Source: Candidatus Taenariivivens baikalensis (GTDB taxonomy: Bacteria; Omnitrophota; Omnitrophia; Omnitrophales; Aquincolibacteriaceae). From it: a stretch of DNA of 64,000 nucleotides. The DNA lies in the NCBI GenBank assembly GCA_009691445.1, contig SICL01000007.1, positions 6,916 to 70,915 on the forward strand, given 5' to 3'. Positions 1 to 64,000 of the stretch are shown here, one piece after another. Each line of letters opens with the position of its first letter. Position 1 is the stretch's first letter. The translations under genes and the position numbers were made by a program. The notes beneath the pieces are model-generated. The model saw nothing but the letters and a program-made list of their open reading frames with translations, was not told the DNA's origin and did no database searches.

Positions 1-3000
1 CTGGGCCTGTGAACGAATCATGTCAGGAACTGTCCAGGAGTACGCTCCCGCATTATCCCACGCCGCGGTCAGTGTCTGAATGTCCCGGTGAAACTGATCG
101 CTGGAAAGATCGATTTTGACTTTAGGAATAGATCCCGAAGTCTTCCATTTAATTTCCTGTGTTTCTCCGACCTTCCAGATTTCTCCGCCCGCCGGACTCA
201 GAAGCTGCAGGGTTCCACCGATATGAAAAACCGGGGAAAGGGACAAGACACTTTGATCCTGTGCGTTCATGATGCGAAGCTGCATTTCATTTGTAGCAAG
301 ATCGGGGACGGTCCAATTATAGTTTCCGGAATTAGCCAGCCCGATAATCACCGGCGTCGCATGAGAGAAATTATCATCAGAATATTCCAGAGTTACATAG
401 GGAATCATACCGTGTGTCGACCAGCTGATGGCTTTTTCAGCCCCGGACACCCAGAAATCCTGAGCTACAGGACTGATGAAATTTAAAGCCCCCTGAATTT
501 TCACAGGAGATGCGCTCGTCGCATAAACATGATCATCCTGAGCATCCAGCACACGAACCTTTAGCTGATTGGAAACCACATCTGGAATCTTCCATTCATA
601 ACGGCCCACGTTCGGAGTGACAGCGCTCATCGGTGTGGAAGAAACAAAGTCATCCGTAGAATATTCCAAACGTACCCGTAAAATACCGCCATTGGTATCC
701 CACTCAAGGGTCTCGGTATTCCCAACCGTCCAGATCTGTCCGGCACTAGGGCGTTTAAGAAAAAAACTTCCTGCGATTGTCAGTGCCTGCTCACTGGTCA
801 TCTCCACCGAGAGATTCATAGAATCCGCAACCCGGACCCAGATACTCGAACTGATATCATCCGGAACTTTCCAGAGATAATGTCCGGTATTAGGAAGCAA
901 CTGGCTAATGGGTTGGCGATGACGAATAAACTGATCTTTAGAATATTCGAGGTTCACTTGAGCGATTGTCCCCAGAGTAGCCCAACTGATTTCCTGATGA
1001 CTCCCCGCTTCCCAGCGCTCTCCGCCCTGCGGAGTTTCAAGCCTGAGTCGCCCTACAACTGCAATGGGAAAGGGTGAAAGGGTTTGCACATCCGGATTCT
1101 GGGCATCGGAAATACGAACCGTCAGTTCTTGGGTCACGAGATCAGGAATTTCCCATAGGTACCGACCGGAATTAGCATCGGGAGAATTAATGACGTGGCT
1201 ATCGTGACGAAAAGAATCCGTAGAGTATTCGATTTTAACCTGATGAATCGACCCGCGGGATTCCCAAACAATCTCTTTCTTGCTCCCCACCTGCCATTTT
1301 TCCTTCTTGTCAGGAAAAATCATACGGAGAGTTCCTTCAATTTTAACAGGAGAAGCGCTCTCCGAGAAAACCACGGAATTAGAAACATCCACAACCCTGA
1401 CTCGAATAGACGACGGGAGATTGTCCGGAAGACGCCAAAGATAAATGCCGTGGTTCGGCAAATGGTCCTGGATCACAAGCCACTCGGATCGGCGTTTTTC
1501 ATTGCGAGCCAAAAGCGAAGCAATCTCAGGATAGATTGCTCCGATCGCTTCACTCCCTCGTCCGCCAGAGGACGGATCCGTCCAGCGTTGTGTGGTGGGC
1601 AATGACGAGTCCATATTGGAATATTCCAGCCGAACTTCGGCAATGCTTCCCACGCTTTTCCATTGAAGGGACTGTTCGCTTCCCACTTTCCAGATTTCTT
1701 CTCCAGCCGGCTTCAACAATGCGAGCTTTCCTTGAATCTTGACCGGAGCTTCATGACCCGCAACGACAGAGGCATCTGCCGCATTCACCACACGTACCCA
1801 GATTTGGTCGCTCATCGCATCCGGAACCAGCCACTCATAAAGCCCTTCATTTTTTAAATCACGGATAATAGTCTGGCGATCCTGGCGGAAGCCGTCGCGA
1901 GAAAACTCGAGATGGACACTCGGAATAGTTCCGATAGTTTTCCAATTTAAAGTTGCGTGCCCTTCGACAAAGAAAATCTCTCCGCCTTTGGGATTAAGCA
2001 GTTCAAAATGCCCGCTAATCTTGAAAGGTTTTATAGTCATAGACTGAACGGCCGAATCTTTGGCATCCGAAACCCTCATCCAGAGATGATCTGAAATTGC
2101 ATCGGGGATGATCCAGTCATAATGTCCGCTTTGGCTGGAAATTGTCCCGATTTTTCGGCGATCTGAAACGAACTGATCCGTGGAAAATTCAAGATCCACG
2201 GCAGGAATAGAGCCGACGGTCTTCCACTCCACAGTCTGTTTCTCACCCACCTGGAAGGTCTGGTTTCCCGCAGGTTGAAGTACGCGGAGGCCCCCTCGAA
2301 TCTCAAACGGATCACTGACCGCAAAGACGGACGGATCCTCTGAATTAATGATTTTCACCACCACCTGTTTGGCAATTAAATCCGGAACCTTCCAGGCATA
2401 GGCATTATCATTCGGCCCCGCTTTTTCGATGGCGATTGATTTTTCCTGAAAATTATCCGCGGAAACCTCCAGATCGATCCGTGAAATCGTGCCGAGAGTA
2501 TCCCATTGTAATTTCCTCGTTTCACCGACAAGCCAGTTCTCAGCGCTCTCAGGCATATGAAATTTAAAGCTTCCAATAATCTTGATTTGCTTTTGGGAAA
2601 GAGTCGCCACTGTAGCATCACGGGCATCCGAAACGCGGATCAGAATCTTGCTGTTTGTTTTATCAGGAATCGTCCACAAGAAACTTCCTTGATTCGGGAT
2701 ACCCGTTTGAATCGTATGAAATTCCTGGCTCGTCATGGCTTCTTTCGTTGAAACCATGTATTCCAGTTTGACCTGAGGAACCGTGCCGATTGTTTGCCAT
2801 TCGATCTTTTGTTCACTGCCCACATTCCAAATAGGATTTCCTTCCGGTTCCAAGAAAACAAAATCTCCCATAATGGAAATGGGGTCTTTATGGATTGAGG
2901 CAACCCGCGGATCCGTTGCAGAGGAAACGCGGATTTTCACCTTGTCAGAAATATCGTCGGGCACAGTCCACATTAAATGCCCCGTATTAGCCACTTGATC

Positions 3001-6000
3001 CTGAATCAGGTGAATGTCTTTTTGAAATTGATCCCGAGAATACTCAATCTTTACCTGCGGCAGTGTTCCCACTGAATTCCAAACAATCTCATGTTTGGTA
3101 TCCACAATCCATCGCTCGCGTCCGTGCGGCTCAAAAAGTTGAATGCCGCCCTGAATGGCAAAGGGGGTACCGGAGATGCTGTTGACGAGCGGATCACGCG
3201 CATCGGAAACTCGGATGCGGACGGTATTCGAAATGTCATTAGGAACCATCCACTGAAAAATACCCTGATTATCCACGGAACCCGTCACGAGGTTCCAAAG
3301 GGTGTTCCCTTCCTTATCCTGGGCGGGATCCGAAACGGAATATTCCAAGCGAATTTGCGGGATCGTTCCCACCGTACTCCAGCGCACGGCTTGCCGGGCG
3401 GCCACTTGCGCGGCCACTCCCGCTTTGGGTTCCAAGAGGCTGAGTGCTCCAACAATAGGGATAGGCGTTTGCGATACTCCAAAAATAGTTTCCGTACGAA
3501 TGTCACTGACTCGTAAACGAATGCGGTCGGAAATATCGTCCGGAACATTCCAGAAAAAATTACCTTTATTTTTCAGCGCATCCGCAATGAGAACCGGATG
3601 AGCCACACCGTCTTCTTTGAAATATTCCAAACGCACGACCGGGATAGTTCCCGTAGTATTCCACATCACATTCCTCTTCGATCCAACCACAAAGCGCGGC
3701 TGATCGACCTCTTCCATCAAGGTCAAGGCACCCTGGATATCGAGAGACTGCGGCGTCGCATCCGCGACACTAAAATTAAATTCGTCCATCACGCGCACCT
3801 TCACTCCGGCACCGATATCATCCGGGATCTGCCAGTCCCAAAGTCCGGTATTGAGTACATTAGAAGCAATGATGTGGATATCACTGTGAAAATTGTCGCG
3901 AGAATACTCGATACGGACTTTCGGAACCGTTCCCATGGTTTCCCATTTCAGCTCACGATGGCCCAGCACCGTTAAGATTTCATGCGACTGCAGGGTGGTG
4001 AGCTGAATGCGCCCTTGAATCTTCACAGGATTTGACATCGCCGCAACTTGGGCATCTTTGGCATTTAGGATGCGGAATTTGAGGCTGGTCGAGATCACAT
4101 CGGGCACTTTCCATTCATAGCGATTTTTGTTCGCCAGCCTATTTTCAATCACTTGAATATCTTTTTGAAAATCATCCCGCGAAAACTCGATACGCACTTG
4201 GGGAATCGTTCCGGTGGTTGTCCAAGTGAGCTCTCTGGGTTCTCCCACGGTCCAGGTTTCATTTTGAGTTGGAAGTGTCACGGCCAAAGCACCCGTAATT
4301 TTGAAAGATTTGAGAGAGGTCGTCACCGCCCGGGGATCTTCGGCATCAGAGATTCGAATCGTCACGTGATCAGCAATAACATCGGGAATTTTCCACATCA
4401 ACATGCCGGCATTGGGAGTTTGAGTCACGATGACATTGATATCACGATAAAAATCATCGCGGGAATATTCCACATGGACTTTGGGAATATCTCCCCGTGA
4501 GATCCAGGCAATCGGTTGCGTGGATCCCACGCCCCACACTTCATCGCCTTTGGGGCTGATAAGGCCAAAAGTCCCTATAATGGAAAATGGCTGTTTGGAC
4601 TCAGAAAAAACTTGTGGATCCCGCGCGTCCGAGATACGCACCTTAATGTCATCCGCAATCTGATTCGGCACAAACCATTCAAAACGATTTTGATTCGCCG
4701 CGTCTTCTTTAATCAAAAAGCTTTGCCGTTCAACCCTATTGGGAACTGGTCTTACTTGCTGACCTGTCCCTAATAGGGTTGACGATAAAAATTCAAGCTT
4801 GATTTGGGGAATGGTTCCCGTGGTTTTCCACTCAATGACTTGAGATTGTCCCACACCCCAGACCTCTGCACCGCTGGGCGTTACAAGATCGAGCCGGCCG
4901 CGAATCTGAAAATTGGGTGACACCGCAAACGCCGCGTTATTATCTCCATCACGGATGCGCAGCCGCGCTGTGGATGAAATGCTATCTGGAACCGTCCATT
5001 TGAAGCCCCCTAAATCTTGTACGGGACCTGCAATCGCCGCCCAGTTCTCCCCGCCCACGGAATATTCCAGCCACGTCCGTTGAATTTTCCCAAGGGTATT
5101 CCAGGCAATTTCTTTGATCGATCCAACTTCCGAAATCTCTCCGGCTTTGGGTTCCTTGAATTCAAAACGGGCAGCAATTGTAATCTTTTCTTTTAGCTCG
5201 CTAAGCACTTCAGAATTATTGGAATCTGAAATCCGGATTTTTATCTCTTTGGCCACATCATCGGGAATCTGCCATCCATAACTTCCAGTATTGGGGATGC
5301 CCCGAGCGATTGGCTTCCATCCCTTTTGCTCTGGAAGCCGGTAGCTCAAACTCACTTGCGCAATACTTCCCACGGATTTCCAGAAGATGGTTTGTGAAGT
5401 CCCCACAGGCCAATTGATTTGGCCTTCAGAAATTCTTCCATTCAAACGGCCGCGAATGTGGAACGGCTCGGAAATGAAAACACTGTCCGGTTCCTGCGCA
5501 TCTGAAATCTTGAAACGTATTGTTTCACTAATCTTGTCCGGCACGGTCCAAAAATAATTATCATGATTCGCCCAGTAGCTTTCAATCAATTCATACTTAC
5601 CCAACTCAGGGCCGGTTTGATCCGTTGAAGAAAATTCGAGTTTCACGCTCGGAACATGCCCCAGAGTTTGCCACTTCATCTCGAATTTGTCCGAAACAAA
5701 AAGATTTTGACCCGGCTTCGGAGACGCCAATGAAAATTGCGCCAGAATTTTGAAGGGTTTCTCGCTTTCCCCATAGACTTGGGCATTCTCCAAGTCCGTC
5801 GCACGCACCTTAACTCCGGCTCCGACATCATCCGGAATCTGCCAATCCCACAGCCCTGAATTGGGCGCCTTGGGAGCGATCATTTGGACATCACTGCGAA
5901 AATTGTCGCGGGAATATTCAAGGCGAACTTTCGGAATGGTCCCTGTGGTTTCCCACCGAATCGGACAATGTCCTCTCACCGTCAAAGCCTCCCCCAGCTG

Positions 6001-9000
6001 AGGTGAGCTGAGATGAATGCGGCCTTGAATTTTCAAGGGATTCGTCAGCGCATAAATCTTAGCATCGTTAGCATTGGCAACACGAAATCGAGCACTGCTT
6101 GAGATGACGTCCGGGACTTTCCACTCGTAACGGTTTTTATTGACCCACACATTTTCAATCACCTGAACATCTTTTTGAAAATTATCCCTTGAAAATTCAA
6201 TCCGTATTTGAGGAATGGTTCCCGTCGTCGTCCAGATTAACTCTTTCAGTTCGCCCACCGTCCAAGTCTCATTCGATCCCGGAAGTTTCATGGCGAGCGC
6301 CCCTGCAATCTTGAAAGGCTTGGTTAGCGTCATCTGGGCCCGGGAATCTTCCGCATTCAAAATACGCAGTGTCACTTGATCAGAAATCATATTGGGAATT
6401 TTCCATGTCAGCATGCCCGTGTTCGCGGCTTCTGTCACAATCGCATTAATATCCCGATAAAAATCATCACGGGAATATTCCAAACGAATTTTGGGAACGC
6501 TTCCCTGTGTCATCCAGTTTATCGATTGAGAGGAACCCACAATCCACACTTCGCTGCCTTGAGGACTGATCAGGCGAAACGTCCCAATCACGGAAAAGGG
6601 CTTTTTGGATTCAGAATAAACTTGAGGATCACGAACATCCGTAACACGCACTGAGACATCATTCGCAATCCGGTTTGGAATCACACACTCAAAGCGATTT
6701 TGATTCACCACGCCGTCTTTGATCAAAAAGATTTGACGTTCAACCCTATTGGGGACAGTTCTTACCTGCTGACCTGTCCCCAATAGGGTTGAAGATAAGA
6801 ATTCGAGTTTGATCTTAGGAATAGTTCCTGTGGTCTTCCATTCAATGACCTGGGAATTCCCCACGCCCCAGACCTCACCCCCATTGGGGCTTGTAAGACT
6901 AAGACCTCCGCGGATCTGAAAATTGGACGAAATCGCAAACGCAGCATCATTGTCCCCGTCACGAATCCGCAGCCGAGCCGTGGATGAAATGGCATCCGGG
7001 ACCGTCCATTCAAAACTTCCCGAGTCTGGCACGGGGCCTGCCACCGGGATCCATCCGCCTCCATTCGCCGAGTATTCCAGCCACGCACGCTGAATTTTCC
7101 CGAAAGTATTCCAGGAGATTTCTTGGGTCGCTCCCACTTCCAAAATCTCTCCAGCCTTAGGCTCCTTAAATTCTAAGCGGGCAGCAATCGTAATTTTGTC
7201 TTTGAGTTCATCAAAAACTTCAGAATTATTCGAATCCGCGACACGAAGTTTCACCTTTTGGGCGACATCATCAGGAATTTTCCAGCCGTAGCTTCCTGTA
7301 TTAGGAATACCGCGAATGATAACCTTCCAGTCATTTTGTTCTGGAAGCTGGTAGCTTAAATCAACCTGTTCGATACTTCCCACCGATTTCCAGAAAATCG
7401 TTTGCGCGGTACCCACGGGCCAATTGATTTGACCTTCTGAAATTTTTCCCGTTAATCGGCCGCGAATTCGGAAGGGTTCGGAGAGAGTAAAGCTGTCTGG
7501 CTCCCGAGCATCGGAGATTTTAAGTCGAATGGCTTCATTGATCGTGTCCGGAACCGTCCAGAAATAATTACCCCGGTTTGCCCAATCACTTTCGATCAAT
7601 TCGAATTGATTCGTCTCACGGCTATTTTCGTCCGCTGCAGAAAATTCAAGTTTGACGCTCGGAACATTCCCCAAGGTCTTCCACTTGAGTTCGAATTTAT
7701 CGGCCACAAAGAGATTCTGGCTGGGTTTAGGCGATAGGGTGGGAAATTGCGCTAAGATTTTGAACGGCTTTTCGCTGATCTGGACAGCCTGCGAATCCTG
7801 GGTATCGAGGACACGCATTTTCACCTGGGAGGAAACATCCGCGGGAATTTCCCAAGAAAACTCACCCTTGTTTTGAATCGGGCGAGTGACATCCTTCCAT
7901 TCAACCGGCCCTTTATCCGTAAAAATTCCATACTGCAGAATGACGCGAGGACTTGTTCCGAAAGTTTTCCATTGAATCGTTTCACGCTGCCCTACTTTCC
8001 AAGGCTCCCCGCCATTCGGATGAATGATGCCGTAACCCGGAACAACTTTTAAAAAACTTGGGGAAATGCCCAGAGACGCGGAATGGGCGGCGTCCATGAC
8101 ACGTATCCTGATTTTTTCGTTGACTTGATCCGGGATGGTCCACGACACCTTTCCCGTATTCGGAAGATCACGCGCAATCACGGACGTGGTCATAAAATCG
8201 TTGGTGGAATATTCGACATTCACCTTATCCAACGTTCCCCGCCAATCCCACTCTACGGCATGCTCACTCCCCACTTTCCACATATCCCCGGCCTTGGGTT
8301 TAAGCACCTGAATCTTTGGAAGAATGCTGAAGGCATGATCGGACCCATCTCGGACTTTATCATTTTTCTGACTGATGACCCGGATCACCGCAGACTGCGT
8401 AATATCATCCCCCGGAGTCCAGACAAAGGGAGATTTATCCGAAACGTCCTGGGCAATCGGGTGAACATCTTTAACAAAGCCATCTTTGGAGTACTCCATT
8501 TTAAGGGCCCCCACAGATCCAATACTGACCCATCGAATTTCCGCAGGCTGACCGACAAAGAAATTCTCTTCTCCGTTCGGAGACGTCACAATAATGTCCG
8601 GGCGGATTTCAAACGGTGCGTTTGAAGCATCCCAAGCGTCTAAATCACTATCATTGATCACCCGAACCTTGGCGGCTTTGCTAACATCATTCGGGACCAT
8701 CCATTCAAAGGAACCGCCGTTGGCAATGCGGTCCACAATATTTTTCCATTCCAGACCCGTCGCGTACTGGAGCCGGATCTTCTCGGTCCCGCCGATCGTC
8801 TTCCAGGAAATTTTCTGTTTGCTTCCCACTTTCCAGACTTCGTTACCGTCCGGAGAGATCATCACAAATCCGGGCATGATCTTGAAAGGTTTATCCGAGA
8901 GATCAAAGGCTTTGGGATTTGATGCGTCAGAAATACGAACCGTAACCGCTTTCCCAAGAGCGGGAGGGAGCGTCCAAGGATAATTTCCTGTATTGGTGTA

Positions 9001-12000
9001 GGAACTTTCAATCACATTCACATCATGATCGAAATTATCCGTAGAAAATTCGAGCCGCGCATTCGGAACCGAGCCCAGGGTATCCCAGACGATTTTTTGC
9101 GTGGCCCCAGCAGCCCATTTTTCACCTCCATTGGGAATGAGGAGAGTGAATGTTCCCGCAAACATCACGGGATGAGAAGTCGCAGAATAAAGTTCCTCAT
9201 CATCCCAATCCGCGAGTTTAAAAATGACGTTCTTGGAGATATCATCCGGAATCTTAAAAAGAAAATATTCCTGATTGTCCAATCCCTCGGCCAGAGTTTT
9301 CCAGGTGATCTTTTTTCCGTTCGTTATCGAATCAACGGATGCCGGTGTCGCATACTGAATCAGCACCCGCGCAACATTCCCGTAGGTATGCCAACGAATT
9401 TCCTGATCACTTCCCACAGGCCAAATCTCTGCTCCACGAGGATAAACGATTTCAAAGGGCGAGTTGAGTGCAAAGGGGTGATCCGATTCATCGCATATTT
9501 CAGGGTTTTGGGAATCACAGACTTTGACTTTAAATTTTTCACCGACCAAACGAGGAATATCCCACACATAGCGTCCGGAATTAACCACGCCCTTGTCGAT
9601 CACAAACCTATTGTCATCGTGATTATTAGAGCACTCCTCTTTGGCATCATTTTGAACCGCGCAGAAACTCAAATCGACTTCCGGCATCGTTCCTACACTC
9701 ACCCAGCTGATTTCCCTTTTCTCCAGCGCATGCCAAATCTCCTGTCCATTGGGTCCCATCATTTGAAAGGACCCAGCAATCTGGAAGGGGGTTTTGCTCA
9801 TAACCTGCGTTTGGGAGTCCGTTAAATCCATCACGCGAATTTTGGTATGTCTGGAAATTTCATCCGGGACCGTCCAATTGTAGATCCCCTGATTGGGTGT
9901 CGATGGGATGATTGTTTTAGCTTCCGAAATAAATCCGTCACGGGAATATTCAATTTTGACACCCTTCACTTCTCCACTCGATTTCCAGAGAATCGGATAG
10001 GTCTGCCCCACATGCCAGACTTCCCCGCCCCGGGGAGTTGTCAGACTCAAAATGGCTTGGGTCTTCATTGTCGAAGTGGAAACCACTCGTGCCCCCGGAT
10101 CACTGACATCTGAAATGCGGAATTTAATACTCTGCGCGACATAATTAGGAACAGTCCATTCATAAACGCCGGTATTGGGGACCGCTTCTGCAATCGTGGA
10201 AGAAGACTTGAAATCATCCGTAGAATATTCAATTTTCACTTTGGAAATCATGCCGCTTGTCTTCCATTGAATGGCGTGCTTCTCGCCCACGGCCCAGCCT
10301 TCTCCGCCCTTAGGACTCATGAGCGTAACGCGGGACCGAATGCGGAAATCAGAATTGGAAATATCAAATGAGTAAGAATCCCTGGGATCAGAAATCCGAA
10401 GTTTATAAAGGCCCGCGGGCATATCCGGAATTTTCCACAGATATTTTTCAAGATTTTCAACCGTATCTGAAATTTCCCAAATGCGCTTCGTGAAATTATC
10501 GTCCGAAAAATCGAGCTTCACACGATCGACATTGCCAGAGGTTTTCCAGGAAACATCAAAAGGCTCTCCCACATACAGCGATTCCCCGCCATTGGGGGAA
10601 TCCAGCATAAACCCTCCGATAATTCTCGAAGAATGAGCCATCACATACATCGATTCCGGATGGGAGGGATCCCAGATACGAAGCTTAAAGCCCTGGCCAA
10701 TCTTGTTGGGAATTTCCCATTTAAAAATTCCGTTATTCGCCGTGGCTTCGGCGAGCGTGACAAAACTCTTTGTGAAATCATCTTCTGAATAATCAATGCG
10801 AATAAAAGCCACGGAGCCCGCGCCTTTCCAGGTAATATTCTGAACGGTTCCCACCACGAGATTTTCTCCTCCCACGGGGGTGAGCAAATAAAATTTCCCG
10901 ACCACGGAAAAAACTCCGTCGGAGATAACGGCTGCCTGGGGATCTCGGGGATCTGAAATTCGAAAATAATATCCTGAGCCAATATCATCCGGAACGGTCC
11001 AGGTGTATTGGCCATGATTCAGAATGGAGGGCGCAATAACCCTCGCATCCTTATTGAAATTGTCATGTGAATATTCCAGTTTGACCTGAGGAATATTCCC
11101 CTTCGTTTCCCACTGAATACTCGCAAGAGTTCCCACTTCATATTTTTCACCACCTAAGGGACTGCTGAACTCAAACGTTCCATAGAGCCGAAAAGGGACA
11201 TCGGAGATGTCGCTAGCCTGAGGCGTATCAGGATCGGAAACCCGGACCCACACTTTCGGACTCGCATCATCCGGAAGTTTCCAGGAAAAACGCCCAATGT
11301 TGGAGGCTCGATCAATGAGGGTATGCGCATCTTTGACGAATGCATCCTTGGAATATTCCAGCCTCACCTCTTGCATTGATCCCTTGGTTTCCCATTCGAT
11401 GTCATGCTCACTCGCAATGGCCCAAGCTTCACTGCCATTCGGCGTTTGAAGAACAAATCCAGGAATAATGCGAAATGGATTTCGGCAAAGAGCTCCAGCC
11501 TGAGGATCCCCTGCATCCGTCACCCGGATCACTGCATTTTCTGTCAAGGAATCCGGAACAACCCACGCATAGCTTCCAATGTTAGTCAAACCTTTCTCGA
11601 TTAGGTTCCATTTGAATGCCTTGTCATCTAAAGCGAGCTTGCCGTCCTGAAGATCTTTTTGGAATGCCCGATCGATCGATGTATATTCGAGATTCACCGA
11701 AGAAACGGTTCCTGTCGTTTTCCAGGCAATCTTGCGGCGACTTCCTACCGTCCAGTATTCTCCGCCTTTGGGATTCAAAATCTCCATCGCGGCCATAATG
11801 ATAAACTTGGAACTATCGGAAAAAACCTTATCATCGTTTGGATCCGACACACGGATCGTTACCGCCTGATCAATCTGATCCGGAACTGGCCAAACATAAT
11901 CTCCGTGATTCGGGTAAACATTTTCAATCTTTTTCCATTCCTGTTCTCCCTCTTCATTTTTTACCGCATATTGAAGCTTGATGGCTGGAATGCTTCCAAG

Positions 12001-15000
12001 TGTCTTCCAACGAATGCCCTGATTGCTGCCCACTTGAAAACGAGCATGGGCTTCGGGATAAACCACTTGAAGCCGCCCATGGATCGTGAATGCATCGTTA
12101 GAAATATCCATCGTTTTGAAATCACGAACATCGGAGATACGGACCTTCGCAGTTTTTGAGATATGATCCGGAATCGTCCAGTGGTAAGTTCCTTCATTCT
12201 TCATTGAATCCACAATCGGATAAATCTGATTTTTGAACTCGTCCGTAGAGTAATCCAGTTTGACTTCGAACATACTTCCCAAAGCCTTCCAGATAATGTC
12301 CTGTTTCGAACCCACCTCCCAGCGTTCCCTGTAATTGGGAGTCGAAACCTCAAACGCGCCCATAATCCGAAAAGTAATATCCGAGGTATCATAAATGCGC
12401 GGATCCAGAGCATCCATCACCCGGATTTTAATCATCGGATCAATCGTATCCGGCACCGTCCACTTATAGGAACCCGCATTTTTAAAATCTTTAACGATGG
12501 AATGAAAATCTTTTTTGAAATCATCCCGGGAATACTCGAGATTAACTGCGGCAACTTCTCCGGCAGAATTCCATTGAAGTGTTTGCGGACTTCCGACCAG
12601 CCATCCTTCACCACCGTTTGGACTCGTGACCGTAAGTTTATTGGGAAGATATTCAAGCTCCAGCGATTCCAGTTCGACCGGCTCAACTCCTGAAGGGGAA
12701 TGGAGAAAGGCTTTGAAATAAAAACTCCCGATGCCGACTTCTGAGGGAAACAGATAAATGCGCTGGGCCACTTGCGCGGCCGTATTGGATTCCGCAATGG
12801 AAGCGGCCACAACCCAGTGACGTCCATTGTGATAATACCAATTGGAACCGTCCCGAGAGATCTGATACGTGATCATCCCTTTATGGTGGGTTCCAAGCCG
12901 CTCGCGAAAGTCAGAAATCGCCGCAAACGAAACGCTCTTATTGTTAATGATTGCCGGCTTGTCGACGGAATAGTCATTGCCTTGCACGGAAACGGACTTG
13001 ATGGTAGGACCGACGGCAGCATCCTCTGTTTTTAGAAGAGCGAGATACTGAAAATAACGGCCCGGAGCAACTTCCAACTTTTGCGGAGAAATTCCGCGGT
13101 ACGCATTTTCCGGATTAGTTTTAAAAAACAGGTTCGCGACTTCATGGTCCGAAAGCGCTTCGGCGGCAATCAGCGCTTCATCGATTCCCCCGTGAAAAAA
13201 ACCTGCGGCTCCACTGCCGTAACGTCCCAGGTAAAGCGCTCCCTTATCATAAAAAATCGGCGAGTGGAAGGAAGCTTTCTTCACAAGGCTTCCATTAATA
13301 TAGAGTCGAATTTCCTTTCCATTCCAGGTTGCCGCCACATAATTCCATCGCCCCACCCCTATTTGGCCATCCTGGTCACTGCTCTCCAAATGATACCCGC
13401 CTTCGTGCCCAAGACGCACTCCAAGACGGTTGCCGGAAAGCAGTTCCAGAGAAAAGGATGAAAAAATCGGAGCGCCTCCTGCGTAATGTTTATCAATAAT
13501 TCGGGAGCTTTCTTTTTCCACTTCCTCGGGACGAATCCAGGCGGAAAGGGTGAAGGCATCGTGAAGATGAAGGCTCTCGGAATCCGCGACTTCGATAAAA
13601 TCACTGGCACCATTCAAATATATCCCGCGGGAAATAACGCCTTCCGAAGATGCGATTCCATGACCGTAGGCAACGCCGTGGTTGGCATACCGCGAATCAT
13701 CGGCCACTTCATTCGAACTTCCCTGCAGATTTTTTTCGTTAAAATGCCACAAGGCTACCGTACTTTCAGAGGGTCTGATTTCTGAAGCTGCGGGTCCTTG
13801 AGGACCGCGCCATTCACTGTTTGTAAAGCTCTCGGATTCTGAGGTGCGAACCAAGAATTTCGTATCCAGTTTCGCGCTGAGGTACTCATCCGTAATCGTC
13901 TTCTTATCTAAGCCGTAATTAAAAAATGCAAATTCATCCACGGCACCTTCAAAAGTATCGGAAGATTTTAAATTGCCGATGATAAGCGGTTCCGCGGCCG
14001 TGGCGCGGACAAACGGCGAAGATCCGGACAGGTCTCCGTCCAGATAAAGAAAAAGACTATGTCCATCGGAAGTCAAAGCCGCATGATGCCACCGACTGTC
14101 AAGAATCGCGACGTCGCTGACAATCTTCCGGGCTCCAGTGCTGACGACGTGAAGCCGTCCGTCCGGCGCGGAGCGGTAAAGAGAAGGGTTCTCATCTCCC
14201 ACACTGAAGATGCGGTCCACCCCTTGAGGTTCTGAACTTTTGAACTGAAACCAGAGGGAAATCGTAAAGGTTGAAAGGGACGGAAAGGTTTTCTGGGAAA
14301 TGATCTTGTCATACCCCTTTTTTGAAAACCAGCGTGCCTGTGAGAAAACGCCAGGCACCGCGTAAGTTCCCATTGCATTCGCAGGAGTTTCATTCATTTC
14401 ATCCTGAAAAAGAGAGCCGCTGGGTTCATCTAAATGATAAAGATGAAGCATTCCCTTCTCTTCTTTCTGGATTTGTTTTCCATATGACTGCAGGGGCTGC
14501 CAGGAAAGCGTCTGCCACGGAGACTGGCTACCGGCATCTTTGACTTTAGAAACATAAATCCCGCTCGGCGGAAAGAGATTCGCATCCGCCGCAATTTCAT
14601 ATTTATTTTTTACGCGTCGGTAAATGGCGACATCATCCAGCACGCCTTGAAACCAGGAACTTCTCGCGCTGTCGGTGCCAATCACCAGATCGGATTTTTC
14701 GCTTATCCGTAATTCACCGCTGTAAGACGCCGAAGAATCCAGAACACCATCGACATAAATAGAAAGCCTTCCCTGACCCCACGTCACCGCAACATGATGC
14801 CATTCATTGGGCATCAGGGCATGCTGTCCCGTAAAATCAGGCGGAGAAAGCAAGGAGCTGGCTGCGTGCATTTTCCCAAGGGGGCCCACCAGAGAAACCG
14901 AGTAATCCGCCTGACCGCCAAAATTGGATACGAGAGGCATCACTTCCCCCTTACCTGGAAGTTTTTCCGGTTTGACCCACATCTCCAGAGTCAGCTGTCC

Positions 15001-16209
15001 CTCAGGACTGAAATGATGGGAAGGAGTAATCTCAAGAAATTGTTTACTGCCGGCGAAGCGCATCCCCGATGATTTTTTTCCCTCAACGCCATACTCGGGA
15101 TGTTCATGGGCAATTCCGCTATGGCCATATCCTGAACTATCGGAAAGAATACCGGCGCGTTCATCCAGATGCCAGGATCCGACCAATGCTTGCGGATTCC
15201 CAAAATGATTCATCGCCTGTGTTTCGCTCAAAGCCTTGGAATAAAACGCAACCTCATCAAGCACTCCGTCAAAAAAATTCTTCATTTTATTATCAATCAG
15301 AGCGCCCAGATAGAGAGGGATATTGGTTTGAAATACGGGACCCGTAAAAGTCACCGGCTGTGTGTCCAAAGCACCGTTCAAATAGACACGCAGCTCATTT
15401 CCCGTATAAACTCCCACCGCGTGGTACCAGTGTCCCGGACTCAGCACCGTCTCTCCCGTTACGCGAGTCGAGATTGAACCATCACGGGAGACCTGAAAAT
15501 CCAGTTTTCCTTCCGAAGAGATTTGGAGGGCAAAAGATTTCTGAGATCCGATCGTCTGCCAACGCGAGACGAGAGCCTGAACCTTGCCTTTCACCGGAGA
15601 AACAGGACGAATCCAGGACTCCACAGAAAAAGGCCCCTTGAAATTAAACGTGTCATAATCAGGAATAAAAACATGGCTTTTGACCCCATCAAAAAGACGG
15701 GCATAGTTGAATCCTGTTTGGCCGCTGACCATCTCAGTGTCATTGGTCTTAGCAACATTTTTCCCCACAGCATCCAGAATGTTGGTTCCGCTGGGTTCAT
15801 CCAGATGCCAAAGCGCCATAAGACCTGCGGTATCTTCGTCCACGGGAGCCGGAAGAAAATTTTCGGGGCTAGCTTCAGAGCTCTGCGGAATCAACTCAAG
15901 GGCTTCGTTTGTCGCCCAAGTATTTTCATCATAAGTTCCGAGATCGAAGGGAATACGGCCTTTATCCTTATAAAGTATTTTCTTTTTTAAGGAAGCCTGT
16001 TTTTCAGAAACCTGAATCTTCTGGGGATCAAAACGGTAATCTTCCTGATTCTCAAAACCCCATTTCCGGATCTGTGCATAGAGCGTGGAAGAAAAGGCCA
16101 AGGAAAGAAAAAAGATGACGGTCCATACGCCCAATAAATAAAACCCTCGGATACCGCGGGTTTTATGAGGTTCTTTGGGTTTCAAAAAAAACATTTTTTT
16201 GATGCTCAT
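1..16209 (-). CDS. Giant secreted/surface protein, N-terminal 5,403 codons (C-terminus beyond window edge): signal anchor + 4 LamG-like modules + >=44 tandem Kre9/KNH-like Ig-fold repeats
   Basis: The minus-strand frame with start ATG at rc(16207-16209), preceded by in-frame TGA at rc(16213-16215), is open for every codon down to position 1. The supplied ORF track omits it; it lists only scattered <=131-aa ORFs in other frames across 1-16200. My own translation gives N-terminus MSIKKMFFLKPKEPHKTRGIRGFYLLGVWTVIFFLSLAFSSTLYAQ (hydrophobic signal/anchor). The first ~1,100 aa carry four LamG/ConA-like signatures (ALWHLDEPSG, GSWHLDERAG, LYHLDEPSG, LWHFNEKN). The remainder is ~96-aa units of pattern SPxGGExWxVGxxxxIxWxTxGxIxxVxLEYSxDxFxxDxxxIxxxxxNxGxYxWxVPDxIxxxxKxRxSD repeated in tandem. 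Confidence 0.85.
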   Translation of the reverse strand, partial: MSIKKMFFLKPKEPHKTRGIRGFYLLGVWTVIFFLSLAFSSTLYAQIRKWGFENQEDYRFDPQKIQVSEKQASLKKKILYKDKGRIPFDLGTYDENTWATNEALELIPQSSEASPENFLPAPVDEDTAGLMALWHLDEPSGTNILDAVGKNVAKTNDTEMVSGQTGFNYARLFDGVKSHVFIPDYDTFNFKGPFSVESWIRPVSPVKGKVQALVSRWQTIGSQKSFALQISSEGKLDFQVSRDGSISTRVTGETVLSPGHWYHAVGVYTGNELRVYLNGALDTQPVTFTGPVFQTNIPLYLGALIDNKMKNFFDGVLDEVAFYSKALSETQAMNHFGNPQALVGSWHLDERAGILSDSSGYGHSGIAHEHPEYGVEGKKSSGMRFAGSKQFLEITPSHHFSPEGQLTLEMWVKPEKLPGKGEVMPLVSNFGGQADYSVSLVGPLGKMHAASSLLSPPDFTGQHALMPNEWHHVAVTWGQGRLSIYVDGVLDSSASYSGELRISEKSDLVIGTDSARSSWFQGVLDDVAIYRRVKNKYEIAADANLFPPSGIYVSKVKDAGSQSPWQTLSWQPLQSYGKQIQKEEKGMLHLYHLDEPSGSLFQDEMNETPANAMGTYAVPGVFSQARWFSKKGYDKIISQKTFPSLSTFTISLWFQFKSSEPQGVDRIFSVGDENPSLYRSAPDGRLHVVSTGARKIVSDVAILDSRWHHAALTSDGHSLFLYLDGDLSGSSPFVRATAAEPLIIGNLKSSDTFEGAVDEFAFFNYGLDKKTITDEYLSAKLDTKFLVRTSESESFTNSEWRGPQGPAASEIRPSESTVALWHFNEKNLQGSSNEVADDSRYANHGVAYGHGIASSEGVISRGIYLNGASDFIEVADSESLHLHDAFTLSAWIRPEEVEKESSRIIDKHYAGGAPIFSSFSLELLSGNRLGVRLGHEGGYHLESSDQDGQIGVGRWNYVAATWNGKEIRLYINGSLVKKASFHSPIFYDKGALYLGRYGSGAAGFFHGGIDEALIAAEALSDHEVANLFFKTNPENAYRGISPQKLEVAPGRYFQYLALLKTEDAAVGPTIKSVSVQGNDYSVDKPAIINNKSVSFAAISDFRERLGTHHKGMITYQISRDGSNWYYHNGRHWVVAASIAESNTAAQVAQRIYLFPSEVGIGSFYFKAFLHSPSGVEPVELESLELEYLPNKLTVTSPNGGEGWLVGSPQTLQWNSAGEVAAVNLEYSRDDFKKDFHSIVKDFKNAGSYKWTVPDTIDPMIKIRVMDALDPRIYDTSDITFRIMGAFEVSTPNYRERWEVGSKQDIIWKALGSMFEVKLDYSTDEFKNQIYPIVDSMKNEGTYHWTIPDHISKTAKVRISDVRDFKTMDISNDAFTIHGRLQVVYPEAHARFQVGSNQGIRWKTLGSIPAIKLQYAVKNEEGEQEWKKIENVYPNHGDYVWPVPDQIDQAVTIRVSDPNDDKVFSDSSKFIIMAAMEILNPKGGEYWTVGSRRKIAWKTTGTVSSVNLEYTSIDRAFQKDLQDGKLALDDKAFKWNLIEKGLTNIGSYAWVVPDSLTENAVIRVTDAGDPQAGALCRNPFRIIPGFVLQTPNGSEAWAIASEHDIEWETKGSMQEVRLEYSKDAFVKDAHTLIDRASNIGRFSWKLPDDASPKVWVRVSDPDTPQASDISDVPFRLYGTFEFSSPLGGEKYEVGTLASIQWETKGNIPQVKLEYSHDNFNKDARVIAPSILNHGQYTWTVPDDIGSGYYFRISDPRDPQAAVISDGVFSVVGKFYLLTPVGGENLVVGTVQNITWKGAGSVAFIRIDYSEDDFTKSFVTLAEATANNGIFKWEIPNKIGQGFKLRIWDPSHPESMYVMAHSSRIIGGFMLDSPNGGESLYVGEPFDVSWKTSGNVDRVKLDFSDDNFTKRIWEISDTVENLEKYLWKIPDMPAGLYKLRISDPRDSYSFDISNSDFRIRSRVTLMSPKGGEGWAVGEKHAIQWKTSGMISKVKIEYSTDDFKSSSTIAEAVPNTGVYEWTVPNYVAQSIKFRISDVSDPGARVVSTSTMKTQAILSLTTPRGGEVWHVGQTYPILWKSSGEVKGVKIEYSRDGFISEAKTIIPSTPNQGIYNWTVPDEISRHTKIRVMDLTDSQTQVMSKTPFQIAGSFQMMGPNGQEIWHALEKREISWVSVGTMPEVDLSFCAVQNDAKEECSNNHDDNRFVIDKGVVNSGRYVWDIPRLVGEKFKVKVCDSQNPEICDESDHPFALNSPFEIVYPRGAEIWPVGSDQEIRWHTYGNVARVLIQYATPASVDSITNGKKITWKTLAEGLDNQEYFLFKIPDDISKNVIFKLADWDDEELYSATSHPVMFAGTFTLLIPNGGEKWAAGATQKIVWDTLGSVPNARLEFSTDNFDHDVNVIESSYTNTGNYPWTLPPALGKAVTVRISDASNPKAFDLSDKPFKIMPGFVMISPDGNEVWKVGSKQKISWKTIGGTEKIRLQYATGLEWKNIVDRIANGGSFEWMVPNDVSKAAKVRVINDSDLDAWDASNAPFEIRPDIIVTSPNGEENFFVGQPAEIRWVSIGSVGALKMEYSKDGFVKDVHPIAQDVSDKSPFVWTPGDDITQSAVIRVISQKNDKVRDGSDHAFSILPKIQVLKPKAGDMWKVGSEHAVEWDWRGTLDKVNVEYSTNDFMTTSVIARDLPNTGKVSWTIPDQVNEKIRIRVMDAAHSASLGISPSFLKVVPGYGIIHPNGGEPWKVGQRETIQWKTFGTSPRVILQYGIFTDKGPVEWKDVTRPIQNKGEFSWEIPADVSSQVKMRVLDTQDSQAVQISEKPFKILAQFPTLSPKPSQNLFVADKFELKWKTLGNVPSVKLEFSAADENSRETNQFELIESDWANRGNYFWTVPDTINEAIRLKISDAREPDSFTLSEPFRIRGRLTGKISEGQINWPVGTAQTIFWKSVGSIEQVDLSYQLPEQNDWKVIIRGIPNTGSYGWKIPDDVAQKVKLRVADSNNSEVFDELKDKITIAARLEFKEPKAGEILEVGATQEISWNTFGKIQRAWLEYSANGGGWIPVAGPVPDSGSFEWTVPDAISSTARLRIRDGDNDAAFAISSNFQIRGGLSLTSPNGGEVWGVGNSQVIEWKTTGTIPKIKLEFLSSTLLGTGQQVRTVPNRVERQIFLIKDGVVNQNRFECVIPNRIANDVSVRVTDVRDPQVYSESKKPFSVIGTFRLISPQGSEVWIVGSSQSINWMTQGSVPKIRLEYSRDDFYRDINAIVTEAANTGMLTWKIPNMISDQVTLRILNAEDSRAQMTLTKPFKIAGALAMKLPGSNETWTVGELKELIWTTTGTIPQIRIEFSRDNFQKDVQVIENVWVNKNRYEWKVPDVISSSARFRVANANDAKIYALTNPLKIQGRIHLSSPQLGEALTVRGHCPIRWETTGTIPKVRLEYSRDNFRSDVQMIAPKAPNSGLWDWQIPDDVGAGVKVRATDLENAQVYGESEKPFKILAQFSLASPKPGQNLFVSDKFEMKWQTLGHVPSVKLEFSSTDQTGPELGKYELIESYWANHDNYFWTVPDKISETIRFKISDAQEPDSVFISEPFHIRGRLNGRISEGQINWPVGTSQTIFWKSVGSIAQVSLSYRLPEQKGWKPIARGIPNTGSYGWQIPDDVAKEIKIRISDSNNSEVLSELKEKITIAARFEFKEPKAGEISEVGSIKEIAWNTLGKIQRTWLEYSVGGENWAAIAGPVQDLGGFKWTVPDSISSTARLRIRDGDNNAAFAVSPNFQIRGRLDLVTPSGAEVWGVGQSQVIEWKTTGTIPQIKLEFLSSTLLGTGQQVRPVPNRVERQSFLIKEDAANQNRFEWFVPNQIADDIKVRISDARDPQVFSESKQPFSIIGTFGLISPKGDEVWGVGSTQPIAWISRGDIPKVHVEYSRDDFYRDINVIVTQTPNAGMLMWKIPDVIADHVTIRISDAEDPRAVTTSLKSFKITGALAVTLPTQNETWTVGEPRELTWTTTGTIPQVRIEFSRDDFQKDIQVIENRLANKNRYEWKVPDVISTSLKFRILNAKDAQVAAMSNPVKIQGRIQLTTLQSHEILTVLGHRELKWETMGTVPKVRIEYSRDNFHSDIHIIASNVLNTGLWDWQIPDDIGAGVKVRVMDEFNFSVADATPQSLDIQGALTLMEEVDQPRFVVGSKRNVMWNTTGTIPVVRLEYFKEDGVAHPVLIADALKNKGNFFWNVPDDISDRIRLRVSDIRTETIFGVSQTPIPIVGALSLLEPKAGVAAQVAARQAVRWSTVGTIPQIRLEYSVSDPAQDKEGNTLWNLVTGSVDNQGIFQWMVPNDISNTVRIRVSDARDPLVNSISGTPFAIQGGIQLFEPHGRERWIVDTKHEIVWNSVGTLPQVKIEYSRDQFQKDIHLIQDQVANTGHLMWTVPDDISDKVKIRVSSATDPRVASIHKDPISIMGDFVFLEPEGNPIWNVGSEQKIEWQTIGTVPQVKLEYMVSTKEAMTSQEFHTIQTGIPNQGSFLWTIPDKTNSKILIRVSDARDATVATLSQKQIKIIGSFKFHMPESAENWLVGETRKLQWDTLGTISRIDLEVSADNFQEKSIAIEKAGPNDNAYAWKVPDLIAKQVVVKIINSEDPSVFAVSDPFEIRGGLRVLQPAGNQTFQVGEKQTVEWKTVGSIPAVDLEFSTDQFVSDRRKIGTISSQSGHYDWIIPDAISDHLWMRVSDAKDSAVQSMTIKPFKISGHFELLNPKGGEIFFVEGHATLNWKTIGTIPSVHLEFSRDGFRQDRQTIIRDLKNEGLYEWLVPDAMSDQIWVRVVNAADASVVAGHEAPVKIQGKLALLKPAGEEIWKVGSEQSLQWKSVGSIAEVRLEYSNMDSSLPTTQRWTDPSSGGRGSEAIGAIYPEIASLLARNEKRRSEWLVIQDHLPNHGIYLWRLPDNLPSSIRVRVVDVSNSVVFSESASPVKIEGTLRMIFPDKKEKWQVGSKKEIVWESRGSIHQVKIEYSTDSFRHDSHVINSPDANSGRYLWEIPDLVTQELTVRISDAQNPDVQTLSPFPIAVVGRLRLETPQGGERWEAGSHQEISWATLGTIAQVNLEYSKDQFIRHRQPISQLLPNTGHYLWKVPDDISSSIWVRVADSMNLSVEMTSEQALTIAGSFFLKRPSAGQIWTVGNTETLEWDTNGGILRVRLEYSTDDFVSSTPMSAVTPNVGRYEWKIPDVVSNQLKVRVLDAQDDHVYATSASPVKIQGALNFISPVAQDFWVSGAEKAISWSTHGMIPYVTLEYSDDNFSHATPVIIGLANSGNYNWTVPDLATNEMQLRIMNAQDQSVLSLSPVFHIGGTLQLLSPAGGEIWKVGETQEIKWKTSGSIPKVKIDLSSDQFHRDIQTLTAAWDNAGAYSWTVPDMIRSQAQ
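4732..4780. repeat. Second, slightly degenerate copy of the same in-CDS palindrome (aaccctattgggaactg-N-ctgtccctaatagggtt) in duplication copy 2
   Basis: Read directly from the sequence; it sits at the homologous position 2,010 bp from the first copy. Confidence 0.7.
6742..6790. repeat. Perfect 17-bp inverted repeat with 15-nt spacer (aaccctattggggacag-N15-ctgtccccaatagggtt) embedded in-frame in the giant CDS
   Basis: Read directly from the sequence. It encodes LLGTGQQVRTVPNRVE and lengthens the LEYS-to-NxGxYxW segment of that Ig repeat by ~13 aa relative to neighbouring repeats. Confidence 0.75.
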
Positions 16210-16223
16210 CCGTTCATCAAGCG

Positions 16224-17270
16224 TTATCGGACTTTTTGTTCTAATTCAAGCGCCAAAACATATCCTTCAACTTTCTTGGCATCCGGAGCCTTTGGATTCA
16301 CGGCGATATATCTCTGATAATGATAAAGCGATTTTTCGCGGTCCTTGAGAAAATCGTCGTAGAGAATGCCAAGATTGTAATGGGTGTCTGGATCATTCGG
16401 CATCAGCTCCAGTGCTTTTTCATACTCAGTGATCGCTTCTTTATACCGTTTATTTTGAAGAAAAACCGTGGCAAGATTGTAATGCATTTGAGCATTTTCT
16501 CTCATCATTTTTTGAGAAATACGACTCGCCCTGGCAAGACCCGGAACCGCATCTTTGAATTTGGCTTTCAAAATCTCAATCTGTTCGCGGTATTCCTTAT
16601 TTTCTTTGATCAAATTCTTCTGACGTATTTCCAGGGTCTGGATGTAAGAGGTTTTCTGCCGCAATTCTTTATTTTCCGCCACAATCTTGTGGAGCTCTTC
16701 TCTGTCCATTTCAAGCGGCGTCATCTGCCGTTTCATTTCCTCAAATTGTTTTTCATACTCGAATACCTTTTGTGCCATTTTTTTATTTTCTTCCTGCAGG
16801 CGGTTCCGATCCTCCAAGACCTGATTGATTTTTTCAGGCGTGTATTCCGTCATGATTTTAGCCAGTGAATCACTCCGGTCTTTTTCTTCCTTCAGCTTCC
16901 GTTCCAGATTTGTTTTCTCTTCCGCGGAAAGTTCCCGATCCTTAGAGCGAGCAGCTTTGATTTTCGCCAACTCTCCGCTCAAGATAGCATTCTCTTTTTT
17001 GAAAGATTCCAGTTCTACCCCTGCGCCACTCGTCAAATTCTTAAGTTGCTCAATTTTAGCCAGCAAATCCGCTTTCTCTTTTTGAAAAAAACGTGCTTGC
17101 TTCAAAATGTTATTGCGATCGGATTTTAGGTCCTCCAATTCTCGGGAAAGTTTTGCATTTTTCTGAGTCAGCTCCTTCACGGTCACCGCAGGATCGGCCT
17201 CAGTTCCAGCAAAACCAAGCGGCATCCATGCGGCCAGAAAGATCATCCATGCCATTCCAATTTTTTTCAT
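16224..17270 (-). CDS. Secreted coiled-coil protein with C-terminal TPR repeats (MshN-like by context)
   Basis: ORF 16224..17291. The likely start is internal MKKIGMAWMIFLAAWMPLGFAG (signal peptide) with GAGG 5 nt upstream. A long heptad-like K/E/L-rich stretch (KELTQKNAKLSRELEDLKSD...) is followed by TPR-like AQMHYNLATVFLQNKRYKEAITEYEKALELMPNDPDTHYNLGILY. The stop lies 14 bp upstream of the giant gene start. Confidence 0.6.
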   Translation of the reverse strand: MKKIGMAWMIFLAAWMPLGFAGTEADPAVTVKELTQKNAKLSRELEDLKSDRNNILKQARFFQKEKADLLAKIEQLKNLTSGAGVELESFKKENAILSGELAKIKAARSKDRELSAEEKTNLERKLKEEKDRSDSLAKIMTEYTPEKINQVLEDRNRLQEENKKMAQKVFEYEKQFEEMKRQMTPLEMDREELHKIVAENKELRQKTSYIQTLEIRQKNLIKENKEYREQIEILKAKFKDAVPGLARASRISQKMMRENAQMHYNLATVFLQNKRYKEAITEYEKALELMPNDPDTHYNLGILYDDFLKDREKSLYHYQRYIAVNPKAPDAKKVEGYVLALELEQKVR

Positions 17271-17316
17271 TTTTTCCTCAGCCTGTCCCACGTAATAACG
17301 AAAGTTAGTTAATTTT

Positions 17317-18930
17317 TTAATACGTTTTAAAGGGTTTTAGAGTCTTATCGGCAATCTGTCGATCGGTAAATGTCATATCACCCGAGACGACATTGGGCGT
17401 CAAAAAAATAACCAGCTCGATTTTTTCAAGCTGCTCGCTTGTATTTCGGAATAAGGCTCCCACAAGAGGAATGTCTCCAAGAATAGGCGTTTTCTTGACG
17501 GTTTTGACTTTCTCATTTTTTCGTAATCCTCCAATAATAATTGTCGTGCCATCTTTCACCATGACTGTTGTTTCAGATAAGGTCGTGTCGACAATGGGAA
17601 TCGCATTTTGAGTCGGCGTGATCAGGGTTCGTGCGACGCTGGAGATTTCCGGTTTTATTTTCATGGTCACGTAACCATCGTCATTAATGATGGGCGTCAC
17701 CTCCAGAGAAATCCCCACATCCACAAATGTCACATTCTCCGCGGTCGTAGACGTTGTTTGTCCGGTGGTGGTCGTCGTTGTCACAAAGGCCTCGCGTGTC
17801 CCGATCATAATACGGGCAGATTGTTTATTAATAACAGCCAAACGCGGACTCGCCAGCACCTTGGTCTGGCCGACCGTGCTCAGATAATCAATCGTGGCAC
17901 TGGTCTCATCCGTTGAGACATTTCCGATTTGTAAGCGTCCATAATTTGTCAGCGTCGGTTTGAAGGTCCCAGTCAAAATGGGCCGGTATTTCGCGACTCG
18001 AAAGGCATTGTCCGTATCTCTGAAAAGTCTTTGCCAGTTGATCCCCATATCAAAATCATCGCTCAAAGTGACTTTAACAATTTTCGCTTCGATCAACACT
18101 TCCCGCGTCTTTTCATCGAGGGCACGGACAATCCTCTCGATTTCATCCATGCGTTTGGGAAGCGCGGAAACCACCAAAGAATTACTGCGTTCATCCGCCT
18201 TGACCGTTCCCAGCTTTAAAGCATCCAACCTTTCTTTCAAACTGACTTCCACTTTTTCCGCCTCTGCGTACCTAAGCTGAAAAATCCGGAGATTCTGACC
18301 TTTCTCCATCTCATAAATAACCTTTTCCATTTCCTGGATTTTTTCCGGGAGATCCATCAAGATAAGTGTGGCTGAATCTTCATCCACGACCACTTTCCCA
18401 ATATCACTTTTGATGGCGCTTAAGACCGTAAAAATCTGATTCGGAACCGCATAACGAAGCTTAAACACTTTGGCGATGCGCAAATCTGAAAACCGTTTTC
18501 CGTATAGTGCCTGAAATTCAGTTTCGCTCATCACGTTATAAATTTCGCCCTGCTTGGCAATGGCAAGATTGTTACTCAGAAGGATGATTTCCAGAACATC
18601 CGCCACGGAAACATCGGTCAAATAAAGCGACACGCGGCCTGCCACGTTTTTTCCGATAACAAGATTAAGACTTCCCTTCATTGCCAGGAATTTTAGCGCT
18701 TCCGAGATTTCAATATTTCTCAGATCAAGCGTCACTCGTTCCTTAAGTCCTTCCGCCTTGGTATCGATCATAATCCGCGGAGGCGCAGTCGAAACCCCTT
18801 CCTGGGCTGAGGACCCGGGATGCTGAGCCATGGAAATTGGTGCCATGATCATCATGACAATTCCGAAAATCATGATGGCCCTGACAGACCGCCTGTCAGA
18901 ATTAAAAAAGCGATGCTTCTTCACCTTCAT
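17317..18930 (-). CDS. Secretin, GspD/MshL type (N0 + two secretin_N domains + secretin C-domain)
   Basis: 537 aa with a signal peptide (..MIFGIVMMIMAPISMAQ). Two secretin_N-like modules are present (VFKLRYAVPNQIFTVLSAIKSDIGKVVVDEDSATLILMDLPEKIQEMEKVI and IFQLRYAEAEKVEVSLKERLDALKLGTVKADERSNSLVVSALPKRMDEIERIV). The C-terminal secretin domain reads VLASPRLAVINKQSARIMIGTREAFV..TTTTTGQ...TVMVKDGTTIIIGGLRKNEKVKTVKKTPILGDIPLVGALFRNTSEQLEKIELVIFLTPNVV. Confidence 0.85.
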   Translation of the reverse strand: MKVKKHRFFNSDRRSVRAIMIFGIVMMIMAPISMAQHPGSSAQEGVSTAPPRIMIDTKAEGLKERVTLDLRNIEISEALKFLAMKGSLNLVIGKNVAGRVSLYLTDVSVADVLEIILLSNNLAIAKQGEIYNVMSETEFQALYGKRFSDLRIAKVFKLRYAVPNQIFTVLSAIKSDIGKVVVDEDSATLILMDLPEKIQEMEKVIYEMEKGQNLRIFQLRYAEAEKVEVSLKERLDALKLGTVKADERSNSLVVSALPKRMDEIERIVRALDEKTREVLIEAKIVKVTLSDDFDMGINWQRLFRDTDNAFRVAKYRPILTGTFKPTLTNYGRLQIGNVSTDETSATIDYLSTVGQTKVLASPRLAVINKQSARIMIGTREAFVTTTTTTGQTTSTTAENVTFVDVGISLEVTPIINDDGYVTMKIKPEISSVARTLITPTQNAIPIVDTTLSETTVMVKDGTTIIIGGLRKNEKVKTVKKTPILGDIPLVGALFRNTSEQLEKIELVIFLTPNVVSGDMTFTDRQIADKTLKPFKTY

Positions 18931-19621
18931 AAGTAACCGTCACCTTTTCTTTTTCAATGTTCTGAACTTTCAGGCCATTAATTTCCTGGCCCCGCTTTAA
19001 AAAATAAGTTTTCCCGCTCTCAGTTTGTTCGATCATGGCAAGCGGGCTCGTGTTTGTCCAAGAGATTCCCACCAATTTGATGCTCTGCATGATCTTGGCC
19101 ATCTTGTCACTTTTAGGCTGAGAAACAGAAAGGACTTCCGGCTTGGCTTCTTCTTTCTCCGCCAGCTTCCCTGTCATCAGCATAAAAGGATTTCTCCTCG
19201 CCATCATGTCATGATAGTACTTCACATCATGCTGGGCTTTTTCGCCCTTATCTCCTTCCCGCGAAGAAAAAGCCGAATCATTCAAGCTGACTTGGGACAG
19301 GAATTTTTTGGGATCCCCTTTTAAAATGGAAAGATCCAACGCAAGATAAATCCCGCACACCAAAACACCCGCAATCAAAAAAGCATTGACGCCCTTAATG
19401 TAAGCAAAAGGATTGGCATCTTCAACCGCGACTGAACTGCGCTTGGGTGCTTGATTCCTGGAAACGGAAAAAAGTTTTCCCCAAGGAATTCCCGGAAGAG
19501 AAAATTTTCGTTTCCCCGTTTTCGGAGTTCCCTTACCCTTCTGAGGGTTCTTGGAATCCAAACCCGGATTCTCAATCAATTTAAGTAATTGCTCTTCTGG
19601 AGTGGGTTTTGGCTGTACCAT
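18902..19621 (-). CDS. Bitopic inner-membrane protein with periplasmic beta-domain, GspC/PilP-like (putative secretin partner)
   Basis: 239 aa. It has a basic/proline-rich cytoplasmic N-region, a single TM helix (AFLIAGVLVCGIYLALDLSIL) and a C-terminal domain (IKLVGISWTNTSPLAMIEQTESGKTYFLKRGQEINGLKVQNIEKEKVTVTYEGEEASLF) that resembles the GspC HR / PilP secretin-binding fold. Its stop overlaps the secretin start by 29 nt. Confidence 0.4.
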   Translation of the reverse strand: MVQPKPTPEEQLLKLIENPGLDSKNPQKGKGTPKTGKRKFSLPGIPWGKLFSVSRNQAPKRSSVAVEDANPFAYIKGVNAFLIAGVLVCGIYLALDLSILKGDPKKFLSQVSLNDSAFSSREGDKGEKAQHDVKYYHDMMARRNPFMLMTGKLAEKEEAKPEVLSVSQPKSDKMAKIMQSIKLVGISWTNTSPLAMIEQTESGKTYFLKRGQEINGLKVQNIEKEKVTVTYEGEEASLF

Positions 19622-20445
19622 CCGGCACGCACATCCTGGTTCACAAGCTCTTCAATGTTGTTTGAGGTAATCACTTGCTGATTTTTCATTACCAGGCTCT
19701 TGAGAGCCCGGTGGCATAACATCGCAGTTTTCCGGGGATAACCACGGGCGGCCCGGTGAATTTCACGCACAGCCTCTTCCAGGAAAAGACGATAGCGTGA
19801 CTTAAAACCGGCCTGTCGCAAACGAAAATCAATCATTTCCCGGGTCTCTTCCTGATCCAGAGGCTCCAGAACGCACTTCAAACTTACGCGGTCGAGAAGA
19901 TTATGCATCTCTACCAACGTGGGCATGAGTTCCACCTGGGAAAGTAAAACGACCTGAATCAGCTTATAGGCATTTGTTTCGTAATTGAGCAGCATCCTTA
20001 AAATTTCAAGGCAGGACCGGTTCATTTTCTGGGCCTCATCGATAATGAGCACCACGGTCTGTTTTTCCTGGACTCCTTTTTGAAACAGGTAGCGTTCCAA
20101 GGCTTCTTTGTAATCCCAAAGAGTGGACTGAGGAACACTCAAATCAATACCGAAAGTCCGGATTAGATCTTGAAGAAATACCTGTTCATTAGGATAAGAA
20201 GGATCCAGAATTAAATGAAAAATAAATCCTTCCCGGTCACGAAGCATCTGAATCAATTTTCGCCCCAGGGTTGTCTTGCCGGTACCTACCTCCCCCAAAA
20301 CCACACTCAAACCTCTCTTGAGTCTTAGATCGATCATCAGATTAGCGAGAACCGCTTTGTGATTTCTCGACTCATAAAAATAGAGGGGGTCCGGACTCGT
20401 TGAAAAAGGCTCATCGTCCAAGCCAAGCACCCGGTAGTAACTCAT
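19576..20445 (-). CDS. ExeA/GspA/MshM-like AAA ATPase (AAA_22)
   Basis: The likely start is MSYYRVLGLDDEPFSTSPDPLYFYESRNHKAVLANLMIDLRLKRGLSVVLGEVGTGKTTLGRKL with a perfect AAGGAG 7 nt upstream (rc of 20446-20460). It has a Walker A GEVGTGKTT and Walker B VVLIIDEAQ. There is no C-terminal peptidoglycan-binding extension. Confidence 0.8.
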   Translation of the reverse strand: MSYYRVLGLDDEPFSTSPDPLYFYESRNHKAVLANLMIDLRLKRGLSVVLGEVGTGKTTLGRKLIQMLRDREGFIFHLILDPSYPNEQVFLQDLIRTFGIDLSVPQSTLWDYKEALERYLFQKGVQEKQTVVLIIDEAQKMNRSCLEILRMLLNYETNAYKLIQVVLLSQVELMPTLVEMHNLLDRVSLKCVLEPLDQEETREMIDFRLRQAGFKSRYRLFLEEAVREIHRAARGYPRKTAMLCHRALKSLVMKNQQVITSNNIEELVNQDVRAGWYSQNPLQKSNYLN

Positions 20446-20587
20446 CCGAATTCTCCTTAAAAATCGTCTCAAAACACAGCTTTTACGTCTTTGTAAAAAT
20501 CGGCAGTCTGTCAGGAGAACTTGAGACAAGTTACTGAAAAAAAAGCACTTACAACATTTTTGGGGGGAAGGAAAATAGGGAAGCTGG

Positions 20588-22399
20588 TTAGATTTTGATC
20601 ACGACGTAGACTAAAATCAGAATAACGGTCAGGATCAATAAAATAGAAATAACATGCTGCATAAATTCAGAGCTTACTTTCTTTTTTTCTGATTCGGCAG
20701 TACTGGCAGGTTGCGTCGAAGCAAAACGGCTTGCCGTGTAAGATCCTTCCGCCTGAGTTTCTTTTTTAACAGGTCCTGAAACATGGATAAATTGAGATTG
20801 GCTTAAATCCACCAAAGAAGTCCGCCTCAGTTTTTTCCCGTTTTCATCGTATTCGATCTGGATCACGGGACTTAAGGGATATTGACGGTTTTGCCTCACA
20901 ACCCGGCCAACTTGTTTATTGCTCAACTCCACATAACTCATCACAGGGTAAAGTCCCACGCGAACCATCAAGGACTTAAGCACAAGACGATCATAAATGC
21001 CACGCCCTGTGTCAATCAGCTGTTTCATGGCGTCATTGACTTCCAGTGGTTTTTTTCGATAGGGCCGCTCATGAATCAAGGCCTCGAAACTGTCGATCAC
21101 GTGAATGATTTTGGCAAAGATGTGAATATCCTGATCCATGAGTCCCTTGGGATATCCTTTCCCGTTACCGATCTCATGGTGATGCATAATAGCCTCCAGA
21201 GCCGTTGTGCTCAAAATATCTTTCAGCATCTCGGCTCCCTTTAAAGGATGATCGAGAATCTCCTTTTCCAGTTGAGGCGTAAGCTTTTTAGGATAATTCA
21301 AGTCTTCACGCACTTTCACAAGCCCCATATCATGCAGAAAGGCTGCCAGCCCAAGGTCCATCATTTCTTCTCGGGAAAAGGAAAATTCAAGGGCAAGAAT
21401 CAGTGCCAGAACCGCCGTATTGACCGCATGATAAGTAAAATGGTTATCTACCGGATAAGGTTCCAGGGCAAGGCGCATAGATTCAAGATCCCGCTTCTGA
21501 ATTAAATCCAGAAACGAATTTAAAATTTCTTTCAGCGGATCCAGGTCCGGAATCCTTCCTTGAGCGGACTGTGCAAAAAGAGGCTCTCCGATAGCTACCA
21601 ATTGATCCCGAAGACTTATTGCCAATGCCTCAGCCTGGGGATCTGCCTGAAGTGCAACTTCAGGGATTGTTTCATCTATTTTTTCAATGGGTTTTAATCC
21701 CGAGAAGGATGGAGGAGGGATCTTTGAGGGCAACTCATTCCGCGCGGGAGGCGCTGGAGAAGAAACGTCCCTTAAAAGCACGGCGACTTCTTCCCTGGAT
21801 TCATCCTTCTTAATCGGAGGCGGAGGCGTCACGAGCTGATCCGAAGGTTGGCTTAACGCCCGCAGGGAGTTTCTTGCGTCGTTCAACTCTTTTTCCCGGA
21901 GATCCAAAAGTTTCTGGAATCCTTGCAAGGTCTGTTTATCTTTCAGGCCTTCAATCTCAAGCGTTTCTTTTATCTTGGCTCTTTCCGCTTCAAAGGCCGC
22001 TGATAAAACTGACTCCATTTGTTTTTTGTATTCGGAAAGCTCCCTGGATCTCTCCTGACGAAGTTTTTCCTGTTCCTGATCAGCTGCCTGTTTCATAAGC
22101 TGTAAACTTTTTTCCTGATCAGCTGATTTCTTTTTCTCTGATTCAAGCCCCTGATGAAAACGGGATTCGAGTTCCTGTCGGGTCTTATCCATTTCCCGCT
22201 GAAACTGCGCCTCCAATTCCTGACGGATTCGCTTCTCAATCAATGTCGCTTCCACCACAAGGGAAAAAGACTCGTCTTGCGATGAACGGAGTTTGGGCTT
22301 GTCTTCTTGTTTTCCAATGATCTTTTCTTCGGGAATAATCTTGGGAACCGGGGGGCTTACATCGACTTTGGGAGCTGCTAAAAAATCAGAAAATCTCAT
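20588..22399 (-). CDS. HD-GYP domain phosphodiesterase-like protein with N-terminal coiled-coil/Pro-rich region and C-terminal TM anchor
   Basis: The HD motif is FLHDMGLVKV and the GYP motif is HHHEIGNGKGYPKGL (N in place of the usual D of HHExxDGxGYP). The extreme C-terminus ISILLILTVILILVYVVIKI is a single predicted TM. The likely start is MRFSDFLAAPK with AAGGA 6 nt upstream. The gene sits between two ExeA-like ATPase genes. Confidence 0.75.
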   Translation of the reverse strand: MRFSDFLAAPKVDVSPPVPKIIPEEKIIGKQEDKPKLRSSQDESFSLVVEATLIEKRIRQELEAQFQREMDKTRQELESRFHQGLESEKKKSADQEKSLQLMKQAADQEQEKLRQERSRELSEYKKQMESVLSAAFEAERAKIKETLEIEGLKDKQTLQGFQKLLDLREKELNDARNSLRALSQPSDQLVTPPPPIKKDESREEVAVLLRDVSSPAPPARNELPSKIPPPSFSGLKPIEKIDETIPEVALQADPQAEALAISLRDQLVAIGEPLFAQSAQGRIPDLDPLKEILNSFLDLIQKRDLESMRLALEPYPVDNHFTYHAVNTAVLALILALEFSFSREEMMDLGLAAFLHDMGLVKVREDLNYPKKLTPQLEKEILDHPLKGAEMLKDILSTTALEAIMHHHEIGNGKGYPKGLMDQDIHIFAKIIHVIDSFEALIHERPYRKKPLEVNDAMKQLIDTGRGIYDRLVLKSLMVRVGLYPVMSYVELSNKQVGRVVRQNRQYPLSPVIQIEYDENGKKLRRTSLVDLSQSQFIHVSGPVKKETQAEGSYTASRFASTQPASTAESEKKKVSSEFMQHVISILLILTVILILVYVVIKI

Positions 22400-22409
22400 T
22401 CCGATCCTT

Positions 22410-23216
22410 TTAAACCGTTTGAGGATCCATAAGCACCTCATTGATAATTTGGGTCGTAATCACCGAAGCCTTCATCCCAAATCCCGTTAAAAGCGCCAAG
22501 TCACAAACCTGATTAATACGCCGGGGAAGTCCTCCCGTAGATTCGTGAATCGTCTTGAAGGAATCTTCGGAAAAAATAGCACGGCTTACTCCCGCCACTT
22601 TCACCCGGTGGAGAATATATTTTTGAGTCTCATCCAGCTTTAGCCCTTTCAAATGAAACCGCACGGCAACCCTTTGATCAAAGGGTTTAAGGTTGGAAAT
22701 TTTTTCCCGGAGTTCCGGCTGTCCCGCCAGAATCAACGTCAGAAGAAATTTATCCCTTTTTTGAAAATTAAGCAGCAATCTTAGTTCCTCAAAAATAGCC
22801 CGGTCCTCAATCAAATGCGCTTCATCCACAATCACAACCACGTGACGGCCTTCGGCATAGTTATCATTAAGAATTTCAGTAAGGCGATGCAGAAGATCAG
22901 TTTTTTGATCTGAAAGATGGTCATGGACTCCCAATTGATAAACGATTTCCTTGAGAAGCTCCACACTGCTTAGCTGGGGATTGAAAATAAAGGCCGTTGT
23001 GTATTTATCACTCTTCAAGACATCAAGGAGGGCTTGAGCGATAAGAGTTTTCCCGGAACCGAAAATACCGGTGAGGACGGCGCATCCCAAGTGAGACTCA
23101 ACCACGTATTTAAGACGCGTCAACGCCTCTTCGTGCTGCTCCGAATAGCACAAAAAACGCGGATCACACGTATTCTGAAACGGTTTTTCTTTGAGACCCC
23201 AGTATTCAAGATACAT
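22410..23216 (-). CDS. ExeA/GspA/MshM-like AAA ATPase, second copy
   Basis: N-terminus MYLEYWGLKEKPFQNTCDPRFLCYSEQHEEALTRLKYVVESHLGCAVLTGIFGSGKTLIAQAL. Walker B is VVVIVDEAH. 268 aa, ATPase domain only. Confidence 0.8.
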   Translation of the reverse strand: MYLEYWGLKEKPFQNTCDPRFLCYSEQHEEALTRLKYVVESHLGCAVLTGIFGSGKTLIAQALLDVLKSDKYTTAFIFNPQLSSVELLKEIVYQLGVHDHLSDQKTDLLHRLTEILNDNYAEGRHVVVIVDEAHLIEDRAIFEELRLLLNFQKRDKFLLTLILAGQPELREKISNLKPFDQRVAVRFHLKGLKLDETQKYILHRVKVAGVSRAIFSEDSFKTIHESTGGLPRRINQVCDLALLTGFGMKASVITTQIINEVLMDPQTV

Positions 23217-23275
23217 AATGTTTAAGTATTATCAGCCTCTAAGAACGATTGTCAATCCCTTCATCCAACAAAACC

Positions 23276-23338
23276 GTCATCGCGAACCCCGCAGGCCGTG
23301 GCGATCTCTCTAGATTGCTTCGCTTCACTCGCAATGAC
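23276..23338. repeat. Nested palindromic intergenic repeat, copy R1 (GTCATCGCGAA...TAGATTGCTTCGCTTCACTCGCAATGAC)
   Basis: Read directly from the sequence. The outer arms gtcatcgcgaa / ctcgcaatgac are reverse-complementary (2 mismatches). It shares the right-half box AGATTGCTTCG..CTCGCAATGAC with copies R3a and R6. Confidence 0.75.
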
Positions 23339-23351
23339 GAGAATAAGTTGA

Positions 23352-24419
23352 TTAATTGAAATCATCCGGATTTTTTTGCTGTTTATTACGAATCGCAAAC
23401 TCCATCAAAATGACAATTAAAAAAGCAATCGTAACAAATTGAACACATAACATGATCGCCTCAATTTTTAGCACATAACGCATCGCCACGGCCCCCATCC
23501 CCAACGCCAGCATCACAAAATAAGTGAAAAAGAGCGCTTGCCTTTGTGACATCCCGAGGGCCAAAAGCCGGTGGGAAAAATGATCCTTGGCGCTGAAAGT
23601 AACAATCTGGCGGATGCCTTTGGTCATTTTGTGAAACTTCCGACGGACCACCACGTACATAAGATCAAAAACCGGAAGCCCCAAGATAAAAACCGGCACC
23701 GCAATGGCTTTGAAAGGATTCGTCGACCAGGCCCCCATCACACTGATCGCGGCCAAACTATATCCCAAAAAGAAACTCCCCGCGTCTCCCATAAAAATAG
23801 AGGCTGGGGGAAAATTGTAAAAAAGAAACCCGATACAGCTTCCCATCAGGGCCACGGAAAGAGCGCCCCAGCTCCATTGTCCATTTTGAACTGCGACATA
23901 CGCATAAGCGAGTGACGCGAAAAATGTCAGGCCCGTGGCAAGCCCGTCCATATGATCGATCGCATTAAAAGCGCTGGTAACACCTACAATCCAGAACAGC
24001 GTCAAAACAAAGTTGATCCAGAAAAATCCGGGAACCAGATTTAGAAGCACCCCTTTATGCGCCAGGAAAATGGTAATACTAAAAAGGACTAACAGTTTTA
24101 AGGCGGCCGGCACCGAACGCAGATCATCCAGAATTCCAACAATCAGAGCGCAGGTTGCCCCCAAAATAAGGCCCTTTTGCTGATGTGTCAGAGATCCCGT
24201 GAGGATAAGACTGAATAAAAATCCAAAAAAAATCCCCACTCCGCCGAGACGGGGAGTGGGCTTGCTGTGAATCTTGATGTTGGAAGGGAAATCCACGGCC
24301 CCGGCCTTAATGGCAAGCCACCGGATGAACGGCGTTAGCACCGAAGTAATCACCACCGCAATAAAAAAAATCTTAACATAAAGCTCCTTCCAATGAAAAG
24401 GGTCCACTGAGGAAGTCAT
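23352..24419 (-). CDS. Polyprenol-phosphate N-acetylhexosamine-1-phosphate transferase, WecA/MraY family (GT4)
   Basis: A multi-TM protein with the family-diagnostic motif AFNAIDHMDGLATG, plus DDLRSV and a basic cytoplasmic loop VVRRKFHKMTKG. Confidence 0.75.
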   Translation of the reverse strand: MTSSVDPFHWKELYVKIFFIAVVITSVLTPFIRWLAIKAGAVDFPSNIKIHSKPTPRLGGVGIFFGFLFSLILTGSLTHQQKGLILGATCALIVGILDDLRSVPAALKLLVLFSITIFLAHKGVLLNLVPGFFWINFVLTLFWIVGVTSAFNAIDHMDGLATGLTFFASLAYAYVAVQNGQWSWGALSVALMGSCIGFLFYNFPPASIFMGDAGSFFLGYSLAAISVMGAWSTNPFKAIAVPVFILGLPVFDLMYVVVRRKFHKMTKGIRQIVTFSAKDHFSHRLLALGMSQRQALFFTYFVMLALGMGAVAMRYVLKIEAIMLCVQFVTIAFLIVILMEFAIRNKQQKNPDDFN

Positions 24420-25125
24420 AAATTCACCTTCTTCCTGCCGAGAAGGATATCGAGACTTTCTCCCCCGTAATTGAAAAGCAAATCGATAGCAGACAGGTTT
24501 GGAACAAACTCTCCGAACTGCTGGTGATAAACGGGATGATCAAATTCCTGGTAAAGAGAGCGGATCTTCCGCGCGGAAAATTTCGTTTCATCCGCGTAAT
24601 CTTTCCCGTGTTTTCCATGAAGATATTGATCCGCGCCTGTCTTCTCACACATATCCAGAATGAGTTCGTCCCCTTTGCCTGAGGCGCCGATTTCCGAAGC
24701 CTTTTTGACAGGTCGGTCAATCCCAAAAGACTTCAGCAGATAAAGAATAAAATGGCAGCTCAAATCACAAAAATTTTCCCAAGAACGTTTCATGTACATC
24801 TCTTCAAAAAAATCCGCGTATTTATAAAAATAGGGCGTCTTTCCGTAATTCACAAGAAGACTCTTCCAATGCTTACGGCCCCAGGGAAGCTCAGGATTAA
24901 TCAAAGTCTCCATAATTTTTTGCTCAAACTTGCCTTTAACCAAAACAGGCACTGAAAGCCATTGGGGACCGGTTGCGGTCTTGATGCGGTTACGACTCAC
25001 CCAACCAAACGGTCCTCGCTTCACATACTGGACATTGTCAACGATGACGAAGAGATCCGAATGATAAACCTTGTGAAAAAAACCCAAGTAGGGGAGATAG
25101 TTAGGCTGATGTCCGGTGAGGATCA
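24416..25125 (-). CDS. WbqC-like family protein (polysaccharide biosynthesis)
   Basis: The family start motif is MILTGHQPNYLPYLGFFHKV. The longer ORF-track N-terminus (MCHCVIAIAASPPRLGTRNDKPNG...) is a read-through translation of repeat R2 and is rejected. Confidence 0.65.
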
Positions 25126-25213
25126 TAGTTTTATTCGACCAAGTATCACTGTTTTGTCGGTTGAGATTGCCGCGTCGTCCTGAGGGACTCCTCGCCATGA
25201 CACCGTTTGGTTT

Positions 25214-25268
25214 GTCATTGCGAGTCCCGAGCCTTGGCGGAGACGCGGCAATCGCAATGACACAATGA
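25214..25268. repeat. Nested palindromic intergenic repeat, short copy R2 (GTCATTGCGAGTCCCGAGCCTTGGCGGAGACGCGGCAATCGCAATGAC) followed by ACAATGAC duplication
   Basis: Read directly from the sequence. It shares the GGCGGAGACGCGGCAATC box with copy R3b. Confidence 0.75.
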
Positions 25269-25295
25269 CACAATGAACCCGCCTATTTTCATATT

Positions 25296-26054
25296 TTAAA
25301 CCACTTGCCGGTAAAGCATATAGGCTTCACACGCTTTGCGTCCGACTTCGCGTCCCCTGGCACAGGCTAAATCCTCCACACTTTCGAGACTGCAAGGATC
25401 CCGTGAATCCCGTTTTTGCGAAGCATAAGCCTGTACCGCTTTGAGCTTAAGATCAAGATAAACAGAAATATCTACGTAAAAATTAGGATGAAATCCGCGG
25501 TCCGGAGTATTCCAGGTAAGCGTCGGGCTGTCATAGACAAGCACCACATCGGGACTGTGCTTCAGCCCTCCCGCATGAATGCGCAGCGCCGTAAAGCAGG
25601 CGTCAAAAACGGCACGGTGATCCTGATTGTAGGAAGGCGCAGGAATCATCACAATATCAGGTTTGATCCGGTCCAAAGAAAGGCGGCTTTTACTTTCAAG
25701 CTGTGCGATTAACTCAAACTGCGGAACAGCATCCAGCTTCATATGTTTTTTGTGATCCACATAAATCACATCGTGATCTTTCCATTTAAGAAGGGCGGCT
25801 ACTTTCTCGATTTCCTGTAAACGCTCATCCCCTTTGACGACTCCCCGTTTTTCATAAAACTTCAGATCGCTCACGGAAAAAAAGATGACATACACTTGAG
25901 CGCCAAGATCCTGGGCCTTGGCCAAAGTCCCCGCGCATCCGAACACTTCATCGTCCGGATGGGGAGACACGAGGAGAACTCGTTTTCCTTTCCAGAACTG
26001 AGTTTCGATTTCCAAAGACGGCACGGATTTACGGCGAGATTCTTTTTTCATCAT
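25296..26054 (-). CDS. PIG-L/LmbE family N-acetylglucosaminyl deacetylase
   Basis: Has the RVLLVSPHPDDEVFGCAGTL motif (HPDDE zinc site) and is ~250 aa. Confidence 0.75.
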   Translation of the reverse strand: MMKKESRRKSVPSLEIETQFWKGKRVLLVSPHPDDEVFGCAGTLAKAQDLGAQVYVIFFSVSDLKFYEKRGVVKGDERLQEIEKVAALLKWKDHDVIYVDHKKHMKLDAVPQFELIAQLESKSRLSLDRIKPDIVMIPAPSYNQDHRAVFDACFTALRIHAGGLKHSPDVVLVYDSPTLTWNTPDRGFHPNFYVDISVYLDLKLKAVQAYASQKRDSRDPCSLESVEDLACARGREVGRKACEAYMLYRQVV

Positions 26055-26058
26055 AACC

Positions 26059-27936
26059 TCAAGAATGGGGCGAGCTATTTGCCTTGATCATCGCTAAAAA
26101 CTTTTTTGCATTTTCATGCTTTGCATCAATATCCAAAGCAGTTTTCAAGGACCTCATCGCCTGCTCCATCTTACCCGTCTGCATATACAGCAAACCGATA
26201 AAGGCGTGCGTGTCCGCATCTTTCCATTGAAGATTCAAGGACGAATTAAATTCATCCAGGGCCTCGGCATATCTTTTTTGATTGAGATACGTAATCCCGA
26301 TGTTCCGATGCAGCGTTACGGCCAAATCATCGCGCGGCGCATAGCGAATCCCCTCTTTAGCCGCCTGGACCGCTTCATCATTCTTTCCCAGCCCCGCATA
26401 AGCCTGAGCAAGAAAGGCATAAAGGTACGGATCATCTTTCCTGTATCGTAAACCCTCCCGGATTTCTTTAATCGCCGCCTCATGCTTTCCAAGACGTAAA
26501 TAGACCTGAGCGAGATTAGGATGCAGCTCCGGAACCTTGGGATCCAGCTCTCTGGATTTCTCAAGCTCCCTCTCGGCATCTTCATAACGGTTCAAATTAA
26601 TAAAGGCCGCGCCCAAATTCAGGCGGATAGCTGACTCCGAGATTTCATTCATCATCGTCGATCCATCGCCATTCCCAGAAGAGGTCGCGGGCACGGGATT
26701 CATTTTTTTTCGTAAGGCCTTTTCAAGACATTCCACGGCCTTAGGATACTGTTTACTTTTAAGATAAGCGACCCCGAGATTGCTTAAGGTCGTCATATCT
26801 TCCGGATCTTTTGCCACCAGCTTTTCCAGCTCAGTCACGCCGCGATCCAAGTCATTTCTTTCGAGATAAGCGAGCGCCAAATTCCCTTGAAGAATACGGT
26901 TATCCGAATCAGCACTGAGCCCCTTCAACCAGTTAAAAATCGCAAGATCTGTATTTCCCTGCTGATAATACGCCACTCCAAGATAATTCAGGGTATCCGC
27001 CAGCATTTTCTTTTGGCTCGGAAGCACAAAATGAGCAATGGCACTGCCAAGTTCACGCACGGCAAGCGCATAACGTCCGGCTTGGTAATAAATATTTCCA
27101 AGCTCGAAATGAATATGCGGATTTTCATAGCGGTACTGCAGCGCTTCTTCCCAAATAGAAATCGCTTTTGCTTCCTGTTTGCGGGCTTGATAAAATTTTC
27201 CCAGTTGATAATAAAAATCACTGTGAGGATTTTGGCGGATTTTTTTTTCGTAAATATCAACAACCTTATCCACGCTTTCTCCAGATAAAGATTCCATCCC
27301 TTTTTGAAAATCCACACCTTGAGTGGCCGTCACAATCTGCTCATTGGCTTCATCCAGCATCAGAACTGGCTGAGCCGGAACCGACGAGTGCATGATGGCA
27401 TCCGGATCCGTGATATGGATGCCACCAAAAAGATGGGTGATCTCATGAGCCAGCACCACCTGTTCGCGCGTACTTCCCAAGGCTGCAAAAGGATCCCGGA
27501 TCACGACAAACCCGCGAAAATATTGGGCGGAGCCTACCGTATCCACGTCCGCCACTTTATCATCCCGAAAGGGCTGGCTCATTTTATGAAACCCAATCAC
27601 AATCTGATCCTTACCAAGCGGAATAAAGCTACGCAACTCTTCCATCAAAAGATCGGTCTCACGGGTTTCGTCCTGAGGTTCCCAATTAATGTATTGGACC
27701 ACTTTGAAGTGAACGTTGAAATGCGGTTCAAAAATCTGATTCACAAAGATAATGCGGTCGCGGATATCTTTTTCCCACTCGACAGCGCTCTGGAATGTCG
27801 GCGAAGAAGCAACCTTAACTTCGATTTCCCGGTGCGGAAGTTCGGAGGCAAAGACTGTATAGGGGAAAAAGAAAAGCGAAAATAACAGAAGTCTAAACGC
27901 AATTTCATAAGTAGCTGTAAATTCTTTATCGGTCAT
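26059..27936 (-). CDS. Secreted metzincin-type zinc metalloprotease domain fused to C-terminal TPR repeats
   Basis: The likely start is MTDKEFTATYEIAFRLLLFSLFFFPYTVFAS (signal peptide). It carries the metzincin signature HEITHLFGGIH (HExxHxxGxxH) with a downstream Met-turn-like AIMHSS, followed by more than 8 TPR-like repeats (YYQLGKFYQARKQEAKAISIWEEAL..., NPHIHFELGNIYYQAGRYALA...). Confidence 0.7.
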   Translation of the reverse strand: MTDKEFTATYEIAFRLLLFSLFFFPYTVFASELPHREIEVKVASSPTFQSAVEWEKDIRDRIIFVNQIFEPHFNVHFKVVQYINWEPQDETRETDLLMEELRSFIPLGKDQIVIGFHKMSQPFRDDKVADVDTVGSAQYFRGFVVIRDPFAALGSTREQVVLAHEITHLFGGIHITDPDAIMHSSVPAQPVLMLDEANEQIVTATQGVDFQKGMESLSGESVDKVVDIYEKKIRQNPHSDFYYQLGKFYQARKQEAKAISIWEEALQYRYENPHIHFELGNIYYQAGRYALAVRELGSAIAHFVLPSQKKMLADTLNYLGVAYYQQGNTDLAIFNWLKGLSADSDNRILQGNLALAYLERNDLDRGVTELEKLVAKDPEDMTTLSNLGVAYLKSKQYPKAVECLEKALRKKMNPVPATSSGNGDGSTMMNEISESAIRLNLGAAFINLNRYEDAERELEKSRELDPKVPELHPNLAQVYLRLGKHEAAIKEIREGLRYRKDDPYLYAFLAQAYAGLGKNDEAVQAAKEGIRYAPRDDLAVTLHRNIGITYLNQKRYAEALDEFNSSLNLQWKDADTHAFIGLLYMQTGKMEQAMRSLKTALDIDAKHENAKKFLAMIKANSSPHS

Positions 27937-28176
27937 TGTGAGGAGTCCCGCAGGACGACGCGGCAATCCCAGGGCACAACCCGAGATTGCTTCGCTTTGC
28001 TCGCAATGACCAACGGAAAGACATCCTGTAATAAGACGGGGGTTTTGTCATTGCGAGTCCCGCACTTGGGCGGAGACGCGGCAATCTCTGGGCGAACAAC
28101 CCGAGATTGTCCGCCACAAAATCTTCGGACGGATCCGCCGTGCTTTCTGGCGGACTTCGCTGCGGCTCGCAATGGC
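27932..28176. repeat. Composite locus with two (plus a partial third) copies of the nested palindromic repeat (R3a 27932-28010; R3b 28047-~28176)
   Basis: R3a: GTCATTGTGAGGAGTCCCGCAGGACGACGCGGCAATCCCAGGGCACAACCCGAGATTGCTTCGCTTTGCTCGCAATGAC. Its left arm contains the ATG (rc CAT 27934-36) of the metzincin-TPR gene. R3b: GTCATTGCGAGTCCCGCACTTGGGCGGAGACGCGGCAATCTCTGGGCGAACAACCCGAGATTGTCCGCC ... GCTCGCAATGGC. Confidence 0.75.
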
Positions 28177-28209
28177 GTGCGTGAGTGGAGGTTTATGATG
28201 AAACCGCTT

Positions 28210-29739
28210 CTAAGTCGTTGCAAGACCTTGAGTCCCCTGAGTTTCATTGCGAAGCAATTGCTGAAGATAACTCAGTTGATTGGGGGTGCTGTTCACGGGA
28301 AGTGTATTCAAGTGCTGGGTTAAAGCCTGCACATCCGTATAACTATACTGGCCCAGCAGTTTCAGATAGGCTGCTACCACCTTGGGATCTTCCGGCTCTC
28401 CCAGGGTTTCAGCCATTGCCCTCGCACGTTCGAAATCCGTATCACCAAATTGATCACGAAAACGGCTCCAAGTATCAAGACGCTCTGAAAGTGTGGGGAT
28501 CTCGTTGATTAGGTAGCGGTATTCCAGAATATCCGCCCCGACATAACCGCTTCCCTGCCGCAAATTAAAAGGAAAAATCTCAACCAGATTCTGGCGTCTC
28601 AATTCATCCACTGCCAGGCGGAATTGTTCCCGGGGTATCGGGAAATCCTTTTCCACATTGCGCTCAGAACCCACCCAGACCGGTGATTCCCCACTCATCT
28701 GAAGACGGTAGCGAATGACGAAATAAGCATAGATGGCACGCGCTGAAAAGTCTTTGACGTAATTTTCATGAAAGAGAGTAAGTGACACCTGAACATTAGG
28801 AGTCAGCACCACCGGCAATTTAAGCGTCAGTTCAGGATGGGACGGATCTTCCCCTTGGATCGTCAGAAGTTTATATTGATTTGAAAGCCGCCGAAGCACT
28901 TCATCCACCTGATGATCCAGAGCCATGCGATCAATGGTTCGGTCGGATGGAATACGGTGGCTCAGTTCCTCCAGAGAAACCTTAAGCGTGTTTTGATGCG
29001 CTTCATAAAACTTTTCCAGAAGAAAAAGATAAATCTTGATGGCATCCCCGTCATCACTGCTGACCATCCCTGGAAAATACTTCACATCCTGTAAAAGAAA
29101 AACCGGCACTGCGAGTTCACCCACAGTCCGGGATTCTTTTTCCACCTTAAGATCCCAGAGCGGAAAAAATTCCATACGTGTTCTCTTCTTCTGCGCCAGC
29201 GATAGGGAATAACTCAGGGATGCGGAACCCAGCCCCTCCGTCAAATTTTCATGTGACCACGCCGGGCCTCCTTCCAGGACCATCGCTTCGTCCACCACAG
29301 CCAATTGATCGGATAACCGGTATTTGGGATTCACAAAATGAATTTGCATGCCTTCTTTTTCCAGATAGGCCAGCTTGTCTTCTCGTAAAAAAAGGGATTG
29401 ATCTGAGGCTTCGTCAGTAAAGGTATTCAAAAACATCCTGACCCTGACTCCTCGTTTGACCGCACTGACAAGATCCTCCAGTAAAATATTCACCGCATCC
29501 TTTTTTTCGTCGCGGATAACGATTTGAGTCAGACTGATATCAATTTGCTTGCGGGAAAAATTAAAAAGCTCGCGCAATTTGCTCATATACTGACGGTCGC
29601 TGACATCAATCACGCCGGATCCAGAATGAATTTTTTCCGCACTTTGAGAAGAAATCGGGACAAGAATAGGCGCTGCGCTCAAGGCCGGGATTTCAAAAAT
29701 CAGGGCCAGGAGAATGCCCCCGAGACTGATTCGATTCAT
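28210..29739 (-). CDS. Hypothetical secreted protein (~509 aa), no recognised domain
   Basis: The likely start is MNRISLGGILLALIFEIPALSAAP (signal peptide) with GGAGG 6 nt upstream; the ORF-track GTG start is 7 codons earlier. Repeats R3 and R4 flank it on either side. Confidence 0.5.
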   Translation of the reverse strand: MNRISLGGILLALIFEIPALSAAPILVPISSQSAEKIHSGSGVIDVSDRQYMSKLRELFNFSRKQIDISLTQIVIRDEKKDAVNILLEDLVSAVKRGVRVRMFLNTFTDEASDQSLFLREDKLAYLEKEGMQIHFVNPKYRLSDQLAVVDEAMVLEGGPAWSHENLTEGLGSASLSYSLSLAQKKRTRMEFFPLWDLKVEKESRTVGELAVPVFLLQDVKYFPGMVSSDDGDAIKIYLFLLEKFYEAHQNTLKVSLEELSHRIPSDRTIDRMALDHQVDEVLRRLSNQYKLLTIQGEDPSHPELTLKLPVVLTPNVQVSLTLFHENYVKDFSARAIYAYFVIRYRLQMSGESPVWVGSERNVEKDFPIPREQFRLAVDELRRQNLVEIFPFNLRQGSGYVGADILEYRYLINEIPTLSERLDTWSRFRDQFGDTDFERARAMAETLGEPEDPKVVAAYLKLLGQYSYTDVQALTQHLNTLPVNSTPNQLSYLQQLLRNETQGTQGLATT

Positions 29740-29760
29740 TGTAAACCTCCGCTCACCCAC

Positions 29761-29839
29761 GTCATCGCGAGGAGGCCAAAGGTCGACGCGGCGATCCCGG
29801 TTTGAGATTGCCGCGCTCGCTTTGCTCCCTCACAATGAC
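29761..29839. repeat. Nested palindromic intergenic repeat, copy R4 (GTCATCGCGAGGAGGCCAAAGGTCGACGCGGCGATCCCGGTTTGAGATTGCCGCGCTCGCTTTGCTCCCTCACAATGAC)
   Basis: Read directly from the sequence. It lies immediately 5' of the start of gene 28210..29739 on the transcribed strand. Confidence 0.75.
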
Positions 29840-29881
29840 ACACGTCTACGTGGTTCACCGAAGCCTTTCGATTCATTTTCA

Positions 29882-30862
29882 TCACGGCTTCACCTTATTT
29901 TCACGGCATCCCACAAGTTCAACCGTAATCATTCCGGTAAGAGCTACCCAGGGATGAAAAGGCTCCCCTTTAACTTCAAAAGTCCGCATGTCTCCGGACA
30001 CCGGCATGGGCATGTTCATACGTCCAATCGAACTCACTTTCGCGGAGGTAATCACAAGCTCTGCAATATCCTGACCCTTTCGATGCGTCAACGTCGCGTG
30101 ACTCACAGCTTCTACGGTCCCGTCGCGGCCTTTCATATGATAGATCCATTCTCCGCTCCACTTAGCTTCACTCAATTCCTTGCCTGAACTTTCCAGATTC
30201 AGATGAGCTTCTTCATCAATCGTTCCGGCGTCATAATCCGTTTCAAATTTGTGAGAATAATGATAATTAATTTTAGATTTCCAACCGAAACTGCATTCCA
30301 ATTCCTGGGTCAGCTCCCGCATGGAGCTATATTCATTTCCACTGTTAGTCATAAAAAATCCGGTTTTCCGAACCGCCTCAAGCGCCGTCATAAGACTCTC
30401 TTTGGAATCCCCTCTCTTAAGGTCTTCCAGTGCGTGCTTGCGCGCCTGTTCAAGCTCAGCCTCAATCGCGCGTCCTTCCGCCGTTTGCAAAAAAGCTTCG
30501 GTCGGCTGAAAATATTTTTGAAACTTAACAAGTTCAAGGAATTGTGAAGTTGCTTGTGCGGGATCTGACAGGTAAGTTTCGTTAATGTCTTTGATTTTCT
30601 GCTGGATATACTGACTCATCTTTTCGAACAGATAAGTCCGGACAATTTTAGCCGTCATTTCGTTTAATTCCGCCAAATCAGCTTTGCGGGCAATGATGCC
30701 CATATCATGAAAATAAACTTCTGAGAAATTGGACTTGGCACGGCCCATCATCTTATCGACCTGACTCTGAATCTCTTGTTCATACTCCGCATAGGCATTC
30801 AGAGAAAGAAAAAATGCCGCAGCAACCAGGGGTAAAGTCAAAAAGAAGTATTTTTTTTTCAT
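29882..30862 (-). CDS. Hypothetical secreted protein (326 aa)
   Basis: Signal peptide MKKKYFFLTLPLVAAAFFLSLNAYA; no recognised motif. Confidence 0.5.
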   Translation of the reverse strand: MKKKYFFLTLPLVAAAFFLSLNAYAEYEQEIQSQVDKMMGRAKSNFSEVYFHDMGIIARKADLAELNEMTAKIVRTYLFEKMSQYIQQKIKDINETYLSDPAQATSQFLELVKFQKYFQPTEAFLQTAEGRAIEAELEQARKHALEDLKRGDSKESLMTALEAVRKTGFFMTNSGNEYSSMRELTQELECSFGWKSKINYHYSHKFETDYDAGTIDEEAHLNLESSGKELSEAKWSGEWIYHMKGRDGTVEAVSHATLTHRKGQDIAELVITSAKVSSIGRMNMPMPVSGDMRTFEVKGEPFHPWVALTGMITVELVGCRENKVKP

Positions 30863-30896
30863 ATCCCCTCAACCTTATATTAAAAAAGTTCTGCTG

Positions 30897-31601
30897 TTAA
30901 TTCACGCCAAGGTCTTCACTTCGGGGTGCCCCATGATCAAAATAATCCCACACGGGTCCTACGGGAAGCAGAACCTTCGTGTCGGAAAAATGAATCTCGC
31001 CAAGCTCGTCCACGGAAAAAAAAGAATCCGGCTGAATGGAGCTCACCGGGGAAGCTCTCACGAAGAATTGCGGCTCTTTGTTAAATTCTGCTTTTATCTC
31101 AAGAACACTAAAAAAATAATCCTGTTTGATGCCCTCGCTGAAACCACCCGGGAGCAGTTCTTCCTTGATCAATGTTTCCAGATCCGGGGCATAACGATCT
31201 CCGTATTTGGCGATATAAGCCGCTTGGGCATCATAGATCGCATGAAGCTGTTTGACCACAAAGCGATGCCGGATCTCCACGCAGTCCTTTGATCTCATAA
31301 AATCTTCTGCGGGAATCCTGATGACCTCGAAAGTCGCGCGATTCTTCAAAAGGATTCTTCCCGGTTCGAATCCCAACACTTCGTGATTTTCATAGTCATC
31401 GCCGATCTCGAGAAACTGATGGGCAATCATCCCCACGGAATTCTTCGGCTCAGTCGAATCAAATAAAACTGCTTTGAGAACATGTTCTGCGGGATAAGCA
31501 CCGGCCGAAACCGGATCCCAGGCCCCTAAAGAAACAAATGCCAGCGCCACGAATACCGGAACCCTGTAAAACAACGCCATTCTTTGCACTAGTAAAGCCA
31601 C
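30897..31601 (-). CDS. Hypothetical secreted protein (234 aa)
   Basis: Hydrophobic N-terminus VPVFVALAFVSLGAWDPVSAGA; no recognised motif. Confidence 0.45.
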   Translation of the reverse strand: MALLVQRMALFYRVPVFVALAFVSLGAWDPVSAGAYPAEHVLKAVLFDSTEPKNSVGMIAHQFLEIGDDYENHEVLGFEPGRILLKNRATFEVIRIPAEDFMRSKDCVEIRHRFVVKQLHAIYDAQAAYIAKYGDRYAPDLETLIKEELLPGGFSEGIKQDYFFSVLEIKAEFNKEPQFFVRASPVSSIQPDSFFSVDELGEIHFSDTKVLLPVGPVWDYFDHGAPRSEDLGVN

Positions 31602-32002
31602 TCGTCAAATTCCAATAAAATGGGCTCTTGAGGAAAAGGGAAAGTAGCAATCTCATAACCACCCACGACCGTCCGTTTGATTGCATTAAAAGAACCTTTA
31701 ATCGTCCCCATCATAAACGCTCCAATCCCCGCCGGACGATCGTCCTTTTTACGATCAGCGTATTCCTCTTTCACTCCCTGAGGAATTTCAAGCCGCGCCA
31801 AAAATAAATTCTGGAGCCCCCGCTCGAGCTTCACCCCCGCCTTCACCTCATAAGCCTCGGCCTTAAATCCCGATTGGGATTCTGGGATGATAAAACTCTG
31901 ATCCGAGGAGGATTCCATCCCGAAGGCAGTTGGCGCGGTTAAACAGCCGAAAAAAAAAAGGGGATAAAACCCTCGGAAACAGAATTGAAGAAAAGACTTC
32001 AT
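31589..32002 (-). CDS. Small secreted protein, paralog B (137 aa)
   Basis: Its C-terminal block KLERGLQNLFLARLEIPQG...GIGAFMMGTIKGSFNAIKRTVVGGYEIATFPFPQEPI aligns with paralog A. It has an N-terminal signal-like segment. Confidence 0.55.
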   Translation of the reverse strand: MKSFLQFCFRGFYPLFFFGCLTAPTAFGMESSSDQSFIIPESQSGFKAEAYEVKAGVKLERGLQNLFLARLEIPQGVKEEYADRKKDDRPAGIGAFMMGTIKGSFNAIKRTVVGGYEIATFPFPQEPILLEFDEWLY

Positions 32003-32382
32003 AAAACATCCCCCTGGATGGGCGAAAAAATAGGCGGTTGAGGCACAAAGCAGGTCACTATTTCATAAACGCCAACAATCGTCCTCCCTGCAAACCGAAA
32101 AATCCCGTAAGGAACTCCCAGTAAAACCCCTGTGACCACATGATTGCGCGGCCCCTCACTCATACGAATAGGGGTTTGAAGTAATTCAATCCATGCATAA
32201 AAGGCATTGGTAATTCCACGCACCAGCTTTGCGGAAGTATCTGATTCATACTGCCCGTAGGGATACATCGGTTCATCAATCTTGTATTCATATTTCGCGT
32301 AGGCCATGGAGAGGGCCGACACCACCCCCCACAAAAGGAAAATACTGATTTTTATTTTTTTAGTCGCCATATCTGTGTTCAT
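31999..32382 (-). CDS. Small secreted protein, paralog A (~127 aa from MNTDMATKK start; ORF-track uses upstream TTG at 32400)
   Basis: Signal peptide KIKISIFLLWGVVSALSMAYA. Its C-terminal block KLVRGITNAFYAWIELLQTP...GVLLGVPYGIFRFAGRTIVGVYEIVTCFVPQPPI aligns with paralog B (shared RGxxNxFxAxxExPQ ... GxxxGxxxxxxRTxVGxYEIxTxxxPQxPI). Confidence 0.55.
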   Translation of the reverse strand: MNTDMATKKIKISIFLLWGVVSALSMAYAKYEYKIDEPMYPYGQYESDTSAKLVRGITNAFYAWIELLQTPIRMSEGPRNHVVTGVLLGVPYGIFRFAGRTIVGVYEIVTCFVPQPPIFSPIQGDVL

Positions 32383-32393
32383 TATTCGGCATT

Positions 32394-32423
32394 TGCTCAA
32401 ATTTCATAAGCCTTGTATAATCC
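32394..32423 (+). promoter_or_regulatory. Candidate sigma70-type promoter (TTGCTC-N17-TATAAT) for plus-strand gene 32436..32888; near-leaderless
   Basis: ttgctcaaatttcataagccttgtataat, read directly. The perfect -10 lies 12 nt upstream of the ATG at 32436. It sits in a 36-54 bp divergent gap. Confidence 0.3.
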
Positions 32424-32435
32424 AACGTTTAGCTG

Positions 32436-32888
32436 ATGAAACCACTTCCTTTTTTTCTTATTCTTGCAATTTTCGCGATTGCTTCGCCCCCATGCCCTGC
32501 CAACGATTATCAAATATCCGACGAAAATGGCCAGGAAATCAAACTACCTCCATCGGTTATAATCTATACTCAAACCCATCCCGGAGGCTGGAAGAAAGAA
32601 GCAACCCTTCATGCTCCCAAGATTAAATCTCATATACGCTACTCCGGCCTGGAGCAGATACGGATTGTTACAATTGAAATCCCTCATCCCATGCAGGATG
32701 AAACATTAGGAGCTATCCAGAAAATCTACATTCTCGACAAAGACGCGCTTATCATTGGCTATCGTGAGTTCCATGCCTGGGATAAAAAAGCTACTTTTCT
32801 GGTGAAACTAAATGGCGTCATCAATTACATCAAGGTGTTCATTACCTGCTCGAAGCACGGCGATTGGCTCTCTGAAATCCGTTTTTGA
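32436..32888 (+). CDS. Hypothetical secreted protein (150 aa)
   Basis: Signal peptide MKPLPFFLILAIFAIASPPCPA; no recognised motif. Confidence 0.5.
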   Translation: MKPLPFFLILAIFAIASPPCPANDYQISDENGQEIKLPPSVIIYTQTHPGGWKKEATLHAPKIKSHIRYSGLEQIRIVTIEIPHPMQDETLGAIQKIYILDKDALIIGYREFHAWDKKATFLVKLNGVINYIKVFITCSKHGDWLSEIRF

Positions 32889-32958
32889 TTTTTGACTGCT
32901 TTTCATCAAAAGATTTCTATGATAAAGTGAGGTTCTTCCTTGGAGGGAATTCAAAATT

Positions 32959-34041
32959 ATGCTTAAGCTGATGCGGAAAAACACAAAAACAATTATCTGG
33001 CTCGTGATTATTACCTTCATGCTGTGGGGAGGATATGCCGTAAGCACCCAGTTTCAAAAACAAGGGCGCATTGCCGGAGAAATCTTTGGCAAAGAAATTA
33101 CCTACCAGGAATTCAATACCTTTTACCGGTCTAACCAGATTTTTTCCTTTGCCGGGAAAAAGCCTCCTGAAGATTCAAGCGTTCTTAATCTGCAAACCTG
33201 GCAGAGCCTGATCTACGCTTATGAAGCAAGAAATCAGAAGGTCAAGATCACTGATGACGAAGTCCGCGAGGAAATCATGCGGCTTCTCAAAGATCAAAAA
33301 ATCGAAAATCCATCTCCGCAGTTTTATGAGCGCTGGCTTCTGAGTTCTTTTGGATTCAGACCCAATGAATTTGAAAAACAGCTCCGGGAACTGCTCAGTA
33401 TCCAGAAACTCGTCAGACAGTTTAATGAGGCGGTTGTGGCAGAACCGTCCAAGGCAGATATTCAGGAACGTTTCGAGCACGAACATAACTCCTTGAATCT
33501 TGATCTTGTGGAGATCTCCAAACCCGACGAAGCTAAAGCCTTTTATGACAAAGTCAAAGCAAACCCGTCAGCTTGGGATGCCCAGATCAATGCCCATGCC
33601 TATAAAGTCCAAACCACGGGCAAGATCGCGCTCGATGCTGTGATCAATTTATGGCAGATTCCTAAAGATACCGCTTCCGGTCTTTTAAAACAGCCTGTCG
33701 GTTTCATCACTCCGCCTTTCCAGCGCTTTAATGCTCAATCGCTGGCGAGGATCAAAGGAAAAGAACTCGCGGATGAAAAGAAATTCACTGCGGAACTTAA
33801 AAAGCAGTATGGTGAGAATCTCAAAAATCAGAAAAAATATGAGCGATTTTTGAAATGGAATGGGGACCTTGAAACAAGGGCCAACCTGAAGGACTACACG
33901 CCTAAACCGCCTGCGGCTAAACCTGTTCCAGAAGAATCATCGTCCTCCCCCAAGGTCACGACGGCTCCGGCCGGGGTTTCCACAAAAACCAATGATACGG
34001 TTTCTAAGGTCGTTCAAACTTCCCAAAAAGGAAACGGGTAA
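32959..34041 (+). CDS. SurA N-terminal-domain periplasmic chaperone (PpiD/SurA-like, no obvious PPIase domain)
   Basis: The N-terminus [27 protein letters not shown] is a typical PpiD/SurA_N membrane-anchored start. GGAGGG lies 13 nt upstream. The C-terminus is Lys-rich and low-complexity. Confidence 0.55.
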
Positions 34042-35105
34042 TGCCTTACAAGGTTTCAGAGCTTGCCCAGAAAGTTCAAGGCAAGGTTGTGGGAGATCCT
34101 GAGCTGATGATCTCAGGAATCACCAATTTTGAGAATCCAGGCGCAGGTCAAATTACTTTTATTCAGGAAGAAAAATTTCTTCCCGGACTGGAGAGTTCTT
34201 CCATTGCCTGCTTAATTGTTCCGGAGAAAATCTTAAGCTCCTCTAAAACTTTGATCCAGGTCAAGCATCCTAAACTCGCCTGGGCCAAACTTCTTTCTGA
34301 GTTTCATCCGCCTCGTCATTTTGTAGGAACGATTTCATCGCAAGCCTCCATTTCTCCCACCGCAAAACTCGGGAAAAGCGTAACGATTGAACCTTTTGCC
34401 ATCATCGGCAATCACGTTGAAATCGGAGACTACACGGTCATCCGTTCTCATACCTTTGTGGACGATCATTCCAAAATCGGAAGCCATTCCCTCCTCCACC
34501 CAGGCGTGATGATATATGATCACTCTGTCATTGGCTCCCGCGTGATTATTCACAGCGGCTCCGTCATCGGCTCCGATGGGTTTGGGTATGTGCCTACAGA
34601 AAATGCGCAGGAAAAAGTGCCTCAAGTGGGAAATGTGATTGTGGAAGATGATGTTGAGCTCGGCGCTTGCGTCACGATTGACCGCGCTACCGTCGGTTCG
34701 ACCGTGATTGGAAAAGGATGTAAGATCGATAACTCTGTTCAAATAGGCCACAATGTGACCATCAAAGAACACACGGTCATTTCCGCCCAAACCGGCATTT
34801 CTGGAAGCTGCAAGATCGGAAGCCATGTCACGATGGGCGGTAAAGCAGGACTGGGAGATCATGTCGAGATCGGAGATTGGACGGTAGTTGGAGCCGGGTC
34901 CGGTTTTCCTACAGGAAAAAAAGTTCCCGCTAAACAAATCGTATTTGGCCAGCCCGCAAGGCCCTACCAGGAAGCAAGAAAACAAATTGCCGCACAGCTT
35001 CGCGCCGCCGAAATGCTGGATGATATTCGAAAGCTGAAAAAGCAGGTCGCTCAGTTGGAACAAAAACTCAAAATCTCAGCCGTTTCTCCCGCCGATCAAG
35101 CTTAG
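34041..35105 (+). CDS. lpxD: UDP-3-O-(3-hydroxyacyl)glucosamine N-acyltransferase
   Basis: The N-terminal LpxD signature is [37 protein letters not shown]. Left-handed beta-helix hexapeptide repeats follow ([45 protein letters not shown]). There is a C-terminal coiled-coil tail [19 protein letters not shown]. The ATG overlaps the stop of the upstream gene. Confidence 0.85.
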
Positions 35106-35678
35106 AAATTCTGCACGGACACGATCCATATTTCTGAAACTTCCAAGCATCGCACTCGTGGTCGTAAACGCTGTCTTCTGTTGAACTCCGCGCATGGCCA
35201 TACAAAGATGAAGTGCCTCAATCACCACTCCGACTCCCCTGGGTTTGAGCGCCGTCATAAGACAATTGGCGATTTCAGAAGTTAAACGTTCCTGCACCTG
35301 AAGACGGCGTGCAAAAACTTCGACAATTCTTGGAATCTTGCTCAGACCGACAATTTTTCCGTTGGGAATATAGGCCACATGCGCTCTACCGTAAAAAGGA
35401 AGCATGTGATGTTCGCAAAGGGAAAAGATCTGAATGTCTTTAACGACCACCATTTCGTCGTAGGGTTCATTAAAAACCGCATTCTTGAGAATGCTCTGAA
35501 TGTCCTGGCGATAGCCGTGAGTCAAAAATTTCAAAGACGCTGCGACACGGGCCGGCGTGCGGACAAGCCCTTCGCGGGAAGGATTCTCTCCAAGAAGCGC
35601 GATAAGTTCGTGGACATGCTTTTCGATTTTAGCAAGATCACTGGAAGGAGAACGAATCAGCTTCGTGGATTTTTTCAT
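35076..35678 (-). CDS. folE: GTP cyclohydrolase I
   Basis: The zinc-site signature is [46 protein letters not shown]. The 3' end overlaps the lpxD 3' end convergently by 30 nt. Confidence 0.9.
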
Positions 35679-36688
35679 GGCTGAACCGCAGAAAGTGACG
35701 ACACTAAAGATTCCGCCGCTTTTAAAAATGCCTTGGCTACGGGAGAATCCGGAGAAGAAATAACGACGGGACTTCCCGCATCTCCAGCCTTGCGGATAAG
35801 CACTTCAAGAGGGATCTCTCCCAAAAGCGGAACCTGATACTGTTCCGCTAATTTTTTTCCGCCTCCGGAACCAAACATTTCTCCGGTCATATTTTCGATA
35901 ACCCCGAGAATAGGCACCTGTGTTTTTTGAAACATCGCAATGCCTTTACGTACATCTAAAAGCGCGACTTCCTGCGGGGTTGTCACCATTACCGCACCCG
36001 TTAAAGGCACCGTCTGAACCAATGAGAGCTGAACATCGCCGGTTCCAGGAGGAAGATCCACGACCAAAAAATCAAGATTCCCCCACTCAACTTTTTGTAG
36101 AAACTGGGTCACCGCGCCGTGCAGCATGGGCCCGCGCCAAACCATCGGTTGATCCGCCGGCACCAGGACTCCCATCGAAATCATTTTAAGTCCATGCGCC
36201 TGGATTGGAATTAATTTTTCATCTTCGGAAACTTCGGGACGGACACTCGAAGGAACACCCAACATCATGGGAACATTCGGCCCATAGATATCCCCATCCA
36301 TGAGACCCACGCGATAGCCTAGCTTCAAAAGCGCGCAAGAAAGATTCACGGATACGGTTGTTTTCCCCACGCCGCCCTTGCCGCTTGAAACTGCAATCAC
36401 GTGCTGAACTCCGGGAAGCGGCGTTTTAGGCATAAAGGCCGCGCTTTGCCGTTCGGCTTTGGAAATTTCCACATGAACCTGCAAAGGCTGGACCGATGGC
36501 CGCAGCTTCTCCAAAATAAGCTCAGTGAGCTGCTGATGCATACGCTGAGAGCTCGACGTTACCGCTAAATAAATCGTGACGGCTTGGGATTCTACTTTAA
36601 TCTCACGGACCATCCCCAGAGAAACGATGTCCCGTTTAAGGTCAGGATCCTGGACTTGTTTAAGAAGTTCAAGAATTTTTTCTTTCAA
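35675..36688 (-). CDS. apbC: Mrp/NBP35-family Fe-S cluster carrier ATPase
   Basis: N-terminal DUF59-like [23 protein letters not shown]; P-loop [17 protein letters not shown]; ParA-type fold. Confidence 0.85.
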
Positions 36689-37863
36689 GCGAACACCTCT
36701 TTTTTTGACTCGTCCTTACGATAGAAGACTCGAAGTTCTTGAACTGTTTTCACAAGAACTTCGATCAATGCCTGGATGTCTTCACGCGATGTTTCATGAC
36801 CAAAACTAAAACGAAGGGAAGCCTTGGCCTGGGTATCTGAAAGCCCCATCGCCTTTAAAACATGCGAAGGATCATTTGCCCCGCTCATGCAGGCGGAACC
36901 ACTCGAAAGACAAATCCCTTTTTGATCAAGCACCATTAAAAGCGATTCCGATTCAATCCCTTCAAAGCCCAGATTGCTCGTATTGCAAAGCCGCTCAGCC
37001 CCTTGCCCATTAAAAAAGATTCCGGAAATTCTTTGGCGGATTTCCTGTTCAAATTCGTCCCGAAGAGAAGCGATTCTGGAAATATTCTCTTGAAGCTGTC
37101 GGCTCACACACTGAGCGGCAGAGCCCATACCAACAATTCCTGGGACATTTTCTGTTCCAGCACGCCGCGCACGTTCCTGGGATCCTCCAAAAATCAAAGA
37201 TTGATACAGAACTCCGGAGCGCACATAAAGCGCACCGACACCTTTGGGACCATAAATCTTATGCGCAGAAAGCGAAAGATAATCCGCATGGAAATCCCGA
37301 ACTGAAAAGACATACTTTCCCGCGGCCTGAACTCCATCAATGTGGAAAGGAATCTGACGACTCATCAGCATCTCCCCTATCTCGCGGAAAGGAAAGAGGA
37401 TGCCAGTCTCGTTGTTCGCCATCATCAAAGAAACCACAGCGGTACGATCACTCACCGCTTTTAAGAATTCGGAGTAATTCAAATTTCCTAAATGGTCCAC
37501 CCCCACGTAATGGACTTGATATCCCTCTTTTTCAAGCTGCTTGCACACCTTGAGCACACTGGAATGTTCCACAACGCTTGTGACCACCTCGCGCCGGTTG
37601 GGATGAGAGGCAAGAGCTGAGCGAATTGCTGTATTATTGCTTTCAGTTCCTCCGCTGGTAAAAATGATCTCACTTTCATCACGGGCGTCTACCAAAGATG
37701 ACACCTGACGGCGAGCTTTTTTGATCGCATTTTTAGGAATATTTCCCAACTGATGTGTGCTGGAGGGATTACCAAAATGCTCTTGATAAAAGGGCCTCAT
37801 TGCCTCCCAAACTTCAGGGGCAACCGGGGTCGTTGCATTGTAATCAAAATATTTTGTTTTCAT
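36685..37863 (-). CDS. iscS: Cysteine desulfurase (IscS/NifS family)
   Basis: The likely start is MKTKYFDYNATTPVAPEV. The PLP lysine region is SLSAHKIYGPKGVGALYVR. The active-site Cys loop is SSGSACMSG. Confidence 0.85.
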   Translation of the reverse strand: MKTKYFDYNATTPVAPEVWEAMRPFYQEHFGNPSSTHQLGNIPKNAIKKARRQVSSLVDARDESEIIFTSGGTESNNTAIRSALASHPNRREVVTSVVEHSSVLKVCKQLEKEGYQVHYVGVDHLGNLNYSEFLKAVSDRTAVVSLMMANNETGILFPFREIGEMLMSRQIPFHIDGVQAAGKYVFSVRDFHADYLSLSAHKIYGPKGVGALYVRSGVLYQSLIFGGSQERARRAGTENVPGIVGMGSAAQCVSRQLQENISRIASLRDEFEQEIRQRISGIFFNGQGAERLCNTSNLGFEGIESESLLMVLDQKGICLSSGSACMSGANDPSHVLKAMGLSDTQAKASLRFSFGHETSREDIQALIEVLVKTVQELRVFYRKDESKKEVFA

Positions 37864-37978
37864 GATTTGAATAGGACCACGGTGATAGCAAACGCTCATT
37901 AATGTTCTATCTGAAACGGATCATAGGTGGGATGAATTATGCTTTTTTCTACCTTGAAGTCAAATGAAACTTGATCTG

Positions 37979-38048
37979 TCATTGCGAGCAAAACGAAGCA
38001 ATGTCTGCGCTTTAGATTGCCGCGGTCGCTATGCTCCCCCGCAATGAC
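37979..38048. repeat. Nested palindromic intergenic repeat, copy R5 (GTCATTGCGAGCAAAACGAAGCAATGTCTGCGCTTTAGATTGCCGCGGTCGCTATGCTCCCCCGCAATGAC)
   Basis: Read directly; it lies between the Wzc stop and the iscS start. Confidence 0.75.
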
Positions 38049-38059
38049 ACAGCTTGGCT

Positions 38060-39964
38060 TTAAGTCTGACTATAGTAGCGGGTATAAGTGTTGTAGTAAT
38101 ACTTGGAATAACCGTGATAACGCTCTTTATCCATATCCACCATATTCAGAGTCACCCCGATAATCTGAACTCCCGACTTTGTCAGCTGAGCCTGGGTATG
38201 GCGGATCAAATCAAGCGGAGTCCTTCCTGCCGCAATCACTAAAATAATATGCCCGATCAAACTACCGAGCACAAACCCATCTCCGATACCCGTCAGGGGC
38301 GGGCAATCCACAATCACCCGGTCAAAACGTTCCGCAGCCAGTTTAAGGAATTCCTTCATGCGCTCTGATCCCAGAATCGCCGCTGGATTAGGAGAAGTAG
38401 GTCCGCTTGTCACCAGCGTAAGATCTTCAATGCTTGATTGTTTGAGGATGGAGTCAAAATCAAGTTTGCTTGTTAGAAAATTCGAAAGCCCCGAAGTGTT
38501 ATCCAGTTTAAAAATTTTATGCAAGGTAGGGCGGCGCATATCGGCATCAATAAGCAAGGTTCGGTTCCCATCTAACGCCAGAGAAACAGCAATATTGTCC
38601 GCGGTAAACGACTTACCTTCGTGAGGAAGACAACTCGTCAACACCAAGGTCTTCAAAGATTCGGGTGAAGCAGAAAAATTAATGGAAACACGCAAATAGC
38701 GAAAACTTTCGGCAATTTCTGATTTCGCATCATGAAAGGCCATAATCCCTTTTTTGCCGTCTAACAAGGCCCGATCCTTAATCATGGGAAGCGGGCCGAG
38801 GAAAGGAAGGCTAAGTCCCTTGCGTTCCAAATCCTCCATCGAATGAATCGAATCATCAAAGTAATCAATCAGGAAAATGAGAAAACAACTGGCTAAAATC
38901 TCAATAATGGCCGCTACAAGAATCGTCTTATTACGGGAATTGGGCAGAGGTGATTTCGGGATCTCTGCCTCTTCCAGGATCCGGGCAACATTGACATTCA
39001 ACCGGCCTTCTGCCCGCGCTTTCAAACCATCCACAATGCGCTGTTTCTCGCCTTTAATGCTGTCTTCCAGGAATTTAATACTGGCACGCTCTTTGATGAT
39101 CTTAGGATGCTTCTCACGATACTGTCCCAAAAGCAGCTTGAGATCGGCCGATTCGCTGGATTTTTTTTCTAAAAGTTTACGAATCGTATCATCCGTGCGG
39201 ACCGAGGGAAGACTGTCAATCAACTCTTCCCGCGTCATTTGCTTCATGCCGCCCATAGGATCTTTGATCGTCACGGTTTCCTTAGGATCGCCGCCCTGGG
39301 GAAGCCAATTCAAAATTTCTCGGGAATAATACAACATATCTTCGAAATTTTTGCGGATATAGGCTCTGCTCACTGCGTTGGCAATATTCGCTGCTAACTC
39401 AGCATCTGCAGCCGACGCCTCAATACTTAAAATGCGACTTTCTTCAATCCGGATCACATTCACCATCCCTCGGAGATTATGAACCGCGGCATCAACATCC
39501 TTCTTTTCAAAGTAAGTTTCCAGTCTCAATTCCTGGACCACTTGTTTTAAAACCGAAGAGCCCTTAATAATCGCCATTTGCGTCGCATAATAGTCCGCTC
39601 CAAAAGCAGCGCTGAGCGACTCATTTCTGCCGTCCGATTTGCTAAACGCATCCTGAGCATTCGTCGGAGGGCGCTCAACAATCACTTGAGCCACCGCCTG
39701 ATATCGCACCGGCATCTTGGAGGTATAAATAAAGGCGAAGGTAAGAGCAATAATCAGAAAAGTAAAGATGACATAAAAATTCTTCGTGATGAGAAAGAAG
39801 TAATATTTATAATCAATGGGTTTTTCTACTTCTTCCCCATAGCCACCGGGATAATAAGGCGCACTATTCGGCTGAGGCATCAACGGCGTCTGCTGCATTC
39901 TAGGTTCTTGCATATCCATCCTCCTTTCCGCCAACCAGCGTTGGACGAATCCGTCCTCTGGCAA
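38060..39964 (-). CDS. Polysaccharide co-polymerase / tyrosine autokinase (Wzc/EpsG-type BY-kinase)
   Basis: An N-terminal Wzz-like region with a TM (YYFFLITKNFYVIFTFLIIALTFAFIY), a second TM (ILVAAIIEILASCFLIFLIDYF), Walker A LTSCLPHEGKSF, Walker A' LLIDADMRRP and a C-terminal Tyr cluster HGYSKYYYNTYTRYYSQT. Confidence 0.8.
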   Translation of the reverse strand: MPEDGFVQRWLAERRMDMQEPRMQQTPLMPQPNSAPYYPGGYGEEVEKPIDYKYYFFLITKNFYVIFTFLIIALTFAFIYTSKMPVRYQAVAQVIVERPPTNAQDAFSKSDGRNESLSAAFGADYYATQMAIIKGSSVLKQVVQELRLETYFEKKDVDAAVHNLRGMVNVIRIEESRILSIEASAADAELAANIANAVSRAYIRKNFEDMLYYSREILNWLPQGGDPKETVTIKDPMGGMKQMTREELIDSLPSVRTDDTIRKLLEKKSSESADLKLLLGQYREKHPKIIKERASIKFLEDSIKGEKQRIVDGLKARAEGRLNVNVARILEEAEIPKSPLPNSRNKTILVAAIIEILASCFLIFLIDYFDDSIHSMEDLERKGLSLPFLGPLPMIKDRALLDGKKGIMAFHDAKSEIAESFRYLRVSINFSASPESLKTLVLTSCLPHEGKSFTADNIAVSLALDGNRTLLIDADMRRPTLHKIFKLDNTSGLSNFLTSKLDFDSILKQSSIEDLTLVTSGPTSPNPAAILGSERMKEFLKLAAERFDRVIVDCPPLTGIGDGFVLGSLIGHIILVIAAGRTPLDLIRHTQAQLTKSGVQIIGVTLNMVDMDKERYHGYSKYYYNTYTRYYSQT

Positions 39965-39967
39965 ACA

Positions 39968-40831
39968 TTAAAAAATACTTTCGGGAACGTGAATCACATC
40001 TCCGCTCTGAATTTCCATATCCGGGGAACTCCCATTAAAAACATCTTCAACATTAATTTGAAGGGTCTGGCGGTCTTGCGCAGTCTTGCGGACAACTTTG
40101 ACGCGCTTGGTATTGGCAATTTCGGTAAATCCACCGCCAATGGAAATCGCCTGAAGCAGTGTGAATTTCTTGGCTTCTAAAGGAATAGGGTACGTGCCTG
40201 GTTTTCGAACCTGCCCAAGGATGAGAAAACTTTTGTGATTGACAGGTTCACTGTCTTTTTCCCGTTTCAGCTCAATGGAGACTTCGGGATTTACCAGATA
40301 ATCAATATCCAGCATCCGTGCAATTTCCTTTTCAGCTTCATCAATTTTTTTGCCTCCCACATTCACCTTTCCAACCAGAGAAAGCGTAATATTTCCTTCC
40401 GAGTTAACTTCCATTTCTCCGCCCTTGATAAATTCATCCTCAGGATAAATACGAACCAAAATCCGGTGACCCGGTTTGAGCACGACAGGGGCATCGTCGG
40501 CCTCTGCATCAGTCGCTTCACCGGACTCCTGTTTCGCTTCCAAAGCTTTGGTCCCGGATGCTTTTAGAGTCTGCCCTGGAGAAGGCGCTGCAGGGGGCGC
40601 CGGCACAACTTTCACGGGATTCGAAGGGGAGGACGATTTGTCTTCGGCGTGTCTTTGAAAAGAAGAAGTCGATTCTTCGCTCTCGGCAGTCACAGATTTT
40701 TTTTCAGCGCCAAAGGCTGAAGGAAAATGGCTCAAGCCGGCGGTCATCAACGCCACGATTAAACATATTTTCAAGAATTTTTCGCCAAAAAACACGGAAA
40801 ATTCTCCTTTTTGAGTCATGGGCATCTTCAT
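39968..40831 (-). CDS. Polysaccharide export protein, Wza-like (Poly_export + SLBB)
   Basis: Signal peptide; LKPGHRILVRIYPEDEF...GKVNVGGKKIDEAEKEIARML; SLBB-like IPLEAKKFTLLQAISIGGGF; C-terminal IQSGDVIHVPESIF. Confidence 0.7.
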   Translation of the reverse strand: MKMPMTQKGEFSVFFGEKFLKICLIVALMTAGLSHFPSAFGAEKKSVTAESEESTSSFQRHAEDKSSSPSNPVKVVPAPPAAPSPGQTLKASGTKALEAKQESGEATDAEADDAPVVLKPGHRILVRIYPEDEFIKGGEMEVNSEGNITLSLVGKVNVGGKKIDEAEKEIARMLDIDYLVNPEVSIELKREKDSEPVNHKSFLILGQVRKPGTYPIPLEAKKFTLLQAISIGGGFTEIANTKRVKVVRKTAQDRQTLQINVEDVFNGSSPDMEIQSGDVIHVPESIF

Positions 40832-40835
40832 ATTT

Positions 40836-42347
40836 TTAAATCGTCAACCTTAAACTCGTATCCAGTTCATGCACCCGGTAAGCATCCGGCTTCTCATCCG
40901 CCATTCGATAACCAAAAGTATACCCTAAATTAATCGTAGCATGCCGGGTAATTTCATAAGTAAGATCTGCCTGAAACGGAACCGTTACCTGCATCGTTTC
41001 ATTATCTTTCAAATCATTATCATTGGCGAGACTTCCAGATTGATGCGTTTTGTTCTTAAAATGAGTAATGCTTGCCGTGCTACGAGCCGTTAGTTTGCGG
41101 GATAATCGGCTATTAAGAGAAACAGAAAAACTGTCATTGGTAAAATAAATGTCCTGTTTGCTCGTTTCATTCTCCCCTTTACTCACACCTCCCGAAACGA
41201 GTTCCACCGTTGTGTTTTGTAATGATCGGATCAATTGGAAAGTAAGTTGAGTTTTTCCTGTCCACTGCCAAATATAACCGAGCCCTGCATTAAATGTCTT
41301 AGTGGTTCCTGCTTCCAGAGACTTGGGAACCTGCTTGCCCGCAGAAAGGTCAAGACTGGTTGATGATTTTTTAGTGACTTGACCAAAGTAACCCAAATGA
41401 ACGGAATGATCATTTGTATTTCCAGCCTTGGAACGAATCACATTGGTCCCTGCCTGATAGCCCAAGGAAACACGACTCTTGGGAGTGAAGTTCCAAAACA
41501 AACTCGGCGACGACGTGGCTTGCCAGGAGGAATCCTGATCAAAGGCTTCCTGGGGAAACAGACGTTTATCAAAACCAAAGGAGGTATTCGTGGAAAGCTT
41601 ACTGGAAATGGGAAAGTGATAAGCACTGTTAGCACCAAAATCCCACCGGAGTTTATCCTTATTAACTTCAGGTGTCTTTTGATCCACACGGCCCATTTTC
41701 GTCTGAAGAGAATGGGCTATTTTTTTGAAATATTTTCTCCGATAATTGAGGGATTCATGAACTTCATGCATATCTGTCTTCGGATTGGTTGCATGCCACT
41801 GTTTGCCTCCATCAAGCGAAAACCGCAAATCTGTTTTCTTTCCTGACAAATCAATATTCATACCACTTCGGGTATCAAAAAGGGAATCGTCTTTCTCCCG
41901 GTTCAACTGTTTACGACTCGTATTACTGTTATACTTATAGCTTCCCTTAGCTTCAAACTGAAAACGATCACGCTGCGGTAAGGAAAGAAGCTCGATTTTC
42001 ATTTGCTCAAGGCCCTCAGTAATCGCCCGGGCCGCCTCCTGATCCTTGCTGTCATTTTTCAGCTTCTGCTGTTCGCTTAAAATCTTTTCCATTTGTTTAT
42101 CCCGATTTTTCTTTTCCTGAGACGAGGCTTCTTCCAAAATTAGCTGATGATGAAATTGATTTAGTTTTTCCTGCTCAAATTCGTCGTAGCGCTCAGCCTT
42201 CCCCACCACGGAAAATCCTTCTTTCGGAAGGATGGCTAACAGGATAAATGCCCAGAGAGGCATCCTCAAACAACGTTTCACGCGTGTCAAAAAAATCACT
42301 TTTATCTTCATCCTCATCATTTGCAGGTTCAAGGAACGGGCGCTCAT
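40836..42347 (-). CDS. Putative outer-membrane beta-barrel protein (EpsL-like by context)
   Basis: Signal peptide (MPLWAFILLAILPKEGFS), an N-terminal charged coiled region, then ~350 aa of alternating hydrophobic/polar beta-strand-like sequence rich in S/T/G/N/Y. No specific motif was recognised. Confidence 0.4.
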   Translation of the reverse strand: MSARSLNLQMMRMKIKVIFLTRVKRCLRMPLWAFILLAILPKEGFSVVGKAERYDEFEQEKLNQFHHQLILEEASSQEKKNRDKQMEKILSEQQKLKNDSKDQEAARAITEGLEQMKIELLSLPQRDRFQFEAKGSYKYNSNTSRKQLNREKDDSLFDTRSGMNIDLSGKKTDLRFSLDGGKQWHATNPKTDMHEVHESLNYRRKYFKKIAHSLQTKMGRVDQKTPEVNKDKLRWDFGANSAYHFPISSKLSTNTSFGFDKRLFPQEAFDQDSSWQATSSPSLFWNFTPKSRVSLGYQAGTNVIRSKAGNTNDHSVHLGYFGQVTKKSSTSLDLSAGKQVPKSLEAGTTKTFNAGLGYIWQWTGKTQLTFQLIRSLQNTTVELVSGGVSKGENETSKQDIYFTNDSFSVSLNSRLSRKLTARSTASITHFKNKTHQSGSLANDNDLKDNETMQVTVPFQADLTYEITRHATINLGYTFGYRMADEKPDAYRVHELDTSLRLTI

Positions 42348-42386
42348 GACAATTCATGCCGGTCCCCTGAACCTATCAGACTGCAA

Positions 42387-44270
42387 TTAAACGCTGGCTG
42401 CCGCTAAGTTCCTTCGCGCAATTTCAAATTCAGGAATCAAGGTCAATGCGCGCTGAAACGACTCCACCGATTCTTTGACACGTGCCAAGGCATAGAAGGA
42501 ATACCCCCTATTATTGAACGTCTTGGCTCTGATGATTTTATTGGCATCACGCAGAGCCTGAGAAAGATTCGTGAATTTCTTCAGAGCCTCTTCATATTTC
42601 TTCTGTGAGATATAAACATTTCCTAAATTAAAATGGGCCGGTAAATAATCGCCGTTAAACACGAGGGCCTCCCCATATAGTTTTTCCGCCTCTTCCGGTT
42701 GACCCAAAATTTCATAGATGTAAGCAAGCACGGAACAGGTATATTCATCGGGCCCCTGATGATAACCCCGCTTGGCTGATTGCAAACCTTGTTCGATTTT
42801 TCCCAAAAGCAGGGAAACTGTTCCGAACGCACTAAGCGCCCAGGCGTCCTCCGGATTATTTTTTAAACTTTTCGTGAGAAGATCATAAGCCGCCCGGATT
42901 TGGCCCTGTTGAATGGCCCTAAAAGCCAAATCTCTGAGATGCGTCGGTGGTTGATGATAAAGAGACTCCATAACTTCCGCAAATTCGCGGACACCAGGAA
43001 CCATTGCTTCTGCTCGTTCCAAACTCTCATTTCCTTTTTTGATATCGTGGAGATAAAAAATATAAATACTGGCCTTCTCAAGTTCTGCCAGCGCCATCCA
43101 GGCATTTCTTAAATTATCCGGAAGTGTAGAATCCCCGTAACTTTGAACTAAAAGATTGTCATACGCGGATAAGGATTTATCAGCCTCCCCACGCTGGTAG
43201 TAAATATCGGCAAGTTGAACGTTTAAGGCCAAGATTAAATCGCGATTGATATCCTGTTCTTTCAGGAGGTCGCGAATCAGGGGCTGGCTCTCATCCAGGT
43301 TCCCTGCCATTTTCAGGAGCAGTCCGAGATAAAAAATAGCGCGCTGGCGAATATCTCTATTTGCCGCATGCTGAAGGCTTAAAAATACCGTCCTGGCAAG
43401 TTCATTGTCATAAGAAGCCAGATAGCCCAGGCCCAACCGAAAGCGGGATCCTTCGTCAAGGGACAATCCTTTTTGATTCAGATCTGCGAGTTTCAACACC
43501 TGAGATTGCCCTGCCCTTAAACGATCAAGCTGGCGCAGCAAACTTTGCGCGACATCAGCTTCTTTGAGCCCTGAATATCCCCGCCAAACTTCCCAAAGCA
43601 GTTCTTCAGCCTGTTGATTTTTTTTCTCACGCATCAGGACATACGCCAGGGATGTTTGAATCCATCCTTTGTCGCGATCACTCAGATTGAATTTAAGATA
43701 GGTCCGGTAAAGCGTTTCTGCCTCGGAATATTCACCGCGTTTTTCTCTTGCGCGGGCTTCGTCCAAAAGCGGCAGGCCGGAATATTCATAAGCCTCATCA
43801 AGATCGTGACTTTCTAAGGACTGTTTATGCCCACCCCCGCGCAAACGGATCAGTAAAGAAGAAATCCAGGCTTGAATCTTTTCATAAATCTGGACCATAA
43901 TCCTTGAAAAAAAAGAGCGCTCCAATAACTTGGCGGCCCGGACCTGCTCCAGGTAGAGGTGCTCATGGCCATAGTTCCCCCGCGCCGAAGTCTTATCAAA
44001 AGATCTTAAAGCAAGCTCTAGAAAGGCGAGGGTTTTAAAGTTCACCTGCTCTTTAGCCGCCTCTTCGAGAACAAGGCCTTGAAGAATATTACGATAGGCA
44101 TAACGGTCGACCCCTGACTGAGTTGCGGAGTCATCGTGATTCGCAGCCAGGGTTATTTCCAGATTCCGCAGGGAATCATCGACGAGAAATTGAGTATAAA
44201 AAAAGGCACCGAAAAGAAACAAGCCAATCAGGCTGGCAAGGATCAAGAATCCTTTGACGATTGGTTTCAA
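42387..44270 (-). CDS. Membrane-anchored TPR-repeat protein (PrsT-like by context)
   Basis: N-terminal TM MKPIVKGFLILASLIGLFLFGAFFY, then TPR-like repeats throughout (AYDNLLVQSYGDST, AHFNLGNVYISQKKYEEALKKF, etc.). Confidence 0.6.
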   Translation of the reverse strand: MKPIVKGFLILASLIGLFLFGAFFYTQFLVDDSLRNLEITLAANHDDSATQSGVDRYAYRNILQGLVLEEAAKEQVNFKTLAFLELALRSFDKTSARGNYGHEHLYLEQVRAAKLLERSFFSRIMVQIYEKIQAWISSLLIRLRGGGHKQSLESHDLDEAYEYSGLPLLDEARAREKRGEYSEAETLYRTYLKFNLSDRDKGWIQTSLAYVLMREKKNQQAEELLWEVWRGYSGLKEADVAQSLLRQLDRLRAGQSQVLKLADLNQKGLSLDEGSRFRLGLGYLASYDNELARTVFLSLQHAANRDIRQRAIFYLGLLLKMAGNLDESQPLIRDLLKEQDINRDLILALNVQLADIYYQRGEADKSLSAYDNLLVQSYGDSTLPDNLRNAWMALAELEKASIYIFYLHDIKKGNESLERAEAMVPGVREFAEVMESLYHQPPTHLRDLAFRAIQQGQIRAAYDLLTKSLKNNPEDAWALSAFGTVSLLLGKIEQGLQSAKRGYHQGPDEYTCSVLAYIYEILGQPEEAEKLYGEALVFNGDYLPAHFNLGNVYISQKKYEEALKKFTNLSQALRDANKIIRAKTFNNRGYSFYALARVKESVESFQRALTLIPEFEIARRNLAAASV

Positions 44271-44496
44271 AGAAAAAACTCCATTTTGATAGAACTTAAG
44301 CGATGATAATTAGTTATGCTATTAAATGATAGCGAGTGATCGATGTAATTGCAAGCTACAATAGCCGTCAAGTTTCAGAGTAAAAAGACGAATACATCAA
44401 CTCGAAACAAAACGTCCGTCAAACGCCCGACATACTTAAATTATCGTGAGTTTTTTTGCTCATTCATCTCATCAACACCCTTCCGGCTTAACATCA

Positions 44497-45813
44497 ATGA
44501 AAAATCAAAAGACTTCGCTTTTAACTCAGATTGTACTGCGCATCAGCATTCCCCTGGCCATCTTAAGCACGCTTTTTATCTGCTTGTTTCTTAAAATTCA
44601 AATCGATTCTTTAAATCAGCGTCGAGGTGTAGAAACTCAATGGGTCGTGGAACAAATTGCACAGACACTCAATCATCAGCTCCAAACCACGGGCGCCTTT
44701 AACGAAGACGCCCTGAAAACCAAGCTTGCGTCCCTTTCGATCCGTGATCTTCTCAATGTCAACATCATGGATTTCAAAAATAAATTTTTTTTATGGGACG
44801 CGCAAGCTTTTCCCTGGTCCAAGGATGACACCCTGGACAGTGTTCAAAGCCTTCAGTTGAGAACACAAGGGAAACGTTTCTACGGAAAAGCAGACCGCCG
44901 CCATGAATGGCTTGTCTTTTACCTTCCTCTTGAAAACAAAGAACGCGGCGGGATCCTTATCGCCCGAGTTCTTTTTTCACTCAATAATATCCATGGCGCT
45001 CTGAAGGATTCCCGAAATATCTTGATCGGAATTATTCTGCTCATCGTCGGTGCGGGGCTTCTGATCGGAAAAACCTTGTCCAATCTCATCATTAGACCTC
45101 TCAGAATCCTCCGGGAAGCCGCTGAAGAGATCACACAGGGACATTTGGGCAGTCATATCCAGATCGATACCGGAAATGAATTTGAATCCCTGGCTGAAAT
45201 TTTTAATCATATGAGCGATCGGCTGCGGGCAATGCGAACCCAGGCCAAAGACTCCAATCCTCTGACCGGATTGCCAGGAAATATGGGCATCTTCGAAGAA
45301 TTGCAAAGGCGAATTCATGAACGCCAGAAATTCGTGTTTTTTCACGTTGACTTGAACCGTTTCAAAGTATTTAACGACCATTACGGTCTTGCCGAGGGGG
45401 ATAAGGCCATCAAAATGACTGCCGAAGTCCTTAAACGAGCCGCCAAAGAAAAGGGATCTAAAGATACCTTCGTCGGTCATCAAGGGGGCGATGATTATGT
45501 CATCATCACACATCCTTCTCATGGGAAAGAGGTAGGCGAATTTATCTGCACGGCTTTTGACCAGGAAATAGTCCCGGCTCTCTACCCCAAAAGCGACCTT
45601 GAAAGAGGTTATGTGGAAAAAATTGACCGGCGGCAGTTCGCAGAAACCGGCGAAGAAAAAATCGTAAAATTCCCCCTAACTTCGATTGCCGTAGCGGGCG
45701 TCACAAATACCAAAAATGATTTCGCGGATTATTATGACTGCATGGAAAAAGCCGTGAAGGCCAAAACTCTGGCGAAGCAGACCATTGAAAGCTCTTATCT
45801 GATCCAGGAATAA
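44497..45813 (+). CDS. HAMP + GGDEF-domain protein with degenerate active-site motif (HQGGDDY)
   Basis: Start MKNQKTSLLTQIVLRISIPLAILSTLFICLF (TM1). A second TM is ILIGIILLIVGAGLLIG. HAMP: IIRPLRILREAAEEITQGHLG. GGDEF fold: FFHVDLNRFKVFNDHYGLAEGDKAIKMTAEVL ... FVGHQGGDDYVII. Confidence 0.75.
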   Translation: MKNQKTSLLTQIVLRISIPLAILSTLFICLFLKIQIDSLNQRRGVETQWVVEQIAQTLNHQLQTTGAFNEDALKTKLASLSIRDLLNVNIMDFKNKFFLWDAQAFPWSKDDTLDSVQSLQLRTQGKRFYGKADRRHEWLVFYLPLENKERGGILIARVLFSLNNIHGALKDSRNILIGIILLIVGAGLLIGKTLSNLIIRPLRILREAAEEITQGHLGSHIQIDTGNEFESLAEIFNHMSDRLRAMRTQAKDSNPLTGLPGNMGIFEELQRRIHERQKFVFFHVDLNRFKVFNDHYGLAEGDKAIKMTAEVLKRAAKEKGSKDTFVGHQGGDDYVIITHPSHGKEVGEFICTAFDQEIVPALYPKSDLERGYVEKIDRRQFAETGEEKIVKFPLTSIAVAGVTNTKNDFADYYDCMEKAVKAKTLAKQTIESSYLIQE

Positions 45814-45815
45814 GT

Positions 45816-46562
45816 CTAAGCGCGAAGACGGCGCGTCTTGATCCACCTCAAGATCGGCGCAATCCATTCATCCCGCGTCTCATGCACGGCCTGGGGATCG
45901 TCAATCACTGCCACCGTCACACCGCGTTCCTTTAACCGCTCACCGTTCACCCGGATCCGTTCATAGCTGAATTGTGGATCCTGTCTTCCGTGCGCATAGA
46001 GCACCGCCGGAAAAGAAGCGGGATCAATCTTCTCAATCCAATCTTCCGAAGGAGGAGAAGAAATTAAAACCAAATTTTTCCAGCCGGAGGGATGAAGCAC
46101 CGCAAGCTGGCGCGCCATCAAGGCCCCTGAAGAAGCGCCTGCCAGGGTCCGCTGGGCCGTATCCACCGGATAATCCGCCGTGATTTTATCCGCCAGGAAA
46201 TTCAAGGCTTCAAGATCCTCAACCTGATTTTTATACGGATGGGTACGCGAAGGAGCCAGGATCATCACGCGCGCCTTTTGAGCCTGGTCCTGCCATGTTT
46301 CCAGGGCATGCTCCGCCGAATCACCGCTGCCGTGCAGCAACATTAAAAGCGGAAATTTTTCTCCGGGCTTTTGAGATTTAAATCCCAAAAGATAAAAAGG
46401 AACGGCTTGATGATACCGGTCGGCAAAAGGCCCCTTGGGCAAAAAATTCCCTTCCGTAATGACCGTATCCCCCATGATTTTTGTTTTTAAATGATCCATG
46501 CAGGACATCGAAGAAAGCATGACAGAAACCAGGGCGAGAGATAAAAAAGAAGAAATCTTCAT
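45816..46562 (-). CDS. Secreted alpha/beta-hydrolase fold esterase (PHB depolymerase/carboxylesterase-like)
   Basis: The likely start is MKISSFLSLALVSVMLSS (signal). LLMLLHGSGDSAEH; nucleophile-elbow-like LAGASSGALMA; late HG motif VLYAHGRQD. Confidence 0.55.
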   Translation of the reverse strand: MKISSFLSLALVSVMLSSMSCMDHLKTKIMGDTVITEGNFLPKGPFADRYHQAVPFYLLGFKSQKPGEKFPLLMLLHGSGDSAEHALETWQDQAQKARVMILAPSRTHPYKNQVEDLEALNFLADKITADYPVDTAQRTLAGASSGALMARQLAVLHPSGWKNLVLISSPPSEDWIEKIDPASFPAVLYAHGRQDPQFSYERIRVNGERLKERGVTVAVIDDPQAVHETRDEWIAPILRWIKTRRLRA

Positions 46563-46575
46563 CGGTTTAAAAAAA

Positions 46576-48051
46576 TCATTTTGTTTTTGAGAATAAAACC
46601 TTGTCAAAATCATCCCGTAAAAGACCAAGGCTGGCACCCATGATGATATAGGTGAGGACCGACATTGAAACACGCTCTAAAAGATGGTTGAAAGCTCCAT
46701 GCGAAAAAATCATCACCACGGCGGAAAGCAAAGATAAAGAAAGGATATATTGAAACCGACTCTTCACTTTAAAAAGGCGGATTGCTGCCTCTAAAAGATA
46801 GACGGCAAGAAAGAGAAAATAGAGATAAGCCCCAATTCCTTCTTCCGCCAACAACTGAAGGTAGTGATTCATGGATTCGTAACTTGCAAAATCAAACTGC
46901 CCGTCAGGCGCTTTTTCAACGGCATAATGCTGGGCAAAATCCTTATAGGCTCCGGTTCCGACTCCCCAAAGAGGATAATCCCGATGCATCCCGAGAGCGC
47001 GTCTTGCACCCTCCTTATTCGTTGAAAAACTAGTTCGATGCTGGGCATCCGCATTTTCTCCAGAAAGCGTCTGGAGTTCCTTCCAAACCCCTTTTAAATT
47101 GCCGGACCAAAGATTGAAACCTCCTGTAATTAAAACCACGGCCAAAACCAACTGAAGATAGGCTCGGGACCGGAACCAAAGAAGGATCCCTAAAAGAAAT
47201 CCAAAAAAAAGAAGACTAAAACACAAGATTGTTCCTCGGGAAAAAAGAAGAAGAATGGAAGTGGTAATGACGAGGCAGACGGTCAAAAACAAAAAAAAAG
47301 GCTGCAGAACCTTTAAAGGAATCCGGGAAGAACCGCGGCTTTTTTCTGTGTGCCAAGCGTCCCTAAAAAGCTCAAAGTGATAAACGAGCAAACCCAAAGC
47401 AGAAAAAAAACCAATGGCCATCACATCTCCCACGTAATTAACGTGGGCAAACTGCTCGACCAGGTATTTCCCCGCCCACGGGTGCGCATAAAAAATAGGG
47501 GGAAAAAATCCTGATTGTGCGAAGTTACCGGATCCCCAATGGTAAACCGGAGGAACGCCAGGATGGCGCATCAACGGCGGGATCGCCACAATCGCCAGAA
47601 AAAATCCTGCGAGGGATAAGAAGTTGTGCAAGCGTCCTGCCTGTGAACGGCGGCAAAAAAGCTGATAGGCGAGAAAAAAGCATCCGAACGAATAAGTCCA
47701 TCGCCAAAGCGCCTGAAGATAATAACCAGTCTGCGGGCCGTAAAGACTCTGCTCGGATCCGCCGCCCAGCTTCATGAACGCAGCACGAATATATTCGTAC
47801 GCAAGAAAAATACTGAGAGCCGCCAAAGTCCACTTACCGGAAACCATTTTCCAGGAAATCACACCGGGCGAGATGAGACATAAACCCAGGAGTCCAAATC
47901 CCGCTCCATACTGAACCCTTAAATGGAGGTCTTGATCCGAACCTAGGGAGAAAAATAAAAGAAGAAGAAACGCATAAAAAAGAAATTCAAAAATAACCGG
48001 CGAAGAATTTTTCTGCGACATTGTACTCAAGGGTGGAATACGCTCCTCCAA
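46576..48051 (-). CDS. O-antigen ligase (Wzy_C) family polytopic membrane protein
   Basis: At least 10 predicted TMs; a large periplasmic loop with HRDYPLWGVGTGAYKDF and SMNHYLQLLAEEGIGAYLYFL, which are typical of WaaL/Wzy_C ligases. Confidence 0.6.
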   Translation of the reverse strand: MEERIPPLSTMSQKNSSPVIFEFLFYAFLLLLFFSLGSDQDLHLRVQYGAGFGLLGLCLISPGVISWKMVSGKWTLAALSIFLAYEYIRAAFMKLGGGSEQSLYGPQTGYYLQALWRWTYSFGCFFLAYQLFCRRSQAGRLHNFLSLAGFFLAIVAIPPLMRHPGVPPVYHWGSGNFAQSGFFPPIFYAHPWAGKYLVEQFAHVNYVGDVMAIGFFSALGLLVYHFELFRDAWHTEKSRGSSRIPLKVLQPFFLFLTVCLVITTSILLLFSRGTILCFSLLFFGFLLGILLWFRSRAYLQLVLAVVLITGGFNLWSGNLKGVWKELQTLSGENADAQHRTSFSTNKEGARRALGMHRDYPLWGVGTGAYKDFAQHYAVEKAPDGQFDFASYESMNHYLQLLAEEGIGAYLYFLFLAVYLLEAAIRLFKVKSRFQYILSLSLLSAVVMIFSHGAFNHLLERVSMSVLTYIIMGASLGLLRDDFDKVLFSKTK

Positions 48052-48777
48052 TTAATGGGCGGCCCCGCACTCAACGCCGTCTCCAACACATTTGGGAATA
48101 CACTGCCCGCCGCCCCGAATCACCAGGTTCGAACAGTCAGAAGCATCCGCCGCACTATAACGAATGTCGGATATATCCCCTTCCGCGCAAGTCAAGCTTC
48201 TTTCCGCCCCCTTGTCATCACATTTCCCGGAAACAAGCGTCGAGCACTTGCAACATTCGACACTGCGGTTGAGCAATGTACCCGGCACAACTTGGGAATC
48301 GGCCGGACACTGATGCTTACAGGTCCGGGTGTCAGAACAGCTGAGTCCTGTCTTGGCCTCACAACTCTCTCCCTGAAATTTATCCGCAAAGACCGACATA
48401 CCCGGGCAGCAGTTTTCTTCCGTCATCAGACGAACGCAGAGATAACAGGTCACTTTTGAGGGAAGTTGATTCGTCTGCCGGTTATTCACTTTCTTTTCCT
48501 GATAACAACCCAGGGAACGGCATTGCCCCACGTCCGAAACCATCCCCACCCCCGCACAAAAGGACTGATGAATTCCCCGGTTCAAACCAGCATTTTTTAT
48601 CGTCTGATAAGGCAAAGGAATGATAGACGGAGAAACCTCAAGCTTATCTTTTAATTCTGACTTTGCGCCGGCAGGTTCAGCCGCACCAAGAACTCCGGCG
48701 TAAGAAAAAGACAGAAGGACGAGCCAGAGGATGCTGATTTTTTTCCGGCACTGAGTACCCAAGGATAAAAAAATCAT
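48052..48777 (-). CDS. Cysteine-rich secreted protein (241 aa, ~27 Cys)
   Basis: Signal peptide ILWLVLLSFSYAGVLGAA; many CxxC / CC pairs (CYLCVRLMTEENCCPG, CKHQCPAD, ECCKCSTLVSGKCDD, CIPKCVGDGVECG). Its stop is adjacent to the O-antigen-ligase-like start. Confidence 0.5.
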   Translation of the reverse strand: MIFLSLGTQCRKKISILWLVLLSFSYAGVLGAAEPAGAKSELKDKLEVSPSIIPLPYQTIKNAGLNRGIHQSFCAGVGMVSDVGQCRSLGCYQEKKVNNRQTNQLPSKVTCYLCVRLMTEENCCPGMSVFADKFQGESCEAKTGLSCSDTRTCKHQCPADSQVVPGTLLNRSVECCKCSTLVSGKCDDKGAERSLTCAEGDISDIRYSAADASDCSNLVIRGGGQCIPKCVGDGVECGAAH

Positions 48778-48788
48778 GGCAAGCTTCC

Positions 48789-49406
48789 TTACTTGATAAT
48801 CGCAGCGTCAAAAAAAAGAGCGGGGCACGGTTCTGCATCACTGACAACATCAAAGGAAAGCATGATTGGATTTGTCAGTAAGGACACAACGCCCAAGGGA
48901 ATATCAATTCGTTTCCATCCGAGCTCACGAGCCACGCGCACCCTCTGAAGTAATTTCTTTCCAGCCCAAATACGCACATAAAAATAATTCGATTCCTTTG
49001 ATTCTTTCAGTTCAATGTCAGAATCCTGAATTCCGTAATAAAAGGCAAGCGTCCCTCCCGGAGGAACCTGGGAAAATTGAAGTGTTTTCCGGCTTTCTTT
49101 AAAGGGTTGTAGATAGATAGCCGTCACTTGCTTTTGTTCAAATATTCCCGGGTGGGTTCCGATCCGGTGCGCCTCTCCTAAATTTCCAAAATCAAAGTAC
49201 TTCCCCGTCCATTGAGCGGGTTCACGGCTGCGATCGGATGTTTGTGTTAAGAAGACCTTCGCATTCTTGATCTCACCGGAAAACTGGAACAACACCACGG
49301 GGGGTTCGGGAGAAACCTCAGCGGCAAGGGATCGGGAGAAACTGATGGCGGCGCAAAGGAGGAGGAAGAGAACTTTTTTTGTTTTTTTTACCGATAAAAA
49401 ATTCAT
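48789..49406 (-). CDS. Hypothetical secreted protein (205 aa)
   Basis: Signal peptide MNFLSVKKTKKVLFLLLCAAISFSRSLAA. Confidence 0.45.
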   Translation of the reverse strand: MNFLSVKKTKKVLFLLLCAAISFSRSLAAEVSPEPPVVLFQFSGEIKNAKVFLTQTSDRSREPAQWTGKYFDFGNLGEAHRIGTHPGIFEQKQVTAIYLQPFKESRKTLQFSQVPPGGTLAFYYGIQDSDIELKESKESNYFYVRIWAGKKLLQRVRVARELGWKRIDIPLGVVSLLTNPIMLSFDVVSDAEPCPALFFDAAIIK

Positions 49407-50296
49407 AGGACATTACCTTGCACGTTTTTTTTAAATGTTTTTGGAGAAATCCAGAGATGAAGAATCACCCCTAAAAGTAAAATAGAAAACCACCCTGCCA
49501 TCCCATCGTAAAAAACCTTGGACCCCATCCACAGTGAAGGTGCCTGTATTCCATCGACGAAAATGCCGTCCGACTTAACAAAGAAGACACAGCCGGCATG
49601 AAGTCCCATCCCCGCATACAGGGACTGCGTACTCAACCGCAAATGGTGCAGGACTATCCCAAACAAAAAAAGTCCCGTGAAGGCCGGCCAGATTCCGGGC
49701 TGCGTCAGGGACAAAAAAGGAGACGCCATTAATTTCAGGCTGTCAAAAAAATCAGGCGTTTGATCAATCCATATTTTTTTCTGGGTGACAAAATGCAACG
49801 AGGCATAAAAAAGGCTGGTCACCCCAGTGGCTAGCAAAACGGGAAAACGAAAACGGATCCTCAAGCTCTGATCCGTAAAGCCGCGAAAGAAGAACTCTTC
49901 GATCAACGCAATTAAAAGACCGGAAAACGTAAACTGGATCAATTTCACCGCAATTCCCCACGCCGTCATTCCTGAAAAGGAAACCTGGGAAAAACCGGCT
50001 CCGACGCGATAAACCGTTAAAGCGACAAGGATCAGCACGCCGGCCACAAACCCTTTTAGAAACTCGCTAAAACTCCAGGGATAACAGCGCAAACCGTACT
50101 GATCCCAGTCCTCACGGCGAATGCGCACAAACAAGACAATGGAAGTCAGGGAGAAAATCATCACGAGACGGTTAAAAATACGTTCAAATTTAAAAGGAAG
50201 AAAACTAAATAACCAAGGAGCCAGGAGAGCGCTGAGTAAAAGGATCAATCCGAAGATCAAAATGAATTTTAAAAAAGATTTCATAAAAAGAATCAA
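49403..50296 (-). CDS. CPBP-family (CAAX/Abi) intramembrane metalloprotease
   Basis: Polytopic membrane protein with CPBP motif 1 EEFFFRGF, motif 2 FYASLHF, and a later LHHLRLS / GLHAGCVFF His region. Confidence 0.7.
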   Translation of the reverse strand: MILFMKSFLKFILIFGLILLLSALLAPWLFSFLPFKFERIFNRLVMIFSLTSIVLFVRIRREDWDQYGLRCYPWSFSEFLKGFVAGVLILVALTVYRVGAGFSQVSFSGMTAWGIAVKLIQFTFSGLLIALIEEFFFRGFTDQSLRIRFRFPVLLATGVTSLFYASLHFVTQKKIWIDQTPDFFDSLKLMASPFLSLTQPGIWPAFTGLFLFGIVLHHLRLSTQSLYAGMGLHAGCVFFVKSDGIFVDGIQAPSLWMGSKVFYDGMAGWFSILLLGVILHLWISPKTFKKNVQGNVL

Positions 50297-50751
50297 GCCT
50301 TAAGCTGTAAAGTCACTTCGATTTCAACCGCCGCGTTCATAGGAAGACTGGCAACCCCTACGGATGAGCGAGCGTGGATTCCCTGATCCTGAAAAAGTAA
50401 CACCAGTAGATCCGAAGCGCCGTTCACGACTTGAGGGATTTCATAAAACGAAGGATCCGCATTCACATACCCCACGACTCTCAGGATCCGGTCCAACTTA
50501 TCAAAACCAATTGCACTGCGGATCAGACTGATCACATTAAGCGCCGCAAGCCGGGCTGCTTCCTGCCCTTGCTCCAGCGTCAGATCCTTTCCGATACGTC
50601 CCTGAATAAACCGCGCCGTTCCATATTTGGAAACTTGCCCGCTCAAGTAGGCCGTCGTTCCCTGAATCACAACCGGCGTGTATGAACCTACGGACTTGGG
50701 CGCTTCAGGAAGTTCGATCTTGAGTTCTTTAAGACGTGTTTCGTAATTCAT
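50293..50751 (-). CDS. RidA/YjgF-family protein
   Basis: C-terminal signature ARSSVGVASLPMNAAVEIEVTLQL and overall Rid fold length from the MNYETRLKEL start. Confidence 0.6.
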   Translation of the reverse strand: MNYETRLKELKIELPEAPKSVGSYTPVVIQGTTAYLSGQVSKYGTARFIQGRIGKDLTLEQGQEAARLAALNVISLIRSAIGFDKLDRILRVVGYVNADPSFYEIPQVVNGASDLLVLLFQDQGIHARSSVGVASLPMNAAVEIEVTLQLKA

Positions 50752-50809
50752 AATTCCAGAAACTGGGGACAAGTGGCTGCAACCTGTCCCCAGTTTAGTT
50801 ATACGGTCT

Positions 50810-51511
50810 TCATTTATAAGCGACAATCAACGTGGCAAGTCCAAACGTGAACCGGTAAATTTTCGCATCCCGAAAACCTTCTTGTTTCAACAAAGCGACC
50901 GTTTTTTCAGGCTCCTGAAAAGTCAGGATTGATTCGGAAAGAAAATGATACGCATCCTGATGCCCCGAAAGCGCACCACCCATAAGCGGGAGGAAAAATT
51001 TTAAATAGGGATAGGCCAGGATTCTCCAGATTGGATGGACGGGACGGGTCAGACAAAGCAAAGCCGCTTTCCCTCCAGGATTGAGCAAGCGGTGAATCTC
51101 GCGGGCGAAACCAGGAAGATCCTGAACGCTTCGAAGCGTATAACTTGAAATGACCAGATCAAAGCTCTGAGCTTGAAGCGGAATATCATGAAAGTCGGCA
51201 CTCACAAGCAGTACCTTAGAAGAAAGTTCTTTGCGCGCCTCAAAAAGCATGTTCAGGGAAAAATCAAGACCCACCAGGCGATCCCATGATTTCCGGATGG
51301 AAAAAAGCTGGATAAATTTTCCCGTACCAATTCCCAAATCAAGGATCGAACGCTCTTGACCTGAGAAAACAAGTTTCACTGCCCGCTTACGCCACCGATC
51401 ATCCAGATTCCAGCTGAGCACCTGATTAATCCGGTCATAACGGGAGGCAATCGAATCAAAAAAAGACCGGATCGTTTCCTTTTTCTCAGAAAGCGTATTA
51501 GCTGTGGACAT
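50810..51511 (-). CDS. ubiE: Demethylmenaquinone/ubiquinone C-methyltransferase
   Basis: FDSIASRYDRINQVLSWNLDDRWRKRAV (UbiE N-terminal signature); SAM motif ILDLGIGTGKF; FDLVISSYTLRSVQDL. Confidence 0.75.
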   Translation of the reverse strand: MSTANTLSEKKETIRSFFDSIASRYDRINQVLSWNLDDRWRKRAVKLVFSGQERSILDLGIGTGKFIQLFSIRKSWDRLVGLDFSLNMLFEARKELSSKVLLVSADFHDIPLQAQSFDLVISSYTLRSVQDLPGFAREIHRLLNPGGKAALLCLTRPVHPIWRILAYPYLKFFLPLMGGALSGHQDAYHFLSESILTFQEPEKTVALLKQEGFRDAKIYRFTFGLATLIVAYK

Positions 51512-52577
51512 GAAGAATCTCATAATTAGTATCGCGCTGAGCCGGCGTGTATCCGGCCTCACGGATCAGACGGATGAGATCTTCACGGCGCGTGTGAACC
51601 TGTATACCAGTCGGTTCAAGCACTTTATCCTCAAGCAATGTCCCACCCATATCATCGGCGCCGAAGGCAAGAGCAATCTGGCCCAGCTTTAGTCCTTCGG
51701 TCAACCAACCGCTTTGGATGTGCTCAAAGTTATCCAACATCAAACGAGAGACCGCAACTGTCTTCAGATAATCTTCGCCGCCCGCGGGACGAAGATGCTG
51801 CATGCGCGGTGTATTTTTGGGTGACATCGTCCAGGGAATAAAAGCGCGGAACCCGTGAGTTTCATCCTGAAGATCGCGAACAGTCAAAAGATGTTTAATG
51901 CGCTCCTCGATCGTCTCCACATGCCCCACCACCATCGTGGCGGTTGATTTGAGCCCTGCCTGATGGGCTGTGCGCATCACTTCAATCCAGCGTTTGGAGG
52001 TCGCTTTCTTGGGACTGATAATCTTGCGGACACGTTCGACCAGAATCTCTGCGCCGCCGCCAGGAAGCGAATTGAGTCCCGCTTCTTTAAAAATCCGGAA
52101 GGTTTCAGGTAAAGAAAGACGGTTCTTTCGGGAAATCATTTCAAATTCCACAACAGAAAAAGAATGCACATGCACTTGGGGAAATTTTTCACGGATGGCA
52201 CGAATCAAATTCAGATAATAATCCAGCGGAAGATCGGTATTCACACCGCCCTGGATCAGGGCCTGGGTCCCGCCAAGATCCACGAGCTCCTGGATTTTCT
52301 GAAAAATCGTTTGATAAGAAAGCGTATAGCCTTCCTTGTGTCCGGGACTGCGGTAAAAAGCACAAAAGTCACAGTCCACCACACAGACATTGGTGTAACT
52401 GATATTGCGGTCAACAATGAACGTCACGACCCCGTGCGGATTCGCACGCCGGACTAGTTCATGGGCAGCCATCCCGAGACGCAGAAGATCGCAGGAATAA
52501 AGTAGGACCCCGTCTTCCTGAGAGAGGCGCTCTCCATCCAAACGTTTTTGAAGAACTTTATCGTAGATATCGGGCAC
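51498..52577 (-). CDS. Radical-SAM menaquinone (futalosine pathway) enzyme, MqnE/MqnC family
   Basis: The CVVDCDFCAFYRS CxxxCxFCAF cluster is typical of the MqnC/MqnE/CofH radical-SAM group. It sits in a context of MqnA-like and UbiE genes. Confidence 0.7.
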   Translation of the reverse strand: MPDIYDKVLQKRLDGERLSQEDGVLLYSCDLLRLGMAAHELVRRANPHGVVTFIVDRNISYTNVCVVDCDFCAFYRSPGHKEGYTLSYQTIFQKIQELVDLGGTQALIQGGVNTDLPLDYYLNLIRAIREKFPQVHVHSFSVVEFEMISRKNRLSLPETFRIFKEAGLNSLPGGGAEILVERVRKIISPKKATSKRWIEVMRTAHQAGLKSTATMVVGHVETIEERIKHLLTVRDLQDETHGFRAFIPWTMSPKNTPRMQHLRPAGGEDYLKTVAVSRLMLDNFEHIQSGWLTEGLKLGQIALAFGADDMGGTLLEDKVLEPTGIQVHTRREDLIRLIREAGYTPAQRDTNYEILHVHS

Positions 52578-52632
52578 TGAGACGGTCCTTGCGTGGATGT
52601 TTAAATTCTGAAATTTCGCTCGAAGAAGTCTA

Positions 52633-53583
52633 TCATTCCATCTTGAAAAATTCCAGCCTTTTCAGGCGCGGAGACAGGCCGTAGCGGTGCGCGAGACGGA
52701 AGAAAAGCTCAAGGCCTTCCTGCATCGGTTTATCCAAAGAAAAAATAAGATTAAAAAGATATCCGAAAAGTTTCCCAAATTTTTCATCCATAAAATGAAG
52801 CCCTTCTGCGTCCTTAAGAAGCTGCTCCAAATTTTCAAGATTGCTGTCACGCGTCGCCTGAATTCGAGAACACAGCCAGCGAACCTCCTCCGGATACCGC
52901 TTAGCAAAATCTTTGCTCACGGCCCAGACCGAGAAACAAAAAGGTTTTCCCGTCCAATTCCACCAGAGATCGCTCAGATCATAGCGATAGACAAATTCCT
53001 TGGGCTGATAAAAAAGCGCGTCATCACCAATCACCAAGGCCGCTTTACAACGTTCCAGCATCGCTTCCGGGTCCGAATCCATGGTCAGAAAGGAGTTTTT
53101 GAATTTATATTTAAAGCGCAGAAGAATTTTAAGCAGGGCTGATGAACTCAAACTCTCGGAAGAAAGGGCAATCGTTTCCTGATCCAGACCTTCAATGCGG
53201 TCACGTGAAAATAAAATGACACTGCCAGAAAAATCCAGCGAACCGATCGCCATATCCGGGAGAAGAAGGAACTGATCCTGATGATTCAGATAAGCCAGTG
53301 ACGAAATCGGAGCTATATCAATCTCGCCATGGTAAAGCGCTTCGTTCAAAGCCGCCGGCGCATCTTCGCTAAAATCAAGAAAGACCGATCGTTTGGACGA
53401 TTCGCAAAAACAGGGTTGCGAAGGATCCGAAGGACGAAGATTGTGAAAAAAGGGAGTAACATTCGAGTAGCGGATACGCCCAATGCGGATTCTTAAAGCA
53501 TCCTGCGTGGCAAAAGAAACAGGTCCAGAACCCGGCAGATTTTTTTCCTCTCCTGGTATCTTGGGTCCTGATTTATTCACCAT
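52633..53583 (-). CDS. MqnA/MqnD-family menaquinone biosynthesis protein (chorismate dehydratase-like)
   Basis: From the likely start MVNKSGPK...: LRIRIGRIRYSNVTPFFHNL ... ALNEALYHGEIDIAPISSLAY matches the VitK2_biosynth-type pattern (rlG.i.ylN..P ... GelD.a.iss.ey). Confidence 0.6.
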   Translation of the reverse strand: MVNKSGPKIPGEEKNLPGSGPVSFATQDALRIRIGRIRYSNVTPFFHNLRPSDPSQPCFCESSKRSVFLDFSEDAPAALNEALYHGEIDIAPISSLAYLNHQDQFLLLPDMAIGSLDFSGSVILFSRDRIEGLDQETIALSSESLSSSALLKILLRFKYKFKNSFLTMDSDPEAMLERCKAALVIGDDALFYQPKEFVYRYDLSDLWWNWTGKPFCFSVWAVSKDFAKRYPEEVRWLCSRIQATRDSNLENLEQLLKDAEGLHFMDEKFGKLFGYLFNLIFSLDKPMQEGLELFFRLAHRYGLSPRLKRLEFFKME

Positions 53584-54208
53584 GCGCGAGTGTTCCTTCT
53601 GTTTTGTGAATCGGCCCAGTCCAGCGAGGATAAAGCGTGTGAGAAATATCAAGCTGATCCAAAACTTTTCCCACCATAAAATCAACCAGGTCTTGGACGC
53701 TCTGGATCCCGGAATAGAATCCCGGCATCGCAGGAACAACACGAACTCCAAGCCGCGCAAGCTTCAGCATATTCTCCAGATGAATGGCACTGAGCGGTGT
53801 TTCGCGGGGAACCAGGACGAGCCTCCGACCTTCTTTAATCACGCAATCTGCCGCGCGATGAATCAGATTTTGGCTCATCCCCGCCGCAAGCGCACCCAAA
53901 GTCCCCATACTGCAGGGAATGATCACCATCCCGCGCGTAGGGTAGGATCCGCTGGCGATGGGAGCGGAAAAATCTTTTGCGGAGTAAGCCGTCAAAAGCC
54001 CTCGCGACTTTTCTCCAAACACGGGGATGAGATCTTCTTCCCGCGTATAACTTTTCAAAGAAATTCCCAATTCTTCCTTAAAGACAAGGCGGGCGGCTTC
54101 GGAAATCACAAGCGCAATGGAGATTCCAGATTCCGTGAGCATCTGTACCATACGCACGGCATAAAGAACGCCGCTTGCTCCGGTGATCCCCACAATTAAA
54201 GGCATCAT
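53573..54208 (-). CDS. ubiX: Flavin prenyltransferase UbiX/Pad1 family (MqnL-like in futalosine context)
   Basis: MMPLIVGITGASGVLYAVRMVQML; RLVLVPRETPL; ~210 aa. Confidence 0.85.
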   Translation of the reverse strand: MMPLIVGITGASGVLYAVRMVQMLTESGISIALVISEAARLVFKEELGISLKSYTREEDLIPVFGEKSRGLLTAYSAKDFSAPIASGSYPTRGMVIIPCSMGTLGALAAGMSQNLIHRAADCVIKEGRRLVLVPRETPLSAIHLENMLKLARLGVRVVPAMPGFYSGIQSVQDLVDFMVGKVLDQLDISHTLYPRWTGPIHKTEGTLAHGE

Positions 54209-55104
54209 GCGGTGATGCTCCTGATCCCAATCTCCAAAAGAACGGCGGCCAACATAGAACAGCTGATCACGGCATTCATCCAGAAAAAAGCTTCATCCAT
54301 TTTTTCAAGGCCGTGCAATTCGATTAAAAAATGCTCCCGGATAAGAAAAATAGCCGCGCAGGCAATCCCCAAAAAATAAACGACGCCCAGATTCCCCGAC
54401 CATCCGGCAAACATCCACATCCAGATCGTCAGAAAATGAAGCGCGCGCGTCGTGATCAGGCTGGCCTTGGGGCCAAACTTCGCGGGAAAGGATTGGAGTT
54501 TACTGCAGCGGTCAAATTTTTCATCCTGAAGCGCATAAATAATGTCAAAGCCTGCCACCCAAAAAATCACGCCGAGTGAAATGAAACCCGGGACCCAGGA
54601 AAAAACTGCCCGGCTGGCTAACCAAGCGCCATAAGGCGCGATTCCAAGCACCATCCCCAAAATCCAGTGAGACATCCAGGTAAATCGTTTAGTAAAAGGA
54701 TAAAGAAGTGCCAGAAAAAAAGGAATGGGCGAAAGTTTGAAGCAAAGAGGATTGATCTTGTAGGTCACTAATTCAAAAAGAACAAAGGAAGCTACAGTCC
54801 AGGTAATAACATAAGAACGCCTGAGTTTACCCGCAGGAAGTGCGCGGTTTTTGGTCCGGGGATTTCGAGCATCAATCGAATGATCAATCAAGCGGTTCAG
54901 CCCCATCGCCATCGTACGAAAACTCACCATTGCGATGGTAATCAAGAAAAATAAACGCAGGCTAGGAAATCCTTTTTCAGCAAGAAGCAGACCGGTATAG
55001 GCAAAAGGAAGGGCGAAAATCGAGTGTTCAAATTTGATCATTTGAAGGAACAACACGATCTTGGATCTGGACTGATCTTGCGCTGCTGTTCTTTGGGCTA
55101 TCAA
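54205..55104 (-). CDS. UbiA-family aromatic prenyltransferase (MqnP-like by context)
   Basis: Polytopic; NRLIDHSIDARNPRTKNRALPAG (first Asp-rich motif region) and a second YALQDEKFD motif. Confidence 0.75.
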   Translation of the reverse strand: MIAQRTAAQDQSRSKIVLFLQMIKFEHSIFALPFAYTGLLLAEKGFPSLRLFFLITIAMVSFRTMAMGLNRLIDHSIDARNPRTKNRALPAGKLRRSYVITWTVASFVLFELVTYKINPLCFKLSPIPFFLALLYPFTKRFTWMSHWILGMVLGIAPYGAWLASRAVFSWVPGFISLGVIFWVAGFDIIYALQDEKFDRCSKLQSFPAKFGPKASLITTRALHFLTIWMWMFAGWSGNLGVVYFLGIACAAIFLIREHFLIELHGLEKMDEAFFWMNAVISCSMLAAVLLEIGIRSITA

Positions 55105-55221
55105 AATATCCCTCCACGAGACAAGAAACGCTACTCTAACTTATCCCAAGAATTCGAGCGGCCAGTATAAGCTAACCCGCTTTGAGATTCAAGAAACCCT
55201 TAGGAGGGACTTAGAAAACTC

Positions 55222-56145
55222 TTACGGCTCTCCATCGCTGGTTTCCAGATGCTGCATAAGGATCTGCATATCTTCGTGCATTGGTGCTTCAAAGCGGAAA
55301 CGCTCCCCCGTCGAAGGATGATTCACCGTGAGTGACAATGCATGCAAAGCCTGGCGGTTGATCCAAGGAGAAGAAGCACCATAAAGGATATCTCCTATTA
55401 CGGGATGGTCCATATGCGCCATATGAACCCGGATCTGATGAGTTCTTCCGGTTTTGGGAGAGACTTCCACCCAGGTTGAATTTCGAAAGCGCTTTTTAAC
55501 ATGGAAAAAAGTTGTCGCCTCTTTTCCGCCAGCGGGTTTAATCACCACTTTCTTACGGTTAAGGAATGCCCGGCCCACAGGCTCTTCGCAGACACCCTCT
55601 TCATGCTGAACCACGCCGCGGACAAAGGCATGATAGACTTTTTCCACCGTATGTTCCTTAAATTGCCGGGCAAGCACGGCGTGTGCGTGGTCATTTTTGG
55701 CAACGACCATCACGCCGGAGGTGTCTTTATCTAGCCGGTGCACAAGCCCTGGCCGCGTGGTTTCCGCTGCCGATAACTTTTTAAAATGAAAAAGGAGTGC
55801 ATTGACCAACGTATGATCCGGATTCCCATAAGCCGGATGAACCACCATTCCAGCGGGCTTATCCACGATCACCATTTCTTCATCTTCATAAAGAATGGGA
55901 ACAGGAATATCCTCAGCCCGAACTCCTTGAGCTGCTTCTTGGGCCACCTCCACTTCAATTTCATCTCCCTCTTTGAGCCGGGAATGAGCGGAAATCTGCT
56001 CACGTCCCTTGATGCGGATGGAACCGTTTCCGATCCCCTTCTGAATTTTCGAGCGTGAGAAGCGCTCAACAAGTTCCTTAGAAAGAAAAATGTCAATACG
56101 CATTCCGTGCGCATCCTCGTTAACCGAAATAATTTCAAGATCCAT
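55222..56145 (-). CDS. rluD: 23S rRNA pseudouridine synthase, RluA/RluD family
   Basis: S4-like N-terminus; catalytic HRLDKDTSGVMVVAKN; ~307 aa. Confidence 0.85.
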   Translation of the reverse strand: MDLEIISVNEDAHGMRIDIFLSKELVERFSRSKIQKGIGNGSIRIKGREQISAHSRLKEGDEIEVEVAQEAAQGVRAEDIPVPILYEDEEMVIVDKPAGMVVHPAYGNPDHTLVNALLFHFKKLSAAETTRPGLVHRLDKDTSGVMVVAKNDHAHAVLARQFKEHTVEKVYHAFVRGVVQHEEGVCEEPVGRAFLNRKKVVIKPAGGKEATTFFHVKKRFRNSTWVEVSPKTGRTHQIRVHMAHMDHPVIGDILYGASSPWINRQALHALSLTVNHPSTGERFRFEAPMHEDMQILMQHLETSDGEP

Positions 56146-56154
56146 AATTTAAAA

Positions 56155-56245
56155 AGAAGGAAGAGAGAAGAAAGAAGATGGAAGAAAAATCTTCACTCTT
56201 CACTCTTCACTCTTTCCTCTTCCCTCTCCCCTCTCTTTTACGATT
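56155..56245. repeat. Homopurine / homopyrimidine mirror tract (aagagagaagaaagaagatggaagaaaaatcttcactcttcactcttcactctttcctcttccctctcccctctc)
   Basis: Read directly; it fills the rluD-lgt intergenic gap, and the two halves are roughly reverse-complementary. Confidence 0.6.
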
Positions 56246-56952
56246 AGCATGGCTCCTCCGGCAATCACACCGAGACTGATCCACTGATTCCAGGTTAAAA
56301 AAAACCACATCGGATTTCCATCCCTGAAAAACTCAATCGCCAGTCGCCCCAAACCATACAGGATCAGGTACAAGCCAAAGATTTGCCCGGGAAAATTCCG
56401 GCGTGGATAAAAAGCAGATAAGAAAATAAAAAGCAAAAAGGTGTAGAGCGATTCATAAATCTGCGCAGGGTGAACATGCTCAGGGCCTCCGGGAAAACTC
56501 ACCGCCCAGGGAAATGAGCAATAGGCTCCAAAACAACATCCGTTCAGGAAGCAACCGATACGACCAAAGGTTTGGGTCAATGCCACGTAAGGAATCATAA
56601 AATCAAACCCTGCAAGCGGTGGGATTTTTTTTGCCCGGAAAAAAAAGAGCAGCCCCAAGGTTGAGCTGATAAGCCCGCCATAAAAGACGAGCCCGCCTTC
56701 CCACACGGCAAAGGCATTCCAGGGATGAACTCTGTACCACGCACCGTTTTGAATCACATAATAAAGCCGTGCGCCGACAAGGCCTGAGATCACGCAAAAA
56801 AACACCATATCGTAAAGCGTATTCTTATTACAAAACTTATCGCGCTCAATCTGCTTTTTCATCCAAAACAGGGAAAGCATCACACCCAGCACCATCATCA
56901 GGCCGTAAGAATATAAATGGAAAGGACCCAAAGACAGGAGAATAGATTTCAT
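56200..56952 (-). CDS. lgt: Prolipoprotein diacylglyceryl transferase
   Basis: YGLMMVLGVMLSLFW; signature GRIGCFLNGCCFG; ~250 aa. Confidence 0.9.
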   Translation of the reverse strand: MKSILLSLGPFHLYSYGLMMVLGVMLSLFWMKKQIERDKFCNKNTLYDMVFFCVISGLVGARLYYVIQNGAWYRVHPWNAFAVWEGGLVFYGGLISSTLGLLFFFRAKKIPPLAGFDFMIPYVALTQTFGRIGCFLNGCCFGAYCSFPWAVSFPGGPEHVHPAQIYESLYTFLLFIFLSAFYPRRNFPGQIFGLYLILYGLGRLAIEFFRDGNPMWFFLTWNQWISLGVIAGGAMLIVKERGEGRGKSEE

Positions 56953-56978
56953 AATAATTCCACGTTGTTTTTTAACTT

Positions 56979-57049
56979 GCCATTGCGAGCCAGAGGCGAA
57001 GAAATCTCAATGCCTAGATTGCTTCGTCGCTTTGCTCCTCGCAATGACC
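56979..57049. repeat. Nested palindromic intergenic repeat, copy R6 (GCCATTGCGAGCCAGAGGCGAAGAAATCTCAATGCCTAGATTGCTTCGTCGCTTTGCTCCTCGCAATGAC)
   Basis: Read directly; it lies between the lspA stop and the lgt start. Confidence 0.75.
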
Positions 57050-57073
57050 AAAAAGCGACAAACGGATTTTCTT

Positions 57074-57553
57074 TCAAATTCTTTTTTCCTTCTTGAGCAA
57101 GCTGAGCAGGTAAAGACCGACGCCTATTGAAATCGCGGTATCGGCAACATTAAAAACAGGCCAGACCCTGAAATCCAGAAAATCAATCACATAGCCGTGG
57201 TGGACACGGTCAATCCAGTTACCGAGCGCTCCTCCGAGGATCAGGCCAAAGGCCCATCGGGTCAAAAGCGAAAGATCCATCACGTGGCGACTGAAAAGGA
57301 AAAGGACAAAAAGACTGGCTGTAATCGCAATGAGAAGCAAGGATTCGTGATTGTGAAAAAGACCAAAGGCAATCCCTTTATTGTAAACAAGAGTGAAATG
57401 AAAGAATCCCGGAAGAATCGCAATAGACGGTTGCGACTCAAGATACGCGACCGCAAGGCTCTTGGTAAATTGATCGGCTAAAAAAACCAGCCCGACGAGG
57501 AGGTAAAACAGGATTAGAGACGTTTTGAATTCTTCTCTTCTTCTTCTTGGCAT
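57074..57553 (-). CDS. lspA: Lipoprotein signal peptidase II
   Basis: FTLVYNKGIAFGLF; catalytic region FNVADTAISIGVGL; ~160 aa from the internal start MPRRRREEF. Confidence 0.85.
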   Translation of the reverse strand: MPRRRREEFKTSLILFYLLVGLVFLADQFTKSLAVAYLESQPSIAILPGFFHFTLVYNKGIAFGLFHNHESLLLIAITASLFVLFLFSRHVMDLSLLTRWAFGLILGGALGNWIDRVHHGYVIDFLDFRVWPVFNVADTAISIGVGLYLLSLLKKEKRI

Positions 57554-57966
57554 GGAATGCAAAGACGGGCGTGAGGAATGGCCATCAGCCGCTTTTGAGG
57601 AATGGGTTTTGAACAATTTTCACAAGTCCCGAAGGTACCTTCTTTGATTTTATGGAGCGCAACATCAATCATATTCAAATACTGCTGCTCATTAGAAGCC
57701 AGACCAATATTGAATTCCATGTCAAAATTATCCGTAGCGACATCAGCCATATGAAGAGAATATCCGGAAAGATCTCCTGCAGAATCGCGCTGGGACTTCT
57801 TGAAAGAGCCCTCTTCCAAATGCTCAAGTCCCCCGGCAATCTTGCGGCGGATTTCTAAAAGCGCCGTTCGGTAAGGCTCAAGCTCTTTGCGCACAGGCGC
57901 ATTGATGGCCAGCGGCTGAGGTTTACTTTCAGGTTTCTGAGGGACTACCAATTTTTTCTTTTTCAT
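57514..57966 (-). CDS. DksA/TraR-family C4 zinc-finger protein
   Basis: C-terminal CENCSKPIPQKRLMAIPHARLCIPC (CxxC-N17-CxxC) preceded by a coiled region. Confidence 0.7.
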   Translation of the reverse strand: MKKKKLVVPQKPESKPQPLAINAPVRKELEPYRTALLEIRRKIAGGLEHLEEGSFKKSQRDSAGDLSGYSLHMADVATDNFDMEFNIGLASNEQQYLNMIDVALHKIKEGTFGTCENCSKPIPQKRLMAIPHARLCIPCQEEEEKNSKRL

Positions 57967-58049
57967 AATGTCTCAAATCGGGGGGCATTATACCGATAGG
58001 TGGGGGACGGTGCAAGTCTTAGTTCGTAATATAAATTTCCACGGCTGAC

Positions 58050-60782
58050 TCATTTCTGATCCTCTGTTCTGCTTTGCAAAACGTCAAGTTCCCGTTCTAT
58101 CACCCGTAAATCTTGTGCTAAAAGCGCAGGACCTGAACTGAAATCGGACACAAAAATATGAAAAACAGCTTTACTGGGCGATCTAAAGAAAAGGTTTTCA
58201 GGAGCTAACACATGAAGCTGATCCCCGGCTGATACGAGCTGCCACCCGAACGAACTCCCTGAAGTAGTTCCTGGATTCTCAAGAATACCGAGAAATTTTC
58301 CGAAGGTATTTCGACTTTGATTCGCATCGTAAAGATAGACTGCGCCCCTTCCTGTTTCTGGGTTTCCAATCGCAATCTGATGATTGTTAAACACCGCCAG
58401 GCTTTTGCCAAATCCTTGACCCGGCGAGCCTAACGGGATATGAAACGTGTGGATCAGTTCGCCAAAGCTTGGCCTGCTGGGATCGCCTTCAAACAGATAA
58501 ACATCGCCGTCCTTAGTGAACTGACCACCCACGAGGATATCGTTGCCGACCACTTCAATGGAGTAACCAAAACGGTTAAAGCGCTGCGGCGAAGGATCCT
58601 TGAAGCTATGAATGAGGTTACCAAATTTTGGACTAGCAGGATTAGCATCAAACAGATAAACAACTCCTTCATTATCTTCTGTCGCATCCTGTCCGTTTGC
58701 CCCAATCAAAAGAAAATCTCCAAAAGCTTTGAGTGTATTTCCAAAATTATCTCCCCAACTATCCTCAGACCCCGGTGCAGGATTTTTAAACACATGGATG
58801 AGTTGGCCGAAATTCGGATTTCCCTTTTGTCCATTGTAAAGATAAACCACATTCTGCTCACCGGCTACGTCCCCTGCAGTAATGGCAATGTTTCCTCCGA
58901 CTATTTCAATGGATTCACCAAACCAGCCGGGCGATGTCGCTGGCGCAGTCAACGTGTGTATTAACTTGCCATAGGTCGAGCTTTTTGGATTAGCCTCGTA
59001 AAGATACACACTCCCTGCATTAAAACCTGCTTCATCCGAAAGGGGCGCGCTGACCAAATAATAATCATCCTGCTTCACCGCAACGGCGAGGCCGAAGCGG
59101 TCATATTGCCCAATGTCAGGATTTTTTAACTCAACCAAAACTTTCCCGAATGTTCCGCTCTTAGGATCTGTATCCAGGATGTAAGCCGCACCAGATTCTG
59201 TATTTCCATTGATTGTAGTCAGATCCGCACCCGCCAAGACTCTTCCGATTCCGGCGTCGGCTAGCGAGTTCCCGGAACCTAAAAGTCCAAGCAAGCTGGG
59301 TTGCTCAATCGCAAGAATTTCTTTGAGGTTAAAAGGCGCCGCATTGCTTGAGGCCTCAGACTTGGGCGGCATCGAAGGAGTTTCAGGCACCACCGGTGGC
59401 TGAGTTTGAATCGGCTGCTTATTATCGAAACCCATCAAAAGCTCAACAAAACCTTTAGGATGATCTTTAAGATCATTCATTGCAAATGTGACCGAGCGGA
59501 TCTGTGAAAAATTCACTTTCGGGAACCGTCTTCGAACTTCATCCGTCACTGGGATAGATGTCGGCCATACCGTCCCCCCCAAGAGATTCATCCCCCAAGT
59601 AATTGTATCTCCCTCGTCATCTTTATACTCGATAAGAAAGCAGCTGTTTTGACAGCTGATATCCGTATGAAGTCCAAAAATGATTCCTTGTATGTCTCGC
59701 GGCTGATCCTTGAATTCAATGCGCAGACCTGATAATCCGTCTGTATTCTTAGAATCAAATTCCCACTTAACGTGATCTTCATTCAGTTCAACAATCCGGG
59801 TTCCGGCATCCTTATTTCCAGCCGCGGCACCAAAGGGCTCAATCGTATAATTCCCGTTAAATCGATTTACCGGATAAGTGATAAAGTTCTGCATCTCATC
59901 GGTCAGGACCCAAATCAATTTTTCTGAAACTTGTACAATCACCGCATCGGAACTACCCTTCTCGAATCGAACCAGTTTCAGCTCGCCATCAATCTGGTGA
60001 ATTTTTGTGAGATTTCGAAAATTAATTATATTCGCTTTTGAACCTGACGAAGATTTCGTTCCATAAACAATAACGTTCGCGTCCGATGAGATATCAAGAA
60101 CACCGTTAAAAGTTGTGCCGGTTGGCAATGTAATGGTGGTCAATGATTTACCCGTTGCGGATGCCGTAATCCGTATCTCATTTCCGACAACACGGTATAC
60201 ATAAGTCGAATTTGAAGACACTTTGATACCCGGAGAGGGAGGAACAAGATCTGCTAGTTTGAAACTGACGCGAAAAAAACGTGCGGGTTTTGAAGCAAAA
60301 TCATCCGGTGTCCATGTGAGAAGTTCCGGGCCCTTGGTTGAAAAGGAGCGCTCCTCTTTCCAGTCAGAGCTTCCCAAATTCGTAGTGCTTTGGATAGAGT
60401 AAGTACCTGCTTCATTTGCCTTGATTTCAAGGGCAATGCCAGACCCAGCAGGATTGCGCTTAATTAGGAATTTCACAGCCTGTGTAGTTCCGGAATTCGC
60501 TGCATTGGCACTAACAGTTTGAGCCTGTTTTGCTATATTTTTCTCGACGTCTGCAGCTGTTGGCTGGGACAGCGGATTAGTGCCGGGGAAAGGCGGAAGC
60601 GGGAGATCGTTGCGGCCTTGCGGAATAGTGCCGGCAACTTCAGAAATACTTTTCTCGGGCTGGAAATCACGAATGGGGACAGCCGATGGCATCTCAGCTA
60701 GCAAGCTCGGCGTGATTAAAATAAATGAAAGAATGCAGGACAATACTTTTGTGAAAATGGAAGCAGCAGTATAAACCTTCAT
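58050..60782 (-). CDS. Large secreted FG-GAP-repeat (integrin-alpha-like beta-propeller) protein, 910 aa
   Basis: Signal peptide. Six spaced blades of the type (T/S/N)FGK(L/V)(I/L)H.(F/L).(N/A)P ... (R/W/N/G)FG.(S/A)(V/I)..(V/G)..(D/N): TFGKVLVELKNP..RFGLAVAVKQDD, TYGKLIHTLTAP..WFGESIEIVGGN, NFGQLIHVFKNP..NFGNTLKAFGD, KFGNLIHSFKDP..RFGYSIEVVGND, SFGELIHTFHIP..GFGKSLAVFNN, TFGKFLGILENP..SFGWQLVSAGD. Confidence 0.65.
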   Translation of the reverse strand: MKVYTAASIFTKVLSCILSFILITPSLLAEMPSAVPIRDFQPEKSISEVAGTIPQGRNDLPLPPFPGTNPLSQPTAADVEKNIAKQAQTVSANAANSGTTQAVKFLIKRNPAGSGIALEIKANEAGTYSIQSTTNLGSSDWKEERSFSTKGPELLTWTPDDFASKPARFFRVSFKLADLVPPSPGIKVSSNSTYVYRVVGNEIRITASATGKSLTTITLPTGTTFNGVLDISSDANVIVYGTKSSSGSKANIINFRNLTKIHQIDGELKLVRFEKGSSDAVIVQVSEKLIWVLTDEMQNFITYPVNRFNGNYTIEPFGAAAGNKDAGTRIVELNEDHVKWEFDSKNTDGLSGLRIEFKDQPRDIQGIIFGLHTDISCQNSCFLIEYKDDEGDTITWGMNLLGGTVWPTSIPVTDEVRRRFPKVNFSQIRSVTFAMNDLKDHPKGFVELLMGFDNKQPIQTQPPVVPETPSMPPKSEASSNAAPFNLKEILAIEQPSLLGLLGSGNSLADAGIGRVLAGADLTTINGNTESGAAYILDTDPKSGTFGKVLVELKNPDIGQYDRFGLAVAVKQDDYYLVSAPLSDEAGFNAGSVYLYEANPKSSTYGKLIHTLTAPATSPGWFGESIEIVGGNIAITAGDVAGEQNVVYLYNGQKGNPNFGQLIHVFKNPAPGSEDSWGDNFGNTLKAFGDFLLIGANGQDATEDNEGVVYLFDANPASPKFGNLIHSFKDPSPQRFNRFGYSIEVVGNDILVGGQFTKDGDVYLFEGDPSRPSFGELIHTFHIPLGSPGQGFGKSLAVFNNHQIAIGNPETGRGAVYLYDANQSRNTFGKFLGILENPGTTSGSSFGWQLVSAGDQLHVLAPENLFFRSPSKAVFHIFVSDFSSGPALLAQDLRVIERELDVLQSRTEDQK

Positions 60783-61001
60783 AAGCGGGTCTCCTTGTTT
60801 GGGAAATTAAGGGGATAGAATAGGCTTTCCGGAAAACGCTTTCAATAGAGATTTGGAGATAGGTACAGAACTTGAAAAATATTAGCTACATTCCTATCAT
60901 TTCTTTAAATAAATAGTTTGGAAAACCCAGGTTCTTCAAAGTGCAACACAATGAGATTCGCAGTCTCTGCGCAGAATATTGAAGGTCATGGACAAAGAAG
61001 A

Positions 61002-62360
61002 CTAATGAGAGGAACGAGAGAGAGATTCTTCTTCGAGAAAAAAGCCGACGCCGCGTTTGATCATATTTTCTTTGAGGGCACGGATAAAAGCCTCCACCAC
61101 TTCAGAATCAAAATGAGCTCCTCCGCAGCGGCGGAGTTCCTCCATCGCCACTTCCACCGGCCTCCCCTTGCTGTAACAGCGGGTCGAGACAATCGCGTGA
61201 AAGGCATCCACCACCGCGATAATTCGAGACTCCACGGGAATGGCCTGCCCTTTGATACCGCGGGGATAACCGGAGCCGTCAAATTTTTCGTGGTGGCAGC
61301 GGATAATCTCAGCCACTTCCTTGAAATCGGTTAGATGCTCAAGCATCTTCGCGCCTCTTTGGGCATGGGTTTTCATAATTTCCCATTCGTCCGGATCAAG
61401 CTTGGCCGGCTTATTCAAAATCTTGTCAGGAATCGCGATCTTTCCCACATCGTGAAGAATCAACGAAGCGGATAAAATATCTTTCTTCCGGCCGGTGAGA
61501 TCGTAGCCCATCGATTCCGCCGTCATCATTCCCAGCCGCTCAACCTGGTGAATATGTCCGTAGGTGTAAGGGTCCTTGGCGTAAATTTGCTGACCCAGCG
61601 TACGCAGGACTTCATAATAAGTATCGTGCTCTTTTTGACGCAGCCTCTTGGTCTCACGGATCTGTTTTTCAAGTTCAGCGTTCTGACGGAGCAGGCATTG
61701 ATGAAACTCAGCGGTCTTGATCGCCATCGAACAATCCTGAGCCAGCACCTGGACAAACCCGATCTCCTCGGCCGTAAAACAGCGGCGGCTTACTTTTTCT
61801 CCGAGGAGAAGCAGCCCCAGAAGATTTCCTTTAAAATAACTGGGGATCACAAGATCCGCTTTCATCATCTGCATCGCCTTCATCACCTGATTCATGAGCT
61901 GGATCACTGTTTCTGTATTCGGCTTGTGGGCAAGCGCGGTCATCTGTCTCTTTAAATCAGGAAGGTAGATGTGATCGTGTTTGAAATATTTACGGCGCAT
62001 CCGGTTTTGGAACCAAAAAATGAGCGGATGATTGGCGTCGACTTTAATCAGACCCAGCGGAATCTTTTTATCGCCCTTGGAATCAATGAAAATAAAACGC
62101 TGTTTAGATTCTTCAAAAACAAGAAGCGAAGTGTGTGTGACGGAAACCTCGCGGTCAATCAGCCGCGTGACGAGTTTAACAAGCCGCTCAGGTTTCCGCA
62201 GACGAACCATCGTCCGGGCCACATCGCTCAGGACCTTTTGATAGTTGAGGGATTTCGACCGAATCAACGCACTGGGAGCTGCGATCACTTTTAAAATCGG
62301 ATGGCGGCGGCCGCTAACGTTTAGCAAGGTGTTCAATTTTATCCTGGACATCTTTTTCAA
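61002..62360 (-). CDS. HD-GYP phosphodiesterase with N-terminal GAF-like sensory domain
   Basis: Canonical motifs ILHDVGKIAIPD and HHEKFDGSGYPRGIKG. The N-terminal ~200 aa has a GAF-like fold pattern. Confidence 0.8.
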   Translation of the reverse strand: MKKMSRIKLNTLLNVSGRRHPILKVIAAPSALIRSKSLNYQKVLSDVARTMVRLRKPERLVKLVTRLIDREVSVTHTSLLVFEESKQRFIFIDSKGDKKIPLGLIKVDANHPLIFWFQNRMRRKYFKHDHIYLPDLKRQMTALAHKPNTETVIQLMNQVMKAMQMMKADLVIPSYFKGNLLGLLLLGEKVSRRCFTAEEIGFVQVLAQDCSMAIKTAEFHQCLLRQNAELEKQIRETKRLRQKEHDTYYEVLRTLGQQIYAKDPYTYGHIHQVERLGMMTAESMGYDLTGRKKDILSASLILHDVGKIAIPDKILNKPAKLDPDEWEIMKTHAQRGAKMLEHLTDFKEVAEIIRCHHEKFDGSGYPRGIKGQAIPVESRIIAVVDAFHAIVSTRCYSKGRPVEVAMEELRRCGGAHFDSEVVEAFIRALKENMIKRGVGFFLEEESLSRSSH

Positions 62361-62694
62361 GATATTCGAGACTTAAAGGTTTTGTGATGTAATTATCTGC
62401 GCCGTAACGAAGCGCCTTTTCAATCTTGTCGTGTGTTTCAAGCGCTGTCACCATAATCACTTTGATTTGCGGGTATTTGTGTTTGATCCATTTTAAGGTT
62501 TCCAGGCCATCCAGCTCACCCGGCATCTGAACATCAAGAAGCACGACATCCGGTTGTATTTTTTCGACCGTCTGAATGGCTTCATCCCCCGAATGAGCAA
62601 TCGCGACCAGATAATCCCGCTCCTCAAAAAAGGTGCGCAGAAACTCGCAAATCTCCACCTCATCATCAACGATCAGTAATTGCTTGTTCATCAA
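62314..62694 (-). CDS. Single-domain response regulator (CheY-like receiver)
   Basis: LLIVDDEVEICEFLRTFF..DVVLLDVQMPGELDGLETLKWIK..IKVIMVTA (phospho-acceptor Asp in LLDVQMP; conserved T and K present). Confidence 0.8.
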   Translation of the reverse strand: MMNKQLLIVDDEVEICEFLRTFFEERDYLVAIAHSGDEAIQTVEKIQPDVVLLDVQMPGELDGLETLKWIKHKYPQIKVIMVTALETHDKIEKALRYGADNYITKPLSLEYLEKDVQDKIEHLAKR

Positions 62695-62788
62695 AACCTC
62701 CGCCGTCTCAAAATCAGGGACAGGTCCCAGATACGTACGTTATCTTTATCAATTAATTTTAAAAATTCTCAATGGACACTCTTCACGA

Positions 62789-64000
62789 TCACAAAGTTGA
62801 TGGAACCTGTCCTTGGGCCATCTCACGGGATGGTGAAAGAGAAAACGTTTCCTCTTTGGTCACGGCCGCCTCCGTACAAGGAAGCTGAATCATAAAAAGA
62901 GTTCCCTCACCCACACGGCTTTCAGCCCGGATGGAGCCGCCGTAGCGATGAATAATCTGTTTCGTGACAAAAAGACCAAGCCCTACGCCGTCCTGGCGCG
63001 TCGTAAAAAACGGATTAAAAAGCCGGTGAATATTTTCCCTGGAAATTCCAGGGCCGCTATCCAGCACAAGAATTTCGATCAGACTTTCGTGATCCAGATA
63101 ATTGATTTCGCAATGGACTTTGCCGCCCTTCGATCCCAGCGACTGAACAGCATTCAAGGTTAAGCTTAAAAAAACTTCCCTCATCTCGTGAAGATTGCCC
63201 ACGAACACCGGCACCGGCCCTCGAGAAGAACTCGTGATACGAATTCCCTCCAGGGAAGTCTGATACGAAACCAGGGCAAGGGTATCACTTAAGACCTGAA
63301 CCAGATTCAAGGGTTCCCGGGATGCCCCCGCCCCTTGAGAAAACATTAAAAGCTTCCTAGTGATATCGGCAGCGCGTTTGGTTTGCTGTACGATTGTTTT
63401 TAAAACATCCTCCACCTGATCGCTCATCCCTGTCTTTTCCTTTTTAAGAAGCAGGACCTGGGCCTTGCCGGAAATGATGGTCAAAGGATTGTGAATCTCG
63501 TGGGCAATCCCGGTGGCGAGCTGTTCGATCGCGGCCATTTTGGTGGTTTGAACCAACGCAGACTGAGAGTCCTGAAGTGTTTTATTGGCCTGCTCCAGTT
63601 CATAAAATTGACGCGCATTGCGGACACTGGGCGCAACCGCTTCCGAAAATTCTCGAAAAAATTGAAAATCGGCTTCGTCAAATATACTTTCCGGGCTGGG
63701 AGCGGCAAATCCAAGAGCCCCGACAAGTTCGGATTTTACAAAAAGAGGAATCACCCAGCTTGCGTGGAGCTGGGTAAAATCATGAGAAATTCGGTTCGCA
63801 TCCAGCCAGGCAAGCGAACGGACCACTCGGTCACGAACCAGCACGTGCGGCCCCGTGGAGCGGATGATTTCGATGAGCGCTGAATCATACGGAAGCCAGA
63901 CCCGTTTGGTCTCAGAAACATTCCAGCCATAACCGGAAACAACATCAAAGGTCTGCTGGGGAGGACAATGCGCCAGAAGCACCACGGTTTTCAGATGCAG
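62789..64000 (-). CDS. Sensor histidine kinase with GAF domain (N-terminus beyond window edge)
   Basis: H-box HEIHNPLTIISGKAQVL; N-box and G-boxes ...LDSGPGISRENIHRLFNPFFTT...GLGLFVTKQIIHRYGGSIRAESRVGEGTLF. The reading frame is open to position 64000; the ORF-track GTG start at 63985 is probably not the true start. Confidence 0.75.
   Translation of the reverse strand: MHLKTVVLLAHCPPQQTFDVVSGYGWNVSETKRVWLPYDSALIEIIRSTGPHVLVRDRVVRSLAWLDANRISHDFTQLHASWVIPLFVKSELVGALGFAAPSPESIFDEADFQFFREFSEAVAPSVRNARQFYELEQANKTLQDSQSALVQTTKMAAIEQLATGIAHEIHNPLTIISGKAQVLLLKKEKTGMSDQVEDVLKTIVQQTKRAADITRKLLMFSQGAGASREPLNLVQVLSDTLALVSYQTSLEGIRITSSSRGPVPVFVGNLHEMREVFLSLTLNAVQSLGSKGGKVHCEINYLDHESLIEILVLDSGPGISRENIHRLFNPFFTTRQDGVGLGLFVTKQIIHRYGGSIRAESRVGEGTLFMIQLPCTEAAVTKEETFSLSPSREMAQGQVPSTL

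Follow-up and report, generated by a model that had tools for sequence, protein, structure and literature searches.

We found that the 64,000-nucleotide stretch of Candidatus Omnitrophota DNA analyzed here (the window) carries eight loci of a repeat that we named the ATTGCGAG family, and the best explanation, which we consider probable, is that it belongs to the superfamily of CGTC-tagged REPs (repetitive extragenic palindromes), as a sister of Neisseria dRS3 and Rickettsia RPE-6 and as a non-autonomous, DNA-level repeat for which any mRNA hairpin effects are secondary. The repeats are small, selfish-looking palindromic DNA of a known kind rather than a regulatory RNA in their own right, which makes this a real but largely ordinary finding. 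The units form a dispersed, dynamic DNA repeat; related genomes differ in how many units they have and where these lie. The units insert without target-site duplication and tolerate in-frame placement in genes.

Repeat units and their loci in the window

When up to one mismatch was allowed, the outer box GTCATTGCGAG/CTCGCAATGAC matched the window 16 times, compared to 0.99 matches expected, and none of 100 shuffled sequences reached 16. The original prediction described six loci of a 65- to 80-bp nested palindrome; all six carry the boxes it named, at the coordinates it gave, while a solo unit at 25162-25201 and a pair at 1498-1562 had been missed. The nested palindrome is an inverted pair of units seen as one element, and the true repeat is a half-element of ~25 to 45 nt that elsewhere also occurs alone and in tandem arrays. 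On one strand, a unit has an unpaired 5' YGTC tag, a basal stem formed by ATTGC...GCAAT, an internal loop rich in purines (GAG / GAA, GCG or GTG), a GC-rich, variable apical stem-loop, and a tail, in the sequence order YGTC, ATTGCGAG, variable GC-rich mini-hairpin, G(AA/CG/TG)GCAAT, and CCA or CTC. Across 431 to 537 units the boxes are invariant, position -1 is C in 58% and T in 36%, and the tails include 200 CCA and 110 CTC. Inverted pairs with tags outward and a spacer of 5 to 28 nt are the main arrangement, and the partners usually differ (judged by length, there are 117 heterodimers among 175 pairs), with the qualification that the viral and genome loci were gathered by a tags-outward pattern, which biases these arrangement counts.

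The six predicted loci lie 13 to 45 nt past an upstream stop codon between co-directional minus-strand genes, and five gaps between 22 and 31 kb hold copies. The heterodimeric inverted pair at 23275 to 23339, between the stop of a GT4 gene and the start of an AAA_22 gene, has a canonical right unit (GTCATTGCGAG-TGAAGC-GAAGCAAT on the minus strand) and a degenerate left unit. The solo unit at 25162 to 25202, with its tagged strand minus, reads GTCATGGCGAG-GAGTCCCTCAGGACGAC-GCGGCAAT-CTC and is 90% complementary to positions 27932-27971. Next to it, at 25213 to 25275 in the gap between the PIG-L and WbqC genes, a full plus-strand unit precedes both a truncated partner (ATCGCAATGAC) and a threefold tandem repeat of ACAATGAC. 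A second heterodimeric inverted pair, at 27931 to 28011, joins a long unit with a GTCC-CGCA-GGAC apical hairpin to a short CAAAGC unit, and in the pair at 28046 to 28177, a palindromic insertion of 47 nt, which contains GGACGGATCCGCCG, interrupts the minus-strand unit within its GAAG^CAAT box. The remaining intergenic inverted pairs are at 29760 to 29840, between the gene for a hypothetical 326-aa protein and a PLD-like gene; at 37977 to 38049, between the stop of a Wzz-like gene and the conserved promoter-like TTGACT/CATAAT of a cysteine-desulfurase operon; and at 56978 to 57049, between lspA (signal peptidase II) and lgt. The window copies are old and partly decayed.

We also found that the predicted confinement to gaps of co-directional genes holds for the six listed loci but not for the degenerate inverted pair at 1498 to 1562, since this pair lies in frame within a minus-strand ORF of >5415 aa. 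The pair and an adjoining palindrome add 114 nt, in frame, to one of the 94-aa repeats of this giant ORF; that repeat is 38 aa longer than its neighbors, and the stop-free frame across the copy reads ...GGRGSEAIGAIYPEIASLLARNE.... A constant orientation had also been proposed, which is not what we observed: by inner-box type (GCGG versus GAAG), four copies (23276, 25214, 27932, and 28047) share one orientation, one (37978) has the opposite, and those at 29761, 56979, and 1498 cannot be assigned. Because the element is a quasi-palindrome, "same orientation" is ill-defined. The predicted contacts with genes were borne out, as the only in-frame ATG of the TPR-metzincin gene is inside an outer box (27934-27936, minus strand), a spacing of 21 nt separates the end of the copy at 29761-29839 from the ATG that follows at 29739 in gene 28210..29739, and spurious N-terminal extensions such as VIAIAASPPRLGTRNDK are translated element. 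The copy at the TPR-metzincin gene may have been co-opted to supply a start codon.

Hairpin conservation and RNA folding

The compensatory changes sought by the original prediction are present in the single-unit hairpin and absent from the long two-level hairpin it had proposed. In the single unit, double changes occur in 4 of 5 apical pairs, and the covariation score is 0.186, compared to 0.059 for shuffles (0 of 500 reach 0.186) and at most 0.114 for slid-partner controls; across the family, the self-complementary apical stems have many different sequences. In contrast, variable inner-box positions pair almost randomly across the two halves of pairs, so the two-level hairpin is not the conserved feature. 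The commonest apical motif family-wide is GCGNAGC, found on the tagged strand of 212 of 431 units and on the complementary strand of none; CCGAAGG and GCGNNAGC variants are also present, and window units mostly have a GCAAAGC-like motif or a longer GC stem. Under standard energy rules for DNA, the most frequent short unit has a folding energy of -2.7 kcal/mol (z = +0.5), no better than shuffles, so its hairpin would rest on non-canonical G·A pairs and on the stability reported for mini-hairpins, of which DNA forms of the GCGNAGC type are far stabler than RNA versions and than standard rules predict (PMC13037366).

It had been proposed that the element is a conserved 5'-untranslated or intercistronic RNA motif, and we consider it unlikely that its primary role is that of a cis-acting structured RNA, maintained by selection to govern the stability, processing, or translation start of mRNAs from the neighboring polysaccharide and envelope genes. 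Every intergenic copy in the window is transcribed as part of a co-directional array and lies close behind a stop codon, and the window copies fold strongly as RNA (-24 to -60 kcal/mol, with z = -3 to -6 in 7 of 8), but folding does not differ between sense and antisense, either for these copies or for the 73 pairs located in co-directional gaps (30 versus 41, p = 0.22), and no preferred orientation is seen among solo units (12 versus 10). An action as RNA elements is reported for REPs of other bacteria in a 2013 survey (PMC3733652), whereas the present element matches no Rfam family, its cross-half pairing is uncompensated, and copies also occur in phage structural genes, coding regions, and convergent gaps, and beside unrelated genes in many phyla. 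The site orthologous to 37978-38048 is empty in five relatives (L176, L184, L198, L190, and L202), and the window copy there sits ahead of the conserved promoter of the downstream transcript and not inside it. More favorable to an RNA role are two positions common to the window and the syntenic relative L198, the gaps upstream of the TPR-metzincin and PLD-like genes, which are occupied in both although the flanking proteins are only ~49% identical; the TPR-metzincin copy has the same arrangement in L198, with the outer-box ATG again the only in-frame start. Retained function could explain this occupancy, as could insertion hot spots. Since the copies are transcribed inside operon-like arrays, their hairpins may, on the REP reading, incidentally stabilize upstream mRNA 3' ends or damp read-through.

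Spread of the family and search for a mobilizing enzyme

Exact-pattern scans matched 43 viral contigs and at least 120 genome loci in many phyla, and family units were found at no fewer than 40 places on Novosphingobium resinovorum pSA1. The hosts include candidate-phyla-radiation lineages, Chloroflexota, Nitrospirota, Cyanobacteria, Elusimicrobiota, Planctomycetota, Omnitrophota, and phages. Units are depleted between divergent genes and lie close behind stop codons: from crude longest-ORF gene calls, copies fall in 56 co-directional, 27 convergent, and 11 divergent contexts, compared to 350, 99, and 97 baseline gaps, the median distances to the preceding stop and the following start being 26.5 and 73 nt. 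Near-identical phage contigs differ in unit number, and a phage portal gene (L029 and L040) has an in-frame copy. Among relatives defined by LpxD, the distribution is patchy, with 0.04 boxes per kb versus 0.25 in the window.

Because no mobilizing enzyme was identified, we infer mobility from this polymorphism; to our knowledge, none is known for CGTC-tagged REPs. The units would spread as non-autonomous elements via a single-stranded DNA hairpin, probably recognized in trans by an enzyme encoded away from the copies, for which the RAYT/GTAG-REP system offers a precedent by analogy.

A classical REPIN/REP system, in which a gene at another genomic site, with these units on its flanks, encodes a RAYT (REP-associated tyrosine transposase, an IS200-like Y1 HUH enzyme), is improbable. 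The build is analogous (5' tetranucleotide tag, hairpin, inverted pairs, no target duplication) and RAYT homologues are widespread, but those inspected (Chloroflexota, Gloeocapsa, and Kovacikia) have GTAG-tagged REPs of their own at their flanks and not ATTGCGAG units. We found no linked transposase: no Y1 transposase gene adjoins a copy in 164 loci, barring one unlinked IS200-like gene in L063, 3.7 kb from a copy, and tblastn with E. coli RayT returned nothing on copy-rich Novosphingobium replicons. In the 2013 survey, no tyrosine-transposase gene has CGTC units at its flanks (PMC3733652).

The MITE reading of the original prediction is very improbable; here a DDE transposase would mobilize an insertion sequence with an internal deletion by recognizing its outer arms as terminal inverted repeats. 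The 60- to 80-bp size, perfect 11-bp terminal inverted repeats, and dispersed copies would suit it, but the target-site duplications named as its sign are absent from all 205 pairs, half-units are found alone and head-to-tail, and in ~1.4 Mb of loci there is neither a longer element or insertion sequence that ends alike nor a transposase or other neighboring protein that recurs; conserved internal boxes and a compensated hairpin are also unexpected for MITE interiors. Least credible are recombination or cassette-junction sites (attC-like or site-specific recombinase targets) marking exchangeable blocks in the polysaccharide cluster, for which speak the five occupied gaps in 22-31 kb, the reported use of Neisseria dRS3 (related CGTC-1 units) as prophage integration targets, and a GT4-WbqC-PIG-L block, absent from L198, with the 23276 copy at its border and the 25162-25275 copies inside, but the PIG-L/TPR-metzincin border of this block has no element, no integrase or recombinase is among 29 window ORFs scanned with Pfam (copy-flanking genes included), copies also lie inside genes and phage structural modules, and by eye the boxes are unlike integron core sites (RYYYAAC/GTTRRRY).

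Comparison with known repeat systems

The closest relatives are the CGTC-tagged REPs, families CGTC-1 to CGTC-4 (Di Nocera, De Gregorio, and Rocco, BMC Genomics 2013; PMC3733652), with CGTC-1 including Neisseria dRS3 and Rickettsia RPE-6, and RPE-4 being CGTC-4. As described in that survey, they have a CGTC/TGTC head, AT-starting stems, a CCA tail, and heterodimers, lie mostly in co-directional or convergent gaps near the upstream 3' end, include in-frame intragenic copies, and have no transposase. The REP-like reading of the original prediction agrees with this description, as the ATTGCGAG family shares the unpaired 5' CGTC/TGTC tag, AT-starting stem, CCA-type 3' tail, unit of ~27 to 35 nt, tags-outward inverted pairs, frequent heterodimers, placement, in-frame intragenic copies, and lack of a linked transposase. 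Canonical CGTC-1 units (TGTCATTCCCGCGAAGGCGGGAATCCA) co-occur with it in L116, L082, and L177, and YGTCATT...AATCCA is common to both. Unlike the published stems of 8 to 9 perfect bp, that of the ATTGCGAG family has only 5 Watson-Crick pairs (ATTGC/GCAAT), beyond which come a conserved internal loop rich in purines and a variable mini-hairpin at the apex; its phylum range is also much wider than the five phyla reported there, and its peptide signatures are absent from the survey's table of intragenic copies (PMC3733652). The family may or may not be one of the four published there.

GTAG REPs, BIMEs, and REPINs with RAYT (E. coli and Pseudomonas) likewise consist of tagged hairpin units that form long hairpins as inverted doublets, leave no duplicated target, and lie at gene 3' ends, but they differ in tag and sequence and in that the RAYT genes examined have GTAG REPs at their flanks, no such cognate enzyme having been found here. 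The DNA mini-hairpins d(GCGNAGC) and d(GCGNNAGC) occur at start signals for single-strand replication or transcription (Hirao and co-workers; PMC13037366), and GCGNAGC itself is the commonest apical motif of the ATTGCGAG family, confined to the tagged strand, but most units in the window differ from it. Finally, Rickettsia palindromic elements resemble the in-frame copies at 1498-1562 and in the portal gene, which leave the ORF intact, but copies of the ATTGCGAG family are mostly intergenic and the sequence family differs, while RPE-6 and RPE-4 are themselves of the CGTC type according to the 2013 survey (PMC3733652).

Repeat copies in the window and in relatives

The original prediction described nested palindromes of 65 to 80 bp at six loci, and we found the boxes that it named at each of them. 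The true repeat, however, is not the whole palindrome but its half, a unit of 25 to 45 nt; two inverted units with their tags outward make up one palindrome, here termed a pair. We refer to this repeat family of the CGTC-tagged REP type as the ATTGCGAG family. The outer box, GTCATTGCGAG, or its complement occurs 16 times in the window with at most one mismatch, compared to 0.99 times expected, and no shuffle reached this count. The window, part of a Candidatus Omnitrophota MAG, contains seven tags-outward pairs, and the set of copies is more extensive than the six loci, since a solo inverted unit (25162-25201, 90% complementary to 27932-27971) and a degenerate pair (1498-1562) had been overlooked.

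The predicted intergenic setting between co-directional minus-strand genes holds for the listed copies, which start at 23276, 25214, 27932, 28047, 29761, 37978, and 56979 and occupy the gaps AAA_22 ATPase/glycosyltransferase 4, WbqC/PIG-L, TPR-metzincin/PLD-like, PLD-like/hypothetical gene, cysteine desulfurase/Wzz-like, and lgt/lspA. At all six loci, the copy starts 13 to 45 nt beyond the upstream stop codon. The setting does not extend to the 1498-1562 pair, which lies inside an ORF. The copies had also been said always to face the same way; by unit type, this is true at four loci but not at 37978, where the copy is reversed, and orientation is undefined at three others. As predicted, one copy overlaps the start of the TPR-metzincin gene: this ORF has no in-frame start other than the ATG in the outer box of the copy (27934-27936, minus strand), and the same layout is seen in a syntenic relative.

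The 1498-1562 pair and an adjoining palindrome together add 114 nt, with the frame kept, to one of the 94-aa repeats of a giant ORF. This ORF (1-16245, minus strand) has no stop codon, exceeds 5415 aa, and continues beyond the window; it contains dozens of Ig-like repeats of ~94 aa (279 to 294 nt) with a weak Kre9_KNH-like match, one of which carries the element-derived insert of 38 aa. At 25254-25275, ACAATGAC is present three times in tandem, prolonging the truncated outer box of the 25214 copy, in what looks like slippage. The final ~16 codons of the PLD-like gene (28210-28258), which end in QLLRNETQGTQGLATT and the stop codon, look like a degenerate fused unit (AATTGCTTCGCAATGAA), and the orthologue in L198, a syntenic relative of the window, has a different C-terminal end. 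Several annotation problems in this genome trace to the elements: N-terminal extensions and small ORFs that are spurious, a start codon that a repeat provides for one gene, and the insert in this giant surface protein.

Relatives were retrieved through LpxD (62 to 70% identity). Box density is 0.04 per kb in these relatives, compared to 0.25 per kb in the window, and is patchy, with many of their 21-kb loci lacking any box. At the 37978 site, five relatives (L176, L184, L198, L190, and L202) have no copy, and all five keep the promoter-like TTGAC...CATAAT that in the window (TTGACT-N16-CATAAT, 37936-37963, minus strand) lies immediately downstream of this copy and upstream of the cysteine desulfurase gene. 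Thus, the 37978 copy was inserted after the Wzz stop codon in a lineage-specific manner. The gaps upstream of the TPR-metzincin and PLD-like genes are occupied in the window and L198 alike. An exact protein look-up matched only an identical strain (L001) and so provided no insertion polymorphism.

Anatomy of the unit

We aligned 431 to 537 units from the window and the fetched loci. On the tagged strand, the order is Y (position -1), GTC, ATTGCGAG, a variable segment, G(AA/TG/CG)GCAAT, and a tail. Position -1, ahead of the invariant GTC, is C in 58% and T in 36% of 537 units (65% and 29%, respectively, in 205 pairs) and is C, T, or G in the window copies. Of 431 tails, 200 are CCA, 110 are CTC, and 40 are CCC. 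In 176 units, CGNAGC makes up the variable segment; the others have GAGCGNAGCGAC or any of numerous differing self-complementary GC-rich stems, often with a C-GNA-G triloop. Most window units carry GCAAAGC or a longer GC stem, and several are decayed.

The basal stem, ATTGC...GCAAT, is 98.8% paired. Among 32 distinct units that align without gaps, the basal helix ATTGC/GCAAT does not vary, and four of the five apical pairs are changed on both sides. The covariation score of single units is 0.186, compared to 0.059 in shuffles (0 of 500 as high), and controls with slid partners scored much lower. These paired apical changes, together with the covariation score, indicate that the single unit is hairpin-like. 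Across the two halves of a pair, variable inner-box positions show near-random pairing, minor types are combined heterotypically in 43 cases and homotypically in 10, and 117 of 175 pairs join units of unequal length (heterodimers). Of the two stems of the predicted two-level hairpin, therefore, that of the single unit shows compensatory change and that between halves does not, and the long hairpin across halves looks like a side product of inverted duplication.

The segments of a unit measure 8, 5 to 6, and 8 to 9 nt, with only 5 Watson-Crick bp; beyond the basal stem lie a conserved GAG/GAA internal loop and a variable apical stem-loop. GCGNAGC is found on the tagged strand of 212 of 431 units and on the complementary strand of none (0/431). 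This motif has been described as a "DNA mini-hairpin" that is far more stable as DNA than as RNA, a property that standard energy rules miss (PMC13037366). DNA folding of the commonest (consensus) unit by standard rules was no more stable than that of shuffles, in line with a mini-hairpin stability that escapes those rules. We infer a non-canonical fold for the unit, and the strand-specific GCGNAGC mini-hairpin provides a concrete, testable handle for possible recognition as single-stranded DNA, not RNA.

A second small palindrome, GGACGGATCCGTCC, has three matches in the window, compared to 0.25 expected, all associated with the ATTGCGAG family or a gene start. One (1570-1583) lies beside the 1498 copy, another (28127-28140) lies within a 47-nt insert splitting one unit of the 28047 copy, and the third (39943-39956) lies in the initial codons of the mechanical Wzz ORF, with a 35-nt match to 1564-1598. 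The 47-nt insert is itself a palindrome, placed exactly within GAAG^CAAT of the unit (28088-28165). Units in a relative, L177, are broken by a similar AT-rich insert at three loci (8590-8738, 11283, and 12295), with a length of ~100 nt at 8590-8738, the sole locus where both flanks are seen. The inserts in the window and L177 suggest a nested repeat that targets units.

Distribution, gene context, and alternative readings

When tags-outward pairs were sought by exact pattern, matches came from 43 viral contigs and at least 120 stretches of species-representative genomes. Among the matches listed are Alphaproteobacteria (Sphingomonas, Novosphingobium, and Bradyrhizobium), other Proteobacteria, Chloroflexota, Cyanobacteria, Bacteroidota, Nitrospirota, candidate-phyla-radiation lineages, Elusimicrobiota, and Planctomycetota; one Novosphingobium replicon has the element in at least 40 places. 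At one locus, units vary in number and layout among three near-identical phage contigs, and a 75-nt in-frame pair in a phage portal gene is present in two contigs and missing from three related ones, with filled and empty sequences too diverged for exact insertion borders. A group of related phage contigs from IMG/VR with portal, capsid, and adaptor genes (L016, L029, L033, L037, L040, and L044) is very unit-rich, reaching 27 outer boxes in 13.7 kb, and has many solo right-hand boxes, partial tandem copies, and one in-frame portal-gene pair.

At loci gathered by the LR pattern, adjacent boxes were arranged as LR in 209 cases, RL in 34, RR in 31, and LL in 16; LR pairs were also the commonest in the LpxD-fetched relatives, which were chosen without the pattern. 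Based on crude gene calls, copies lie in 56 co-directional, 27 convergent, and 11 divergent gaps, compared to a baseline of 350, 99, and 97, respectively (chi-square ~8.1, P ~0.02), and are thus over-represented in convergent and under-represented in divergent gaps; by the same calls, the median distance to the upstream stop is 26.5 nt and the next start is farther away. In-frame copies inside genes also occur. Head-to-tail arrays of 5 to 7 units, spaced 24 to 46 nt in a run, were seen in Anaerolineae, Flavihumibacter, and Mucilaginibacter (L085 1841-2058, L136 1744-2861, and L125 7046-7303), and Pfam gave no informative match for the ORFs adjoining them.

A dedicated regulatory RNA, the conserved structured motif offered in the original prediction, would fit the two positions common to the window and L198. 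This reading has a low probability, being disfavored by the heterogeneous contexts, the empty orthologous site at 37978, the uncompensated halves, and negative tests of strand and orientation. By RNA folding, the transcribed strand was not favored over its complement in the window or in 73 pairs outside it (30 versus 41, P = 0.22), and solo units had no orientation bias (12 versus 10). Rfam 15 gave no match in the whole window at gathering scores and only chance-level matches (E = 6 to 9) in 27850-28250 at permissive E values.

A role as a cassette junction or recombination site is suggested by a sole hint, an extra GT4-WbqC-PIG-L block in the window relative to L198. This block (23352-26054), between the AAA_22 and TPR-metzincin genes, is missing from L198 (1615-1714); the 23276 copy is on one border, and the 25162-25275 copies are inside. 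However, the block borders are not clean, there is no recombinase among the window ORFs scanned, and Pfam detected no integrase domain in 29 window ORFs. Integron attC core sites have the form R''/L''-L'/R' (RYYYAAC ... GTTRRRY), with an IntI integrase nearby. By eye, the GTCATTGCGAG and GAAGCAAT boxes do not look like such sites, and attC sites were considered and dropped.

CRISPR repeats and insertion-sequence terminal repeats were considered and dropped, as were Rho-independent terminators, since the T-run is missing behind the hairpins in the copy sequences examined. A MITE derived from a DDE transposase, also raised in the original prediction, is not supported, since 205 pairs revealed no target-site duplication (3- to 8-nt direct repeats bordered 0 to 2 pairs, except for 5 versus 4.0 expected in one 3-nt setting, and were not clearly above permuted expectations of 0 to 4). 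No candidate parent insertion sequence sharing its terminal inverted repeats was seen in ~1.4 Mb of loci. The element is a dispersed, polymorphic, strand-indifferent DNA repeat; its single unit is constrained to form a hairpin, and its insertion produces no duplication.

Propagation and relation to known REP systems

No mobilizing enzyme emerged as a recurrent neighbor at 164 loci; when 5685 ORFs of 165 sequences were clustered all against all, the recurring neighbors were limited to ABC ATPases and syntenic phage genes. A screen of the loci for HUH-plus-tyrosine motifs found one IS200-like gene, which is unlinked, and Pfam detected no nuclease or transposase among ORFs flanked by unit arrays or on the copy-rich phage contig L044. 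No RAYT gene flanked by units was found among the scanned window ORFs or the fetched loci, and tblastn of E. coli RayT against plasmids gave no match on the copy-rich Novosphingobium replicons; the region of Novosphingobium pSA1 with copies is unannotated. At three distant RAYT loci, in Chloroflexota and on cyanobacterial plasmids, the flanking repeats are GTAG REPs and not the ATTGCGAG unit, from which these REPs differ in look; the tag is GTAG/GTGG in the REPIN/RAYT system, whereas it is YGTC in the ATTGCGAG family. One REP-type unit with nearly invariant boxes is shared by Omnitrophota, candidate-phyla-radiation lineages, Chloroflexota, Cyanobacteria, Bacteroidota, Proteobacteria, and phages with no linked transposase, which sharpens the question of how CGTC-type REPs originated and spread.

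By analogy with RAYTs and GTAG REPs, the unit could propagate via a single-stranded DNA hairpin recognized in trans. In line with a general proposal for REPs, the transcribed window hairpins (-24 to -60 kcal/mol) may serve as 3'-end barriers or attenuators, although nothing in the data demands such an RNA-level role. A more specific reading, which we consider unlikely, is that the ATTGCGAG family is a single pan-bacterial, phage-borne ssDNA hairpin element whose conserved fold, with tandem G·A pairs and a GCGNAGC-type DNA mini-hairpin, is recognized by a widespread, never-adjacent enzyme, either a so far unrecognized nuclease of the HUH type or a replication protein of the host, for example primase. 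If true, this would make repeat propagation and cross-phylum spread follow a route distinct from that of RAYT/GTAG-REP systems and would explain the movement of CGTC REPs in the absence of a transposase, a question left over from 2013.

In that 2013 paper (Di Nocera, De Gregorio, and Rocco, PMC3733652), CGTC-tagged REPs have a CGTC/TGTC head, stems starting with AT, and a CCA tail; form inverted pairs, frequently heterodimers; lie mostly in gaps where the genes are co-directional or convergent, close to the upstream 3' end, with some in-frame intragenic copies; and have no transposase gene flanked by units. CGTC-1 includes Neisseria dRS3 and Rickettsia RPE-6 (PMC3733652). The predicted REP-like character of the window repeats agrees with these features, as the ATTGCGAG family has an unpaired 5' CGTC (often TGTC) tag, a stem starting with AT, and a CCA-type tail; its units are mostly in inverted pairs with tagged ends outward, with frequent heterodimers; its copies lie mainly in co-directional or convergent gaps near the upstream 3' end, some being in frame within genes; and no dedicated transposase gene is flanked by units in the 8- to 14-kb slices examined. 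Canonical CGTC-1 units (TGTCATTCCCGCGAAGGCGGGAATCCA) are present at some of the same loci, and YGTCATT...AATCCA is common to both families. The published CGTC REP has a perfect 8- to 9-bp stem and a 4- to 5-nt loop, and its authors noted that their search may have missed bulged members (PMC3733652). In contrast, the ATTGCGAG family, although the lengths of its segments fit this layout, lacks a perfect 8- to 9-bp stem, its peptide signatures are missing from the 2013 table of intragenic copies, and its host range is much broader than the five phyla of that study. A full-text literature search with the box sequences matched only unrelated primers, and the later literature on CGTC REPs yielded only citations of the 2013 paper. 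Thus, from the matching features, the imperfect stem, and the absent peptide signatures, we class the ATTGCGAG family as a member of the CGTC-tagged REP superfamily and, judged against the 2013 description and its table of intragenic copies, as probably a family not individually described before.
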